Source: an uncultured Verrucomicrobiae bacterium (lineage in GTDB: Bacteria; Verrucomicrobiota; Verrucomicrobiia; Limisphaerales; Palsa-1400). From it: a DNA stretch of 64,000 nucleotides. Position numbers and translations under genes: made by a program. Under the pieces are notes generated by a model, which saw only the letters and a program-made list of their open reading frames with translations, was not told where the DNA came from and did no database searches. Below, piece after piece: positions 1-64,000 of the stretch (position 1 is its first letter; every line of letters starts with the position of its first letter). The stretch spans positions 1 to 64,000 of the forward strand of contig CAVPOM010000010.1 of the NCBI GenBank assembly GCA_963707025.1. The letters are read 5' to 3'.

Positions 1-815
1 AACTTCACGTTGATCGCCGTGAATTTGCCCTGCCCCAATCGGCCCTCATTCTCCAGCCAGCGCCGGACGAACTCCGCCACCGATTGTCGGCAGGTATGGC
101 GCACCACCTCCAGCCGCCGATGATCGTTGGCGTACTGGGACAGCACCGGCGTCAAATCCCGGCGCAGTTCCTCCAGAAGGCCCAAGGGCGTGCCTCTGGC
201 CCAGCCGCGTGCCGTTGTCTCCTGAATTTCATCGGTGTGAATGGCGGGCGGCAAACTGCACCTTATTTCAGGGGCGCAAACAATTAACGTGCCGCCGCCA
301 ATATGCAGTTTCCAGGTGTCGTAGAGCCGAATATGATACCGGTACGTTACGGGAACGGTCATCCGCGCGTGGTTGGTTCCCAGGTTGATGCCCAGGAATC
401 GTTTGGCGTTGCTGCGTTCCAGCACTTCAGTCTGCTTGGAACTGGCCACTTCCAGGTTCATTTCCCGGGTCAGCGTGGGCAGGGCGGCAATGAAGGTGTG
501 GGTGATGTTTTCTTCGTTGAACCGGGGATCCGGCAGCAAATCCTTCACCGTCGGAATCTTTCCCGATTTGCTCAAGGCAATTATTACGGGAATTGCCAGT
601 AACGCCAGGAGCGCCAGCACGACCGGCGCCGCCAGGATCAACGGATTTGGCAGAAGAGATGCCTGCCTGCAGCAGGAGAGCAACAGTGAAAACAACGGGA
701 TGCCAAAATGAATTAAATATTTGCGATTCAAATTTCCTTTCGAAAGCAAAACGCCCCAGTTTAAAGCCGGGGCGTTTGCTCGTTTTATGTGGTGGACATG
801 GCGGCGGAGCGTCAT
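1..815 (-). CDS. Membrane-anchored hypothetical protein, possibly DUF4230-like; runs off the left edge
   Basis: Manual translation from ATG at 815 is open to position 1 (MTLRRHVHH...LILAAPVVLALLALLAIPVIIAL...TVPVTYRYHIRLYDTW...). It has a hydrophobic N-terminal segment and is absent from the ORF track because no stop falls in the window. Confidence 0.5.
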   Translation of the reverse strand, partial: MTLRRHVHHIKRANAPALNWGVLLSKGNLNRKYLIHFGIPLFSLLLSCCRQASLLPNPLILAAPVVLALLALLAIPVIIALSKSGKIPTVKDLLPDPRFNEENITHTFIAALPTLTREMNLEVASSKQTEVLERSNAKRFLGINLGTNHARMTVPVTYRYHIRLYDTWKLHIGGGTLIVCAPEIRCSLPPAIHTDEIQETTARGWARGTPLGLLEELRRDLTPVLSQYANDHRRLEVVRHTCRQSVAEFVRRWLENEGRLGQGKFTAINVK

Positions 816-1060
816 GGAGGACTGAGGTGGACCCCATCCTTTAGACCACGGAGCGCATGAAATAAGCGCGACTTTTGCCGATTGCTGTCATTACTAATTG
901 TAGTTGACTACTGTTCATTCCGTGTTTCAAAACCCTTTCGAAAAGAGAGAACGAGCGATGCGGAGCACTGCCCGTCCTCCCTCTCCGTTTTCTTAGGGTT
1001 CTCAACTCTACCGCCGCAGGCGGTCTGATTTCAAGCCTTTTCCTGCCGCCTGCCTCTCTG

Positions 1061-1915
1061 TCAAGTGCTGCGATCGCTCCTGCCTCTGGCAGGTTGCATC
1101 GCTTCCCATTTGGCCGGTTGGGCTCCATGCGTGCCGGGATCAAAATACGCGTCCGCCGGCGTCGCATAGCCCAACGCCTGGCGCGGTCGTTCCCGGTTGT
1201 AGCCGTCAAACCACCGGCCCAGTCCGCGCCCTGCCGCCAACCCGTCGCCATAGTCTTGCAAATAAATGTCCTCATACTTGGCGCTCCGCCACAGCCGCTC
1301 GATAAACCGGTTGTCCATCCAGCGACCCCGTCCGTCCATGCTCACGTCCACCCCCGCCGATTCCACCGCATCGATAAACATCGGGGAGGTGAACTGCGAT
1401 CCCTGGTCGGTATTGGAAATCAACGGCGCCTGACGCCCCGCCCGCAACGCCGCCTCCCAAGCGTCCACACAAAAGTCCGCCTCCAACGTGTTGCTCAAGC
1501 GCCATCCCAGCACGTAACGACTCCACCAATCCATCACCGCCACCAAATACATAAACCCAGTTGCCATAGGCACATACGTAATGTCCGAACACCAAACCTG
1601 ATCCGGTCCCGTCACTGCCAAATTGCGTAACAGATACGGATAAATCTGGTGCCCCATCTCCCGCAGACTCGTCTTGGGCTTGGCGTAAATCGCCTCGATC
1701 CCCATCAACCGCAGCAGCCGCACCACCCGTTTGCGATTGATGGTCAAACCCTCCCGGCGCAACAGCACGGTCAGTTTGCGGCTGCCATAAACCGGGTGGT
1801 CCAAATGCATCTGGTCCAACCGCCGCATCAGCGCCAGGTTCTCCTCTGTCTCCGGACAGCACTGGTAATAATAACTGCCACGGCACACCGCCAGCAGCTC
1901 GCACTGGCGCCGCAC
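1061..1915 (-). CDS. IS3-family transposase OrfB (rve/DDE catalytic domain)
   Basis: Motifs WCSDITY, NTDQGSQFTS, DNRFIERLWRS and an HTH-like YGSRKL. Confidence 0.93.
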   Translation of the reverse strand: MRRQCELLAVCRGSYYYQCCPETEENLALMRRLDQMHLDHPVYGSRKLTVLLRREGLTINRKRVVRLLRLMGIEAIYAKPKTSLREMGHQIYPYLLRNLAVTGPDQVWCSDITYVPMATGFMYLVAVMDWWSRYVLGWRLSNTLEADFCVDAWEAALRAGRQAPLISNTDQGSQFTSPMFIDAVESAGVDVSMDGRGRWMDNRFIERLWRSAKYEDIYLQDYGDGLAAGRGLGRWFDGYNRERPRQALGYATPADAYFDPGTHGAQPAKWEAMQPARGRSDRST

Positions 1916-1947
1916 GCTGAGCTGCGGATCGGGAGCGATTAAACATG

Positions 1948-2238
1948 TTAAAGCCCCAGTTGCCTGGACTTTTTTTTAAGCCAGTCCAAGTCCACCGTCA
2001 GTTGGCCAATCTTCTCATGCAGTTGGGCAATCAACTGTTCCTGATCCTCCGTGCGGGGTTGCCCGGGCTCAAACAATTCGGGCATGTGATCCCGAATCGT
2101 CGCCCGCCACTGCGTGACCTGCGCCGGATGCACCGCATACTCTCGCGCCAATTGCGCGACCGTCTTCAGCCCCACCAGGGCTTCGAATCCCACTTTGGCC
2201 TTGAAGGCCGCACTGTGTCTTTTCCGTTTTGCTTTCAT
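1948..2238 (-). CDS. IS3-family transposase OrfA (HTH)
   Basis: RKRHSAAFKAKV...TVAQLAREYAVHPAQVTQW; ends WLKKKS over an A8G slippery tract typical of -1 frameshifting. Confidence 0.92.
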   Translation of the reverse strand: MKAKRKRHSAAFKAKVGFEALVGLKTVAQLAREYAVHPAQVTQWRATIRDHMPELFEPGQPRTEDQEQLIAQLHEKIGQLTVDLDWLKKKSRQLGL

Positions 2239-2313
2239 AAGTCTGCTCTTTCTTATCTACAGCAAACCGGCAAAAATCGAAACTTACCTGTGGTCTAAAA
2301 ATAGGGGTCCAGC

Positions 2314-2493
2314 TCAGACCATGCCGTCCGAGCCGTGTTGGGTTGGGCGTTGCAGTTGCGGTTCGCGCAACGCCGTTTCCAAAATATCGTTGGCGAGATC
2401 GGTCATCGGACGGCCCTGTCTTTTGGCTTCATGGTACAGCGCCGTTACCAAATGCCGTTTGATGGCGGGTGAATAATGTCGGGGTCTGGACAT
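2314..2493 (-). CDS. Small putative DNA-binding protein, 3' end cut by the IS
   Basis: MSRPRHYSPAIKRHLVTALYHEAKRQGRPMTDLANDILETAL has a ribbon-helix-helix-like pattern; its stop codon is supplied by the IS end. Confidence 0.45.
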   Translation of the reverse strand: MSRPRHYSPAIKRHLVTALYHEAKRQGRPMTDLANDILETALREPQLQRPTQHGSDGMV

Positions 2494-2912
2494 GGATTCT
2501 CCGGGTTGGGGTGTACAGGTGAAACGGCGTGTCCTTGGAGGGCGCCGGGAGTGAACAGGAAACAGTATCCTGTTCATGTGTATATAACACGGAATGGGGG
2601 CTTATTGCAGGTGACAGCCACAATCGGACAATGGCGGCCAGTCGGCATCACAGCCATTACCCGCAACGCAGGTGAAAGTCTCTGGAAGACCCAATGGAGC
2701 GGGTGAAGGGATTCGAATCATGCGGCCTGTTTTTCATAGATTCATAATTACCTGGGACACAATGTGTTATAAACTTTATGTTTGACGCGCGTTCCGCACC
2801 AAAAAGCACCATTGAGCATGAATGCTGTTGCAAATTGTTGCAAAACCAGCCCCCCGCTGCGAATACAGCTACCGGCCCATGCCCCGCAGCGCTGGCGCAG
2901 GCGTAAATCATT

Positions 2913-3269
2913 ATGACCTGCAGGCAGCACAACCTGAGCGACGAAGAGGCGAAAACCAAGTCAGAAAGTTTTCTGTTCGATGACTTGAAGACACGTCTGG
3001 CGGCAGGCCCGATTGAGTACCATCTGGTGGTGCAATTGCCCAATCCCGGCGATCCAACGGAGGACCCCTCGATTGTTTGGCCCGAGGATCGCAAGACGAT
3101 AGACATGGGTACAATCAGTATTGCTTCTGTGGTTCCAGACAGTAGTGCAGTAGAGAAAGCTCTCGCGTTTGATCCGACATACTTGACAGACGGGATCGAG
3201 CTGTCCGATGACCCGTTTCCCAGCCTGCGATCCAGGGTTTACGCGCTCGCCTCGGCGTATCGTCAATGA
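2913..3269 (+). pseudogene. C-terminal fragment of a catalase-related peroxidase (SrpA-like)
   Basis: GDPTEDPSIVWPEDRK...FDPTYLTDGIELSDDP...RSRVYALA matches a catalase-like C-terminus; the N-terminal heme domain is missing. Confidence 0.7.
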
Positions 3270-3312
3270 ACCCGGCTGAAAGAAAGAAAAACAAAAGTTC
3301 AAGAAAGGAAAA

Positions 3313-3903
3313 TTGATTATGCAAGAATTCAAAGCCTATGGTGCCTTTCGCCCGAATGGCCCGCTGGAACCGTTCAGTTTCGACCCCGGCCATCTTGGTC
3401 CGGAAGAAGTCGAAATCAAAGTATCTCACTGTGGACTCTGCCACTCCGATCTTTCGATGCTCGACAACGAATGGGGCATGTCCCAATACCCGTTCGTGCC
3501 CGGACATGAGGTGACCGGGACGGTTGTTACGCTCGGCGAGACGGCAAAGGGGCTAAAAATCGGACAGCGGGTCGGACTTGGCTGGTTCGCTCATAGCTGT
3601 CTCGCCTGCCACGAATGTCTTTCCGGTGACCAACACTTGTGCGCCACTGCGCGGGGGACCATTATTGGGCGCCATGGCGGCTTTGCCGACCGTGTTCGAG
3701 CGCAGTGGCCATGGGTTCGCCCATTGCCCGATGCGTTGGACCTGGCAAAAGTGGGACCGCTCCTGTGCGGCGGCATTACAGTTTTTTCGCCATTGCTGAT
3801 TCATGAAGTGCCCTCCACCGCCCGTGTCGGGATCATTGGCATCGGTGGATTGGGACACATGGCGCTCCAATTCGCCAACAAATGGGGCGCCGTGCCATCT
3901 TGA
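3313..3903 (+). pseudogene. Zn-dependent NAD(P)H alcohol dehydrogenase/aldehyde reductase, C-terminally truncated
   Basis: CGLCHSD, GHE, CxxCxxC Zn site and GIGGLG Rossmann motif; stops at 196 aa just after the Rossmann motif. Confidence 0.8.
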
Positions 3904-4041
3904 ATTAGCTCCTCGGCATCCTCGCAGCCGACTAAATTGACGGCGGCCGGGATGGGGGAACGGATTCTGGGAACAACTTCTGTACATAATACGTCTCCTG
4001 CATGGAGGCTCATAATCTCTGTCCTTTCTGGTGGGGAAACA

Positions 4042-4073
4042 AAAACGCCTGTCCCGGGTAGAACAGGCGTTTT
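4042..4073. terminator. Putative bidirectional intrinsic terminator
   Basis: AAAACGCCTGT-N10-ACAGGCGTTTT inverted repeat with A/T tails, downstream of the integrase. Confidence 0.55.
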
Positions 4074-4238
4074 ACGCTTTCGGTTGGAATTGAGGGTCAA
4101 GCCCCGGGACTCAGAGGAGGCGGAACCAACAGAGACTCTGGGCCTCTGTCAATAATTTATAGCACAGGAGGAGGGGCTATTGCGGGGGAGGGCTTGTGCA
4201 GTCAGAGAGGAAGACAGAAGTGATGTCAAGAAGGACTT

Positions 4239-5432
4239 TCAACCGGGATTTTGTAACCTGGTCACGTCCGGCAGCTTGCTGATGGCAGCCTGCGTATCGT
4301 CCGCGTCAAGGTGGGTGTAACCACGCGAGACGACTTCCGAATCATGGCCAACAATCATCTGCGCAAGAGCGTTGCTCGCCCCGGCAGATTTCAGCCATGT
4401 GGTGAAGGTGTGCCGCAGAGAGTGGAAGGAATGCGCGCTGGACTGCCGCTTGGCGTCGCGTCCTTTGCCGCCGATCTTTGCCTCAGCTTTGGGCCGCGTC
4501 TTCACCAGTCCTGTTGGCGCAAGAATTTCATCGTAGAACTTGGTGGAAATTGTGCCGGTGTGCTTTTCAGCCATCGCCGCCGTCTTGGGAAACACACAGG
4601 CGTCCGGCTGGTCGCTGGATCTGAGGCTTTCGAGGTGGTCGGCCAGCGGCTTGGCCATGTAAAAGGACAAACATTTGCCGGTCTTGCTGGTCACAAAGGA
4701 CACGCGTCGTTTGCCCAAGTCCACTTGCTGCCACGTCAGCCCGGCCACGTCGCCCAGTCGTTGGCCAGTGTAAAGACCGGTCAGGACAAGCCCACGCCAT
4801 TCACCGCCGGCTTCGTCGCAGCGGGCCAGAACTTTGCCAAGCTCGGTCAAGGTGAAGCCGCGTCGCTTGTTTTCACCGCGTTGTTTGAGGATGGCCACCT
4901 TCGCGGCCACGTTCTTCTCAACCAAATCCTGTTTCTGTGCGGCGTAGAGGCAGCCACGCAGGATCTTCAAATCCATGTTTGTGCTGCCTGCCGACAACCG
5001 CTTGGAGACGAAATCACGGAAGCGTAAAACGTCGTTCACGCTCAGGGCGTTCAAATCTTCATCCGCCTTGCCGCCGAGGAACTCCACAAAACGGCGCAAG
5101 CTCGTTCCATAGCGCTCGTGAGTGCGCGGCCCGCCTTCGAGTGACTTCGTTTCCAGCCAGCGCTTAAACCAATTACGGATCGTCGCCGACGGCAACGTCT
5201 GGCCTGTCGCCATGAGAATATCGGCCACGCCTTGCGCGATCACCTGCCGTGCTTTGTCGGGCGAGAGTTTGGCGCCGAGTGCAGCCGCCTTCGCCCAGGT
5301 ATCACAGATCTGCCGGGCCTGCCGCTTGTCAGTGGCCTTGGTGCTTTTGAAGTGCCGTGTTCCGTCCACCGTGAAGAAGGCGCAATACCAGAAGGGCGAC
5401 TTCCCGCGGGGGTCTTTATGGAGGCTTGCCAT
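4239..5432 (-). CDS. int: Tyrosine recombinase/integrase of the left element
   Basis: TGQRLGD (R), SKTGK (K), HSFHSLRH (HxxR), VGHDS, GYTH (Y); adjacent to the tRNA-derived att site. Confidence 0.93.
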   Translation of the reverse strand: MASLHKDPRGKSPFWYCAFFTVDGTRHFKSTKATDKRQARQICDTWAKAAALGAKLSPDKARQVIAQGVADILMATGQTLPSATIRNWFKRWLETKSLEGGPRTHERYGTSLRRFVEFLGGKADEDLNALSVNDVLRFRDFVSKRLSAGSTNMDLKILRGCLYAAQKQDLVEKNVAAKVAILKQRGENKRRGFTLTELGKVLARCDEAGGEWRGLVLTGLYTGQRLGDVAGLTWQQVDLGKRRVSFVTSKTGKCLSFYMAKPLADHLESLRSSDQPDACVFPKTAAMAEKHTGTISTKFYDEILAPTGLVKTRPKAEAKIGGKGRDAKRQSSAHSFHSLRHTFTTWLKSAGASNALAQMIVGHDSEVVSRGYTHLDADDTQAAISKLPDVTRLQNPG

Positions 5433-5440
5433 ATATTCTT

Positions 5441-5496
5441 GTCATAACATAAGTCATAATGTTCACCCCTGTCAAGCCTGTTCAGAGGCGTCATAA
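5441..5496. repeat. GTCATAA direct repeats, candidate integrase arm-binding sites
   Basis: GTCATAA at 5441, 5453 (12-bp period) and 5490, between the int start and the att core. Confidence 0.4.
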
Positions 5497-5535
5497 GTGC
5501 TTGGAAATCAACGCATCTCTGGGCTGCGTTCGAAA

Positions 5536-5564
5536 CGTGGGTTCGAATCCCACCCCTTCCGCCA
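5536..5564 (+). other. 3' fragment of a tRNA-Ser gene (attachment-site duplication)
   Basis: CGTGGGTTCGAATCCCACCCCTTCCGCCA is a T-arm plus acceptor 3' strand, discriminator G and CCA. No matching GGAAGGG 5' half upstream. Flanked by two integrases. Confidence 0.85.
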
Positions 5565-5610
5565 TCATTAAACTGTTGTTTTTCAACAGGATGGCGAAAC
5601 CAGAGGAGGC

Positions 5611-5634
5611 AAGTGCCAGTGAAAGTGCCAGTGA
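5611..5634. repeat. Tandem 12-bp repeat AAGTGCCAGTGA x2, candidate arm-binding sites of the right integrase
   Basis: Perfect tandem duplication between the att core and the integrase start. Confidence 0.5.
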
Positions 5635-5780
5635 AATCAATACCGGGCTACTACTCAACAACTACTCCGGTAAAACTCGGCAATCACTCGCGACGACGGG
5701 ATTCGCCGCCCGTCTGGTGTGTCTGACACACCAAAAGCCGCGTGCGGCTTCATAACATCGGACAAAGAAAGTCTGAAGTT

Positions 5781-6857
5781 ATGAAACGTCGTTACATCCT
5801 CTACCGCCGCAAACGCGGCGGCATGTTCTACATCGAAGACACTGAAACCCGGAAGCAGGAAAGCACTGGCACGAGAAATCGCGCCGAGGCCACGGCCCTG
5901 CTCAACGCCCGCAACGAATCCGTCCGGCAACCGCAACTGAACCTCCAGATCGCCAAGGCCTATCTCGCCGGAACCGATTCGGGGGTTTCAAAACGGACCT
6001 GGCAGGACGCGTTCAACGCCATTACTGAAAACAAACATGGATCAACCCAAGAGCGCTGGCAGCGCGCCGTCAAACAGAAGGCATTTGATCTGATTCTGCC
6101 GTTGATCATCATCGAGACGCAGGCGGAGCAACTTTTCGCCTGCCTGAAGGCGGGCACGGTCAGCACGAATGTTCATCTGCGTGAGTTGCACAACTTCTGC
6201 ATCTCCATGAACTGGCTGGCATGGCCGATCATTCCCAAACGGCTTTGGCCCAAAATCGAATACAAGCCCAAACGGGCCATTAGAGCGGACGAACACCAAA
6301 GGATTATCGAACGGGAACCGAATCCCGAAAACCGGAGTTTTTATGAACTGTGCTGGCATCTGGGCGGTTCACAAACGGACGTCGCCAACCTGGAGGCGGA
6401 GAGCATTGATTGGAATGACCGCGTCATTTCCTATGCCCGCCGAAAAACCGGCAGCCGGGCGTTTATTCATTTTGGTCCGGCAGTGGAAACGATCCTCCGT
6501 TCGTTGCCGGCCCAAGGGCTTTTATTCCCGAGGCTCGCTTTGCTGAAGGAAAAGTATCGGGGGCAGGAATTCAGACGCCGCTGCGCCGGTTTGGGGATCT
6601 TCGGCGTCACCCTGCATTGCTACCGTTATGCCTGGGCGGAGCGGGCGAAAATGTGCGGCTATCCAGAGCGATTCGCGCAGGAGGCGCTCGGCCACAACAG
6701 CAAGGCAGTGCATCGCGCCTACGCGCGCAAAGCCCAGGTGAGACTGCCGTCGCTGGAAAGCTACGAAAACCAGAACGTGGAAGGCCGCATTGTTCCATTG
6801 CTTCCGCCCCTGCCAAAGCCCGAAGGCAATGGTCACTCGTTTTCGGCGGCTGGTTAA
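5781..6857 (+). CDS. int: Tyrosine recombinase/integrase of the ICE (atypical box I)
   Basis: N-terminal arm-binding-like domain (QESTGTRNRAEA), RRKTG, LHCYRY (HxxR), LGHN and HRAY; box I reads LGGSQTD without Arg. Confidence 0.85.
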   Translation: MKRRYILYRRKRGGMFYIEDTETRKQESTGTRNRAEATALLNARNESVRQPQLNLQIAKAYLAGTDSGVSKRTWQDAFNAITENKHGSTQERWQRAVKQKAFDLILPLIIIETQAEQLFACLKAGTVSTNVHLRELHNFCISMNWLAWPIIPKRLWPKIEYKPKRAIRADEHQRIIEREPNPENRSFYELCWHLGGSQTDVANLEAESIDWNDRVISYARRKTGSRAFIHFGPAVETILRSLPAQGLLFPRLALLKEKYRGQEFRRRCAGLGIFGVTLHCYRYAWAERAKMCGYPERFAQEALGHNSKAVHRAYARKAQVRLPSLESYENQNVEGRIVPLLPPLPKPEGNGHSFSAAG

Positions 6858-7142
6858 GTGTCCGGCTTTCCAGGAATCGCCATAGCCGCCTGCGCCAGTG
6901 ATAAAAATAATTAAACTATTTTTCACCTTGCAAACATTGAATGAAAACGGTGTCGAAACTGAAAACCAGCCAAGTCGCCCCGCGTAAAATCAGCGTGCTT
7001 TTGTGTCAAGTGCCGGCGGCAACAGCGGTTTTGTTCAATGTTTGCAAGGGTTCGGTCACTCAATTCGCAGTTCAACAAAAGCGCGCCTGATAAAATAGTG
7101 GTGTCGTTGAATGAATCAGCGACGCAACCAGGAAAGCAAAAT

Positions 7143-7370
7143 ATGGAAACAACTGAAATGACGGACACACTCAAAAGCATCAACACAACTCCGCATCTTT
7201 GCCGGAGCAAGGTAAAACAAACCGCGCTGGAAATTGCCTCCGCGATCCGGCCAGCCAATAAATTCAGCCGGGTTGGCATGAGCTTCGTTGAACGCATCGA
7301 AGCGAAAGTCCGCGCTGCCATCCGTGAGGAAGTCAGGATTCATCCCAGCAAGGGCAAGACGCTTTTATGA
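7143..7370 (+). CDS. Small basic hypothetical protein
   Basis: 75-aa ORF with plausible composition, convergent with the Xis-like gene. Confidence 0.45.
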   Translation: METTEMTDTLKSINTTPHLCRSKVKQTALEIASAIRPANKFSRVGMSFVERIEAKVRAAIREEVRIHPSKGKTLL

Positions 7371-7402
7371 TGCGTCCAGCCCGATGCGTTGAATCGTTTG
7401 CT

Positions 7403-7702
7403 TCAAGCCCGCCCGCGAGCCTGTTGCTTGCGGGCGTTGCGTTCCCGCCAGTAGCTGGCGATGGCATCGCTGGCGCGGGCGAGCCATTTCTCGTCGCGCC
7501 GGAATTGTTCCAGCGTTTCCGTGGCAAAGAACTTCGTGCTGTTGCGGGCGGGATGGCCGAGCGGTTTCAACAAGCCTGCCGTTACGAGCCTGGGAATCTC
7601 GTGCGGTTCAAAGCCGAGAAACCATGCCGTTTGGGTGGCATCGAGCCGGGCGGGAACGACTTTCCAACTGAGAAATTCGGTTTGTTGGGCGGTGATATTC
7701 AT
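7403..7702 (-). CDS. Excisionase/MerR-like HTH DNA-binding protein
   Basis: LDATQTAWFLGFEPHEIPRLVTAGLLKP is a winged-helix pattern; ATGA overlap with the helicase tail. Confidence 0.6.
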   Translation of the reverse strand: MNITAQQTEFLSWKVVPARLDATQTAWFLGFEPHEIPRLVTAGLLKPLGHPARNSTKFFATETLEQFRRDEKWLARASDAIASYWRERNARKQQARGRA

Positions 7703-10700
7703 ACATGAACGGCCGCCCCGCGTGCGCGCCGGGGCGAATGGGTTTGGGTTTGATTCTTGGAAATCTTTTGTTCGTCATCGCCGGCTGAAACGGCTTCGAC
7801 CTGGCTCGGCGCTTGGTTCTTGGTCAGATCAAGTTTTTCCTCAATCTCACTCTGGCGCCGGGTCAGTTCCTGAAAGCGGTCCTCGCGCTCGAACTTCGCG
7901 CCGACTTTTTCGCCAAGCTCTTTGACGCGCTTGTGGGCATCGGTGATGTCCAACTCCAATCTTTCCGCGCGTTCTTCAAATCCCTGAACCGTCGCCTCCA
8001 GCGAACGGATGGTGCCGAGAGCCGTGTCTGTGACCCGCGCGCCGTAACTGTTGCTCCCCCGCACAACCATTTCGACGGTGTTGTTGAAACCCGGACGCAG
8101 GAACAAATCAAAACCGGCGAAGCGGCCAATTTTGATGTCGTCGCCAAACCGCGCCTTCAGTTTTTCCGCCCGGCGCATAATCAATTCACCCGCGATGCCC
8201 CGGTTGTTGGATTCCTGCCCGTCAAGTTCAATGCGGAATTTGTCGCCGGACGTGTCCTGCCGAACGCCCAAGTCCTGCCGCAGATTGGTAAGGCGCGTGG
8301 TAAAGATTTCCGCGTCCTCGTGCGAGCGGCGGAGATTGGTGCGGATGCGGTATTGCTCCTCGGCGTGGGCGGAACGCAGACCGGGTGAGCCGGATCAACT
8401 CCGCATCCACCTGGGCTTTTTCAATCACCAGCGGATTGCCTGATGCGATGGCCTTCACCTCGGCGTAGGTCAGAGCCGCTGAATCCAAATCTTCAAGCCG
8501 CCGGATCGTCATGTCGCCGCTCATCACCTGCGCGATGAACTTCGCCTTCGTCTCCAACGTCTGCCACATATAGGCGTCAAAACTGCCTTCGGTGACGTAG
8601 CGGAAAATCTGCACGACGGAGTTTTTATTGCCCTGCCGTAGAATCCGTCCTTCGCGTTGCTCCACGTCTGCCGGTCGCCACGGCGCGTCGAGATGATGCA
8701 AGGCAATCAACCGTTCCTGCACGTTCGTCCCCGACCCCATCTTCTGCGTGCTGCCGAAAAGCACGCGAACTTTGCCCGCGCGCACATCACGGAACAGCAT
8801 CATCTTGGAAACATCGGAATCGTAGTCTTGAATGAACGCGATTTCAGAGCTTGGGATGCCGAGCTTTTCCAACTTCTGCGCCATGTCATTATAGACGGAG
8901 AAGCCCCTGTCTTTCGGCGTGGAGAGGTCGCAGAACACAAGCTGGGCGGAACGCTCCGGCTTGGATTCCTGCCAGATGTTGAAAATCTTTTCGACGGCCA
9001 GATTCACTTTGCCCTGCGGTTCGTCCGGTGCGGCCGGTTTCATCAGGCGAAGATCCAAAGCCGCCTTCCGTCCCTCGGACGTGATTTTGAGCATGTTGTC
9101 TTCGCTGGGGTCAACCCGGCCGGTTTTCAATCTCTCGGCGCGCGCGGCGAGCGATTGCACGAACTCCTTCAGTTCCTCCGTGGCCGGCGCGTTGCGGATG
9201 GTCGGCTTTTCGCCGTCCAGTTTCGGGCGCGGCAGATTCAGCATCGCGGCGGTCTGCACGTCGGCGGACTGGCGGAACATCTGCATCAATTCCGGCACAT
9301 TGATGAACCGTGCGAAGCGCGTGTTCAGCCGGTAGCCCGCCCCGTCCGGTGAAAGCTCCATCGCCGTCACGGGTTCGCCGAACGTCGCCGCCCAAGAATC
9401 GAAGTGATGCAGGTTGTGTTTCTTCAACTCGTCATGCTGGAGATACCGCTGCATGGTGAACATCTCGGCCATGCTGTTGGCGATGGGCGTGCCGGTGGCG
9501 AACACCACGCCTCCCCCGCCGTTCAACGACTGGACGTGGCGCACCTTCAAAAACATATCGAACGCCCGCTCGCTCGCCGTTTGCGGCAGACCCGCAACCC
9601 GCGTCATCTTGGTGACGTAAAACAGATTCTTGAAATAGTGCGCCTCGTCCACGAACAGCCGGTCCACGCCAAGTTCTTCAAAGGTCAACGTGTTGTCCTT
9701 TTTGTGTTCGGCAGCCAGCGTTTGAAGTTTGGCTTCCAGCCGCTTCTTCGCCTTTTCGAGTTCTTTCACCAAGCGCCGGTTGGAACTGTCCGCGTGCTGG
9801 CGTTTGATCATTTCCAACTCGTGAAGCTGCTCCTTGAAAAACCGTTCCTGGGTTTCGCGTGAAAGCGGGATGCGTTCAAAGCCGGAGTGCGTGACGATGA
9901 CGGCATCCCAATTGCCGGTGGCGATGCGGCTGAACAATTTCTTGCGGTTCTGCGACTCGAAATCCTCCTTGCCGGCGGCCAGGATGTTTGCGCCCGGATA
10001 CAACGTCAGCAACTCGGTGGAGAACTGGCCGAGCATGTGATTGGGGACGACAAACATCGGCTTGCCGGACAAACCGAGCCGCCTCGACTCCATCGCGGCG
10101 GCGACCATCGTGTAAGTTTTGCCCGCGCCAACGACGTGGGCCAGCAGCGTGTTCGGTGTCTGCAAAATGCGCCAGACACCGGCCTTTTGGTGCGCGTGAA
10201 GTTGAATCGCCCCGCTCGCGCCCGGCAGTGTTAAATGATCGCCGTTGAACGTGCGGACGCGCGTGTGATTGAACGTGTCGTTGTAAAGGCGGCAAAGCCG
10301 TTCCCGCCGTGAATCGTCCGACCAGACCCACTCTTTGAAACGCTCCTTGATGCGTTCCTGTTTTTCGCGCGCGGCCTCGGTGGACTGCGCGTTGACGACG
10401 GGCTTTTTATCCACCGTGTCATAGACCGTGGGGGTTTTGAGATTCAGCGCGTCTTCAATCAATTCGAGCGCCGTGTAACGGTCAGTGCCCCAATCCGTCG
10501 TGTTTGCGGTCGCGCCTTTCGCCTCCCAATTCGCGCTGATATGCCATGCGCCCAGCGCGTGGATGTGGCCAATCTCGACACCGGACGGAATGTTGAGCAG
10601 CGTATTCGTGAACTGCTGCACGTCTTCCGGTGGCAGCCAGGCAGCGCCGAGCCGCACGTCAATTTCCGTGGCCGCGAGGTCTGCCGGTTGAACGGATTTC

Positions 10701-12847
10701 AATGCCTCGACGTTCTCGGCAAAGCGCGGGTCGGTCACTGACGCTGCATCCGCAACTGAAAGTTTCTCCCGCACGTTGCCGGAGAGATACTGGTCGTCGG
10801 TTTCCCATTGGTTTGTTTGCGGGTTCAGAAAAATGATGCCTTTCAAGTCCGGCAAAAATTCCTGCACTGGTTTGTTGAGCAGGTCGGCCATGTGGTCGAG
10901 GTCAACGCAACCGTGCTCGTTCAAGGTGACGAGCAACGCCTCCTTCGGCGTGCCGACCGATTCAACCGGCTGGCGATGATGAATCGTGCGTTCGGTGAAA
11001 ATGGTGGCCTTGGTCGCGCGCTTCGTCTCGTCGTTGTAGTTCTCCAGCGAAAGCAGCAACGGCAAATCGGGGTCGCCGTCGAAGGCGCGCTGGTTGGCGC
11101 GAACATTCACCGGACCAAAGCGCCCGACAAAACGGTCGTAAGCCAGATTGAGTTGTTGCCGCGTTTCGAGGACACGTTCCTCGGTGCTGCCGTCCATCTG
11201 CGCCCGCAGACAATCACGCACTGCATCCCGCACCGGAATCAAATGACGGATGCGCGAGCGCATATCGCTGGGCATGTCGGTGAGCGGGCGCAGAACATTT
11301 TCCTCGCGGATGCAGACCATGCCGTCGTGCAGACAGTAGGCGTTGGGTTTAACGAAATCGGGCGCGGGAATGGATTCTTCGAGCGTCGGCTCGGCAATCT
11401 TGTGTGACTGCGCCTCGTAAACGCCCTGCGGAAGTTGTTCGACTGCTTGAGCCAGTGCCTCCGCCAAATTGCGACCGTCCGGTTCCAGCGTCGGTTCGTT
11501 GCCGCCATACATTCCACCGGTGAGGCGCATTTGACCGAGCATCATTTCCGGTCGGGTGGCGAAGTATTCGTTGATGGTAAATGCCTCGCCGCCATCGTTG
11601 GTATGTTCGGCGGTTTCTTTCCAAGCCGGGCCAGTGGGCGTTTCACCTGGGTGCAGTCTGCGAAGCATCACGATGTCGGTCGTGACTTCCGTGCCGGCGT
11701 TCTTTTTGAAAGCGTCATTCGGCAGACGGATTGCGCCGAGCAACTCCGTGCGCGTGGACAACAATTCACGCAACGTCGAATCGAGTTTATCCATCGTGCC
11801 GCGCGACGTGATGAACATCAGCAAACCACCGGGGCGAACTTTTTCCAAAGCCGCCGCGAAAAAATAATCATGGATGGAAAATTTGTAATTGTTGAAACGC
11901 GGGTCGTGAACCGTGTAATCACCGAACGGCACATTGGAAACAGCGAGGTCGTAAAATCCATCGGCGAGTTTGGTTTGCTCAAACGGCTGGGCACGGATGT
12001 CCGCGTCGGGATAAAGAGCCTTTGCAATGCGTGCGGTCAACGGATCAATTTCAATGCCGGTGACGGTCGAGCGACGGAGCATCTCTTCAGGCATGAGGCC
12101 GACGAAGTGGCCGATGCCGCAGGCGGGTTCAAGCACGCGCCCGCCCTTGAATCCGAACCGCTCGGCGGCGCGATACATCGCGCCGATGACGGTCGGCGCG
12201 GTGTAATGGGCGTTGAGGGTGGTGGCGCGGGCCGAACGGTGTTCTTCATCCGAAAGAATTTCTGAAAGCCGGAATTGCTCTTTGCGCCAGTCGGTGTTGT
12301 CCACGTCGAACACCTGGGGCATCGCGCCCCAGCCGACATATTTTACGAGCGCGGCTTTTTCCTCCGGCGTCGCCGGCCGTTCCTCGGCATCGAGTTGCCG
12401 CAGCGTTTCGATTGCCGCGATGTTCTTTTGAAACTTGAGTTTCGGGCCGCCGTCGCCCAGGCGGTCAGCCTCGGTGATGCGGTAGGCGTTGAGATTTTTT
12501 GGCGATTCTTCCTGATGACGGTGAATTATTCTTCGGGTGGCAGGAGGATGTATTTCTCCCGCACCATTTCCCACGCCTGCGTCTGCGCCTGTTGCGCCGT
12601 TTTTCCCTGCTTCATCAATTCCATGCGCAGCGTGGCCATTTCGTCCTTCGTCTTTTCCTCCGCTTCGAGAAGCATCTGGTGCAGAAGCCCCTTCCGTTCC
12701 AGGTCGCGCACCATTTTCGGACGGTGTTCGCGCCAGTGTTTCTCGGCCATCCGGCCGTATTGTGTCAATGTTGTCATTGGTCGGCCTTCGCGTTGAGAAA
12801 AGGTCCAGCTGCTGGTTTAATTCTACATGGTTTCGCCGGGTTGCCAT
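7699..12847 (-). CDS. Large N6-adenine methyltransferase + SF2 (SNF2-like) helicase, DarB-like; one frameshift near 8380
   Basis: VLEPACGIG and NVPF MTase motifs, VGAGKT Walker A, DEAH, TGTP and QREGRILRQG; the C-terminal tail continues in ORF 7699-8271. Confidence 0.9.
12526..12777 (-). CDS. tnpV: TnpV-like protein nested in an alternative frame of the helicase 5' region
   Basis: LTQYGRMAEKHWREHRPKM...AQTQAWEMVREKYIL resembles the TnpV family pattern. Confidence 0.7.
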   Translation of the reverse strand: MTTLTQYGRMAEKHWREHRPKMVRDLERKGLLHQMLLEAEEKTKDEMATLRMELMKQGKTAQQAQTQAWEMVREKYILLPPEE

Positions 12848-12880
12848 GATTATCTTGCGGTATTTCTGTGGCGCTTCAGT

Positions 12881-13108
12881 TCACTTTGGGAAAAGGTCGC
12901 CAATTGGCACTTTCAACGCCTTTGCGAGAAAGTAAGCGTGTTTGTCCGTGGCTACATACTTCTGCAACTCGATATTGCTGAGCACATCGCGGGTGATGCC
13001 GAAGAAATTCAGCACCTCCACTTTCGCAACCAGCATGTTTTGGGTCAGCCGTTGTTGATCACGAAGCCGGGCAACATTGCGGCCAATGAGATTCGCGTCG
13101 CGTCGCAT
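12881..13108 (-). CDS. XRE-family HTH transcriptional regulator
   Basis: NLIGRNVARLRDQQRLTQ...ITRDVLSNIE...LAKALKVPIGDLF. Confidence 0.8.
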   Translation of the reverse strand: MRRDANLIGRNVARLRDQQRLTQNMLVAKVEVLNFFGITRDVLSNIELQKYVATDKHAYFLAKALKVPIGDLFPK

Positions 13109-13525
13109 AATGTTTTTGTGTCATTTATAGGTTTAGTTGTCCTTCGTCAGGCGTGCCTGGCACACAAAATCAAATGCGGTGAGGGAGGATCGAAAAAACG
13201 GAGGCGACTCTGAAACCTGTGCGGCAGCGACGGTGCGAATGCTCATGCAAAACAAGCGGCAAGCCGCTCGAAGAAGCTCTGATTGGTGGTCGTGACTGAA
13301 AACGCTTGATTGAGCATCGGTTTTCATATTTGGAATGTTTTTTGGGTTCGCGTCCAATCATAGGGTTCCGTCTGACGCTGCCAACGGATGTTTGCGGCCA
13401 CGATCCGGTTTGCGGCGTCAAGCATGAAGGACCGGTTCTTCATCTGTCCGGTTGGCTGAAACGGTCAAAAGTTGTCCCTTGAATGACCTTTCAAATTTAA
13501 CGTGCGTGGATTAAATATTATCTGT

Positions 13526-14602
13526 ATGAGCACCAAACCCGCATTGCGTTTGAGCAATCTGATCGCCAATGAAACCTCCGGTGCGATCACATTGAACCGC
13601 CTGGCAGAACTGATCAACGAAGCTAACCGGGAAGCTGGAACCGGTTGTTTTTTGAATCGCCGGACTTTGGCTAAAATCAAAAACATGCCGCATAAAGTCG
13701 GGCTGACCTATAACATATTGGTCGCGCTGAACACCTATTTCAAAAAACGCGGGGTGGGATTGCAACAGTTGCCGATTCTTGAAACCCGTGGTGTTTTGGA
13801 AGTTTTGGTGGATTCCCCTCGTGTGGTTTTCATGCTTGGTGCAAAAGCCCGGCCCGAAGAGCGGACTGACATGAGCCGGTGGGATACGCGTTCATTGGCC
13901 AAGCTGCTGACCCAGACTTCCAAATTTGACCTGCATCGCGAATTTGACATTGAAGATGTGCTTTGGCGGAGCCCGGTTGAACCGGCGGCACTCCAATCCG
14001 AGCGCTGGCATCACATTCTGGATGAAGACCGGGCGTCGGTGGTCTCCATCGGTTCGCCGCTGGCCGCCTTGAGCAGCGAGGTCATGCTCGCCCGAATGTT
14101 CGGGGTTCAGCCATTTGACAGGCCGCAGTTCAAGGCGGGCCGACAACTGCCGTTCTTCTTTAGCTGGCTTCCACAAAAAGCTGGAAATTTTCGCAGCGCT
14201 TTTGGACTGACGTGGCGTGAACTGCAATCCGATTTACCCGCGATTGCAAAACTCGTGAAACGCAAACAGGCGGGAGCATTTATCCTTGATGGCGTTCCAC
14301 ACGGGGTTCTGAACAAGGGCAAAGTCTGGACCATGTATGGCGTCATCGCCGCACAACGGCGCGCGGCTGGCAATGTGTGGCTGGTTGTGTCCGGTTATGC
14401 CGGGCCGGCCACTTATGCGACGGCGAAAATGGTCAAGGAAATTGCCGCCGAACTGCCGGGGACAAAAGGACACGCCTCAAAAGTTCTATGGATGCCGGTG
14501 AAGGTGAAAATCAAAGCTGGCGACTCCGATTCTTTGATGGGTGATGTCCGCGAAGTGGTGAGTGCGGAATTTGACGGCGAACCACGCCTGTGGCCGGTGT
14601 AA
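13526..14602 (+). CDS. Hypothetical protein with putative N-terminal HTH
   Basis: 358-aa ORF divergent from the XRE gene; ITLNRLAELI...LNRRTLAKI looks HTH-like; the C-terminal alpha/beta domain is unassigned. Confidence 0.6.
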   Translation: MSTKPALRLSNLIANETSGAITLNRLAELINEANREAGTGCFLNRRTLAKIKNMPHKVGLTYNILVALNTYFKKRGVGLQQLPILETRGVLEVLVDSPRVVFMLGAKARPEERTDMSRWDTRSLAKLLTQTSKFDLHREFDIEDVLWRSPVEPAALQSERWHHILDEDRASVVSIGSPLAALSSEVMLARMFGVQPFDRPQFKAGRQLPFFFSWLPQKAGNFRSAFGLTWRELQSDLPAIAKLVKRKQAGAFILDGVPHGVLNKGKVWTMYGVIAAQRRAAGNVWLVVSGYAGPATYATAKMVKEIAAELPGTKGHASKVLWMPVKVKIKAGDSDSLMGDVREVVSAEFDGEPRLWPV

Positions 14603-14667
14603 ACGCCGGTTGAAAAGAGCGGCGGTGAATACCGGCACAAGCCATCAGCGCACCGGTTTCGAGTGCT

Positions 14668-15571
14668 TCACTTCTGCCAGCGCTTTGATTTCCAAGTGAC
14701 TGGCAGCGTCTTTCCTTTTGCTGCCGCGTCCAGCGGAGGTTCCAGAAATTCGACCAAAAATTGGATGACGGCTTCGAGTGTCGGGGCTGCGGCCTTTGGC
14801 CCGGTCTTTCGCAGAAAAGCCTGCCAACCGCGAATTTTCGCCGGGTCGGCCCCAAACATTGGCGTCAAGCCAGCCGGCAGCCCTTCGGGAAACGCGGTGC
14901 CACGGCGGGCAAACGTCCCCGCGATGGACTTGGCCAGCAATGCGCCATCGAAGGGGAATTTTTGCGCGAGATAATGCAGGTCGAAATAATCTTTGAAACG
15001 CGAGTTCAACATTCCCAATTTCACAATGGCCTCCAATTTCTCGGCCACGACGGTTTCGCGCGAATAGGCCCGCAACTTGGGCGCCGCCATGCCCAGCATT
15101 ACGGGAAAAGTGATTTCCTCCGGCGCAACGGGCAGCGCGTCGCCGAAACCGACATCCACCTGCAACGGCACCACGGCCTTGCCAAGGTTGGCCCGCAGCT
15201 TCACCCGGATTCCGGCATATTCATCCTGGGCGCGAATGTCCTCGCACACGACCGAGCGCGGATCGAAATCAACTCCATCGGCTTCGACCTCCACGCGGCA
15301 CAACTCCCTGAAGATGTCCGCCAACCGTTCTGGTGACGGATGTCCGAAACCCAGAAGATCCAAATCCCGCGTGACGCGGTGCAGCGCCGGTTCCCAGAGC
15401 GCGAAGAGCATTGCCCCTTTCAAAACAAATTGTTCCCGATGACTGGAACGGGACAACCGGTAGAGCAACCGCTCCAACGTGAACCGCACCAGCAGCACGT
15501 TGTAATCTTCACCTGTGTTTGATCCGGCGTTTTGCCAGGCGGGCATGGACTGAAGCGGCAAGGTTTTTCAT
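14668..15571 (-). CDS. abiEii: AbiEii nucleotidyltransferase toxin (type IV TA); apparent frameshift near the 5' end
   Basis: FVLKGAML, RVTRDLDLL, AEKLEA, NSRFKDYFDL. The natural start MKNLAASVHARL at 15571 is in another frame. Confidence 0.88.
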
Positions 15572-16171
15572 GCGAGGCTGTCGAAATAGGGGCGCATGAC
15601 ATTAAGCACCCGGCAGACCTTGGCGTAATGCCAGAGTTCCTCGGAAGTGGCTTTCTTGTCCCCGCCACGCATCGCGCAGCGCCTCGACCGCGATGTTGAC
15701 GCCGATGCGGTTGCGAAAACGGAAACAATCGGCCACTGTTTTTGCGACGCAATAGACGGGCACAGACACGCCTTGAATGACATGCCGTTTGACTCCCTCG
15801 GTCATCATTTCCCCTGAAAGCGTCACTACGCGCAGCGTCGGGGTGGCGGATTTCGGTGGCCGCGTTCCGCGTGGAATGGCCATCCAGACCTCGGCGGGAT
15901 TTTCGGTGGTAAGGCCATGAAAACGGAGGGCGGATACCAGGCAGATCACTCCTTTCGGCGACCGTTTGGCCGCTTCCGCCAGCGAATGGTTTTCGGTCAT
16001 CGGCGCATCGGTTTGGACGTAAAGCCCCCGTCCGGTCTTCAGCAAATCGCCGCGCTCCACCAGTTGTTTGAGATAAGTTCGCGGAACGCCGCTGGATTTC
16101 AGGTCACGAGGGCGCAGCACTCCCAGCTTGCGCGTAAGCTTCAGCACCTTTTCCTGATGGTTTTTGGCCAC
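15568..16171 (-). CDS. abiEi: AbiEi antitoxin/transcriptional regulator; frameshift near 15660
   Basis: LVERGDLLKTGRGLY, ICLVSALRFHGLT, KTVADCFRFR; tail CRVLNVMRPY in the adjacent frame. Confidence 0.85.
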
Positions 16172-16328
16172 GGAGTTATTATTACATAATGTATGCAGAT
16201 AGCAACAAGTGAATACATTCTGTAAAACTGCCAAGCGAAGCGTATTCATTGGAAAAAACGCACGGAAGCCTGTCGCGAGGACAAGCTTCCGTGACTGGCG
16301 GTGACAAGGGCCGGTGGTGTGGCTGGTT

Positions 16329-16739
16329 TCAGACCCCGACACCTTCCGGCCTTTGTTGCTGCTGGCCTTGCATGCGGGCGACCGCGCGGCGCGCGGTGCG
16401 GGCGATCTGGGCGATGACGCCTTCCTTCTGGTCTTCGGGCAGGTCTTTCACCAGCGTTTCGTAGGCGTTCTTGAGCGCAGGGTTGGCATTGATGCGTTTC
16501 ATCATCCCCTCACGCATCCGATGCTGGCGATCCAGTTCACGCACTTCGTTGAGAACAACCGTGCGTTCGAGCCGGTCGCGGGGCATGGCTTGAATGTAGT
16601 TCCAATACTTCGGGTTCTCTTTGATGTGGGCATCAATTTTCGCATCCACTTCCGGGTTGGTCCGAAAGTTGGGTTCGTCTGCTGGGGCGGCATTGCCGCT
16701 GGCGCTCGGTGGCGCGGATGTTTTTGGTTTTGTGCTCAT
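16329..16739 (-). CDS. Hypothetical protein at the end of the T4SS operon
   Basis: 136-aa helical ORF co-oriented with the T4SS genes. Confidence 0.65.
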   Translation of the reverse strand: MSTKPKTSAPPSASGNAAPADEPNFRTNPEVDAKIDAHIKENPKYWNYIQAMPRDRLERTVVLNEVRELDRQHRMREGMMKRINANPALKNAYETLVKDLPEDQKEGVIAQIARTARRAVARMQGQQQQRPEGVGV

Positions 16740-16800
16740 AATGAGTTTGTATGGTTTATGTTTGTTTAGAATTGCCGGTTTGCTGAACCGGCAAAGTGAT

Positions 16801-17365
16801 TCACGGACTCAATGGGTCATCGGTTGCATTGGTCGTGGAAAGATTGGTTGCCGGGGATTGCACCTGGGCGGATTCAAGGGCGTCGAGCCGCTGCTTCATC
16901 TCGTTCACCGTCGCGCGCAGCAGCGCCGTTTCCTGCAAATTGGTTTTGGTCTGCTGCAACGCGGTTTGAAATTGCGCCAGAGCCGCCGACAGGGTTCGGG
17001 CCTGCATCATGATTTGGGTGGTGGCGAGCCTTTTGGGAATTGACCTCGGCCAGAATGGCATCGTTGACCGGGGCCGGGGCGAACGCCGCGTCGCGCGACG
17101 GCAACGCGGGCAGATTGCCGTCAGCCGGGCCGGGATGAAAATTCCAGCGCGTGTTTTCCTCGACGCGATAGACGACGTGCTGCTCGTGCATGATCAAATC
17201 GTCATTCGGGTCGGCGTAGCGTCCGACGTGATAGGCGTGGAGGACTTCGGGATAACGAATGCCGTCGGCGTTCGTCGCTGGCGGTTGCTGTGGCCGCAAC
17301 GTCAGCTTGGGCGTGGTGGAACACGCGGAGAGAAACAACAATGGAATGAGATAATACGCTTTCAT
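16801..17365 (-). CDS. Putative T4SS-associated lipoprotein (frameshifted)
   Basis: MKAYYLIPLLFLSAC lipobox; coiled-coil C-terminus in ORF 16801-17061. Confidence 0.55.
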
Positions 17366-18418
17366 GGTTTTGATTTGGTTGTGTTCGTCGTTTTCCTGGG
17401 TGACGGGAATGGCGGTGCCGCCGAGCGAGGCATCGGCGGCGTCAATGGTTTGCAGGACGTAGAGATAAAATTGTTTTCCGCTCGGCACGCGGACGTAAAA
17501 ACCGTTCTTTTGAATCGAATCGAAGATTTGCTGGGCGTAGGTTTGCAGCACCGCCTGCGCGCCCGCAAAGGGCGCGTTGTTGAGCGTGGGACTGTTGACG
17601 GGACCGAAGACGGTTTGTTGTTTCTCCGTCAACGCGCCCGCCGCGCCGGACAGGAACGTGGCGGCAAACAGTTTGATGTCGGCCAGGTTGTCGGACTTGA
17701 TGACCTCGCCGCGCAGTCCGGCGCTGCCGTCGGTGATGGCCCAGCCGGTCTGGTTGGTGTCATTTTCAAACTCGCGGTCAAGGGCGATGGCCTTGATTTG
17801 CATTTCCATCCCGTTCTGCCAGATCAGCGTCCAACTGTTGCCGCTGGCGATGCGTTCACGTTGATGGTCGGTTTGGGCCGTCCCATGAATCTCCGTGCCT
17901 GCCGGGATAACCAATTTGCCACCATAATATATGTTCTCGGTGACGAGGCCGACGATGGGCGTCTGGATGGAAGCCGAGTCCACCGTGATGACCGTCTCAC
18001 AGGGAATCAGCCGTCCGAACGGGGCAAACACCGCGCTCAACTTTTTGGCCGGCGGAATTCCCGCCGAACTGTCGGCAAACAAACTGATGGGCGAGAGCGT
18101 TGGTGCTTGGTTCGCGGGAACCACTGGCAACGGAGAGGGTTTCGGAAAAGCAGACTGCGGCGATGACGGCAACGTCGTTGGCTCCGGCTTGGGCGGCGGC
18201 GGATAATAAACCTGCATTGGCCGCGTGACGGACTGCACCACCTGGGGCTTGTCCGTGGCGTTGGTAGCCAGAGCCGTGACACTGACCGCATCTTCGGCAG
18301 ACGGGTGGTGTTTGCGAACGACACTGAAAATGATCAGTGCGGCGGCGAACAGCGCGATAAAGGCAACGAGCTTGCCGGTCTTGGTTTTGAAAAAATTGAG
18401 AAAATCGCGCGGTTTCAT
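17362..18418 (-). CDS. virB10: VirB10/TrbI-like T4SS core protein
   Basis: N-terminal TM, Pro-rich linker, PFGRLIPC...LVIPAGTEIHG...DGSAGLRG...YVRVPSGKQF. Confidence 0.8.
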
Positions 18419-19343
18419 AGATGGCCTCTGGGTGAACGGATGGGTTTCACGCTGGGGGTATTGGTAACAGTGACAACGGGGGGCGGCGGTGTCGGTGATA
18501 CTCGTGTCACCAAAACCGTGAAGGCATTGCGCAAGGACAATTCGTTGCGCCCGCCGTCCGGCGTGCCGCTGACGGCGAAATAAACGATGCTCCGGCCTTT
18601 GGGCGGCACGGTGCCGTCAGCGTCACTGATGGACTGCGGATAAAGCCGGTTGCCCGCGCGCAGCGTGAAACTGTCCGGCTGATAAATCAGGGGCGCGTCA
18701 ATCTTGTTGGTGATGACGAGGCGAAAAACCAGCGTGTCCTCGGCGTTGAATCGGAAGGTTTCTTCGATCTGGATTTCGTAGTCGTTGAAATCGCTGACGA
18801 GCGGTTTGCCGTCGTAGGTGGTGAAGTCCACGTTGGCGACACTTTCGGGCTGCTGGGCTTTGAGCAACGGAAACGCCTTGGCCTTGTCGAGCAAGCGCCA
18901 GCAGTTTAATCGGGCTGACTTCGGGCGCATGGCCGACGCCTTCCTCCTCCGGCGTTGGCGGCGCTGCCAGGTTGAGCGAAAGCACCGGCTGGTCGCTTTC
19001 GGTCAGTTCAAAAACGTAGGTGTGGTCGTTCCAGCGGATGTTGAGATTGGCGGATGCCTTGGGGAACAGGGCGCGCACGGAAAGAAACGCCGAGCCTTTG
19101 GTGTGGGCCAGTTGAAACAGGCCCGGCGTTTTTCCGTCCACCGTGACGCCCGCGCCGTCAATGGCGGTGATGGCGCCGGGGAAACTGATGGTGGTGACGC
19201 GGTTGGTGGCAACCGGCACAGACACGGCGATGCGGTCGTCCAGCAAGACCTGTTCGAGATGGCCTGGTGAAGTCGCGCCAGCGCAACGGTGGCGGTGAAC
19301 ACCGATGACGGTGAAGCAATAAGATTTTAGCGGTTGATTTCAT
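18415..19343 (-). CDS. VirB9/TraK-like secreted T4SS component (split across frames)
   Basis: Signal-peptide-like start, VTTISFP beta-rich N-domain, position between virB8-like and virB10 genes; pieces 18415-18930, 18698-19246 and 19158-19343. Confidence 0.55.
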
Positions 19344-19991
19344 ATTTGAAGTCGCCCACGGCGGTGGGGAAGCGTCCGTTCAAGGCCATGTTGGGGTTGC
19401 GGATGAGGCGGAGCCGGAGCGTGAACGGAAACGCCTCGGTGAACGCCTTGTCTTGAAAGATGCCGCTGCGGATGATCTGGCCGGTGACAGCGGCCAGCAC
19501 CTCGTTGTCGCGCGTCGCCAGAATGTCAATGCGGGCAATCTCGGCTTTCTGGTGCAACTGCTTGGCGCGAAATTCGACCATCTCCTTGACGCGCTCATCC
19601 TGCGCCTTCGCCAGCGCGGGTTTGAGGAACATCAATTTGAGCAAATCGGGATTGTCGAAGTCCTTGGGATTGCGTTCGAGGAACGCCATCGTTGCGAGTT
19701 CGGCCTGTTGGACGTGCAAATCCTTGGCCTCCGAAAACTGGAGCAACGGACTCAAGTAATACGTTCCGGCGGGGTCAATGATGACGACGCGCTCGCGCTG
19801 TTTGAATTGTGAGACGATGTGGTAGCGGTCAATCGCCGAGAGCAGCAACACGGCGACGGTGAAGAAAAACCAGAACCACGGCAGCCGGTCGCGCTGGGCC
19901 AAAAGCCGGGTCAGATCAAAGCGGCGCGGCGTGCGGCTTGGCGGCATTCGGCGCTTTTGGTTTCGGTGGTTCGTAATTCGGGGGTGTCCAT
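19327..19991 (-). CDS. VirB8/TraE-like inner membrane protein
   Basis: Single TM (WFWFFFTVAVLLL) then a periplasmic domain ending RNPNMALNGRFPTAVGDF; typical operon position. Confidence 0.6.
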
Positions 19992-19994
19992 AGG

Positions 19995-21063
19995 TCAGTA
20001 ATAATTGGGTTTGGATTTGGCGATGAGTTCGCGAACGGCCTTGTTGCCGGTGATGTCGTCGCCGGGCCGACCGCGCGCGGAGCGCGGCGGCAGGCCGGAC
20101 CCGGCGATGATGATTGCGCCCGCGCTGCCCATGTTGGCGGCGGACGACATGGTGCTTAACAGCGCGGCCATGCCCGCCGCGCCAGCGGTGACGGCAGGAA
20201 TGCCGGTGCTGGAAGCGGTCGCGGCAGCGCCCGCAGTCGTGGCGGCGGTCTGGAGAAAACTGCTGACGCCGCCCGCGAGCAACGCGCCTCCGGGCTGAAT
20301 GCCGTGGGCGATGACATTTTGAATGATGACGGGCGCGGCAACGGTGCTGAAAATGATCCAGAAGCCAACCACGGCGACGCCGATGGTTTTCTGCAAATCG
20401 GGCAAGCGTGGAAGTCGGATCAATGTATTCAAAGCTGGGGTCGGTCATGAAATCGAGAATGCCCTGGGTGACGAGCGCGGCGAGCGCCCAGCCCAGCGGC
20501 CACAACAAAACGCCGACAAGATTCATGAGGTAGCGGTTGCCGGTGTGCTTCAACGCCGGAATCGCCATGAAACCGATGAGCAAGGGCGAAAGCGCGTAGC
20601 CGAGATTCAGGATGATCGTCTGGAAGATGTAAGCCCAGAACATCATCAGCGAAGCAAACTGGCCGACGAGCCAGAGGACGGCGGAGATGATCAGGTCGGT
20701 GGTAAAATTGTGGAGCTGCGACATGACATTCCACCAGGACGATTGCGTGGCCGGGTCGCGTTTGATGATGAGCAGATGATTGAACTGCTGATAGACGTTG
20801 GCCGGGTCAACGCCCAAGCCGGAGAGGATGGAAGTTTGCAGCAAATTTTGCAGGGTGTTGCCCCAGGCGGGCAGGAACACGAGCAAGGACGTGAGCAACA
20901 ACAGGCGCAGGAGCAAATTCAGAATGGATTTGTGTGAAGAATGTTGCTTCACGGTGACAATGACGCCGACAATGAAAAGCGCGAAGGCCACGCTCAACAG
21001 CAGCGTGTGGAGATCACCACATTTGGCGAGGAATGTGGGAAAGATGCTGTCGAACGTGGCCAT
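19995..21063 (-). CDS. virB6: VirB6/TrbL-like polytopic membrane protein; frameshift near 20400
   Basis: Several TM helices (LSPLLIGF...VLLWPLGW) and an Ala/Gly-rich tail in ORF 19995-20432. Confidence 0.7.
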
Positions 21064-21096
21064 GATGAACGCAGGGTTGACGGTTATGGATGGTGG

Positions 21097-21899
21097 TTAC
21101 GGCGTCGGGAATACGGTCGGCGCGTTCAGCAACTGGAACTTCGCCGTGTAATTGCTGACGGCCTCCGTCGAACTCGGCGTTCTGCTGTTCGGTCAACGCC
21201 TGAATTTGTTTCTGCTGGTCGTTCCGGTTCTGGATGTCCTGCACCATCGCGGACGACGCCGCCTGATTCACCTCGTCATCCGTGCTGGCCAGGTCGCCGT
21301 TCAGGCTGGTGAGAACGCCATGCAACTTCTGCACCTCGGCATCGGTCGTGGCGTTCTGGAGTTGCTGGGTGGTCTGCGCGATTTGGTCCTTGATGGTCGC
21401 GCGCCGTTGCGCCGCGTTGTCGGCGACCGTGACATAGTTGTTGGCGGTGTTGATGATGGCCGCAAACGGTTTGTATTGGTCGGCGGGCCGTTGGATGGTC
21501 TGGCCGCCGGGCGTCTGGAAGCTGGTGCCCACCGTGGCGTAGATGCCCGAATCATTGTAGGTCAGCGCGTAGTTGCCGTCGGCATTGGCGACCAGATTTT
21601 CGAGGTTCTAGACCCGGCTCAAGGCTCTGCAAGTCGGCGTTCAATGGCGCAACCATTGACAGCACCACTTGAGACGGATTGCCGAACAGGGATTCATAGT
21701 TCTTGAACTCGCTCAACTGGTCGGTGAGCGTGTTGATTTGCTGCACCTGGTTGTCAATCATCGTGACGTATTTGGCGATGTTCTCGGCTTCATCCAATAT
21801 CTGCTCGATGTTCATCGTCGGGTCATAGACGATCCACTGCGCGCGGGCGGAGAACGCCAGCGGCAGGGCGATGAGGGCTGCTACGATTAGTTTTTTCAT
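21097..21899 (-). CDS. VirB5/TrbJ-like protein (frameshifted)
   Basis: Signal peptide followed by AQWIVYDP and Gln-rich coiled coils; pieces 21552-21899 and 21014-21532. Confidence 0.7.
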
Positions 21900-21911
21900 A
21901 TTTGTTTCCTT

Positions 21912-22356
21912 TCACTGTTGTTGTGTTGGTTTACTTGCTTCGATGCGGAGAAATTGGGTGGTGGGTTTGAAAATCACGCCGTCAATGGTCTGTTCCGGCA
22001 GATGCACTTCATAAAGCCGGACCCGGCCTTCATCACCGGCCTTGGCCTGCTGCATGGAGACGTAAAGCCAGTATTGTTGTTTGACGGCATCGCTGCGGCC
22101 CTTGTCGTAGCCGGTCTGGTAGGACTTGTCGTTCTGCTTGCTGTTGGCGTAGTGAAGTCCTTCGCCAAGCAGGACACCGCCCGCCGCACCGCCCGCGATG
22201 GCCATCGGGATTGTTGTGGGAAAGTTCGCCGCCGAGAGCCGCGCCGCCCGCCCCCAACGCCACATCAGTGACGGGTCGGGTGACAGCGGCGCAGCCCGTG
22301 AACAGGCACACGACACAGGCAAGAGGAATGAATCGAAGCAATTTTTTCATAAGCAT
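21912..22356 (-). CDS. Glycine-zipper lipoprotein (frameshifted)
   Basis: CLFTGC lipobox; GAGGAALG and AGGAAGGVLLG glycine zippers. Confidence 0.55.
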
Positions 22357-22368
22357 TTTGGTTTTGGT

Positions 22369-25086
22369 TTATTTGGGTGGATTGGCGTGGGCGATGATGC
22401 CCTCGACGATGTTGGGACTTTTGCGAAGTTCGCGGGCGCGTTTGTCGAAATGTTCGCCGCTGGACGAACTGCAATAGAGCATCTCCGGCGACGCGACGTT
22501 GTGGACCGTGCCGCAGAGGTTGCGGGTCGAGTCGGTGTGCAGATAGGTGAACGGCGAATACTTCTGGCCGGTTTGATGGTCGGGCAGCGGATAATTCATG
22601 ATGGCGTGCTGCGTCACTTCGGGCAGCGCGATGTCCTTGCCCATGTCATCCAGATCAGCGCGGTCGTTCTGGCGCATGATGAAAAACTGGCGGCTGTTGC
22701 CGAACACGGCGGAGCGGATGCGCGACTGTTTGAACCGCGCATACTGCTGCACGATGGAGATGTTCCAGCAATTGAACTTGCGAAGCTGGGCGTAGGATTC
22801 CTGGACGATTTCCTGACCGCCGGGAATGTCGAGGAAGCGGGCGACTTCCTCGTAGATGTTCCGTTTCCGAATGGCGCGCGGCAGCGTCATGATGTGCTTG
22901 CGCGCGTGGTTGGTGATGAGGAAGCCCGCCGCCGCTTTCAGTTCCTTCGCGGACTCCGGGATGTAGCCCAACTCGAAGTGGGCGATTTTGCCGGTGAGCG
23001 AAAGATTGCTCGTGCCGTCGAACAGGCAGCCGTAGTTGCCGTCGCGACACCACGGCAGAATCAGCGTGGCGATTTCCATGATCTGGTCGCGTTCGCCGCC
23101 CATCGGGTCGAGCATCATCAACTCCTGAAGCATCCGGTGCGTCGGGAATTCGTCCGGCGTGAAGTGGGCAAAGGCGAGGTTGCGGACTTCCTTGCTGGTC
23201 CGGGGGTCTTTCAGGAATTTCAGCACCGCCGGCTTCCTCGAATTGGCGCTGATATTCCTCCGCTTCGGCCGGGTGGGCTGCTTTCCAGTCGCGGAAGTCC
23301 GCAAAAGTTTCGAGGGTGGTCGCGCCGGGCGGCATTTTTTCGGCGCGAAAATTCTGCAACGCCATCGCGTGCCGGGCGATGTCGAGCAACTGGTCGTGGC
23401 GCTTCTTCTGCCAGTCCTGAAACGAATCCTCGTAAAGCAGGTTCAGGTATTTGGCGATCTGCGCCTGCCGGAGCATCTGTTTGTCCTCCTGCTCGACTGT
23501 GCCAATCATCCGCGCCACAAGCGCGGTCGCCGCCGACAAATGGTCGGGCGTGAGCGGCAGTCCCTTCGTGTCGAGATAATTGATGGTCAGGTCGCCGTCG
23601 GGATGAATGATGATGGGCCGCGCGCCTTCCTCGACCGTCGCGGTGTAGATGCCGTAGGACAGCCCTTCCTCGATGATGACGGTGTAACCGAAATAACCTT
23701 CGGTTTGCGAAAGCAGGTCGCAAACGGTCACGGATTTGCCCGCGCCCGACATGCCCAGCAGAACGGCGTGTTGCGGAGATTTATTGTCCTGCGAGCCGGA
23801 GAACGTCTCGATGCCGATGAGATTATCCTGCGGCCCGTCGTAAATTGCCTCCGCCGTGGCCAAGTGCCCGGTGAAGGTGCTGGACACCGGCAGCATGTCC
23901 GCCAGGAAACGGTGCTCGGAATAAAGTTTGCGATGTTCGTAACGTCCCCATGTCCAGCCCGGCCAGGTCTGGAAGAAAAGACTTCTTGAGGTGCTGGGCA
24001 GGTTGCTCTCGAAGTATTGCGCCGAGTTCATCGAGTTGATGGCGTTCTTGATGGCCCCGGCCTTGGCGTTGAGGCCGTCGCTGGACTTGTCCCAGACGCG
24101 GATGGCGAACATGCGCGCGGAACGGAATCGTCTGTCCCTGCATGAGCGCGTGGATTTTCTTCTGCTTCTTTTCCATGACGGTGAGCAGGGAGATTTTCTT
24201 TTCGCTGGCGTAGTCGCCGGCCACGCGGTCGTGCTCCTTTTCCTCCTTGTTGATTTCCTGCGAAATCGGGCAGCGGATCAACATTCACGGTGATGGTGTA
24301 ATCGAGCAGCCGCAGATTGGTGAGCCGCTGGATGATGCCGGGATACGTCGTGCGCGGCCAGCGGGTCAGGACAATGAGCGAGTGATAATGGCCGTCGAGG
24401 AAGAAGCCGAAATCGGACTGGCCGTTGCCTTCGCTGTGCCAGCAGTTTTCCTGAATCGAAAGTTCGGGCTCAAAACCGTCCGCCGGGTCGTAATCGAAAC
24501 GGTCGTTGAGCGACGGATTCAGAAACCGTTTGTAGTGCCGGAAATGGTCGAGGTCGGTCATCGGCAGGATGCGCGCGCCGCCGGAGCCGAAGATTTCCAG
24601 CAACAGCCGGTGGACGTGGTCGAACTCGGTTTCGAGCTGGTCGAGCAGCGTGTGGTAGTAGTCGCGCCGGGCGGCGGCGGACTGGAACGATTTCGGCACG
24701 TTCTCCAGCGAGCGCGAGATGTAGAAGATGACGCGCTGACGGCGGAGTTTGCGTTCGGACATGGCCTGCCAGTAGCGCGCGAACCGTTCGTTGCGGGTGC
24801 GTTTGGTCCAGACATTGGAAAACTTCTCCGTCTCCTGTTGGTAGCGCAGCAATTCCCCCTTGTAATCGGAATCGCAGAAGTATTGCACTTGCAGCCGCTG
24901 GTTCTCGTGAAGCGAGGCGAGCAGGAGACAGAGTTGATCCTGAAAATCGTTGAGGTCGGCGACCTGGCTGTTGGTGAGGTCGGGCGCTTCAAAGACAAAC
25001 CCCTTCGCCACATAACCGCCGCGCCGGAGCAGATTGAAGACAATCAGATCGCGGACAAAAAAACCGTTGGGAGCGCGTTCAAACAT
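22369..25086 (-). CDS. virB4: VirB4/TrbE-like conjugation ATPase, split by two frameshifts
   Basis: Walker A GMSGAGKS, Walker B IYEEV, LRKFNCWNISIVQQ; pieces 24028-25086, 22655-24112 and 22369-23304. Confidence 0.85.
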
Positions 25087-25089
25087 AGG

Positions 25090-25392
25090 TCAGACATGGA
25101 TTGAGGTTGAGGGTTCGTCAGCGGGCGTTTGTTCGGCGCGCAGGTCGGCCTGCATTTGTTCAATGCGCGTAAGCTGGTCGGCCAGTTCCTGAACGGTGCG
25201 GACTTTGGTTTGCTCGTTGACGGCGATGGAGGCTTCGCGGATGTGGGCGAGCGCCCGTTCCAGATGGGCGCGGACGATGGCGTCCATGCCGTGCTGGTGC
25301 AGCCCGGCGCGCAGATTGACATCGGCGGTTTGAAGCTGTCCGAGCAACGTCCGCCGCAGCAATTCGAGATGATTCAGTGCGCCGGCATTCAT
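25090..25392 (-). CDS. Small helical hypothetical protein in the T4SS operon
   Basis: MNAGALNHLELLRR...; ATGA overlap with the upstream gene. Confidence 0.55.
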   Translation of the reverse strand: MNAGALNHLELLRRTLLGQLQTADVNLRAGLHQHGMDAIVRAHLERALAHIREASIAVNEQTKVRTVQELADQLTRIEQMQADLRAEQTPADEPSTSIHV

Positions 25393-25736
25393 GGTCTGTC
25401 CTCCACCAATGGATGTTTGAATGAGTGGATGGTTTGAACTTCGGGGGCGAAACCGCCGCCGGAAAACCAATGTTCAAAACAATCGCGGTCGTAGCCGGGC
25501 GGCTTGCCCTGCCGGAATCCGAAGATGTAGGCGAGGCAAATACCGAGCGGCACGAGCGCGGCGAGGAAGGCCGTCAGCAAGGAGGTGTTCATCATCACGA
25601 GCAGGACGAAGAACACCGTGATGGCCACGCCGACACCGCCCACGAGCCACCAGAACAAGCCGCCTTCGAGACCCCAGGTGCGGCCTTTGGAATCGGACGC
25701 GGCGTTGGTATCGGTGAAGCGGAGTTCGGATTTCAT
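25389..25736 (-). CDS. VirB3-like membrane protein
   Basis: Two TM helices then GKPPGY; located between the pilin and virB4. Confidence 0.6.
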   Translation of the reverse strand: MKSELRFTDTNAASDSKGRTWGLEGGLFWWLVGGVGVAITVFFVLLVMMNTSLLTAFLAALVPLGICLAYIFGFRQGKPPGYDRDCFEHWFSGGGFAPEVQTIHSFKHPLVEDRP

Positions 25737-25773
25737 GCTCGTGGGCGGTTGGGGGTTGGATGCTGGTGCAGGT

Positions 25774-26133
25774 TCAGAAGGTGCCGACGCCGACGGCGCT
25801 GTTGGAATCGAGGCCGAAGATTTTGAAGAAGGCGAAAATGACCGCCGGAGCCGCCGCGATGATCGCGCCGCCGATGATGGACATCTTGCCCTGGTCAACG
25901 TCGCCACGCCGGATGGCGAAGCCGCCGTAGATGACGCACGAAATGCCGAGCACGAAGCCGAACATCATGATTACGGCGAGGCTGTTGCTGATGCCGGTCT
26001 TGAGGTCGGTGGAACTGAACGTGGTGGACTGCGCGAGAGCCGGGAGGGTGTTGAGGGCGAGGACGGCGGCGGCCACGAGGAGCGACGGCAGCCGCGAACG
26101 GTTTTTCGGTTGGATGTGTTTGATGATCTTCAT
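25774..26133 (-). CDS. virB2: VirB2/TrbC-like pilin
   Basis: Signal peptide ending ALA-Q, then two hydrophobic helices separated by RRGDVDQGK. Confidence 0.75.
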   Translation of the reverse strand: MKIIKHIQPKNRSRLPSLLVAAAVLALNTLPALAQSTTFSSTDLKTGISNSLAVIMMFGFVLGISCVIYGGFAIRRGDVDQGKMSIIGGAIIAAAPAVIFAFFKIFGLDSNSAVGVGTF

Positions 26134-26224
26134 ACGCGTTGTTTTATTTTTTTGTTTCGGTCAGCGATTCATTCGCTGCATTACGCGCCCACTCTGCCAG
26201 AAGTAAAAAACGCGATGGTGTGCG

Positions 26225-26240
26225 TGGCACACAAAGTGCA
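26225..26240 (+). promoter_or_regulatory. Candidate sigma54 (-24/-12) promoter of the AAA ATPase gene
   Basis: TGGCACACAAAGTGCA fits GG-N10-GC, ~30 bp upstream of the ATG at 26269. Confidence 0.5.
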
Positions 26241-26268
26241 AATGGCAGTCCGTGCTAGAAGTTCAGGG

Positions 26269-27179
26269 ATGAACAAAACCATAGACACGAACAAACTTAA
26301 CAAGCTCCAGAAACTGAACACGCTGCTGCCACACGAAATTCGCGGCCAGTCCCAAGTGCTGCCGCGCATCGTCTCGGCGGTGCAACGCGGCGAATTCGGC
26401 CTCACGAAGCCCGGCCGTCCGCGCGGAAGTTTTCTGCTGCTCGGACCAACGGGCGTCGGCAAAACGGAAACGGTGATCGTGACGACGAATCAAATTTTCG
26501 GGCCGGGACAATTATTCCGCTTCGACATGTCGCGAATTTCAGAATCAGGAATCGCTCGGTCTGCTGCTCGGCGCGCGGCTTGGCGAAGTTGGTTATTTGG
26601 GCGCGAGTGCGCGAGCGCGCGGCGGAAGGCTCGCTGCTGTTTGACGAAGCGGAAAAAGCGCATCCGCGCGTGCTGGACATCCTGCTGCAACTGCTGGACG
26701 CGGCGCGGATCACGGTGGCGACCGGCCAGACGCTGGATTTCAGCGGCTATTATATCTGGCTCACGTCAAACATCGGCTCGGCGGAATTGATGAGCCTGCA
26801 ACATTCCAACGACGCGACGCTGGAACGCCACGTCCTGACGCGGGCGCAACAATCCCTGCGCCCGGAAATTTTCGCGCGCGTGAATGAAAAACTCGTGTTC
26901 CGCCGTTTGAGCTACGAACACCAGTTGGAAATTGCGGAGAAATTCCTTGCGCGTGAAATCGAATTCCTGCGGGAGCGCGGACACAAGCTGGAATTGGACA
27001 AAACCGTTTTGCCGTTTCTCGTGCGCAAAGGTTTTCATCCGAAGCTCGGCGCGCGTCCGATGCGCGACGCGGTGGAAAAGCTGGTCGGCGATGCCGTGTC
27101 GGAATGCCTGCTGCAAGAGCGCCCGGCCAGCGGCGCGCTGACGTTGGACGAAATGCGCGACTGCCTGATTGTGCTGTGA
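26269..27179 (+). CDS. Stand-alone ClpA/ClpB D2-type AAA+ ATPase; frameshifted near 26530-26600
   Basis: IRGQSQV, GSFLLLGPTGVGKTE, RFDMS, LLFDEAEKAHP, LTSNIG, GARPMR. Confidence 0.85.
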
Positions 27180-27180
27180 A

Positions 27181-28015
27181 TCAGGCCAGCGAAAGATACA
27201 GATGCGTTTCGCCGATGTCCTTGTCCGGCTGAAACGCGCCGAGTTTGCGCTTCGACAATTGCGCGCAAACTTTGCGAATGGCTTTCCGCTTGGCGGCAAT
27301 TTTCGGCAGCTTCACCAACAGACAATCGGCAAATTGATCGCCGGCTTTGCCGGCGTAGATGTCAGGCGCGATCACCTCGGTCGCGCCTGCCTTGTAAAGC
27401 GCCTCAACAAATTTCAGGGCATCACTCTCGCGTTTGAATCGTCCGAGCGAGCGCACGGCCTTGCCGCCGCTTTCCAGCCACTTCCGCGCTTCGGCGCGAT
27501 TCTTCTGCGCCAAAAGTGAACGGACAAAAACTTCATGGATGTGCTTTTCCGTGGCGACCGTGTTCGGCAATGGCTTTCCGGCTTTGCCGGTCAGCTTGGG
27601 CAGCGATTTGTCTTTGGCGCGGGCGGCGCGGTATTCCTCGGCGGTGACGGGACGCCCGTGCAGATAGATTTCCTCGGACATCAACGTGCCGTCGTGCAAC
27701 CACAAGCGATAGCGTCCCGGAAAAATCGCCGCGCACGGTGGAAAATTCCAATTGCAATTGGCCATTCTCGTGCCAGGTGCGCTGAACGCCCGTGCCGTGA
27801 ACCATCCGATATTTGCCCAGCAATCGTCCGGCTTCACTCCACTGGCGGCAGACGCCGTGCAGCAAGCCGTTCTCGATAGGGTTCTTCGGTCGCCAGCACG
27901 CCGTTTTTGTGCCAGACGCGGACAACGCCATGCCTGCGACCATTGCGCAAAGGCACCACTTCACGAAGTTGGCCATTCCGATGAAAGGCTTTTTCAATGG
28001 ATCTTTTTCACACAA
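27181..28015 (-). CDS. MORN-variant repeat (YwqK-like) protein, frameshifted
   Basis: Repeats HRNGQL, WHKNGVL, WHENGQL and HDGTLMSE across frames. Confidence 0.6.
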
Positions 28016-28271
28016 CCGACAGTCGTTTTATTCAGCAATAAACCCATTTAATACCAAATTGGCGACAGAAAATACAGCCTAGAATTGAGGATGACACACA
28101 AAATTTACCTTCGAGAAGACCAGACTTCCCGCGATGAAATCCTAGAAGCAAACTCCCCGGCGGCGGCGGGCGGGTCAAAGGAGGAACGGAAGCGCGAGCG
28201 TTTAAGCGAGCGACCCGTAGTATCCTTGACGCGACCGACGACGCCACACAATCGAACAGGGTTTCATCGCG

Positions 28272-28946
28272 TTACGGCTGTGCCCCGTGTGATGGGTCAA
28301 AATAAATGGTTTCAGTCTGTCGTCCCGAAACAAAACCAAATTGATCCAGAGACAAATCGGAGAAAGCGCCATCCGGGTCGTATCCAAATCTGCGAAAGGC
28401 TTCGGCGCGGAGAAGCCACGCGAAAAAAGGATACTCGTCGCACATTCCATCGGCTATCGGATGCACGGCCACAACCCCGGCGCTTTGGGTGAAATGTTGG
28501 CCGCTTTTCGCGGCATGAAGGGTCGAGGATTTTCCGATATAGGGAAACTTGCCGGAGTAAATATGATGGACGCTCCAAGAATTTTGACTTCCGAAACGCT
28601 TTGGCCGCACTCCTCCCGACACCAAAAAGGCGACGATGGCCGGGCCATTGGAACGGGTGTCCAATGGAGCTTTCACGGCCTTTGCTGCCTGTTTGATTGT
28701 GTCAGGGAATGAGTGAATTCTCTGCCGCTCGCCTTGTGGTGCAATCCGGTCGCATCCATTCCAAAGAAGAACTGCCTTGGCAGGCCATCGAACAAAAGCG
28801 TCCAATGATTTGCAGACCGTCGTGATGCACTCACGCGGTGCGGGTTCAGTCACCGAACTGGCCTCTGCTAGTGCCCACGCGGTTAAATCGTCAAGCACGC
28901 ACCTTTGGGAAAGCTGGTTGGGAGATTCGAGATTGAAGCGAGCCAT
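28272..28946 (-). CDS. Hypothetical protein, possible HNH-like nuclease
   Basis: WSVHHIYSG...HFTQSAG...VHPIAD His-rich motif. Confidence 0.55.
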   Translation of the reverse strand: MARFNLESPNQLSQRCVLDDLTAWALAEASSVTEPAPRECITTVCKSLDAFVRWPAKAVLLWNGCDRIAPQGERQRIHSFPDTIKQAAKAVKAPLDTRSNGPAIVAFLVSGGVRPKRFGSQNSWSVHHIYSGKFPYIGKSSTLHAAKSGQHFTQSAGVVAVHPIADGMCDEYPFFAWLLRAEAFRRFGYDPDGAFSDLSLDQFGFVSGRQTETIYFDPSHGAQP

Positions 28947-28979
28947 TTTGTTTAAGCTGCACCAAGCAGCGATTTTTAT

Positions 28980-29778
28980 TCAACACGAGGCTGAACCGTG
29001 TTGGTTTTGCAGCCATTCATCCCAAGTGCTGAAACACTTCTCTCCACGGCTATTTTTGATCCGCCCCAATTTTGAATTGAGAATTCTGGCCTGCAAGTAA
29101 TCTACCAACCTTGGGAATTGGTTTTCCGGCACGAGATCCCATTTTGCGCCAAATTCTTTCTTAATGGCACGATGGATGACGATGTATTTGCCTTTTCCAA
29201 GTTTCGTGGCGTCCCATTTTTGAAAATCATTGTAACGCTCGATCAAATGAAGCGTGTAGTTGCGCTTGGCAAGATTGTGTCCAACCGCGCCTTGCGTTGG
29301 CAAGATTGACGGTGTTCGACGTTTGGACGTTTTAATGACGACTTTGGTGTGCTTGAATACCGCCGGGGCTTCCGACCATCACTTGCGCGTTGTCTGACGC
29401 CTGAATTGAAAGTTGGGTTTGTGCAAAAAGCTTTTGCGCCATCTGCGCGGATTCTTGAGAAAGTTCAATGTCTCCGTCTCGCTCGTGCATCTCCTTCATC
29501 TCGGCCAGAAGCTCCACGGTATAGGTGTCCGCGCGGTCATCCACGATTCGATGATGGACGCTGCACAACAGCAGGAGATTCTCAAAAGAGTGCCGTGCTT
29601 CGTCGGACTGTTTGGAGTCGAACCTCGACCCGCCTGTGCTCTGTGCCTTGATGTGGCATACTTCGCCGGTAATCGTGCCGCTTGAATGCACGATGGGCGT
29701 TTCGCACCTGGGATACGCGCAACGATTGCGCGAAAGGGCGAACAGGCGTTTGACGGTCTTTTCTGTAGGGTCTGCCAT
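28980..29778 (-). CDS. HNH endonuclease with C-terminal ORF6C-like domain; frameshift near 29350
   Basis: RCAYPRC...EVCHIKA...ENLLLLCSVHHRIVD; C-terminal part KKEFGAKWDLVPENQF in ORF 28980-29303. Confidence 0.7.
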
Positions 29779-29843
29779 ATTCGTGAATTCTATTTTGCCA
29801 CGGTTCTGTTCGCAAGGAGTGGCAAGGATTTTATGACAATACG

Positions 29844-30086
29844 GCTTCGGTCTGTGGTCGGCGAGCGGGGAAAGTGGAGCGGAGGGCGGAGACTGAGCGT
29901 TTAGCGAATCGCAGCCGGAGCGCAACGTCCCGCCGCCGAGCCGCAGACGGAAGCCCGCCGCTCATGCGGCAATGCAAATGCCGCTCGTGACGAGCGCGCG
30001 GTTTGCGGAGTGGAACGGGCGTCGTCGAGAGGGGGACAGGGACGACGGGCAGCCCGTGGAGCGCAGCAAACCGCGCGTTGGTCACG
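29844..30086. repeat. ~245-bp double-hairpin dispersed repeat, copy 1
   Basis: GCTTCGGTCTGTGGTCGGCGAGCGGG...CCCGCCGCCGAGCCGCAGACGGAAGC, then CGTGACGAGCGCGCGGTTTGC...GCAAACCGCGCGTTGGTCACG; homologous copies at 35584 and 51406. Confidence 0.9.
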
Positions 30087-30960
30087 GCGGATTCGGCGTA
30101 TGCTTCCCAACGAGAATTGCTTCTTGCTCCAAGCCCGCATTTGATTCGTCCATCATGGCGACGACTTGTTGAATCGTCGGATGGTTGGATTTGCGAAGCT
30201 CCATGAGCATCCGTTGATTTTTGACATCTCCAAGCAATGCGCCTTTAGAATGGCTGCGAAACAGTGCTTTCAAGTTGTTCGGAGTAAAAAGCGAAACGGC
30301 TTCGCCAATTCGTTCATAAAGACGGAGAAATTCCGTAAGACCGAGCGGGTCGTAATCAGGAAGGTGAAGAATTTTCAATCCGGCTTTGGCATTGGAAGCA
30401 AGCCAAGCAAGAAATCGGTTTGAGCAGCGTCCGCCTGTGTAAATCGCCAGAGAAAATTCCAGCCCCAAACTTTCAAACGCATGGAACACCGCCGGGTTTT
30501 CAACAAGCAAACATCCACCCCGCAAAGTGAACGGCGTTTCGTCGGTAAGCGCGAACGCGAAAACACCATTCTCTTCAGTTGAGCGCGTTGTCTCAACGGT
30601 GATGCCATCGCGAAGCAAAATTCCGTCACGCTTGCTTCGGATCCAAACGATCTCCGGCAGGTTGCTCGGGAGAGCCTTTGTGTCGCGGAATTGTGCAACC
30701 GCGAGAACTCGGCTTGAATTGGAATTTTCATCGAGCGGTGTGTCAGGAAAGTGTTGTTGAAACCAGCGTTGAAATCCGGGCGGGTTTAGAACCACAAGCC
30801 GCTGTCCTCCTGCTGCCTTTTCGCGGCGAATGACTTCACTATCAAAGAGCGGTTTGAGCGCAATTACCAGCGATCTTCCACAGGCCGAATAAGGCAATAC
30901 ACCCTTTTGCAGAAGCTGACGACATGCCCCGCGATGCTTGGGCTGAATTTTGAATTTCAT
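30082..30960 (-). CDS. jetD: Wadjet nuclease JetD/MksG (TOPRIM)
   Basis: LLVENP and HLPDYDPLGL TOPRIM motifs, LEQE; ATGA overlap with the SMC gene. Confidence 0.85.
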   Translation of the reverse strand: MKFKIQPKHRGACRQLLQKGVLPYSACGRSLVIALKPLFDSEVIRREKAAGGQRLVVLNPPGFQRWFQQHFPDTPLDENSNSSRVLAVAQFRDTKALPSNLPEIVWIRSKRDGILLRDGITVETTRSTEENGVFAFALTDETPFTLRGGCLLVENPAVFHAFESLGLEFSLAIYTGGRCSNRFLAWLASNAKAGLKILHLPDYDPLGLTEFLRLYERIGEAVSLFTPNNLKALFRSHSKGALLGDVKNQRMLMELRKSNHPTIQQVVAMMDESNAGLEQEAILVGKHTPNPP

Positions 30961-33677
30961 GTTTCGCGGGACTCGGCTTTGGGCTTTAGGCTCAAGCGCT
31001 GGACATCTGTGAGCACAACGCGGCCACGGCTGTTTGGTTCGAGAAAATAGCACGCGTCCACCTCGCCAACTGCGCTTGGCGCGGCGGTAATGGCGATGAA
31101 ACCAAGTTTTTTCGCCGTTTGCAGAACTGCACGACGATTTGTGGGATCGAGCTTTTCCACTTCGTCCAAAAAGAACGGGATGGCAACATCGTCTTTATGC
31201 AAAAGACTTTTTAGGACGAGCAGGTTGAACAGCACTTTGATGGTTACGGTCGTTCCATCTGATTCGACCTGGTGGAAGTCGGCATATTTCTTGGTCTTTC
31301 CGTCGGCCCTCGTAACGGTTACGCCAAGGGTGAACAGGTCGGCGATTCGCGTGATTGGGTTTCGCTCCATTTTCGTCCGCACGCGATCAAAAACCCGGTC
31401 AAGCGAAGTCGTGTCATCCATCAGGTTCAGCTCATCAATGGCAGCAAGGCGTTCGATTAACGAAACCTCGTCAGATTGACGTTCAACCGTAAGCTTGACT
31501 GCCTTCAAGTCTGAAACTTTCACATGAGCCAGTTCCCGGTTCAATTTGTCCTTGGCGCTTTCCACCAATCGCAAGTCGTGCAACACCGCGTCGAAATTGC
31601 TTTTCAGCCCGTGGATATGGCTGTTCCATCGGAGTTGCAGCGCTTCCTCGCGCTTTGGCAAAGCGTCGAGTTCTTGTTCCAGGGCGCGAATGGTTTCCGC
31701 TTCATTGTTGCTTTTGTAGCGGTCTGCAAAGACGCCGAGCCTTCCAAATGTCGAGTCCAACTGGCGGGTGAGTTCTGACTGCTTGTCGTAGTCGTGTAGA
31801 TAATAGGAAACGGCGCTGTCGAAATCGGTTGGGATTTCCGCGTCCGCTCTCGGACTGGCATTGAAGATGGCAATTTTTCTGTGACATTCGTCGTAGCGTT
31901 TCAAGACTTGCCGGTATTGGTTTTCAACATCCGCCTTTTGATTCCCGAATTTGATGAGGTTTTCGCGTTGGCTTTGTTGCGCAGTATCCAAATCTGCGAT
32001 TGTCTTACCTATTGCAACGATTGACGCTTCAAGTGCCGCAACCTTACCGCGCCATTCCTTTTCGCTGGCAAGGTCTCCCTGGAATTGCTTGTAGGCCGAC
32101 AATTTATCCGTTTGCGTCTGCTTGTCCGCCTTGAGCTTTTCAATTTTGCTCGTAAGTTCGTCGCGCTTCGTCACCGCCTCTAACAAGGCAGTCAGGCGCA
32201 CGACCTCTTTCTTTGCTCGATCCAATTCTTTTTCCAGCGTCTCGACGTTTTCAAATCTGGCCAACAAATCGGGCTGCGGTCCAAGGCGGATTGTCATGGA
32301 ATCATCCTGATAAACACCCTCTGAAACCCTTCCCGCAAGTTGTCTCAATCTGACGACAACGTCTTTTTGGTTTGTGAAAGTGATGCCATTGCGTCCAACC
32401 GGCAAACCCAGGAGGTCTGGATTCAAAACGCCGAACAATCGTGATATTTCCTCGTCGGTGAAGTGCTCGCGTAGGGATGTTACGGCCAGCCGGCTAAATT
32501 GCTGAATCGAAGCGCTAGTAGTTGTGACTTTGCTTTCGGCGGCGACAAGCTGGTTCCTGACCGAATCAACGGTTTCGTTAGAAGCCTCCTGCTGACGAGT
32601 GAGCAGACTGTTAAGCTGGCGCTCGATGTTTTCCAGACCGGCCTGTTCCAATGAAAACGAAAATGCCGAGTAGAACTTCTTGTGCTTATCCAAATCGTCC
32701 AGCTTTGCTTGGATTGGGGACTGCTCGCGCAGCAACTGTTTTTCTTCATCCCGCTTGGTTTTGAGGGAGGCCCTGGCTTTTGCTTCTGCGCCGGTCGCGC
32801 TCTGGATGTTCTCATCCAGGGCTGCGATTTGCTGTGAATGGCATTCATCAAACGCCTTTTTTCGCGCTTTCAGATTTTCCCACCGGTAGTTGATTTGACC
32901 CCACAGCACTTGGCGGTCATTGAAAACTTGGATCAATTGCTGCACTTCCTGTTGGTGGGACTTGAATTGTTTGAGATCGTCGCGCTCCCGCCTCAATTGC
33001 TCGTATTCTTCGCCGAGAATGCGACGCGCATCAACGGCAACATAATCGGTCGGTAAATCCGCCAGCATCAAAAGCCGTTCTCGCATCTGATCCTGCGTAA
33101 TGTTGGCGAGGTTGAGCAGATTTTTGAGCGTGTCGCGGAAGTCAGAGAATTTTTCCCCATCCTTTAGGGCGACAATTCCCAAGCCGTTGCTGCGTTGCCC
33201 CACACCGGATAACAGAACCGCGCGGTGTTCCGCCGGTTTATTGAGCAGTTGAAAATCCTTCTCGGCAAGCAACGCGCTGATTTCTTTGGGATGACGAATC
33301 CGCCCATCGTCACCGAGAAAATGCTCTCGCTGGAATGGGCCAAGGTAAAAGAATCGTTCGGGGTCTGCCCCGGATGTTTTGCTCGCTCCACGCCAGCCAA
33401 TCACGGCCAGTCCACGCAAAGTCTGACATTCAAAGAGCACATAGCTGTGCTCGCTGCTGAAGTAATAATCCAGTGTTTGGTCAAATGTGTAACCCTCAAA
33501 CGTCATGCGTGACCGCTCGTCAATGTAGAGGAATTGAAGGGTGTTGATCAGTGTCGTCTTGCCGGAATTGTTCGGCCCGACAATTTGAATCGCACCATCA
33601 AGCAAAACCTCGGCATACTCATACTTGCCTGCATTGATGAGGATGATTTTCTTGGGGCCGTTACGCATTGGCGTCAT
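30957..33677 (-). CDS. jetC: Wadjet SMC-like ATPase JetC/MksB
   Basis: Walker A GPNNSGKTT, long coiled coils, signature ESDGTT, Walker B FFLDEVEKLD. Confidence 0.9.
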   Translation of the reverse strand: MTPMRNGPKKIILINAGKYEYAEVLLDGAIQIVGPNNSGKTTLINTLQFLYIDERSRMTFEGYTFDQTLDYYFSSEHSYVLFECQTLRGLAVIGWRGASKTSGADPERFFYLGPFQREHFLGDDGRIRHPKEISALLAEKDFQLLNKPAEHRAVLLSGVGQRSNGLGIVALKDGEKFSDFRDTLKNLLNLANITQDQMRERLLMLADLPTDYVAVDARRILGEEYEQLRRERDDLKQFKSHQQEVQQLIQVFNDRQVLWGQINYRWENLKARKKAFDECHSQQIAALDENIQSATGAEAKARASLKTKRDEEKQLLREQSPIQAKLDDLDKHKKFYSAFSFSLEQAGLENIERQLNSLLTRQQEASNETVDSVRNQLVAAESKVTTTSASIQQFSRLAVTSLREHFTDEEISRLFGVLNPDLLGLPVGRNGITFTNQKDVVVRLRQLAGRVSEGVYQDDSMTIRLGPQPDLLARFENVETLEKELDRAKKEVVRLTALLEAVTKRDELTSKIEKLKADKQTQTDKLSAYKQFQGDLASEKEWRGKVAALEASIVAIGKTIADLDTAQQSQRENLIKFGNQKADVENQYRQVLKRYDECHRKIAIFNASPRADAEIPTDFDSAVSYYLHDYDKQSELTRQLDSTFGRLGVFADRYKSNNEAETIRALEQELDALPKREEALQLRWNSHIHGLKSNFDAVLHDLRLVESAKDKLNRELAHVKVSDLKAVKLTVERQSDEVSLIERLAAIDELNLMDDTTSLDRVFDRVRTKMERNPITRIADLFTLGVTVTRADGKTKKYADFHQVESDGTTVTIKVLFNLLVLKSLLHKDDVAIPFFLDEVEKLDPTNRRAVLQTAKKLGFIAITAAPSAVGEVDACYFLEPNSRGRVVLTDVQRLSLKPKAESRET

Positions 33678-34257
33678 CCTCGCTTTCCTTTGCCGGATTC
33701 AGACCTAAATTTTGAACGGGGCTTATTTCGCTTGCGGCTTTTCCAGATTGTTCGGCCAGTTCGAGGCATTTGCTCAACATCCGGTGAAACGGTCGTAAAA
33801 ACCGGAACTCATCTTCGGCAACCCATTTTGCCCAGCCCACATTCTTGAGGTAATGAATGACCTCCCGTAATCCGGCGTAATCGGTGATTCCGACTTGTTC
33901 GAGCCTTGCACGGTAGCTGTCCAGAGTGAAGTGAGGAAGCCCGCGAAGCGTGAAAGTTTCCGAAAAAAGCGTTGGCTCGACCGGTAATCCGCGATTGGCA
34001 ATGTGATCAATCAAAATAAATGAAAACACCGCGATTTTTGCCAGACGCGGGGAAGCAGTATCCTCTGCTTCGGGTTCAAAATAGAAAAAGTCGTGCTCGT
34101 GTTTGTGCAGCGTAAAACCAAGTCCAGCGAAATAATCGGCGTAATCGTCATAACGCTCACCGTTAAGCGCGGCGTAAATCGCGTCGTCCTCCGGCGAAAT
34201 GTGGTAGCCATTTTTCAGTTTTTCAAAGATTTCCCGAAGCTGATCTGGATAATTCAT
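33661..34257 (-). CDS. jetB: Wadjet KITE subunit JetB/MksE
   Basis: IFEKLKNGYHIS...YFAGLGFTL...FFYF...FLRPFHR; size and position fit. Confidence 0.82.
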   Translation of the reverse strand: MNYPDQLREIFEKLKNGYHISPEDDAIYAALNGERYDDYADYFAGLGFTLHKHEHDFFYFEPEAEDTASPRLAKIAVFSFILIDHIANRGLPVEPTLFSETFTLRGLPHFTLDSYRARLEQVGITDYAGLREVIHYLKNVGWAKWVAEDEFRFLRPFHRMLSKCLELAEQSGKAASEISPVQNLGLNPAKESEDDANA

Positions 34258-35552
34258 TTTGAGATGGCTTCCAATCGCACAGGTTGAGCGCAAATCACAT
34301 GATGGGCTGTTTCGTAATCATGTATTTTTGCAGGCGTGAAACGGGCGCGGAAATGCTCGTAGAAAAACAGTGTTGAAAAGCCTGCCAATAGCTGCGGCGT
34401 GTCGAATTCGGGGTAGCGGGTTGTGAGCCAATCAAGCAGGTCGCTGACTGGAAGGTCTTTGGCAATTTCGTCCGGCAAGGTATTGAGCCAACGACGATGC
34501 TCCAATGCCGCAGAGGTTTTTCCGTCATGGCCAAAAGAGATTGCCGGTGGCGGGACGGGAGGATTATTTAACAAGCGCTCAATCGCGCCAATAATTGCTT
34601 TGTCGCTGAAAGCCCCTTGGTGCCGGAGCGTGAAAATCCCGACAACTGATTGTTGCATCCATTCCTCGAAATTGCCTAGCCGAAGACGATCCAACGCGTA
34701 AGCCGCGCCGGTGGCGAGATTGCTCGAACGGGCAAGGGATTGGTAGAGAGGGGAGATTTCTTTGCCGGATTGCTCAAAGACGTTAAGGGCGTGTCGCCTT
34801 GCAAGCCGGAGCAAGCGCAGATTTCTTTCCACCGTGCCGACCGAAATCACCAGGAGATTTACGCTGGCGTGTTCCAGCACCTCTTCGACTTCGGCAAACG
34901 TCGCTTGCATCGCTCCGTTAACGCGGATTACGTCAATCATCGGCGCGATGTATTGCTGCATCCACCAGACGATGCGCTGGTATTTTTCTCGGACTGATGC
35001 CGGCCGCTTGTCGGTTTTGAAACGCGCAACTTCGCCAAGCACGCTGACATGCGTAGCAGCCACGTCGTCGTGCAAGCGTCGCAGCGTTTGGGTGATGTCA
35101 CCCAGCGCCAAGTCGGCGATTGTCGGGTCGTCTGCGTTCAGCGCGCCGCGTAGTGTCTGTGCGAGTTTTTGAAGTTCATTGACGTAGCTCTGGACGGTTT
35201 CCGCCGACGCCGGTTTTGCTTCCTCCAACAAATAGCGAAGAATTCCCCGCACGGGTTCGGCCATCAGGAAATACTGCTCGGATTGATCTGCCGAAACGAG
35301 GATGCGGAGTTCCTTGAGACGTTTGACCAAGAAAGCAGGCTGCTCCTCCACGTCCGCTGCGTGGATTTTTGCGATTTCGTCAATTTCTGATTCAGAGAGG
35401 TCAGTTCCACTGGCCCGCTGCTCCAGTTCGCGCAACAAGCTCACATGCTTGGCGCAGAACTGAAAAAATTCTTTTGGTGGAACAATCACAAGTTTCCAAA
35501 ATGTTCGATCAATTCTAGCGAATGGCCTTGGACAAATACAGTCCAACCTCAA
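34254..35552 (-). CDS. jetA: Wadjet kleisin JetA/MksF
   Basis: ~420-aa helical protein first in a four-gene overlapping operon (YIAPMIDVI); exact start uncertain. Confidence 0.8.
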   Translation of the reverse strand: MRLDCICPRPFARIDRTFWKLVIVPPKEFFQFCAKHVSLLRELEQRASGTDLSESEIDEIAKIHAADVEEQPAFLVKRLKELRILVSADQSEQYFLMAEPVRGILRYLLEEAKPASAETVQSYVNELQKLAQTLRGALNADDPTIADLALGDITQTLRRLHDDVAATHVSVLGEVARFKTDKRPASVREKYQRIVWWMQQYIAPMIDVIRVNGAMQATFAEVEEVLEHASVNLLVISVGTVERNLRLLRLARRHALNVFEQSGKEISPLYQSLARSSNLATGAAYALDRLRLGNFEEWMQQSVVGIFTLRHQGAFSDKAIIGAIERLLNNPPVPPPAISFGHDGKTSAALEHRRWLNTLPDEIAKDLPVSDLLDWLTTRYPEFDTPQLLAGFSTLFFYEHFRARFTPAKIHDYETAHHVICAQPVRLEAISK

Positions 35553-35583
35553 ATCACAAAAACAGGCGGTTTGAAAACAAAAC

Positions 35584-35829
35584 GCTTCGGTCTGCGGTCG
35601 GCGAGCGGGGAAAGTGGAGCGGAGGGCGGAGAGGAGCGTTTAGCGCATCGCAGCCGGAGCGGAACGTCCCGCCGCCGAGCCACAGACGGAAGCACGCCGC
35701 CCTCGCGGCCCATTGCGAATGCCAGCTCGTGACGAGCGCGCGGTTTGCGGAGTGGAACGGGCGTGGTCGAGAGGGGGGAAGGGGCGGCCGGCAGCCCGTG
35801 GAGCGAAGCAGAACCGCGCGTTGGTCACG
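35584..35829. repeat. ~245-bp double-hairpin dispersed repeat, copy 2
   Basis: Same orientation and arm sequences as copy 1. Confidence 0.9.
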
Positions 35830-35862
35830 AGCGATGAAACCAGCGTGCTTAAACACCCATGC

Positions 35863-37464
35863 TTATTCCTTGGCTCTCCTTTGGGTGTTAAAACGGTGCG
35901 CGGTGTCTTTCCAGAGGTCCAGCAGATCGGTGATGGGCGTGGTGAAGACTCGCTGAACGCGGGGCAGGACATCTTCGGACGGGATGAGTTCGGCGGCTAT
36001 GCGCTTGTCCTGCGGTTCGTCAATCTCGGCAACGAGCACACCGCTGCCGCTTTTTTCGTAGAAGTCCGAGCGATTCTTTTTGGATTCCGGACTGATGAAA
36101 GTATCGTGCAAAGGATGCTGGGACACGCGCTTGCCCACTTTGGCGTCGGCTTCGGAATAGGGCAGGACGCGGGCTTGGTCGGGGCGGACCTGGAGAACTT
36201 GCTCGAAGAACTTGAGAATACTTCCCATGGTATCCGGTGGCGCGTAATAGCCGGGCGCTTCCTCCATTCGAGCGGCTTCTTTGCTCTTGGCGACCGCGAA
36301 GGTTTCCCGCTCCCAAGCGAAGCGGGCGTCTGCGGGAGTGCGATTGTTTGCCGGAAAAACCACTGCTTCGGTCTGCAAATATATCTGATAAAGCGGGTCC
36401 ACCGTTCCATCCACCTGAACGGATTGGTTGCGGGCCGTGGGGAATTCAAAATCGAAGACGTCGGCGTTGCGCCCGGACCAAGTTGTAACTGATGAAGCGC
36501 TGGCACGACGGCCCTGCTGCATCGCGGTCAGCTTGGTCTCGTCGAAGATGATGGCCCGGAAGCCCTCCATGGGCGAGGGAGCGGAATTATTGCCCGCCAG
36601 TTCGGAATTCGGGCCAGCCACACTGGAGGTTCTCCGGCACTTCAGGATGACGGGCTGGTCAGCGGCAGCAAGGCTGGCACGTGAATCCCAGACGAGGACC
36701 AGCGCCTCATTGGTGTCGTAAACTTGCCGGCCTTCGCGCTCATCAAGTGCCTGCATGTAAATCCCGGCATTTTGCAAATTCAGCCAATCGGAGGGTTGCG
36801 GCGGTGTTTTGCAGACTGCCAGGAGGACGGTGATTTCCTTCACGGGCGAGTCTGGAGCGCGTTTGCACACCTTCTGAACCCACTGCTGGAATGCTGGTTC
36901 TGAGGCCGGAGTGGCGGGATAACACGCGGGGGAATTCCAAGCGTCCAAAAGATGGCGATTCACCTCGGCGGGCAGGGAATTCCCGATGCCATCAAGGTGC
37001 TCCGGTTCAAAATCGAATTCGAGCCGTAACGACGCTTCCGCGTTACGAGGGCTGGAAGGCCCGAGCGCGCGGCCCGTCCAGTTGTGGGAGCCGATGTAAA
37101 CCACCGACTTCCGCTCGCGTTCGAGATAGAGGTAAACCAGTTTGGAGTGAAAGAGGGAGATGGCCGGTTCGTCGTCGGGCTTGATCACAGGATCCATGAA
37201 GTATTTGAGGCGAACCGGTGTGCTGGCGCCGAGTTCCAGTTGCAGGTTAAGCAACGGTTCGTAGCTGCAAGCGCAGGAGATACTGCCGACGCCAAATGAG
37301 CGCGGATCGCGCAGCACCTTATGGAACAGCGGGCGATTGATGGTGTTCAGTCCCTCTTGGGAAATGTAGGCGACCATGAAGCGGCACACCGTGGCCTTGG
37401 CCATGTCCTGCCGGAGCAAGTTGCGGTATTCGAGTGAAACCAGTTCTTTGCTGAGCAGTTTCAT
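35863..37464 (-). CDS. PLD-superfamily nuclease-domain protein
   Basis: MVAYIS, FHSKLVY, YIGSHNWT and NAEAS in the N-terminal ~170 aa; the C-terminal part is unassigned. Confidence 0.75.
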   Translation of the reverse strand: MKLLSKELVSLEYRNLLRQDMAKATVCRFMVAYISQEGLNTINRPLFHKVLRDPRSFGVGSISCACSYEPLLNLQLELGASTPVRLKYFMDPVIKPDDEPAISLFHSKLVYLYLERERKSVVYIGSHNWTGRALGPSSPRNAEASLRLEFDFEPEHLDGIGNSLPAEVNRHLLDAWNSPACYPATPASEPAFQQWVQKVCKRAPDSPVKEITVLLAVCKTPPQPSDWLNLQNAGIYMQALDEREGRQVYDTNEALVLVWDSRASLAAADQPVILKCRRTSSVAGPNSELAGNNSAPSPMEGFRAIIFDETKLTAMQQGRRASASSVTTWSGRNADVFDFEFPTARNQSVQVDGTVDPLYQIYLQTEAVVFPANNRTPADARFAWERETFAVAKSKEAARMEEAPGYYAPPDTMGSILKFFEQVLQVRPDQARVLPYSEADAKVGKRVSQHPLHDTFISPESKKNRSDFYEKSGSGVLVAEIDEPQDKRIAAELIPSEDVLPRVQRVFTTPITDLLDLWKDTAHRFNTQRRAKE

Positions 37465-37466
37465 GG

Positions 37467-40466
37467 TCAGGCCGCGACATCCTTGTAAGTGGACGTGAAG
37501 ATGGTGTCACTGAGCCACTTCTTGAACTGCGGATTTTCCATGAACTGTTTGAACAATTCCGTGTGGTCGTTCAGCAGGTCAACGATGACGCGCTCAAGAA
37601 CCTTGTCGTGTTCGATACGCGCGTTCTGTTTGTCGGAGTTCTTGCGCGCGTTCTGATACGCCTTGTCGGCGTCCACCTTTGCCGGGATTTCCTCGGTGAT
37701 GACTTGCCGAATCTTGTCGGCGTCCTTCCAATCAATGTTCCCGAACAGGTCGTTGAACTGGCGCAAGATACTGCTGAGGCGTTCCAACTCCGGTTCGGGT
37801 TTCGTGCCGCCCGCGCTGGTGGGCACTGGGCCAACCTTGCCGTCCTCGTCCGGCAGAGCGATGGCCATTTGCGCCTTCACTTCGACGCGGTAGCTGTCCA
37901 TGTCAATCGTTTCCAGGATTCCCTTGGACAGGTCGTCCTCCTTGGGCGCAGGCAACTTCGGGATGAGGAAATTCAGGAAGATGGACAGCTTTTCCCATTC
38001 GGCAATCGTGTAGGGCAACACCGTGGCGAGGAAACTGTAGGTGCGGACAAAAATCTTGGCGTTACTCTTGAACTCCACCTGCGCGTCTTCGTCGAGCTGA
38101 TCTTTGTAAACCGCCACGCAGGCGTCGAGGATGGGGTCGAGTTTGTCGCGATCCGCGCCGCCCAGATACAACTGCACGAAAGTTTCCACGTCCGGCCAGG
38201 CATAGACCTGCCGCGCGTCGAGCGCCGATTTCAGGTCGTGGATTTTGTTCGGGTCAGTCGCTTCGCTGAGAATGGTCGTGCGGTAATAAGGCTCGAACGC
38301 TTCCTGAATCGTGTCCGCGTCATTGACGAAATCGAGGACGAACGTGTCGTGCTTCAACGGATGGGCGCGATTGAGCCGCGATAGCGTTTGCACCGCCCTG
38401 CCGCCGGAAAGGATTTTATCCACATACATCGTGTGGAGGAGCGGTTCGTCATAACCGGTCTGGAACTTGTCCGCGACGATGAGGAAACGGTATGGGTCTT
38501 CCTGAATCAGTTCCTCAATCTGCGAACTGGGAAAACCGTTCATTGCCGCCTCGTCCATCAGCTTGCCGCCGACTTCGTGCTCGCCGGAATAGGCCACGAT
38601 GGCTTTGTAGGGGCTTTTGCGTTCGGCGAGGTAGGCGTCGAACGCCTGTTTGTATTGGATGGCCCGTGCAATGCCGCTCGTGACGATCATGGCCCGCGCC
38701 TGACCACCCAGCTTTTTCCGGGCGAGCACTTCCTCGTGGAAGTGGTCAATCATGATCTCGGCCTTGCTGCGGATGGCGTGGTCGTGGGATTCGACGTAGC
38801 GGCGGAGCTTCTTCTGTGCCCGCTTCACGTCAAACTCCGGGTCTTCCTCCACCTTTTTGACGAGCCGGTAATAACTCGATACCGGCGTATAGTGCGCCAA
38901 CACGTCCAGGATGAAGCCTTCCTGAATGGCCTGCTTCATCGTGTAGCAGTGGAACGGGTGAAATGAACCGTCCGGCTGCTGTTCGCCGAACAACTCCAGC
39001 GTCTTGTTTTTCGGTGTGGCGGTGAAGGCGAAGTAACTGGCGTTGGGCAGTAACTTCCGCGATTCCATGATCCGGTTGACCTTGTCTTCGTAGGTCTCTT
39101 CTTCTTCCGCTTCGCCGTCCTTGGATAACGCCGCGTGCATTTTTGCCATGGTGCGTCCGCCCTGGCTGGAGTGCGCCTCGTCAATGATGATGGCGAACTT
39201 GCGCTCGCGATGTTCCGAACCAATTTCGTCCAGGATGAACGGGAACTTCTGAATCGTGGTGATGATGATTTTCTTGCCGCCCTCGATGAACTTCCGCAAA
39301 TCGCCGGAGTGCATGGCCGCGCCCACAACCGCCGACACCTGCGCGAACTGCCGGATGTTTTCGCGAATCTGTTTGTCCAGCACGCGGCGGTCGGTCACGA
39401 CGATGATTGAATCGAACATCGCCAAGTCCGCCGTCTTCAACTCGACGAGTTGATGACCGAGCCACGAGATGGAATTGCTCTTGCCCGAACCGGCGGAATG
39501 TTCGACCAGATACCGATGGCCAACGCCGTTCGAGGTCGCGTGAGCAAGCAACCCGCGCACGAGGTCAAGCTGGTGATAGCGCGGGAAAATCTGTTTCCGC
39601 TTCTTGCGGCCCTTGCGGTCCGCTTCCTCCACGATCTGCGCGTAATTCTCAATGATGTTTGTGAGGCTGAGCGGCTGGAGCGTCTCCTTCCATAAATAAT
39701 CCGTCGCCAGCCCGGCCGGGTTGGGCGGATTGCCCGCGCCGTCGTTCCAGCCTTTGTTGAACGGAAGAAACCAGCTTTTCCCGTTTTTCAATTCCGTGCA
39801 CATCCAGACCTCGTGGTCGTCCACGGCGAAATGCACCATGCACCGGCCAAACTGGAATAGCAGTTCCTTGGAACTGCGGTCGCGCTTGTATTGATTGATG
39901 GCGTCCTCGACCGTTTGCTTGGTTAGCTTGTTTTTCAGCTCGAACGTGGCGACCGGCAGGCCGTTGATGAACAGGCAAAGGTCGAGCGCGAGTTGCGTGT
40001 TGTCTTTGCTGTAACGCAACTGGCGCGTGACGCTGAAAATGTTCGCTCCGTGCAACGCCGCCGCCTTCGCGTTGCCGGGGGTGGGCGTGCCATAGAACAA
40101 ATCCACATGCACCGGCCCGTGCTTGATGCCTTTGCGGAGCACGTCCACGACACCACGCTTGGCAATCTCGCCCTGCAAACGGTCCAGGAACTGGTGACGC
40201 GACGGACCTTCCGCCGCCAGATTCAATTCCGTGACGAGCTTGGGCTGGGTGGTTTCGAGGAAATTGAGGAGCTTGGCGGTGTCCACCGCGTGGTCGCGGT
40301 CGTAATCCTGCCAGTTGCCGGCGACGTAATGCGGCGGCGTGGTTGCGCCGGGCAACGGTTTGTCCTGTAGGGCCGACGGCCCGGGGGCAGGAGCGCCCGC
40401 CGGACCGACGAGGCTGGCGACGATCAGGCTTTCGAGGCCTTTCTCGCTGGTGTCGGTGGCTGGCAT
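37467..40466 (-). CDS. hsdR: Type I restriction enzyme subunit R
   Basis: DLCLFINGLP...ELKN nuclease motif, HSAGSGKS, DEAH, FTATP, TGYDEP, QTLSRLNR. Confidence 0.96.
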   Translation of the reverse strand: MPATDTSEKGLESLIVASLVGPAGAPAPGPSALQDKPLPGATTPPHYVAGNWQDYDRDHAVDTAKLLNFLETTQPKLVTELNLAAEGPSRHQFLDRLQGEIAKRGVVDVLRKGIKHGPVHVDLFYGTPTPGNAKAAALHGANIFSVTRQLRYSKDNTQLALDLCLFINGLPVATFELKNKLTKQTVEDAINQYKRDRSSKELLFQFGRCMVHFAVDDHEVWMCTELKNGKSWFLPFNKGWNDGAGNPPNPAGLATDYLWKETLQPLSLTNIIENYAQIVEEADRKGRKKRKQIFPRYHQLDLVRGLLAHATSNGVGHRYLVEHSAGSGKSNSISWLGHQLVELKTADLAMFDSIIVVTDRRVLDKQIRENIRQFAQVSAVVGAAMHSGDLRKFIEGGKKIIITTIQKFPFILDEIGSEHRERKFAIIIDEAHSSQGGRTMAKMHAALSKDGEAEEEETYEDKVNRIMESRKLLPNASYFAFTATPKNKTLELFGEQQPDGSFHPFHCYTMKQAIQEGFILDVLAHYTPVSSYYRLVKKVEEDPEFDVKRAQKKLRRYVESHDHAIRSKAEIMIDHFHEEVLARKKLGGQARAMIVTSGIARAIQYKQAFDAYLAERKSPYKAIVAYSGEHEVGGKLMDEAAMNGFPSSQIEELIQEDPYRFLIVADKFQTGYDEPLLHTMYVDKILSGGRAVQTLSRLNRAHPLKHDTFVLDFVNDADTIQEAFEPYYRTTILSEATDPNKIHDLKSALDARQVYAWPDVETFVQLYLGGADRDKLDPILDACVAVYKDQLDEDAQVEFKSNAKIFVRTYSFLATVLPYTIAEWEKLSIFLNFLIPKLPAPKEDDLSKGILETIDMDSYRVEVKAQMAIALPDEDGKVGPVPTSAGGTKPEPELERLSSILRQFNDLFGNIDWKDADKIRQVITEEIPAKVDADKAYQNARKNSDKQNARIEHDKVLERVIVDLLNDHTELFKQFMENPQFKKWLSDTIFTSTYKDVAA

Positions 40467-40484
40467 AGATTTAGTCCAAAAAGA

Positions 40485-41510
40485 TTATTCAGGCTGAGGG
40501 TTCACTTCACGCTCAATATCAATTCGCGTATCAGCGAAAATTGGTTCGGTGTCTGGCACGCAGTCGTTGTGATACTGCATGAGCCAACGATATTTGGCTT
40601 TCACTTGCGGCTCGGTCGCCGCGTGGTAAGCGGCGAGCACTGATCTTTTATGCAGGCCGAGAAACCACGCCCCGTTTTTCACGTCGCGTTGATATAGCAG
40701 GTGCGATTTATCTTCATCCTGGGCTTTGATATAGGCTTCGCGGTCTTCCTTGTAAATCCAGCCATGATCTTCATCGCGGGTGATGGGGAGATAATTGAGC
40801 ATGAAAAGTTCCTGAGCCGGAGCATTGGGTGACTGGAAGGGGCGGAAATAGCGCGCAAAAGTGTCGTCTTCGACCGAGTGGCGGCCTCTGCCACGAGCCG
40901 TGGTAAGAAAATCCTTGGTGGCGGGGTCAATCAGGATTACCGGATGGACAGCCAGCTTGCTTTCTAGGCGATACGCCGTGACGAGTGGGGGACTGAGCAA
41001 AATATCATCTTCAAAAAAGAACGTGCCCCGGCTGATACCGCCGCGCAGAAAAATGCCTTTCACCGCGCAACGGGCTTGAACCAGCATCATCCGCCAAATT
41101 TCCTGCATGAAGAAATCAAACTGCCCCATGTGGCGCGCCCCGCTGCAATCGTCGGTGACAGCAATCACGACCCCATCCGATAAGGCAATCACCCGTTTGC
41201 CGTAATCCTCATTGAGTGCGGCCTGGTCTTCCGTATCTTCAACGGCGGATGGTTTCTCAAACTCCTGCTGCACGAAAAGCAGTTTTTCGTAAACACGAGT
41301 GAGCGCCTCCGGCGTCGTGGCATTAGCAATATCTTCGCTGAAACCGAGGATGTCCACAAAGGCGACCAAGTGATGATTTGGCGTTGGAAGAGTTCTAGGG
41401 CGCGGCGTAGGCGCTGGCGGACGCGGCTGGTTCAAGGCCTCAGCTATGGCGGTGCGAAGTTCGTCACTTGATTCTTCGGGCGGCTCTGGATTGCCGGCGT
41501 TTTCGCTCAT
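40485..41510 (-). CDS. Class III nucleotide cyclase-like protein
   Basis: VAFVDILGFS, LSDGVVI, LRGGISRG, LVTAYRLES, PVILID. Confidence 0.65.
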   Translation of the reverse strand: MSENAGNPEPPEESSDELRTAIAEALNQPRPPAPTPRPRTLPTPNHHLVAFVDILGFSEDIANATTPEALTRVYEKLLFVQQEFEKPSAVEDTEDQAALNEDYGKRVIALSDGVVIAVTDDCSGARHMGQFDFFMQEIWRMMLVQARCAVKGIFLRGGISRGTFFFEDDILLSPPLVTAYRLESKLAVHPVILIDPATKDFLTTARGRGRHSVEDDTFARYFRPFQSPNAPAQELFMLNYLPITRDEDHGWIYKEDREAYIKAQDEDKSHLLYQRDVKNGAWFLGLHKRSVLAAYHAATEPQVKAKYRWLMQYHNDCVPDTEPIFADTRIDIEREVNPQPE

Positions 41511-41532
41511 GATCAAGTTATTTTAATGCAGT

Positions 41533-42087
41533 TCAAACATCCGGTCGCTCACTGCTTTTCTGTTTGGCCGCCCATTCCTCAAACTGCTTTCCCAAATCCT
41601 GTTCGAAGTGAGCGATCCCGTGTGAGATGGCCGCCAGATACTTTGGTTGCGCCCCGCTGAGCGGTTGCTGGCCGGTGATTAAATTGGCTTTGAGCGTGGT
41701 GATGGTCTGGCCGTAGGAACACGAATCATACCCCGTGATGGGATCAGTCCGACCCGTATAATCTGAATGGCGGACAAAAGCCCCGGTGGGAAATGATTCC
41801 GCCTCTCCGGCTCGGGCGGCAAAAATGATCGGATCGGAATCATAGACCTTCATGCCGGTCTTTTTCTCCACATCCACGCGCTGGGGAAGAATGGCCAGAT
41901 AGCTGGACGTGCCATCGCCGGACACGGCGACCACAGCGGAAGTGCATTTGGCAGCGAGCGTGGCCGGCAACGTGTCGGGGGGAAGCTGCTCGATCTGGTA
42001 AAAGGCAATCTGACCGTCGGCGACGTCCTTGCGGAGCAGCTTTACGGCTTCGATGCACTTCGTCATGTAACTCAGATCGTTGCTCAT
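41533..42087 (-). CDS. Hypothetical protein (184 aa) inside the RM operon
   Basis: ORF starting MSNDLSY 5 nt after the hsdS stop; no recognised motif. Confidence 0.65.
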   Translation of the reverse strand: MSNDLSYMTKCIEAVKLLRKDVADGQIAFYQIEQLPPDTLPATLAAKCTSAVVAVSGDGTSSYLAILPQRVDVEKKTGMKVYDSDPIIFAARAGEAESFPTGAFVRHSDYTGRTDPITGYDSCSYGQTITTLKANLITGQQPLSGAQPKYLAAISHGIAHFEQDLGKQFEEWAAKQKSSERPDV

Positions 42088-42092
42088 AAAAT

Positions 42093-44021
42093 CTAGGATG
42101 TTTGGCCTGCTTCCGTGGCGCACTTCGCGGTTGGTTTGCCAGAACCGGTTGGCACGAAGCCTTCCTTGCGCATCCATTCGAGAGCTTTGCGCCAGCGCGA
42201 TTCCGGCACTTGTTTTTTGCGGTCGTGCCAGCGATGCAAAATCTCGTGGACGATGGCGTCGTCGGTGACGGTCTTGCGCCAGATGAGGAGGTCGTTCCAC
42301 GCGGCGTAGGCGGTGGAGAAGATTTCGCAACGTTCCGTGTCCCAGGAGCGCATCAGATCAATGATCCGCTGAATGACAGGCAGCTTGTCTTGCCAATACT
42401 TTTCGACGTAGGCGCGGTGTCCGCCCGCCTTTTCCAGCGGGCGATAGCCGTGGCCGAACTTCTCTCGCGCGTATTCAGCAAACCACTTTTGTTTCTTCAA
42501 CTCGGCCTCGACGGAATAAATGAGTTTGTTGTCCAGCGGGCCGGCGGCTTCGCGATGATATTCGCCTTGGATTTCCTCGATGCCGCCGATGTATTCGCAG
42601 AGGTGGAGGATCTTCTGGTGCTTGATTCGACCGAACGTCGGCTCAGTATGGAGTTGATGCACGATTTCGGCGGACAGCAGAGCGCGAGCAAAATGGCGAT
42701 TGGGACGCGGGAATGAAACAACTTCGACCGACGTTTGCCGCACGTCCATCTTGCCAGTGACGGTGGCGGCGATAAGCGCGGTGCGGTATTCCTTCATCAG
42801 CTCGATTTCCTGTTCGGCGGTAGCGATTGCTGTGGCGACGTTCTCGGATTGCCCGGCGATAAATCTGACGATCGCGTCCTGTTCCTCGGGGGGTGGAAAT
42901 ACGGAGGGAAGGCGTCCAAATGCATCTGCGTAGAGGCGCAAAAAACCTTCGACCATGCCGGTTGATGACGTTTTGAAAGAAGCAACGAACGCTCCCGTGT
43001 GAAAAAGATGATCGTAATAGTTCACATTGAGGCGCACGCGCGGTCGGAGCACCGTATAATCCGGGCTCACAAGTCCCCTCTGCTTCGCGACAGCAAAAAC
43101 CCCTATGTGCGCTTTCAACTTGTTCAGCACCAAGTCGCCAATGTCGCAGATTTTGCAACCCTCAAAGGTGGCGGATTGTGTCGAACGCTCTTGCATTTCT
43201 GACGTGGGAATCAACCCGTGCTTTTGGCTCATCGACAGCTTGGTTTCCAAACCGGTTTCAGACCGGTTGTTAATTTCTCGAAACAAATGCTTGTTTCTGA
43301 TGATCTGCCAATGATTCGGGATGTCCCCGACGAAGGGGATGCCAGATGGTTTACGTGGCGCGTTGGGATTGATCCCGCGCATAACGACGCGGCTAATCAG
43401 CGCAGTCCTTTGTTCCTTGAGCAGCTCAATGATGCGCTGCTTGTTGGTGATGAACGATTGAATCTCCCGTTCAGTCGCTTCAAGGAAAGCCACGATAGCG
43501 TCTTGTTGCGATAAGGGAGGCTCAGGAAACACTGCCGAACTTAGGTCATGTTGGGACAAACCGTAACGCGTGATACCGTTCGCCGCCACGTGGAATTGTT
43601 CTCTGATTCCAGAAGCCATGAATGAGTAAGTGAGAAATTTTCCATTTAGTGCTGCTGGTTTTGGACGGACTTGTGCAAGATGGTAACCGCAAATGACGCC
43701 TTCGAGATCGGCAGGAACATATGCAGGAACAGCAATGTCGTTCCACATTTCCGAGTCTTTCGTTACCAGGACATCACCCGCTCGCAGCGCAAACTTGGCA
43801 ATTTCATCGGGCGTTGCTGTAGCGGGCATGAAATCAAGGTCGTGCGTGATTTTCTTGTTGTAGTAGACATCCGTGTAGTTGCAGAGCCGGATTGGAATCT
43901 CCTCAGCTTCGGTGTTTTTGTCCACGTTGCTGAATTGGAGGGAAGCCAAATACTTTAGCTTTTTCGCCTGCCAGCCGGTTGGCATTTCCGTTTTCCAAGA
44001 ACTGTGGGAAGATACGGTCAT
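42093..44021 (-). CDS. hsdS: Type I RM specificity subunit S with extra C-terminal domain
   Basis: Two TRDs with PPLSQQDAIV and PPPEEQDAIV conserved regions ending ATVTGKMDV, followed by ~210 extra residues. Confidence 0.9.
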   Translation of the reverse strand: MTVSSHSSWKTEMPTGWQAKKLKYLASLQFSNVDKNTEAEEIPIRLCNYTDVYYNKKITHDLDFMPATATPDEIAKFALRAGDVLVTKDSEMWNDIAVPAYVPADLEGVICGYHLAQVRPKPAALNGKFLTYSFMASGIREQFHVAANGITRYGLSQHDLSSAVFPEPPLSQQDAIVAFLEATEREIQSFITNKQRIIELLKEQRTALISRVVMRGINPNAPRKPSGIPFVGDIPNHWQIIRNKHLFREINNRSETGLETKLSMSQKHGLIPTSEMQERSTQSATFEGCKICDIGDLVLNKLKAHIGVFAVAKQRGLVSPDYTVLRPRVRLNVNYYDHLFHTGAFVASFKTSSTGMVEGFLRLYADAFGRLPSVFPPPEEQDAIVRFIAGQSENVATAIATAEQEIELMKEYRTALIAATVTGKMDVRQTSVEVVSFPRPNRHFARALLSAEIVHQLHTEPTFGRIKHQKILHLCEYIGGIEEIQGEYHREAAGPLDNKLIYSVEAELKKQKWFAEYAREKFGHGYRPLEKAGGHRAYVEKYWQDKLPVIQRIIDLMRSWDTERCEIFSTAYAAWNDLLIWRKTVTDDAIVHEILHRWHDRKKQVPESRWRKALEWMRKEGFVPTGSGKPTAKCATEAGQTS

Positions 44022-46159
44022 GCCTCTTCCTCCGCCGTTAGGATGATTTGTTTTAGCAGACCTTCTGTTTTCTTCTCAAGGTTCACCAAGTCGGTGGTTA
44101 TATCGGCGAGTTCACGGAGTGGCTGGTAACGGTAGAAAAACTTTGGGAAAGAAACCTCGTAGCCCTTTACGGTTTTCTTCGGGTTGATCCATGCGTCGGA
44201 GACGTGCGGCAAGACTTCACGTTTGAAATAGTCCGCGATGGTGTCCTTGAGCGGCACGTTCTCGTGGTCGCGGAGTTCAGGGTCAGGCTCGTAACGAACG
44301 TGACCGCCCTCTGCTTCAAACAATCCTTCGTGCCGCGCTTTTTCCCAATCGTAATCCGGCGGAATGTCGAGCAGCATCGGGCCTTCGGCGATGACGGGTT
44401 TGGCCGTCTCATCCCGTTGGCAGAAACCATCGCGGAACAGCCGCTCGCGTTTGGCGTTCAGTTTCACGCCCCGTTCCTTGGCTTTGGTTTTCACCTCGCC
44501 CCATGCCAAATTGAAATCGTCAAACATGGCCGGGCCAGCCTCCTTGAAAACGGCTTCGATCAGTTTGAGGAAAGCGTCGTCGTCAGCTTCGGCGCAGGCC
44601 GGGCGGAAACGTTTCATCCCGGCGACGGTGAAATCCACACGCAGGCGCAACGGTCGTTCGACAGTGATTTGCCAGTAGCCGAAATCGGCATTGTCGAAAA
44701 TCTTGGACTGCTCCGTTTCCTTGAAATCGAGGAAAGTGCGGATGATCTGGTCAATCTGCTCGTCGCTGAACTTGCAGTTTTTCTGGCCGAGATTCTTGCG
44801 CAGCTTGGTGAACCATTGCGTGGCGTCAATCAGTTGAACCTTGCCGCGCCGGTTCTTCGGCTTCCGGTTCGTCAGCACCCAGATGTAGGTGGCGATGCCG
44901 GTGTTGTAGAACAGGTTTTCCGGCAGGCCGATGATGGCTTCGAGCCAGTCGTTTTCCAGAATCCACTGGCGGATGTTGCTCTCGCCCTGGCCGGCGTCGC
45001 CGGTGAAAAGGGCCGAGCCGTTGTGGACGGTCGCGACGCGGCTGCCAATGGGCGACTTGGGGTCGTCCTTCATCTTGCTGAGCATGTTCGCCAGGAACAT
45101 GAGCTGGCCGTCGCTGGAGCGGGTGACGAGGGAAAATTCGTTGTTGCCGTCGTGACTGACGACGAAGCGCGGGTCGCGCATCTCGCCCTTGTCGCCGCCG
45201 CAAAGCCGGTCGAGGTCGGTTTTCCAGCTTTTGCCGTAGGGCGGATTGGCGGCCATGAAGTTAAATTGCAGCCGTTGGAAGGCATCGGCGCTGAGGGTCG
45301 AGCCGAACGCGATGTTGCCTTCGTCCTCGCCTTTGATGAGCAAGTCGGCTTTGCAGATGGCGTAGGTTTCCGGGTTCACCTCCTGGCCATAGAGATGAAT
45401 GCTCACGTCCTTGCCGAGTTCCTCGGCGATCTGGCGGAGCATGAAATCGAACTCGGTCAGCATGCCGCCCGTGCCGCACGTTGGATCGTAGAGCAGATAC
45501 GTGCCGCTGGTGATCTGCTTCTTGATGGGCAGCAAAATCAGGCCGCCCATGAGATGCACCACGTCGCGCGGTGTGAAGTGTTCGCCAGCTTCCTCGTTGT
45601 TTTCCTCACTAAACCGCCGGAGCAACTCCTCATACACGGCGCTCATGCCGTGATTCGTCAGGCCGGGCAACCGCTCCTTGCCCTCGCCGTCGAGGACGGG
45701 CTGCGGGCTGAGGTTGATGTCGGAATCGAGAAACTTGGTGATGAGATGGCCAAGCACGTCGGACTCATCGAGTTTCTTGAGCTGGTTGCGGAAATCGAAT
45801 TTCTCAATGATCTCGCCGACGTTGGGCGAAAAGCCGTCGAGGTAATCGGTGAAGTTGGCGCGGAGTTGCTTGGGGTTGTCGAGCAGGCGGCGTAGTGTGA
45901 ACTGCGACGTGTTGTAAAATGAATGCTTGGAGATTTTGCGGAGCGCGGCTTCTTGATGGGCAATCTTCGCCTTGTCGAGCTGTGCCTTCATTTTGAGCAC
46001 AGCCTCCTTGGTCGGTTCAAGCAGGGCGTCGAGGCGGCGAATGACGGTCATCGGCAGGATGACGTCGCGATATTTGCCGCGCACGTAAACGTCGCGGAGC
46101 ACGTCGTCGGCGATGCCCCAAAGGAAACTGACGATACCGTTGTGTTGCGTGGGGTCCAT
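44018..46159 (-). CDS. hsdM: Type I RM N6-adenine methyltransferase subunit M
   Basis: GEHFTPRDVV, YDPTCGTGGML, NPPY, LFYNTGIATY. Confidence 0.96.
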   Translation of the reverse strand: MDPTQHNGIVSFLWGIADDVLRDVYVRGKYRDVILPMTVIRRLDALLEPTKEAVLKMKAQLDKAKIAHQEAALRKISKHSFYNTSQFTLRRLLDNPKQLRANFTDYLDGFSPNVGEIIEKFDFRNQLKKLDESDVLGHLITKFLDSDINLSPQPVLDGEGKERLPGLTNHGMSAVYEELLRRFSEENNEEAGEHFTPRDVVHLMGGLILLPIKKQITSGTYLLYDPTCGTGGMLTEFDFMLRQIAEELGKDVSIHLYGQEVNPETYAICKADLLIKGEDEGNIAFGSTLSADAFQRLQFNFMAANPPYGKSWKTDLDRLCGGDKGEMRDPRFVVSHDGNNEFSLVTRSSDGQLMFLANMLSKMKDDPKSPIGSRVATVHNGSALFTGDAGQGESNIRQWILENDWLEAIIGLPENLFYNTGIATYIWVLTNRKPKNRRGKVQLIDATQWFTKLRKNLGQKNCKFSDEQIDQIIRTFLDFKETEQSKIFDNADFGYWQITVERPLRLRVDFTVAGMKRFRPACAEADDDAFLKLIEAVFKEAGPAMFDDFNLAWGEVKTKAKERGVKLNAKRERLFRDGFCQRDETAKPVIAEGPMLLDIPPDYDWEKARHEGLFEAEGGHVRYEPDPELRDHENVPLKDTIADYFKREVLPHVSDAWINPKKTVKGYEVSFPKFFYRYQPLRELADITTDLVNLEKKTEGLLKQIILTAEEEA

Positions 46160-46385
46160 TATGAGCAAAGGAGAAAAGTGTTGCCGCCGCGCCGCCGCAG
46201 TTGCTGCCGCCCGCCAGTCGGAAAAGATGTGGTCGCGTTACCCATGACAAAGAGTCCAGTGAGTATGCTCAACACGGCACGAGTTGTCACGATGGGAACA
46301 CAGGCCAGCCAAAGGCGGGGGACGGGCCAATGGCCAGCGTCATGGCGCGAAGCGGAGGTCGCTCCGGTGACGACAAGCGCGAAGG

Positions 46386-48011
46386 CTACATGTAGAACTT
46401 GTATTTCGTCCCGGGCTGAACGTCCTTCGGAAGTTCAGTCAGGATTTTTCCAACGTCACGCGCGAATCGGATGGTGATGGGAATGCCACTGCCAAAGGCA
46501 CAGCTATTCCAATTGAGCTTGGTCAGGGCGAGAATTTCCTGGCAGACCGTCACTGCCGGAGAATCACCGTGATGTTCGATCACCTCCAAGGGGCGAGGGA
46601 TGCGTTTCCCCGGATAGCTTCTCAGATAGGGAACGTAGCCGTTGCAATAGATGAGATAATTTCGCCGCCCGAGTTGAATCACTGTTCCCCGCAGTGGCGG
46701 CCTTTTACCCACCCGCATGAAGCGAGTCTCGCGGGATTCCAAGGCAAGAAAGTCGTAGTAGTAGATTCCCGCGAGCGCCTTTCGCATCCCTCGCAGTTCT
46801 TCCGGCCAGTAACGGGAAGTCTTGTGAACGACGACGCGCTTGGGCGGCGCATTGTGCTGAAGCGTGTAGGACTGAATGGCGCGCGCGAGAAGTTTCTCCG
46901 CGCCGTCCTCGCTGAGATGGGGTTTGCGATCACGCTCCTTGTTGAACACGGCTTTCTCGCCTTTGAGCACAATGCCTTCGCCCGCACCGAATACCTGCGC
47001 CAGGCTGGTTTGCATGTCCGCTCCGATGCGCGGGCTTTCCTTGAAGAACGAAATGCCGACGTAACAGGTGTTGTCGGGCAGCGATTGCAGTCGCCACGGA
47101 TTGTTTCCGGCTTTGTAATAGAGCGCGGTGAAAAGATTCCATGCCACGGAGGCTGGGTTTGAATCCTTCAGAGTGCTTTCCCACACCACCTGGGTTGTGA
47201 AGCCCGTTCGCATGGCGTGGGCTTTGAGCGCATGATGGATATTGAAAAAACCATTGTGGGACGAAGAATCCGTCTGGTCCGTCGTATCGAAGTCCAGCCC
47301 GAGAATCGTCTGTCCGGTTGCGGCCGCTTCGCGCTGCAATGAGCGCTGGAATCGTTGCTGCGGCGACAGGCGGACTCTCTGGCGTGCGAACACATCGCCG
47401 ATGGCAGCGCACGCCGCTTCAACCGAGGGCGGCATTACGAGAACAACGACATCAGGCGTCGGACTTAAATCTTGCAGGGCAGATAGCTGGTCAACGACAA
47501 GTTTCACAACGGCCTCAATCCGTGACTGTTCTTTGTGCTCCGCCGCCGCTCGCGCAAAAAGCTCCTCGTGGATGACTTTCAGGTGCGACGGATTATCGGC
47601 GACAAAGGATGCCCGGAATGTGTGGTCGGGGGAGCAGCCGGGGAAATCGGGGAAACAATGCGGATCGAGCGGCTTCCCGCGTGTGTTGAAACCGGCGGAA
47701 ATTCGGGACTGACATTTTTGGAGGAAATTGAGAAAGGTCTGAATCCCGTCACCTGTGCCAATCACCCCAAAGCGTATTGTTTTGATCGTCGCAGTCTGCC
47801 AGCCAAACGGCCCGTGACTTTCCAACCCGGCTTTCGGATCAACGGACAACAAGCCATCGCCAAAAACGAGCTTGGGCTCTTCCAGGTAAAACGCGCTGAA
47901 AGCAGGCGGGTTGGTGCGGATCAGTTCATCCAAGAATCTTGGTTTCCCATGTCCATCTCTTCGTTGCGAATGCGACCGGTGCGACGGCTTATTCAAACGA
48001 GGTGTCGTCAT
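46386..48011 (-). CDS. ago: Short prokaryotic Argonaute (MID-PIWI)
   Basis: LEEPKLVFG, GPF, ALYYKAGNNPW, CYVGISF, VVVHKTS, ILALTKLNWN, PITIRFA; no N/PAZ domains. Confidence 0.93.
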   Translation of the reverse strand: MTTPRLNKPSHRSHSQRRDGHGKPRFLDELIRTNPPAFSAFYLEEPKLVFGDGLLSVDPKAGLESHGPFGWQTATIKTIRFGVIGTGDGIQTFLNFLQKCQSRISAGFNTRGKPLDPHCFPDFPGCSPDHTFRASFVADNPSHLKVIHEELFARAAAEHKEQSRIEAVVKLVVDQLSALQDLSPTPDVVVLVMPPSVEAACAAIGDVFARQRVRLSPQQRFQRSLQREAAATGQTILGLDFDTTDQTDSSSHNGFFNIHHALKAHAMRTGFTTQVVWESTLKDSNPASVAWNLFTALYYKAGNNPWRLQSLPDNTCYVGISFFKESPRIGADMQTSLAQVFGAGEGIVLKGEKAVFNKERDRKPHLSEDGAEKLLARAIQSYTLQHNAPPKRVVVHKTSRYWPEELRGMRKALAGIYYYDFLALESRETRFMRVGKRPPLRGTVIQLGRRNYLIYCNGYVPYLRSYPGKRIPRPLEVIEHHGDSPAVTVCQEILALTKLNWNSCAFGSGIPITIRFARDVGKILTELPKDVQPGTKYKFYM

Positions 48012-49428
48012 CTTCTTCGTCTCCTTTGTCGGCGTCTTTGCCGTCGGTTTGAATTTCAATGGCAGCTTTTTCAAGGTCGGCGTCGTCCTGTGCCAATAGC
48101 GCCTTGATTCTGATTTCGTCAAAAGCAACGCCGCGATCCAACTGGGCCGAGGCTGGAATGGGACTGAGGATAATCGGCTTGTCGCCCGTCCTGATTCGGA
48201 TGGATTTTTCGTTTTCTGCGAGGACTGCGCCCCAGAACAGAAGATTCCGCAAGACATCCGGATTTTGTTGTCGACCGCCCCAAAGCAGCGAAAGTTTGCC
48301 CGCGTTCTTTCCAGCAACTGTCAGACTGCCGTCACTGGTAAAAAGATAAAGCGGTTCGACCGACAGAAAGAGCTTTTCACCCACCCGTTTGAATTTGATG
48401 CGCGCGGCATGATGAACCCAAAAACTGGTCAGTGTGGCTGGGTTTTCCTTCTTGGCAGCAACCGTCCGGGCTCGTCCCTCCCGCATTTGCCACTTCCGCT
48501 CGGTGTTGTCCTTGCCGGGAGTGAAGAAGAAACGCCCTTTGCCGTCCTGCTTGATGTGCTGCAACCAAAGGTGCTTGGACAAGCTCGAATTCAGCAGGGC
48601 CATGAGCCAAGTGGTCCTGTCGTCACGAATGAACCAGTCGTGGCGGGATTCAGGTTTTCCGATGGTGTTAGCATCAACCGCCTCTCTCAGTCGGGTTTCA
48701 GGTGCGCTGAGGTTGGCAAAGGTGTAGAGGCGCTTGTCGCGCAAAATAAACGGCTCGGCCTTGGAAACGACTTCCCAAACCTCCTTCTTTTCCCGGAATT
48801 TTGTGGCGGCGCTCCAAATCTGGCTGGGAAGCGCAACCACGGGGAACAAGTTTGAAAGCAACAGATCCGCCACGTTGTCCGGCAACCAGGAAACTTCAGG
48901 TTGCGCTGTGACGGGTAAAATCGGAGCGCTCGCAGCCAGCGGCGGAAGCCTGCGCCCCCGCTCCTGCGGCAGATTCCGAACCCGGCGAATCAACTCGACG
49001 AAACCTCTTTTGAATTCGCCAGGCTTGCGGCAATCAATGTAACGCAAGTCACGGAATGGGGCGCACAAATCAATGCGTTCTCCGCCATCCGCGCTTCGAT
49101 CCCGAAGCAGGATTGGAATGAGGCGTCCTTGAGAATTGTTTGGGTCTTGAGCAACGATGTGTTTCCACTCGAAGCGTGGCCAGTCGGCTTTGAGGAATTC
49201 AGGCGACAGCACCGCGATGACATGCCGCGCGGACTTCATGCCTTCGTTCATCCGATCAATCAGGCTTTGTCCGGGTGCAATGTCCCATTTATCGAAGAAT
49301 GCCGTCAGGTGGCGCGATGCCTCGTTTCCGTCAATGGTTTCCGACTCGATTTGCTCGGCCAGACGCTTGACCCAATCGAGGTCCGCTCCGTTGTAGCAGA
49401 TGTAAACGTCCTTCTGTTCCATGCTCAT
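47989..49428 (-). CDS. TIR-APAZ protein (SPARTA partner)
   Basis: DVYICYNGAD, FFDKWDIAPG, LSPEFLKADWPRFEW TIR motifs with catalytic-position Glu; LLLSNLFPV starts an APAZ-like domain; overlaps the pAgo start. Confidence 0.9.
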   Translation of the reverse strand: MSMEQKDVYICYNGADLDWVKRLAEQIESETIDGNEASRHLTAFFDKWDIAPGQSLIDRMNEGMKSARHVIAVLSPEFLKADWPRFEWKHIVAQDPNNSQGRLIPILLRDRSADGGERIDLCAPFRDLRYIDCRKPGEFKRGFVELIRRVRNLPQERGRRLPPLAASAPILPVTAQPEVSWLPDNVADLLLSNLFPVVALPSQIWSAATKFREKKEVWEVVSKAEPFILRDKRLYTFANLSAPETRLREAVDANTIGKPESRHDWFIRDDRTTWLMALLNSSLSKHLWLQHIKQDGKGRFFFTPGKDNTERKWQMREGRARTVAAKKENPATLTSFWVHHAARIKFKRVGEKLFLSVEPLYLFTSDGSLTVAGKNAGKLSLLWGGRQQNPDVLRNLLFWGAVLAENEKSIRIRTGDKPIILSPIPASAQLDRGVAFDEIRIKALLAQDDADLEKAAIEIQTDGKDADKGDEEDDDTSFE

Positions 49429-49459
49429 CAAATGCCTCGGTGTTTCTATCACAACCAAA

Positions 49460-49885
49460 TTATTCCCTGTCGGGATTCGTTGACCCGGCCAGGTGTCCTC
49501 CTGCAAGAGCACCGATGAATGCGCCGACTGGTCCGCCTACGGCGAAACCAACCGCGCCGCCGCCCATTGCGCCGAGAATCGCGTTCTCCGTTTTCGCCTG
49601 TTTCCGTCTCTCCGGCGACAATGGTGCGCGAGTTTTTCCGTTCCAGCCGCGGGCGGTCCGGGTGGTTTTGTTGCTCTTGTCGCCGTTACAGGTCACACAA
49701 GCGGCAAAGAGATTGTTGGGGTGGTCTGTGCCGCCTTTGGAGCGGGGCACGGAGTGTTCGACATGCCACGCGCCTCGCTTTCCCGGTTGCCCGTAATTCT
49801 TGAGGGATAGTTTCGCGTGACACAAATGGCAGTAGCCGCAGGTGCGCCGATAAATGCGGGTCAATACCTGTTGGTCGAATGGCAT
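49460..49885 (-). CDS. HNH endonuclease with C-terminal glycine zipper
   Basis: CHLC, WHVEHSVPRSKGG, NNLFAACVTCNGDK; tail GAMGGGAVGFAVGGPVGAFIGALAGG. Confidence 0.85.
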   Translation of the reverse strand: MPFDQQVLTRIYRRTCGYCHLCHAKLSLKNYGQPGKRGAWHVEHSVPRSKGGTDHPNNLFAACVTCNGDKSNKTTRTARGWNGKTRAPLSPERRKQAKTENAILGAMGGGAVGFAVGGPVGAFIGALAGGHLAGSTNPDRE

Positions 49886-49890
49886 AAGTG

Positions 49891-50112
49891 TCAGCCTCTC
49901 GGCGGGAACGGATCGTTCCCATAACTGTTCTTGTCGCGTATCTTGCCGTCCTCGCCGTGGATGACGACTTCACTGCGTTGGTTTTGCGCAATTTCGCGAG
50001 CCCGTTCAATAGCTTGGTGCTGCGTCGGATGAACTGATGTGTCGCGGCTGTTGCCTTCGCCAACCACTGCCCATCCACCCGTTCTTTTGACTACATGTTG
50101 ATTGATCTTCAT
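49891..50112 (-). CDS. DUF2188-family small protein
   Basis: QHVV...GGWAV...TQHQAIERAR...EVVIHGEDGKIRDKNSYGNDP. Confidence 0.85.
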   Translation of the reverse strand: MKINQHVVKRTGGWAVVGEGNSRDTSVHPTQHQAIERAREIAQNQRSEVVIHGEDGKIRDKNSYGNDPFPPRG

Positions 50113-50218
50113 GATGATGTTTCGTTTGTTCTCGCTTCCTCGTGCGACTCGCAGAAGAAAGCACTTTTTAATCTTTCGGTGGAAGAATACGCTGGGGACT
50201 GAGACATCCGCTGTCCCT

Positions 50219-51223
50219 GTGAAAAAAAAGTCGAAAATAATTCAGGCAATCGCCACGCGGCCTCAAGTGGAGCGGATGCACGCCATTATCCGTCGGATTC
50301 AGAAAGGCGATTACCCAAGCAGACCGGTTTTGGCCGAGGAGCTTGGATGGACCACCAGAACGATTCAGCGGGACATTACCTTCATGCAGAATCGTGAGGG
50401 AATGCCGATTGAATACGATTTCTCCCGACACGGCTATTATCTCACCGAAAAGTTGGCGGACTTTCCGCTCCTCCAGATTTCGGAGGGTGAAATTGTGGCC
50501 TTGTTCGTGGCCCAAAGAGCGATGGCGCAGTATCGAGGAACTCCATTTGAGCAACCGCTTCGGGTTGCGTGTGAAAAGCTGATGGAGGGGTTGAAAGGGC
50601 AATTCTCCGTCGCCTGGGGCGATTTGGACTCGGCTATCTCGTTTCGGAATATCGAGACGAACCCGGTGGACATCAGGATATTCAAAGACTTGAGCTTTGC
50701 GGTGCAACACAGCCGAGAAGTGGTTTTCGACTACTGCAAGCTGGGCACAAAGAGCTTTGAAACGCGCAATCTCAGGCCATACCACCTGACTTGCATCAAT
50801 TACCAGTGGTATGTTCTCGGGCACGATACACTGCGCAAGGAGGTGCGCCGTTTTGTTCTCGGAAGGATGCAGTCGCTGCGCGTGCTCGATACGACATTCT
50901 CCCGTCCAAGAAACTTTTCGGCCGACAAGTGTTTGAAGGGCAGTTTCGGCGTGTTCTCAGGCGACAAGCCAATTGAAATCCGGATTTGGTTCAGCTCGTT
51001 CGCGGCGCGTCTGGTGCGGGAACGACAGTGGCATCATTCGCAAGAAATCAAGCAACTGGCCGATGACGAAATCGAACTCCGGCTCACACTCACGAGCATA
51101 GTCGAAGTATCGCAGTGGATTTTGAGTTGGGGAGATCACGCAAAAGCCCTTGCCCCGGTGGAGCTTGTTGATTCCATCACAAAAACACTCCGCGAAAGCA
51201 TCAAGCGCTACGGTGCGGCCTGA
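50219..51223 (+). CDS. WYL-domain transcriptional regulator (wHTH-WYL-WCX)
   Basis: LAEELGWTTRTIQRDI, RNLRPYHL...WYVLGHD...RRFVLGRM, WILSWG; probable GTG start at 50219. Confidence 0.92.
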   Translation: MKKKSKIIQAIATRPQVERMHAIIRRIQKGDYPSRPVLAEELGWTTRTIQRDITFMQNREGMPIEYDFSRHGYYLTEKLADFPLLQISEGEIVALFVAQRAMAQYRGTPFEQPLRVACEKLMEGLKGQFSVAWGDLDSAISFRNIETNPVDIRIFKDLSFAVQHSREVVFDYCKLGTKSFETRNLRPYHLTCINYQWYVLGHDTLRKEVRRFVLGRMQSLRVLDTTFSRPRNFSADKCLKGSFGVFSGDKPIEIRIWFSSFAARLVRERQWHHSQEIKQLADDEIELRLTLTSIVEVSQWILSWGDHAKALAPVELVDSITKTLRESIKRYGAA

Positions 51224-51405
51224 CTTGCGTTTCATCAGATAATCCTCCGCCAGCGATTGAACCATTTTGCAATCGTCCCGTCCGACTCCAGTGGCGGCAG
51301 GGTCACGCGCCGGAAGGGAGGCACGAGCGAGGTTGTGCTTTGTGCGGCGGCGACCACCGTTGCTCCGGCCTCACGGATCACGTCCACGCAGTTGTATCGG
51401 CCGTG

Positions 51406-51648
51406 GCTTCGGTCTGCGACCGGCAAGCGGGGAAAGTGGAGCGCAGGGCGGAGAGGAGCGTCCAGCGAATCGCAGACAGAGCGCAACGCCCGCCGCCGAG
51501 CCGCAGACGGAAGCCCGCCGCGCTTGCGGCGCTATGCGGATGCTCGCTCGTGACGAGCGCGCGGTTTGCGGAGTGGAACGGGCGTGGTCGAGGGGGACAG
51601 GGCCGACCGGCAGCCCGTGGAGCGCAGCACAACCGTGCGTTGGTCACG
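51406..51648. repeat. ~245-bp double-hairpin dispersed repeat, copy 3
   Basis: Same orientation and arm sequences as copies 1 and 2. Confidence 0.9.
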
Positions 51649-51666
51649 GCGGCGCTGATTAAATCG

Positions 51667-51699
51667 CGCCCGTCACGATGCGGGTCTTCGTGACGGGCG
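51667..51699. terminator. GC-rich hairpin downstream of the Calx-beta gene
   Basis: CGCCCGTCACGA-N9-TCGTGACGGGCG perfect inverted repeat, 21 nt after the stop codon. Confidence 0.5.
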
Positions 51700-51720
51700 A
51701 AGCTCACGACGGCGGAAGAA

Positions 51721-54669
51721 TTACTGTTGCACCCGGACGCGGTAGATGCGGCTTGGGCCGGTCGCTCCGTAGTTCGTCAGGCTAATCATTCCACCGCTGC
51801 CGCTGTTGGTCTGAACCGGAATCCAAGTGGCATCGTTCAACGTGTTCTTGTATTCCAACACGTAGTTGAATCCACTTTCGGACGGGACATTCAGCGTGAA
51901 GGTTGTTCCGGTGAGTTTGGGACTGGTGATGAGTGGCGAGGACGGGCCGCCGCTGCCAACTGTCGAAATCGGTTCGATCCAAAGGGTGTCACTGCTGCCG
52001 ATAGCCGACCAGCCGACCGCTTGGTCGTCATCCCACTGAATTTTTGTCCAAGTGAGTCCATCTGCGTTCCAGAACGTGGAGTTCAGCGTCGCATCGGAAA
52101 CGATTGTGCCGAGCTGTCCGGCAACTCTCATCGCGCCCGCCGTTCCGGCCGAAGTGGTGGGTTGCAGACGGACATTGAAGGAGGTTGCGGCTCGAACCCT
52201 TCCGCCAGCAGCGATCGGCGTGATGGACTTCACAATCCATTTCGCCGCTCCGCCGTAATGGATGTCGCTCCAAGTGTAGGCATACTGGTTGCGGTTGACC
52301 AAATCCGCGCGAACCCAAGGGTCGGCAGCAATCAGTTGAGTCGGGTTGTAGCCGCGAATCACCATGATGTGTCCGCCAGTCGAGAGTTGGGCGCTCAAAA
52401 AAACCGGACGGCCAGCATCAATCTCGGCTCGCACATCGGATTCGGACGCAGCGTTTGCGAACGTCGCGAACAACCCATGTTTCCAGAGGAATTGAACCGC
52501 ACGGTCAGCCCTCGTCTGCGGGTCGGATTGGAAATCCTGTGTCAGATAACCAAACGCTCCGTAGTTGATTGTTCCTCCAACAACATCAGGCGTTCCAACA
52601 TTGAAGGTAAAACCTCTGTAGGAATACGCGGTGCTGGACGGCGACCCGCCTTCCACCGGTGCGACATACCAACTGAAATCGTTGTTCTGGCCGGATTGCC
52701 CGATCATCGGGTGAGCCGTCAAGCGGTTGAAATAGGTCAGAATCATGGTTGCCGAGCATGGCCCACAGGCATTTGCAGAATTGAACGCAGGGTGCATGTC
52801 CGAGTTGTTGATTTGGCGGATGTATCCAATCGAACCGGGAAGCAAAACCGTTCCGCCTCCCGTGTCGTTATCGGTGATGGTGAAGGTGGATTTGGCAAGG
52901 TAGGTCGTGACCGGATCGCTGGTGTTCCGCTGCACGATGAAGCCAAACGTCTCGCTGCTTTCCACTGTCGAGTCGTCGAGAATCGTAACTGCCACCGTGC
53001 GAGTCGTCTGACCGGACGTAAAAGTGACCGACTGATTCACGATGCCAGTGTAATCGCTGTTGTTGGAATAGCCTTCGGCCTGCGTTGTGCTCGCGTAAAT
53101 CGTTTCTGCCGGAGTGCCACCTGAGCGCGTGATGGTGAACGTGAGTGTCCCCGCAGCTTCACCCACCGTCGCCGGGTTGGGCGTGATTGCGTAGGTTGTC
53201 GGCTGCACGTCATTGTCGGTGATCGTAAAGGTAGATTTAGCAAGATAGGTCGTGACCGGATCGCTGGTGTTCCGCTGGACGATGAATCCAAAGGTTTCGC
53301 TGCCTTCCTGTGTTGAGTCGTCGAGAATCGTAACCGCCACTGTGCGGGTCGTCTGACCGGACGTAAAAGTCACCGACTGATTCGCAATGCCGGTGTAGTC
53401 GCCGCTATTTGAATACCCTTCCGTTTGCGTTGTGCTGGCGTAAATTGTTTCCGCCGGTGTTCCGCCTGAGCGGGTGATTGTGAACGTCAGCGTGCCCGCG
53501 CTTTCGTCCACAGTCGCTGGATTCGGAGTGATGGAGTAAGTGGTGGGCAGCACGTCGTCGTCTGTGATGGTGAATGTGGACTTGGCAAGGTAAGTCGTAA
53601 CTGGGTCGCTGGTGTTGCGTTGCACTATGAAGCCAAATGTCTCGCTGCTTTCCACGGTCGAGTCGTTCAGAATCGTTACGGACACCGTGCGCGTCGTCTG
53701 GCCGGAAGTAAAAGTCACCGACTGATTCGCGATGCCGGTGTAGTCGCTGCTGTTTGCATAACCCTCGGTTGTCGTCGTGCTGGCGTAAATTGTTTCCGCT
53801 GGCGTCCCGCCTGAGCGGGTGATTGTGAACGTCAACGTTCCCGCGCTCTCTCCCACCGTTGCCGGGTTGGGCGTGATGGCGTAAGTCGTGGGAAGCACAT
53901 CGTCGTCAGTGATGGTGAACGTGGACTTGGCAAGGTAAGTCGTGACGGGATCGCTGGTGTTTCGCTGCACGATGAACCCGAACGTCTCGCTGTTCTCCAC
54001 GGTCGAGTCGTTGAGGATCGTCACCGACACCGTGCGGGTCGTCTGGCCGGAGGTAAAAGTCACGGACTGATTGGCAATACCAGTGTAGTCACTGCTATTG
54101 GAATACCCCTCGGTCTGCGTCGTGCTGGCGTAAATCGTTTCCGCCGGAGTGCCGCCCGAACGCGTGATGGTAAACGTGAGCGACCCCGCACTCTCGCCGA
54201 CGGTCGCTGGATTCGGCGTGATTGAATACGTCGTCGGAAGAGTGTCGTTGTCCGTGATGGTGAACGTGGACTTGGCCAAGTAGGTGGTGACGGGATCGCT
54301 GGTGTTTCGCTGCACGATGAACCCGAACGTCTCGCTGTTCTCCACGGTCGAGTCGTTGAGGATCGTCACCGACACCGTGCGGGTCGTCGCGCCAGAGGTG
54401 AAGCTCACCGACTGGTTGAGGATGCCCGTGTAGTCGCTGCTGTTGGAATACCCTTCGGTCTGCGTGGTGCTGGCATAGATGGTTTCCGCTGGCAACGAAC
54501 CGGAACGCGTAATCGTAAAGGTGAGCGTCCCCGCGCCTTCGCTAACTGTTGCCGGATTAGGCGATATGGAATACGTGGTCTGCGCCAACGCGGAATGCGC
54601 AAAGATACAGATGAGCATTGTGATGATATGTTTCATAACTTTGAGTTTAGGCTGTTTGTTTGTGGGCAT
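51721..54669 (-). CDS. Secreted protein: 5 Calx-beta repeats + C39-like peptidase + SH3-like + C-terminal domain
   Basis: Signal peptide (ALA-Q); five ~115-aa repeats (TLTFTITRSG...SDY...VTFTSGQTTRTVSVTILND...ETF...TITDND); NACGPCS, GHIMVIRGY and ADPW catalytic motifs. Confidence 0.85.
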   Translation of the reverse strand: MPTNKQPKLKVMKHIITMLICIFAHSALAQTTYSISPNPATVSEGAGTLTFTITRSGSLPAETIYASTTQTEGYSNSSDYTGILNQSVSFTSGATTRTVSVTILNDSTVENSETFGFIVQRNTSDPVTTYLAKSTFTITDNDTLPTTYSITPNPATVGESAGSLTFTITRSGGTPAETIYASTTQTEGYSNSSDYTGIANQSVTFTSGQTTRTVSVTILNDSTVENSETFGFIVQRNTSDPVTTYLAKSTFTITDDDVLPTTYAITPNPATVGESAGTLTFTITRSGGTPAETIYASTTTTEGYANSSDYTGIANQSVTFTSGQTTRTVSVTILNDSTVESSETFGFIVQRNTSDPVTTYLAKSTFTITDDDVLPTTYSITPNPATVDESAGTLTFTITRSGGTPAETIYASTTQTEGYSNSGDYTGIANQSVTFTSGQTTRTVAVTILDDSTQEGSETFGFIVQRNTSDPVTTYLAKSTFTITDNDVQPTTYAITPNPATVGEAAGTLTFTITRSGGTPAETIYASTTQAEGYSNNSDYTGIVNQSVTFTSGQTTRTVAVTILDDSTVESSETFGFIVQRNTSDPVTTYLAKSTFTITDNDTGGGTVLLPGSIGYIRQINNSDMHPAFNSANACGPCSATMILTYFNRLTAHPMIGQSGQNNDFSWYVAPVEGGSPSSTAYSYRGFTFNVGTPDVVGGTINYGAFGYLTQDFQSDPQTRADRAVQFLWKHGLFATFANAASESDVRAEIDAGRPVFLSAQLSTGGHIMVIRGYNPTQLIAADPWVRADLVNRNQYAYTWSDIHYGGAAKWIVKSITPIAAGGRVRAATSFNVRLQPTTSAGTAGAMRVAGQLGTIVSDATLNSTFWNADGLTWTKIQWDDDQAVGWSAIGSSDTLWIEPISTVGSGGPSSPLITSPKLTGTTFTLNVPSESGFNYVLEYKNTLNDATWIPVQTNSGSGGMISLTNYGATGPSRIYRVRVQQ
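52860..54580 (-). repeat. Five intragenic ~345-bp tandem repeats encoding Calx-beta domains
   Basis: Near-identical protein repeats; a stretch of ~95 bp is identical between ~53943 and ~54288. Confidence 0.9.
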
Positions 54670-54803
54670 GGTTTTAACTGTGCGGCGATGAAAGCGCTTC
54701 GTCTCCGAGATTCACCGTCGCGCCTGGCTCGCTCGACGTAAACATCAGTCTCTGCGGGTCAGTTGTCGGTTCATCTGGTATCGCATTCATCACTGCGATA
54801 GCC

Positions 54804-54977
54804 CTTAATCACGTGTTGTGCCAACACGCTTTTGAATGGGGACGGAAGCGCCACAAGACCCAGATTTGATTGGCAGGACGGCACATTCTGATGATTTCTT
54901 TTTTGCGCAGTGGTTTATGTGACAGGGTCTCAACACCGTGACGTAATTCGTGGGTTACGAATTCCAATTACGCCGTA
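54804..54977 (-). promoter_or_regulatory. Candidate sigma54 promoter plus upstream activator site, copy A
   Basis: Minus strand GTTGGCACAACACGTGATTAAG (54804-54825); inverted repeat CGTAATT...AATTACG within 54940-54977. Confidence 0.65.
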
Positions 54978-55118
54978 AACGAATGGTTCCTGTTCACGGC
55001 ATGACACGAAACGCATAAGCCGACACCGCCCCGTAAAGTCCGAAGAAGAATGGCCGATTGCGCTCGCGACACAGCCGGCCATTCTCTTACGGGAATTTGG
55101 AATTGAATTAAGTAATGG

Positions 55119-56874
55119 CTAGTTGGAGACAACTGCCGCGGTGCCGGCAGTTCTGCGATTAAGCTCAGCGATGGCATCCTCAAGGGCGGTCTGGAATTGC
55201 TCCACAACATCTTTGGGCACGAACGCCGTCGGCTGATCTTTGGCAGTAGTCAGCTTGGCGACGACCGGGCCAAATCCGTCGCGCGATGCTGTCTCCTCAA
55301 CCTTGGCCTCGACACGAGCGGCCAGCCGTTGGTCCAAGCGCAAGATTTCCACGGCATGTTCGTAGCCTTTTGCGAATGTCCGTCCGGCAAAGCGGTATTC
55401 CTGGCTGCCTGATCGTGAAACAATTTCCAGCGACAAAGCACACGCCATCAAGCGAGCGGGACGCCCGTTATCTTCGGCGAGTTCGGGGTAATAATTGAGC
55501 AAGTCATCGTCATTCTCGCAGGCTGTGATGAGCAACGACTGGTGCTCACGCGGTAGCGAGCGAAAGGCATCAACACACCCCTTGGCTTCGGGAATTTCCG
55601 CAAGCACGCAGTTTACTTCCTGGGAGAGCATGAGGAATTCCTCTTCAATGTGCTCCAGCCCGATGATGCTCACGGCGTCCGACATGCGGTCCCTGAGCGC
55701 GCGGCAAATACCTGAGTTCGGCCCGTCGGCGGAGAGGACGAATAGCTTTCTGTGACGGTCGCGGCCTGGAATCGGCACGCTCGGTGGCCACTCGGCAGCT
55801 TCTTTGCACAGGCGGTCCGCAAAGAATTTCATCTCGCCATTCAGACTGCCTACGAACTGTTGAACGGTCGTCGGCCAAGGTTGATCGTGATTGAAGATGG
55901 TCTCGACGGACTCTTGGATTGCGTCTTCAGCGCTCTTGCCCTGCGCCGTGGCCGTCAAAACGGTTTCGCGGATTTGGGGCAACTGTTGCTCGACCCTGTG
56001 TATGGCTGCGGCTTCCACAACGTCGGCTGGTGGCAGCGGAATGCCAAGCCAATATGGCGGTTCGTTGCCAGCCAACTTGTCGCTTTCATCGAGCACAAGT
56101 GGAAGCGCGTCCCCGTGACTACTGCCGAGAGTGGTAACGGCTTCGGCAAAATCGTGCGTTCCTTTGAGAACTGCCTGCGACTGGACTTCTTCCGTCGCCG
56201 CTTCGTTGAGCTTCGCCAATGCCTCAAGCGCATTGCGCGCCGCGCCGCGCGATAACCCCGGAATGAAGTAGGCCAGCCAACGTTTTGTCGTGGCCGTGAA
56301 ACGCGAGCGTTGGATTTGATATTCCTCGCGGCGCTGTTTGATCGTGGCGCGTTGCTGCTCCAACAAGGTGGAAAGCGCAGCCTCGTTGGCACGCAACGTC
56401 TGTTCGATTACACCGAGGTCTTCTTGGATGCTCGATAGACTCATCCCGTCTTTGACGGCGGCTGTCGTGACGGTCTGGAGTATTGTGCGCTGTCCTGCGA
56501 CAAACGCGGCCACTTCCTGCTGACATCGAGCCGCGTATTCGCGGATCATTTTGTCGGTGTCGCGCTCCGTCTGCACAATCTGAGCTTCGAGTTGCGCGGG
56601 AGTCAAACGTAGTGCAAGGGCAACTGCGCCGACCAGACCGATTCCAGCGCCGATGGCGAGCAGGTCGCTACGTGTGAGCACGACGGCAACCGCAAACGCC
56701 AAGCCGAGCAGCCCGAGGCAGCATGGCCCAAGGCAGATGACGCCAGCGGTCGCGGCGCGGCAACAATTGGATTGCGCGATTGATGGGTTGGCGCAGGTTC
56801 GTGGCTGAGTTCGGGGGAAGCACCGCGCGGAACGTGTCCACGCTAGTCCGAATTGATGTGAGGTTTAGGTTCAT
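55119..56874 (-). CDS. Membrane-anchored coiled-coil protein of the tubulin-like operon; frameshift near 56700
   Basis: Two N-terminal TM helices and long helical regions; the 5' piece is ORF 56668-56874. Confidence 0.65.
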
Positions 56875-56913
56875 AATGTTGTAATTTTTGATTTTTTGAG
56901 TGTTGAGGATGGA

Positions 56914-58026
56914 TTAAAGATTACGGTTCAAATGGGCCGTGGCAGCGGCCTTGGCGATTTGAAGATTGCGTTCGCGCGGAACGAAGCACCGGACGAATCC
57001 GCGGCGTGTGAATACAGGCAGTCCATGCCGTCTATTGCTTTGTCCCGGCTTGCTGTCCGCGAAGTGTTGCTCGGTTTCTGCAAGCAGCGGCGTGGCAATG
57101 AAGGCCATTCCGAGCAGGGCGAGGCGGGCTGCGAGTTCGCTGCGGTTGCTCGCGGCCATGAACTCCGTCGTGACTCCGACAACCGAGATGCTGTCGTAGA
57201 TCGGCGCGCCGCCGAAGCGGAACGTCTGCCCGTCGAATGAATGAGCAACGACCCGGTCCGGGAATTCGACTGCCATTGCGGCCTCAATCAGGAGCTTGCC
57301 GGCATTCTCACGCGCGGCCTGCGGATTCACGGAAGATCCGGCTGATGGCAACAGCATGATTAGATGGTTGACGACGCTGATCCCGCGCTGCGCGGCTTCA
57401 TACTTCGTCATCATCGCGTCAACGACTTCCGCGCCGCTCCCGGTTGAGCCCGCCCCGTTCACGAACCGGACCATGACAACCTGGCGAGTGGGCTTCACCC
57501 TGAAACCGGCGTTTTCGCAAGCCGCGACACGGTTCGCGTCGCGAGTGCAAAGGATCGAAGACACGATTGACTCACGCGCCTTTTGGAGATTGGCCAGATA
57601 GAGCGCCTCTCCAAAGGCGGGCTTCTGACAGCAGCCGTCCGCGAGCGTTTCCATTGGCGGCAAATGTTTCAGTTTCTCCGCCAAGGCCCGTGTGCCTTTG
57701 GCGCGCTCGGCCTGTGCCCGAAGCGCAGGAACGCTCGCATCACGGTAGGTCTGGACGATGCCGGGCGGCGCGGGACGTGGCGGCGAACCTGGGATCGCCA
57801 CAGTCAAGTCCTTGGTTGCTTGGGCGGAATCAATTGCTCGCAATGCGATGGGCAGGTGTGGAGCGATCTCTCCATAAGCTTCGTCCAGGCAAGCGTTGAT
57901 GTGGAGGATGACTTGGCAAGGAAACGAGCCAATGCCGGAGAAGGCTACAGGCGTGATCTGTTTCGTTCGGCGCAGCGTGTCCAGCACACCGCCGGAGATG
58001 TTTTTGTTAGCAGAGGTATTGTTCAT
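56914..58026 (-). CDS. Tubulin/FtsZ-like GTPase domain protein (Tubulin_2-like)
   Basis: N-terminal FSGIGSFP loop, AIDS, DGCCQKPAFG (T3-like) and NGAGSTGSG, a variant of GGGTGSG. Confidence 0.75.
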   Translation of the reverse strand: MNNTSANKNISGGVLDTLRRTKQITPVAFSGIGSFPCQVILHINACLDEAYGEIAPHLPIALRAIDSAQATKDLTVAIPGSPPRPAPPGIVQTYRDASVPALRAQAERAKGTRALAEKLKHLPPMETLADGCCQKPAFGEALYLANLQKARESIVSSILCTRDANRVAACENAGFRVKPTRQVVMVRFVNGAGSTGSGAEVVDAMMTKYEAAQRGISVVNHLIMLLPSAGSSVNPQAARENAGKLLIEAAMAVEFPDRVVAHSFDGQTFRFGGAPIYDSISVVGVTTEFMAASNRSELAARLALLGMAFIATPLLAETEQHFADSKPGQSNRRHGLPVFTRRGFVRCFVPRERNLQIAKAAATAHLNRNL

Positions 58027-58047
58027 ACGGATTATTTGGTTGTGGGT

Positions 58048-60333
58048 TTATTGTTCGGTGGTTAATGCTTCGGACGCGATTGCGAGTTCGACTGGATCGC
58101 AACTAAGAAGGGTTAGTGTTTTGGTTGAGCCATCTTCGGCCACAAGAGAAATCCGGTCGCCGGGATGCAGCCGCCGCGTGCGGAGAACCGGCGTGTCGTT
58201 GACGGCGACCGATCCAGTTGTCCCCGGTCGCAGCACAAGTCCACGCCAACTGATGGCGATGCGTGGCGACGGGTCGGCGGTGCTTGCATGGTCGCGCACA
58301 AGAGACGATCCCAACAGCAGAACATCTTCCAAGGCGGTCAGTTCTTCCGTTCTCGCCTCCCCTGTCTCCGTTGCGAATGAAAGCGTGTAGGGACGCCCGC
58401 GCAACACTGCGAGCCAAGCAAAGCCAGTCAAGACCAGCACTACGACAGCGCAACCACCAACCAAGGTGAATGCCAACGGCAGGCGCGATTTACTGACAGA
58501 GCGCGGCGGGATCGTCGGACGACTTGCCACATCTGTCGAAGCAAGAGCTTTTGTGTTGGTTTCCGCCACGGCTAAGGCAGGCGCGGTGTGTGCAAGATTC
58601 GTTTTTGAGACCACTTCGGGCGTAAGTGGGCGACTCGAACTTGCAACCGGAGGAGTAGTAACCGGCTGACGCACGTTTTGAGTGGCCACAGACAACGGCA
58701 TTTCAGTTCTGCGTGTGGAATCTGGACTCGTTGCACTCACTGCATTTGTTGCGGGCGATGAGGCCACAACAACGACGGTTACGTTCGTAACTGGGGCTGG
58801 GACTGGTCGGGTAGCTGCGGTTTGTGTGCGACGCAGCTCTTCCATCCGTTGCCGCAATTCTTGCGTGTCTTGTTTCAACTGCGCGAGAGCCTGGCCGTCA
58901 GTGTTTTGTTTGGCCTTTCCATCAGGCAGGACTGTCTCTCCAGTCGGCAATTGCACGCTGCCGTCTGAATTTAGGTGGCAAAGCGCAACATTTTCGCTGG
59001 TTACAATCCCGGAGCGCACCAGGGCGAATGGAAAGGCTGAAAGCTGACGAAGCTCGATCAAGACGACGCTGCCTTCTGAAAATCCTTCACGGATGCGGCT
59101 GCGATAGTCCTGGCGCTTCACAAGATAAATGTTCAATGCCGCTGTCTGGGCATTGGTCGCGCCACAAAGCTTGTGAAGGGTCGTGATGTGCTCTTGGGCG
59201 TCGCGGACTTGCTGGAGCACTGAAGCATAATTCGCGGACAGTTTGCGCTGCTCATCACTGCGCACATAGGCGAAAGGCGATGATTTCAACGAGCTGATGC
59301 GATCGGCGTGGCCTTCGAGGGAAACATCTGCGCGGTCCAATTGGAAACTGGCGAGCGCGAGTTCCTCGGCCGCTTCACGGATGAGTCCGCCACCGAGAAG
59401 TCGCTCTGCCGAATCGGAATCACGACTTGCGTCAGTCAGCCAGTTACGCGCGAGACTCTGTTCGCCGGCAAGACGGTCGCGTGTGTAGAAAACACCTGTC
59501 GGCGCGGCGGCGGCAGTTGCGGCTGAAAGGCAGAGAATAGTCGGCCATACCAAGCAGCAGACTGGCGGGCGACAAACGAACGCCCGTTTGATGAGGCCGA
59601 TCAAACATGCGATGAGGACAAGGCTGGCCAAAAGCGCCGCAATGAAGGCGACGATCTGAGGATCAGGCCGCGATGCGAGAATCGCCTGTAATTTGCTTTG
59701 GAGGGTTTGCACGGCTGCCGTGGAAGGTGCCTGCGCGCCAATGGCGGCGACGCTCGCATTCGTCGTGGTTGCATAGAGACGTTCAACGTATGGAGTCAGC
59801 AAGGGATGGAGTAGCCAGGCGGACACCGTGCTGAAAAACAGCAGTCCCGCCAACACGAGTCCTGATTTGAATGCTCTTCCAAAGAATATGGCCAGCAGCA
59901 ATGCGGCAACCAACGCGGCAGCTACGACCAGCACAGTTCGGTTGCGCATGTATTTGCTCAGATTGTAATGAAGTGCGCTTTGGACCGGTATGAATGCTCC
60001 GGACGCGAGCGGCAACGCATTCGCTTCCACGGTGGCGGTGCGGAGATCAACGACTCCGGTGCTGCGAATCCGCGCGATGCCCTGGCGCATTTGCGGTTCG
60101 GTCGAACGATCAACACTGAATTCCGCAATCAATTGGCCATCCTTCATGTCCACATGCCGCACTTCGCCGACGCGCTGGCCGTCCACCGTCACCGGTGAAT
60201 TCTTTGCGATGCCCTCGTCTGGATTAACGACCGTGTTGTAGCGTTTGTTGCAGCCGGACAGAACGCACACAGATAGAGCGAGCGCGATTGTTCCGGCGAA
60301 CCGTGTTAGCGGGGTGAGTGTAATGAGTTTCAT
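58048..60333 (-). CDS. Lipoprotein with MCE/MlaD-like N-domain, TM helices, coiled coil and C-terminal FHA-like domain
   Basis: VLSGC lipobox; EGIAKNSPVTVDGQRVGEV (MCE-like); TM segments; GSVAVNDTPV...RLHPGDRISL (FHA-like). Confidence 0.7.
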   Translation of the reverse strand: MKLITLTPLTRFAGTIALALSVCVLSGCNKRYNTVVNPDEGIAKNSPVTVDGQRVGEVRHVDMKDGQLIAEFSVDRSTEPQMRQGIARIRSTGVVDLRTATVEANALPLASGAFIPVQSALHYNLSKYMRNRTVLVVAAALVAALLLAIFFGRAFKSGLVLAGLLFFSTVSAWLLHPLLTPYVERLYATTTNASVAAIGAQAPSTAAVQTLQSKLQAILASRPDPQIVAFIAALLASLVLIACLIGLIKRAFVCRPPVCCLVWPTILCLSAATAAAAPTGVFYTRDRLAGEQSLARNWLTDASRDSDSAERLLGGGLIREAAEELALASFQLDRADVSLEGHADRISSLKSSPFAYVRSDEQRKLSANYASVLQQVRDAQEHITTLHKLCGATNAQTAALNIYLVKRQDYRSRIREGFSEGSVVLIELRQLSAFPFALVRSGIVTSENVALCHLNSDGSVQLPTGETVLPDGKAKQNTDGQALAQLKQDTQELRQRMEELRRTQTAATRPVPAPVTNVTVVVVASSPATNAVSATSPDSTRRTEMPLSVATQNVRQPVTTPPVASSSRPLTPEVVSKTNLAHTAPALAVAETNTKALASTDVASRPTIPPRSVSKSRLPLAFTLVGGCAVVVLVLTGFAWLAVLRGRPYTLSFATETGEARTEELTALEDVLLLGSSLVRDHASTADPSPRIAISWRGLVLRPGTTGSVAVNDTPVLRTRRLHPGDRISLVAEDGSTKTLTLLSCDPVELAIASEALTTEQ

Positions 60334-60372
60334 AATGTGTGTTTGCGTTTGGGTTTAAGGATGTGAGCGGTT

Positions 60373-60879
60373 TTAGTTGCGAATCGGATCGGCAAGAGGC
60401 TGTTTCGCGAAGATGTGCTCAGCGAGGAGCTCATTGCGGTGCGCTCTCATTTTTTCGAGAGCTATCTCCTTGAGCGCGTCTTTCACTTGCCCGTCGGCGG
60501 CCAGGGCCTCGTTCACCGCAAATTCCAACAGTGGCTTCGGCACAGGGCCGCGCATCAGAAAGTAGTGCGCGATGTAGTGGATATGCCCGTCTGTGGAATT
60601 GACGTGAAAGTGTCCCGTTCCGGCGAGTTTTTGGGTGAGGATCGCGGCAAGTTGCAGCGTCTGATTCCTCGAACCGATTGGGTGGCCTTCCAAGCCGTAG
60701 ATGCGGAGGTATCCCGGCAGACGATGTGCGACCAACAGAACTGCCCCAAGCGGCGTGTAGATGACGAACTCCACGTGCGGACACTCGTCATTGCCATCCA
60801 CGATCTTGGCTTCGTGGAAGTCGTGCCGGGTTTTCAACATCTGGATGATGCCGTTTGAATCTGTGTGGGCGAGGTTCAT
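60373..60879 (-). CDS. YbjN/type III chaperone-like fold protein
   Basis: Size and pattern LAAILTQKL...GHFHVNSTDGHIHY. Confidence 0.45.
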   Translation of the reverse strand: MNLAHTDSNGIIQMLKTRHDFHEAKIVDGNDECPHVEFVIYTPLGAVLLVAHRLPGYLRIYGLEGHPIGSRNQTLQLAAILTQKLAGTGHFHVNSTDGHIHYIAHYFLMRGPVPKPLLEFAVNEALAADGQVKDALKEIALEKMRAHRNELLAEHIFAKQPLADPIRN

Positions 60880-61067
60880 GGCTGTGGTTTCGTTCTGGTT
60901 GTTATGCTCGGGATGAAATGCTCCGCGACCCATTCGCTTACTGCGATGCGCGCCCTGGCGACTACTTCCAAGCGCTCTGCGGGTTGCATGGCTGAACTCG
61001 CTTCGCTCAACATCGGCGTGACTCTTATCAGTTCAGCGGTCGGTTTATCTGTTGCTGTCGCATTCAT
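60876..61067 (-). CDS. Small hypothetical leader protein (63 aa)
   Basis: ATGA-coupled to the downstream gene; starts just after the candidate promoter. Confidence 0.45.
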   Translation of the reverse strand: MNATATDKPTAELIRVTPMLSEASSAMQPAERLEVVARARIAVSEWVAEHFIPSITTRTKPQP

Positions 61068-61080
61068 CGTTGCGACAGTC

Positions 61081-61256
61081 CTTAATCATGGATTGTGCCA
61101 ACGGCATTTGAACAGAGGGTAGGAGGACTCACAAAATGCAGATGCGCTAGGCAGGCAGCGTGTTTCTGCGGTTTTCCTTATTCGCAAGGCGGTTTGTCTG
61201 ACGACGCCTCAATGCCTGGACGTAATTTGGGAGTTACGACATTCAATTACGCCGTA
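61081..61256 (-). promoter_or_regulatory. Candidate sigma54 promoter plus upstream activator site, copy B
   Basis: Minus strand GTTGGCACAATCCATGATTAAG (61081-61102); inverted repeat CGTAATT...AATTACG within 61219-61256. Confidence 0.65.
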
Positions 61257-61459
61257 GGCGTCGGGTTTCTGTTTCGGGCGTGATGCAGAAATCTACGCGC
61301 CGAACAAAGGGAGCAGGAGCGGGGTGCAGAGTGCCGAATATCGGAACGAAAAGCGAACGGCTCAGAAGTGAACCTCTCCCAAGACGGTTAGGGTGATGAC
61401 GAATTGTCTTAGCGGGCTACCATTTTCCCGTCAGCAACCTGCGTGCTTCCAACATCCGG

Positions 61460-63034
61460 TCACGCCAAACTTGCGATCCTTGGAAGATTGCGCAGACCAG
61501 GGCACAGGTTTGAATCCTGTCTCAAAAGGAATTTGATGATCGCCAACCGCTTCTCACCGTCCATCTTTTCCCATTTAGCCTTCACACTAAAAAAATTGGA
61601 GATTTCGGTATGCGTGTTTTTCTCTCTGTGTCCGAGGAGCCTTCCCATGTTGGAAACTGTGGGGCTTTCAATTCCCGAAGCTTTGCATTGCTGATAAGCC
61701 TCTTCATATTTCACCAGTTCCTCGCGGACTTTCTCGATCTCCGATTTTTTCCATTCTTTGGAGTCAGCGTTAAGAGGGAGGTGCTCTGTAGGGGAATGTG
61801 TGGTCGGCGACATTGATTCCTGACCTGCTTGAGATGCGCCCACGACTTCTCTGTGTGGCTGCGTTTGCGTGTGAAAATCCGGCAGGCTACCAACCTGAAC
61901 TTCAGATGTAGATTCGAGGATCAAGGCTCGTTCGATCACGTTGCGCAATTCGCGCACGTTGCCAGGCCAGCGATGAGCCATGAGTTTCTGGCAGGCTGTG
62001 TGCGCGATGGCCTTAACGTTCTTGCCCATCGTTGCGCCGAAGGATTTCAGGAAATGATTAGCCAGCAATAGAATGTCGTTACCGCGCTCACGCAATGGTG
62101 GTATCCGCAGTTGCACCACGTTAAGCCGGTGAAAGAGGTCTTCGCGGAATAGTCCTTCCGCGATGTCCTTTGCCATGTCACGGTTTGTGGCGGCCAAGAG
62201 GCGCACGTTGACCCGCAATTCCTGCGTGCCTCCCACGCGCGTGAACGTGCCATCTTCGAGAAAGCGCAGCAGCTTGGCCTGCAACGGGCGGCTCATGTCG
62301 GCGATTTCGTCGAGGAAAATCGTGCCAGCGTCGGCTTCTTCCACGCGGCCGAACTTCTGCTTGATCGCGCCGGTGAACGCGCCCTTTTCATGACCGAACA
62401 ATTCGCTTTCCAGCAGCGTTTCGGGGATGGCAGCGCAGTTGATGCGAACGTAATTGCAATTGCACCGCTTGCTCGAAGTGTGAAGCGCGCCCGCGGCCAG
62501 TTCCTTGCCTGTGCCGCTTTCTCCGAGGATGAGCACACGCGTGTCAGTGGGCGCGACTTTTTGAATCAGCTCCTTCAACTCGTGCATCTGTTGGCAGTTG
62601 CCGACGATGTTGTCCAAAGTGTAAGCATCGCTTTTCTGTTTGGGCTTATGCGAATTGATTTTAGAGCGCTCCTCGGCGTGTTGAAGAAACCGCCCCACCG
62701 CCGCTTTGTAGTCGCCATTCTTGCCAATGTAGTCAAAAAAGCCCTCTTTAATGGCTTCAACAGCCTTTTCCACCGTAAATGTGTCGGAGTGCGCAGTTAG
62801 CATCATGTAGAGCGTGTCCGGCGAATGCTGCTTAATGTGCTTGCCCGCCTCCAAACCTGTTGTGGGCATTTTGTAATCGAGAAGAGCAGCATGGAAACTG
62901 CGAAGCGTTGTCTCGGTCATCTTGAGCACATCCTCGCCGTCGGATACGGCTACGACATCATGGCCTGCCTTCCGGCAGATTTCTGAAAGCGGTTCGCGCC
63001 ACTCGTATTGGTCGTCTGCAACTAGAATTTTCAT
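61460..63034 (-). CDS. NtrC-family sigma54-dependent response regulator (REC-AAA+)
   Basis: ILVADD, LLDYKMP, GESGTGKE, ESELFGHEKGAFTGA, FLDEI, WPGNVREL. Confidence 0.95.
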   Translation of the reverse strand: MKILVADDQYEWREPLSEICRKAGHDVVAVSDGEDVLKMTETTLRSFHAALLDYKMPTTGLEAGKHIKQHSPDTLYMMLTAHSDTFTVEKAVEAIKEGFFDYIGKNGDYKAAVGRFLQHAEERSKINSHKPKQKSDAYTLDNIVGNCQQMHELKELIQKVAPTDTRVLILGESGTGKELAAGALHTSSKRCNCNYVRINCAAIPETLLESELFGHEKGAFTGAIKQKFGRVEEADAGTIFLDEIADMSRPLQAKLLRFLEDGTFTRVGGTQELRVNVRLLAATNRDMAKDIAEGLFREDLFHRLNVVQLRIPPLRERGNDILLLANHFLKSFGATMGKNVKAIAHTACQKLMAHRWPGNVRELRNVIERALILESTSEVQVGSLPDFHTQTQPHREVVGASQAGQESMSPTTHSPTEHLPLNADSKEWKKSEIEKVREELVKYEEAYQQCKASGIESPTVSNMGRLLGHREKNTHTEISNFFSVKAKWEKMDGEKRLAIIKFLLRQDSNLCPGLRNLPRIASLA

Positions 63035-64000
63035 GATTGTCGGTTCTGAGGGATTTCAATGGTGATTTTGACCGCTGGCGCTGCGACAACGGATATGTTC
63101 CATCGCAAGTGACGCAGACTTTGCTCCACAATTTCCAGTCCCCGCTTCTCTGGTTCAGTATTTGGTGATGAAGCAACGCCATTCAGAAAATCAACCCATT
63201 GGCGCTTATGCTTTGGCCATTCAGACTTCTGGAAAAAAACAACCCGGTGCAAACCATCGTGTTGACCAACATGCACGGCAAAGTCCCCTCTCTGCGATGC
63301 GTTGTGCCAGAGATTCCAGAACACGAGAAACACGTCTTCCATCGCATCCTGAGGGGGCAAGAAGTCCGCTACTGAATCAATTTCGAGTGATGCGTGCCCC
63401 ACGCCAGAGGTTTCATGCTCTTTCAACCAAGCTAGGATTCCGGCTATGCGCTTTCCCTGAAGAGGCTGGTGCATTTTGCTCATCACAAAGTCAAGTGTCG
63501 CGAAAAGCACTTCGGATGTTTTTTCAGCATCTGCGACGAAATCGCGAGCCTTCCCAGAAATCTGGGTCTCATCTTGGATTAGAGCCGCGTGGAGCAACGG
63601 TCCCGGCTTAAGATTTACTATACTATGTCGATGCCCCAAAAACCTGGCGCGGATACGACGCTCTTCGTTTGCAAATGCAGCTTTCGCTCTTTCGCACGCT
63701 TCCTTGGTTTCAAGTCCGCCCAGCGGATCATAAGTCCATTCTGGATTAAAGTAAGGGTTGGGTTCTGTGCCGATGAAAACACGCCTTCCGTCAGGAAGAT
63801 TGAGTGGTTCCCCATTTCCACGCGTATCTTTGTCCGTCAAATAGACGTGAGGAAATGGCAGATTGGGAAGCAGGTTCATGCTTCCTTTATTGAACCGCGA
63901 CATGATTGATTGCAAATCCGACTTGGCAATCTCATCGGAGAAAAGTCTCTCAATAAAATTGAGGTATAGGGCCTTAGCTTCCGTGCGGAGCATCGCGCCA
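63031..64000 (-). CDS. C-terminal part of a putative atypical sensor histidine kinase (5' end outside window)
   Basis: GHRHSIVN (H-box-like), VFWNLWHNA (N-box), KRGLEIV (G2-like); ATGA overlap with the response regulator. Confidence 0.55.
   Translation of the reverse strand, partial: GAMLRTEAKALYLNFIERLFSDEIAKSDLQSIMSRFNKGSMNLLPNLPFPHVYLTDKDTRGNGEPLNLPDGRRVFIGTEPNPYFNPEWTYDPLGGLETKEACERAKAAFANEERRIRARFLGHRHSIVNLKPGPLLHAALIQDETQISGKARDFVADAEKTSEVLFATLDFVMSKMHQPLQGKRIAGILAWLKEHETSGVGHASLEIDSVADFLPPQDAMEDVFLVFWNLWHNASQRGDFAVHVGQHDGLHRVVFFQKSEWPKHKRQWVDFLNGVASSPNTEPEKRGLEIVEQSLRHLRWNISVVAAPAVKITIEIPQNRQS

Follow-up and report, generated by a model that had tools for sequence, protein, structure and literature searches.

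A one-way hairpin repeat of TrwC islands in Verrucomicrobiota: likely a single-strand origin, with direct copies at the borders of exchanged defense modules

What is a structured repeat doing at the borders of bacterial defense modules? The window considered here, the whole 64,000-nucleotide stretch of DNA that was analyzed, carries three copies of such an element around a Wadjet operon and a second, larger defense block (Table 1), and a preliminary description took them for recombination or capture sites for whole modules on an ICE, or else for a structured non-coding RNA or ssDNA signal. Its account of the copies themselves has held up well: all three lie on the same strand and, though diverged, share 87.8–90.7% mutual identity (E<1e-82); the inner-stem variants that it listed (GTCGTC/GACGAC, GGTCG/CGACC and GGTCG/CGGCC) are present; and the jetD stop codon (30082–30084) does fall inside copy 1, supplied by hairpin B. 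Two statements needed amendment. Each copy has the two long stems described, but a small additional hairpin separates them (element positions 114–127), and the bracketing of defense modules is real between copies 1 and 2 and between copies 2 and 3, but not right of copy 3, where a Calx-beta/C39 gene, not a defense gene, is found.

Table 1. Positions of the element copies, their parts and neighboring genes in the window
Feature	Position	Strand	Remarks
Tyrosine recombinase	5781..6857	+	common island-integrase family, not IntI
ICE backbone: TrbI, VirB4 (frameshifted), VirB2 pilin, AAA ATPase, MORN protein	16874..27837	-	AAA ATPase on + strand
HNH gene left of copy 1	29332..29778	-	
Element copy 1	29844..30088	+	made up of the three hairpins listed next
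Hairpin A of copy 1	29844..29954	+	invariant G-G mismatch near base
Small middle hairpin of copy 1	29957..29970	+	missing from shorter IME-type copies
Hairpin B of copy 1	29985..30087	+	invariant G-G mismatch, conserved G-T pair, two GNA/GNA loops
Mks/Wadjet operon, jetABCD-like	30082..35552	-	enclosed by copies 1 and 2
Element copy 2	35584..35830	+	
PLD-like nuclease, type I RM (R, S, M and two unassigned ORFs), short pAgo, TIR-APAZ, HNH	35863..49885	-	
WYL/WCX regulator	50102..51223	+	divergent from defense operon, converges on copy 3
Element copy 3	51406..51650	+	
Calx-beta/peptidase C39 cargo gene	51721..54669	-	stop 70 bp from copy 3

Beyond the window, the ICE extends to about 93 kb of its contig (C10) with no additional copy past copy 3, and a fourth, diverged copy lies in another island of the same genome (G000:C7:499141-499357). 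In related ICEs, too, the first copy most often has this backbone segment as its left neighbor. Among the cargo, the PLD-like gene falls with Atlas NgoFVII/PLD clusters (0.95), and the canonical HKD motif was not found in it.

Profile HMMs, which very diverged copies may escape, placed the element in 46 out of 401 genomes from the order and in 0 of 300 from the rest of the phylum. An island backbone gene is present in the fetched stretch at 61 of 75 non-redundant loci of at least 10 kb, and the TrwC family occurs in 35/46 element-positive genomes versus 48/355 element-negative ones; the element is widespread on conjugative and mobilizable islands of the MOB-F (TrwC) type. Its placement on an ICE, as first proposed, is supported, and a REP/MITE-like scatter beside housekeeping genes was checked for and is not the case. 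Islands can do without the element: only 6/40 relaxase-centered stretches (about 10 kb to the left and 5 kb to the right searched) hold a clear copy and one ICE, L379, has the usual position without one. The nearest relative of a copy lies on the same locus in 8/64 cases, a sign of weak concerted evolution within islands. PLSDB plasmids, INPHARED phages and IMG/VR gave chance-level matches or none; Rfam, named at the outset as a means of excluding known families, gave none at gathering score and only chance-level matches in a relaxed search (E 3–10), with no plausible family. No description of conjugative elements of this lineage was found in the literature searched.

Extensive conserved secondary structure in intergenic DNA, of the kind that marks an sso or ssi, is evident. 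In the consensus fold 92.2% of cells are paired, and 40 of 74 pairs show compensatory change (19.2 in shuffles, 0/500; 28–42% in slid controls), so that the covariation proposed as a check does back the fold. Above its base, hairpin A is a zipper of opposed GNA/GNA loops with 2–3 Watson-Crick pairs between loops, and five internal loops carry GNA on both sides in 156–170 of 189 copies. For copy 1, the + strand folds at -82 kcal/mol (z -5.7, 0/200 shuffles equally good) and the - strand at -72 (z -4.5). The energy difference between strands (216/218) is weak evidence, because a G-rich strand gains from G-T pairing alone; the excess of G-T over A-C cells across the 189 copies (962 vs 228), with the GNA/GNA loops taken as sheared G-A pairs, points to the + strand as the one that probably folds. 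Internal deletions at four loci have lost a hairpin apex and kept both outer arms, as slippage on a single strand in its folded state would do. Only 61/189 copies have a six-base ssoA loop motif in the loop of hairpin A, and it was not used.

Orientation relative to the transfer machinery is fixed, again as for an sso or ssi. Multi-copy loci are direct in 42/42 cases (98 copies); TrwC is encoded on the folding strand in 23/23, and VirB4 and the coupling protein on the opposite strand in 29/29 and 16/16. An oriT-like motif was sought directly upstream of trwC in ICE-type loci and not seen there; it was later located further left, between a stbA-like gene and trwC and separate from the element, at C10:89441-89509 in the ICE studied here. 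It was matched at 41/66 relaxase loci, the best match falling on the relaxase sense strand in 41/41, while some of the 25/66 without a match come from short or interrupted stretches. The hairpin bound by MOB-F relaxases is reported to be 5' of nic (bioRxiv 10.1101/2022.06.02.494495); a hairpin lies 5' of the conserved tail of the motif on the + strand, which would make that strand the T-strand. There is a contrary pointer. The stb genes of R388-type plasmids are reported to be 3' of the nick and first to enter (PMC3098194), and relaxases usually to be last (PMC11541004); stb-like genes lie left of oriT in these islands, and by R388 geometry the - strand would therefore be the T-strand.

What changes at the element is whole blocks of cargo. 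Flank homology between islands is broken across it in 760/784 comparisons (controls 22–53%), pair counts that are non-independent, with a MORN flank common to many; the break is present in 677/689 left-anchored and 83/95 right-anchored comparisons, versus 399/1044 at cargo gene junctions, 189/411 at cargo operon boundaries and 879/1659 at backbone-cargo junctions. Four blocks (Wadjet, AbiE, Lamassu and HipA) turn up between copies again in contexts that are otherwise unrelated, in eight pairs; the Wadjet block also sits between two copies in G052:C454 and in G207:C2, where one of the two is partial, and it has no right-hand copy in 3/6 loci. Cassette-like exchange of blocks at the element is thus supported. 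Bracketed cargo is not defense only (an ABC transporter, a DinB-type polymerase and a sensor kinase are included), and for many of the genes in between neither PADLOC nor Pfam gives a match.

The crossovers themselves are not at one fixed point. In 13 recombinant triplets the breakpoints run from positions 0–17 to 212–245 of the element, 86 flank-sharing pairs likewise give breakpoints along its whole length, and chimeric copies with mismatched hairpin-B arms occur (L023/L127). A cluster in the right arm of hairpin B, seen in 4 of the first 6 triplets, was not upheld in the larger set. A fixed site of crossover could, however, become blurred by one exchange after another. Of the recombination-or-capture idea, then, the exchange of complete multi-gene modules at the repeats stands, and dedicated site-specific capture is not supported, with crossovers spread and the integrase not specific. 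As to excised module circles, assembled contigs include one copy2-to-copy1 joint (88% likeness), explainable by another copy in the community, and eight loose ends at 30090 in contigs of an RNA library are likewise explained by other community copies.

Just on the probable side, in our judgment, is the reading that this conserved one-way hairpin repeat of TrwC islands is a likely single-strand origin on the transferred strand whose direct copies probably serve as recombination hubs; the ssDNA signal, raised early as one alternative, is the best-supported function. The element would fold on the T-strand during mating and, as a single-strand origin, prime second-strand synthesis; by analogy, the host's RNA polymerase, its primase or a primosome might read the fold. 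Direct copies would allow general homologous recombination to swap the blocks between them, with 245-bp copies, 70–90% identical, as the exchange substrate; such exchange might be favored on the arrival of a single-stranded island where a relative is already resident, or when two copies within one island pair. A group II intron that targets hairpin B in five other loci is inserted into the opposite (-) strand, which counts against the reading as a whole. A close precedent is sso1 of ICEBs1, which is intergenic and orientation-specific with three stem-loops, redundancy within that element being known (PMC4595007). Such sso, rolling-circle sso and ssi share these features and a conjugative setting with our element, which differs in having no sequence likeness in plasmid or phage collections, 2–3 direct copies per island that bound cargo, a GNA/GNA zipper, and an activity that is a candidate one.

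Several other explanations deserve weighing, and a regulatory device, either a Frpo-like single-strand promoter for the left gene or an EGeRS1-like read-through insulator, is one that we find fairly unlikely. Most neighboring genes have the folding strand as their template, and a PurA-like ssDNA-binding gene sits directly left of the element in three loci, much as Frpo precedes ssb (PMC11541004); Frpo/ssi of F and ColIb-P9, in the same paper, also share a predicted T-strand fold. Unlike Frpo, the element has no -35/-10-like boxes (a sigma70-only scan found no such site in copy 1, at 68% GC), has no AT-rich UP element and is not limited to the leading region, and the left HNH gene has its own sigma70-like promoter outside the element (29815–29787); 46/118 left neighbors point toward it, not away. 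Promoter activity and RNA polymerase priming are compatible. EGeRS1 of the pLS20 family, GC-rich and structured like the element, is reported to stop read-through (PMC8708921), and genes do end near the element from both sides (44/71 and 21/46 within 40 bp), yet such close stops are no commoner than at ordinary convergent gene pairs (87/169 within 40 bp), and abutting stop codons were dropped as evidence of cassettes on the same control. EGeRS1 and the CUP repeats of IncN, whose mutual recombination rearranges their region, resemble the element in being multi-copy, same-direction and conserved on conjugative elements; they are reported to lie ahead of leading-region operons for establishment or anti-defense, and promoters and repressor sites are part of the CUPs (PMC8708921, PMC5371602). 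Our element, by contrast, has no sigma70-like site and flanks cargo of defense and other kinds, in many cases where two genes converge. That cargo changes at the repeat while crossovers vary is shared with CUP and with PeSL of T4-like phages, where a conserved functional repeat is reported to provide homology for modular shuffling with varying crossovers and no dedicated recombinase (PMC2839356). PeSLs are about 100-bp promoter-terminator units round single small ORFs in phages, unlike a 245-bp single-strand-type fold bounding multi-gene systems that reach 16 kb or more in ICEs.

The integron offers the other obvious model. attC sites are direct, strand-asymmetric hairpins between exchangeable gene units, as the element is, and their folded strand is likewise the template strand of cassette genes, as it is here for most cargo genes. 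A dedicated ssDNA recombination site on the attC plan (integron attC sites and CALIN, PMC2727003 and PMC5027507, served for comparison), cut by the island's tyrosine recombinase or TrwC and moving whole modules, is nonetheless distinctly unlikely. The invariant mismatches, modules bracketed in unrelated contexts and some breakpoint clustering at 187–245 and 0–25 speak for it, as does the reported ability of TrwC to recombine and integrate at oriT copies (PMC3264647). Against it, breakpoints span the element; the oriT-like profile has no match at element copies in the stretches searched; attC core motifs (RYYYAAC/GTTRRRY) end only 1/378 strands each; and no IntI exceeds the TIGR02249 cut-off in the genome, which is 88% complete (best 79.9 of 265 bits), in agreement with the preliminary description on both counts. 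Its expected partner, the integrase family of 5781–6857, is too widespread to be dedicated or specific, occurring in 202/401 genomes (a count that includes the unpublished genome G334, used for no other claim) and in 162/355 without the element. The element further differs from attC in its two long hairpins, and from integron cassettes in that its cargo is multi-gene operons with their own promoters. The grander version, a new class of ssDNA site at which TrwC or a short tyrosine recombinase excises and captures blocks that reach 16 kb or more on the transferred strand as an integron analogue for multi-gene defense, we regard with equal doubt; on such a reading the site would consist of the two hairpins, with their invariant G-G mismatches and zippers of sheared G-A pairs, and later general recombination would blur the crossover. 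Very unlikely is an island-encoded structured non-coding RNA: covariation and G-U/G-A rich loops would suit RNA equally, and contigs of one metatranscriptome library cover the element, but that library is contigs only and possibly includes DNA, Rfam gives no match, an RNA gene standing on its own would have no need of strict relaxase orientation, and there is no conserved promoter room or U-rich terminator where flanks are wholly different and the nearest gene starts or ends lie only tens of bases away. Chance landing in islands by a REPIN/MITE-like selfish, non-autonomous repeat would explain several intergenic copies per genome near stop codons, but it is scarcely credible with all four copies of this genome on two islands, 0/42 loci with an inverted copy, no terminal inverted repeat across the unit and positions fixed relative to backbone genes.

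The swapping of complete multi-gene defense systems in ICE hotspots has had a mostly unexplained mechanism. A conserved cis-acting repeat at module borders, where systems such as Wadjet, Lamassu, AbiE and HipA are moved whole with no integron integrase involved, bears directly on it; the element is at once a direct marker for mining new defense modules and, with the unusual G-A zipper in its fold, a candidate for a single-strand origin.

The three copies in the window are direct repeats, as the preliminary description held, 87.8-90.7% identical to one another and set between unlike flanks. A profile search of the whole 6.96-Mb genome added a fourth copy on contig 7 (C7:499141-499357; E 5e-10), which adjoins a second TrwC gene and an integrase, and returned nothing further below E 0.5. 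The window covers the left part of an ICE and encodes two tyrosine recombinases, AbiE, a large helicase-methylase and a type IV secretion cluster whose last genes are those of an AAA ATPase and a MORN protein. The genes for the coupling protein, a ParA-like ATPase and a TrwC relaxase, which is split, are found at C10:86-93 kb. In these ICEs the secretion cluster ends in a convergent gene pair, itself conserved, for a ClpB-like AAA ATPase and a MORN-repeat protein (window 25585-27837). Frameshifts split VirB4, the coupling protein, the ParA-like gene and TrwC (window 22369-25086; C10:86-93 kb), reflecting either decay of the ICE or assembly errors. The earlier gene labels around the copies stood in the main; the minus-strand gene to the right of copy 3 is not a defence gene. 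A separate hairpin at window 51659-51700, between copy 3 and the stop of the Calx-beta gene, is probably the terminator of that gene. Within the type I RM operon lie two unassigned ORFs (window 40485-42330), and its HsdS has an additional domain at the C terminus. Elsewhere the genome carries three clusters of 5-11 tRNA genes each (G000:C2:106-112 kb, C8:72-82 kb and C4:150-154 kb), of a kind typical of mobile elements.

Element copies, oriT-like motif and recurring bracketed blocks (G, genome; C, contig; L, locus of a related island)
Feature	Location	Orientation
Element copy 1	29844-30088	direct
Element copy 2	35584-35830	direct
Element copy 3	51406-51650	direct
oriT-like motif of the window's ICE	C10:89441-89509	
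Bracketed block, the window's Wadjet	window; G052:C454; G207:C2	
Bracketed block, AbiE	G034:C39; L091; G281:C9	
Bracketed block, Lamassu	L194; L223	
Bracketed block, HipA	L235; L238	

Among island pairs with 200 bp in common on one side of the element, homology fails beyond it in 677/689 and 83/95 comparisons (mean 0.98 over 94 elements), against 221/550 and 178/494 at cargo gene junctions (0.46), 106/218 and 83/193 at cargo operon boundaries (0.56), 441/822 and 438/837 at backbone-cargo junctions (0.63) and 1111/4918 and 1113/5006 in the backbone (0.31), all controls being of equal width. The 56 intervals between consecutive copies run from 11 bp to 37 kb; four blocks are each found between copies in more than one neighbourhood. 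Other bracketed defence cargo includes Hma, a second Wadjet type, Kiwa, Hachiman, a class II Argonaute, a type II RM system and a SIR2-STAND protein; an ABC transporter, a DinB-type polymerase and a sensor kinase are bracketed as well. No PADLOC match at 1e-15 was found for 50 of 73 representative bracketed proteins; these 50 include the four Mks/Wadjet proteins, which other libraries do name. The window's Wadjet block lacks its right-hand copy in L214, G393:C20 and L097, which counts against strict cassette behaviour.

How such exchange takes place can be read from the copies. An enzyme cutting at one site would make left-flank and right-flank allegiance switch at one position; the best breakpoint intervals of 13 triplets are instead 0-17, 0-131, 26-120, 29-91, 34-72, 39-68, 58-156, 97-212, 134-189, 181-240, 187-218, 191-232 and 212-245, and change points range from 25 to 245 in 54 left-sharing and from 0 to 241 in 32 right-sharing pairs, which are not independent. 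This spread over 13 triplets and 86 pairs does not support one-site enzymatic cutting and fits general homologous recombination. Nor is the integron attC reading supported: the element lacks attC cores, and no IntI is present. The integrase at window 5781-6857, earlier put forward as the element's partner, belongs to a family found in 40 of the 46 genomes of the order with the element; a dedicated pairing is not supported, the family occurring in 202/401 genomes overall and in 162/355 that lack the element. Its members are short tyrosine recombinases that fall far below every NCBIfam cut-off yet occur in half the order's genomes, often adjoined by a small gene (F29).

The fold itself is conserved. 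Either strand of copy 1 gives a much better fold than shuffled sequences do, the + strand the best. A 74-pair structure, hand-drawn from copy 1 and the consensus and so favoured over slid controls, has 92.2% of cells paired in 57 aligned copies (slid partners, 28-42%), with compensatory changes in 40 pairs versus 19.2 in shuffles. Among 189 copies under 95% identity, a near-invariant G-G mismatch sits near the base of both long hairpins (positions 6:106 and 149:237). The internal loops of these hairpins oppose G-N-A to G-N-A; G and A mostly reach 90-98%, and N varies. Over the five loops counted, GNA stands on both sides in 156-170 of the 189. Such opposed loops we take, from DNA and RNA structure work, to be tandem sheared G-A pairs. 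Since G-T outnumbers A-C in non-Watson-Crick stem cells (962 vs 228 in these copies; 266 vs 26 in another count), the + strand is likely the folded one.

Introns also occur in the element. One group II family (RVT_N-RT-maturase, ~502 aa, no HNH domain found) has entered the minus strand of hairpin B near position 218 in L046 (G034:C75, whose element it cleanly splits), L063, L194, L114 and L301; a different intron occupies hairpin A of L103.

The element was matched in 14 of 61 relatives and, at E<=1e-15 with no more than two candidates scored per genome, in 46 of the order's 401 genomes; 300 genomes from elsewhere in the phylum gave no match. The matches listed by pattern scanning, of genomes as of metagenomes, are a lower bound; among named records, true copies come mostly from Verrucomicrobiota, several labelled Limisphaerales, together with a few MAGs under other labels that may be mis-binned. 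No copy was found in IMG/VR, PLSDB or phage records, and no Rfam family matches. Gene maps, from a simple purpose-made caller that leaves small genes and start positions approximate, place the element on two island types. In ICEs the first copy usually directly follows a MORN or a YhcG gene, and further copies are found amid cargo, ahead of the coupling protein gene or next to the integrase; in mobilizable islands a shorter copy adjoins a ParA-like gene, trwC and a small StbA-like gene (a label from one Atlas cluster at 0.91, 13% of members). The TrwC family is found in 35/46 element-positive genomes vs 48/355 others, kin not being independent. L085, L099, L128, L198 and G207:C2 have a gene for a PurA-like ssDNA-binding protein in the stretch that separates trwC from the integrase, often left of an element copy.

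Polarity is uniform. Of 168 loci, 32 duplicates were set aside. In every one of the 42 multi-copy loci that remain (98 copies) the copies are direct; TrwC lies on the folding strand in 23/23, and VirB4 (29/29) and the coupling protein (16/16) lie on the other. Common to ICEs and mobilizable islands is an oriT-like motif in the stretch from the StbA-like gene to trwC; it consists of a short hairpin that shows covariation and, after it, ~12 bases of conserved tail. It occurs in 41/66 relaxase loci with the best match always on the relaxase sense strand; because the profile was built from 23 matches to a pattern itself taken from this strand, it is the hairpin-then-tail order that is informative. 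In several ICEs kilobases of cargo separate motif and trwC, and L222 and L396 have the hairpin-B intron family within the motif's tail, plus-strand and close to the expected nick. A conserved palindrome ~55 bp upstream of ICE-type trwC (L374-L397) is probably an operator over its promoter.

The hairpin bound by MOB-F relaxases lies 5' of nic (bioRxiv 10.1101/2022.06.02.494495); on that analogy the folding strand would be the T-strand, the relaxase entering first. R388-type geometry (PMC3098194) and the usual lagging position of relaxases (PMC11541004) are at odds with this; relative to R388 the geometry of these islands is apparently inverted, with stb-like genes 5' of the predicted nick.

Most likely, by analogy, selection keeps the element as a signal specific to one strand of transferred DNA, its copies then supplying the only homology at cargo borders. 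Priming would be the most probable role of the fold. The sso1 of ICEBs1 offers an analogy for such a signal (PMC4595007), the PeSLs of T4-like phages (PMC2839356) and CUP repeats of IncN plasmids (PMC5371602) provide homology for exchange as proposed here, and EGeRS1 is the closest regulatory analogue (PMC8708921; PMC6294495). No description of the element or its islands was found in the literature searched, which covers few subscription papers. Every ingredient has precedent; it is the combination, a structured and putatively T-strand repeat that bounds whole defence systems and carries a G-A zipper, that is worth bench work.
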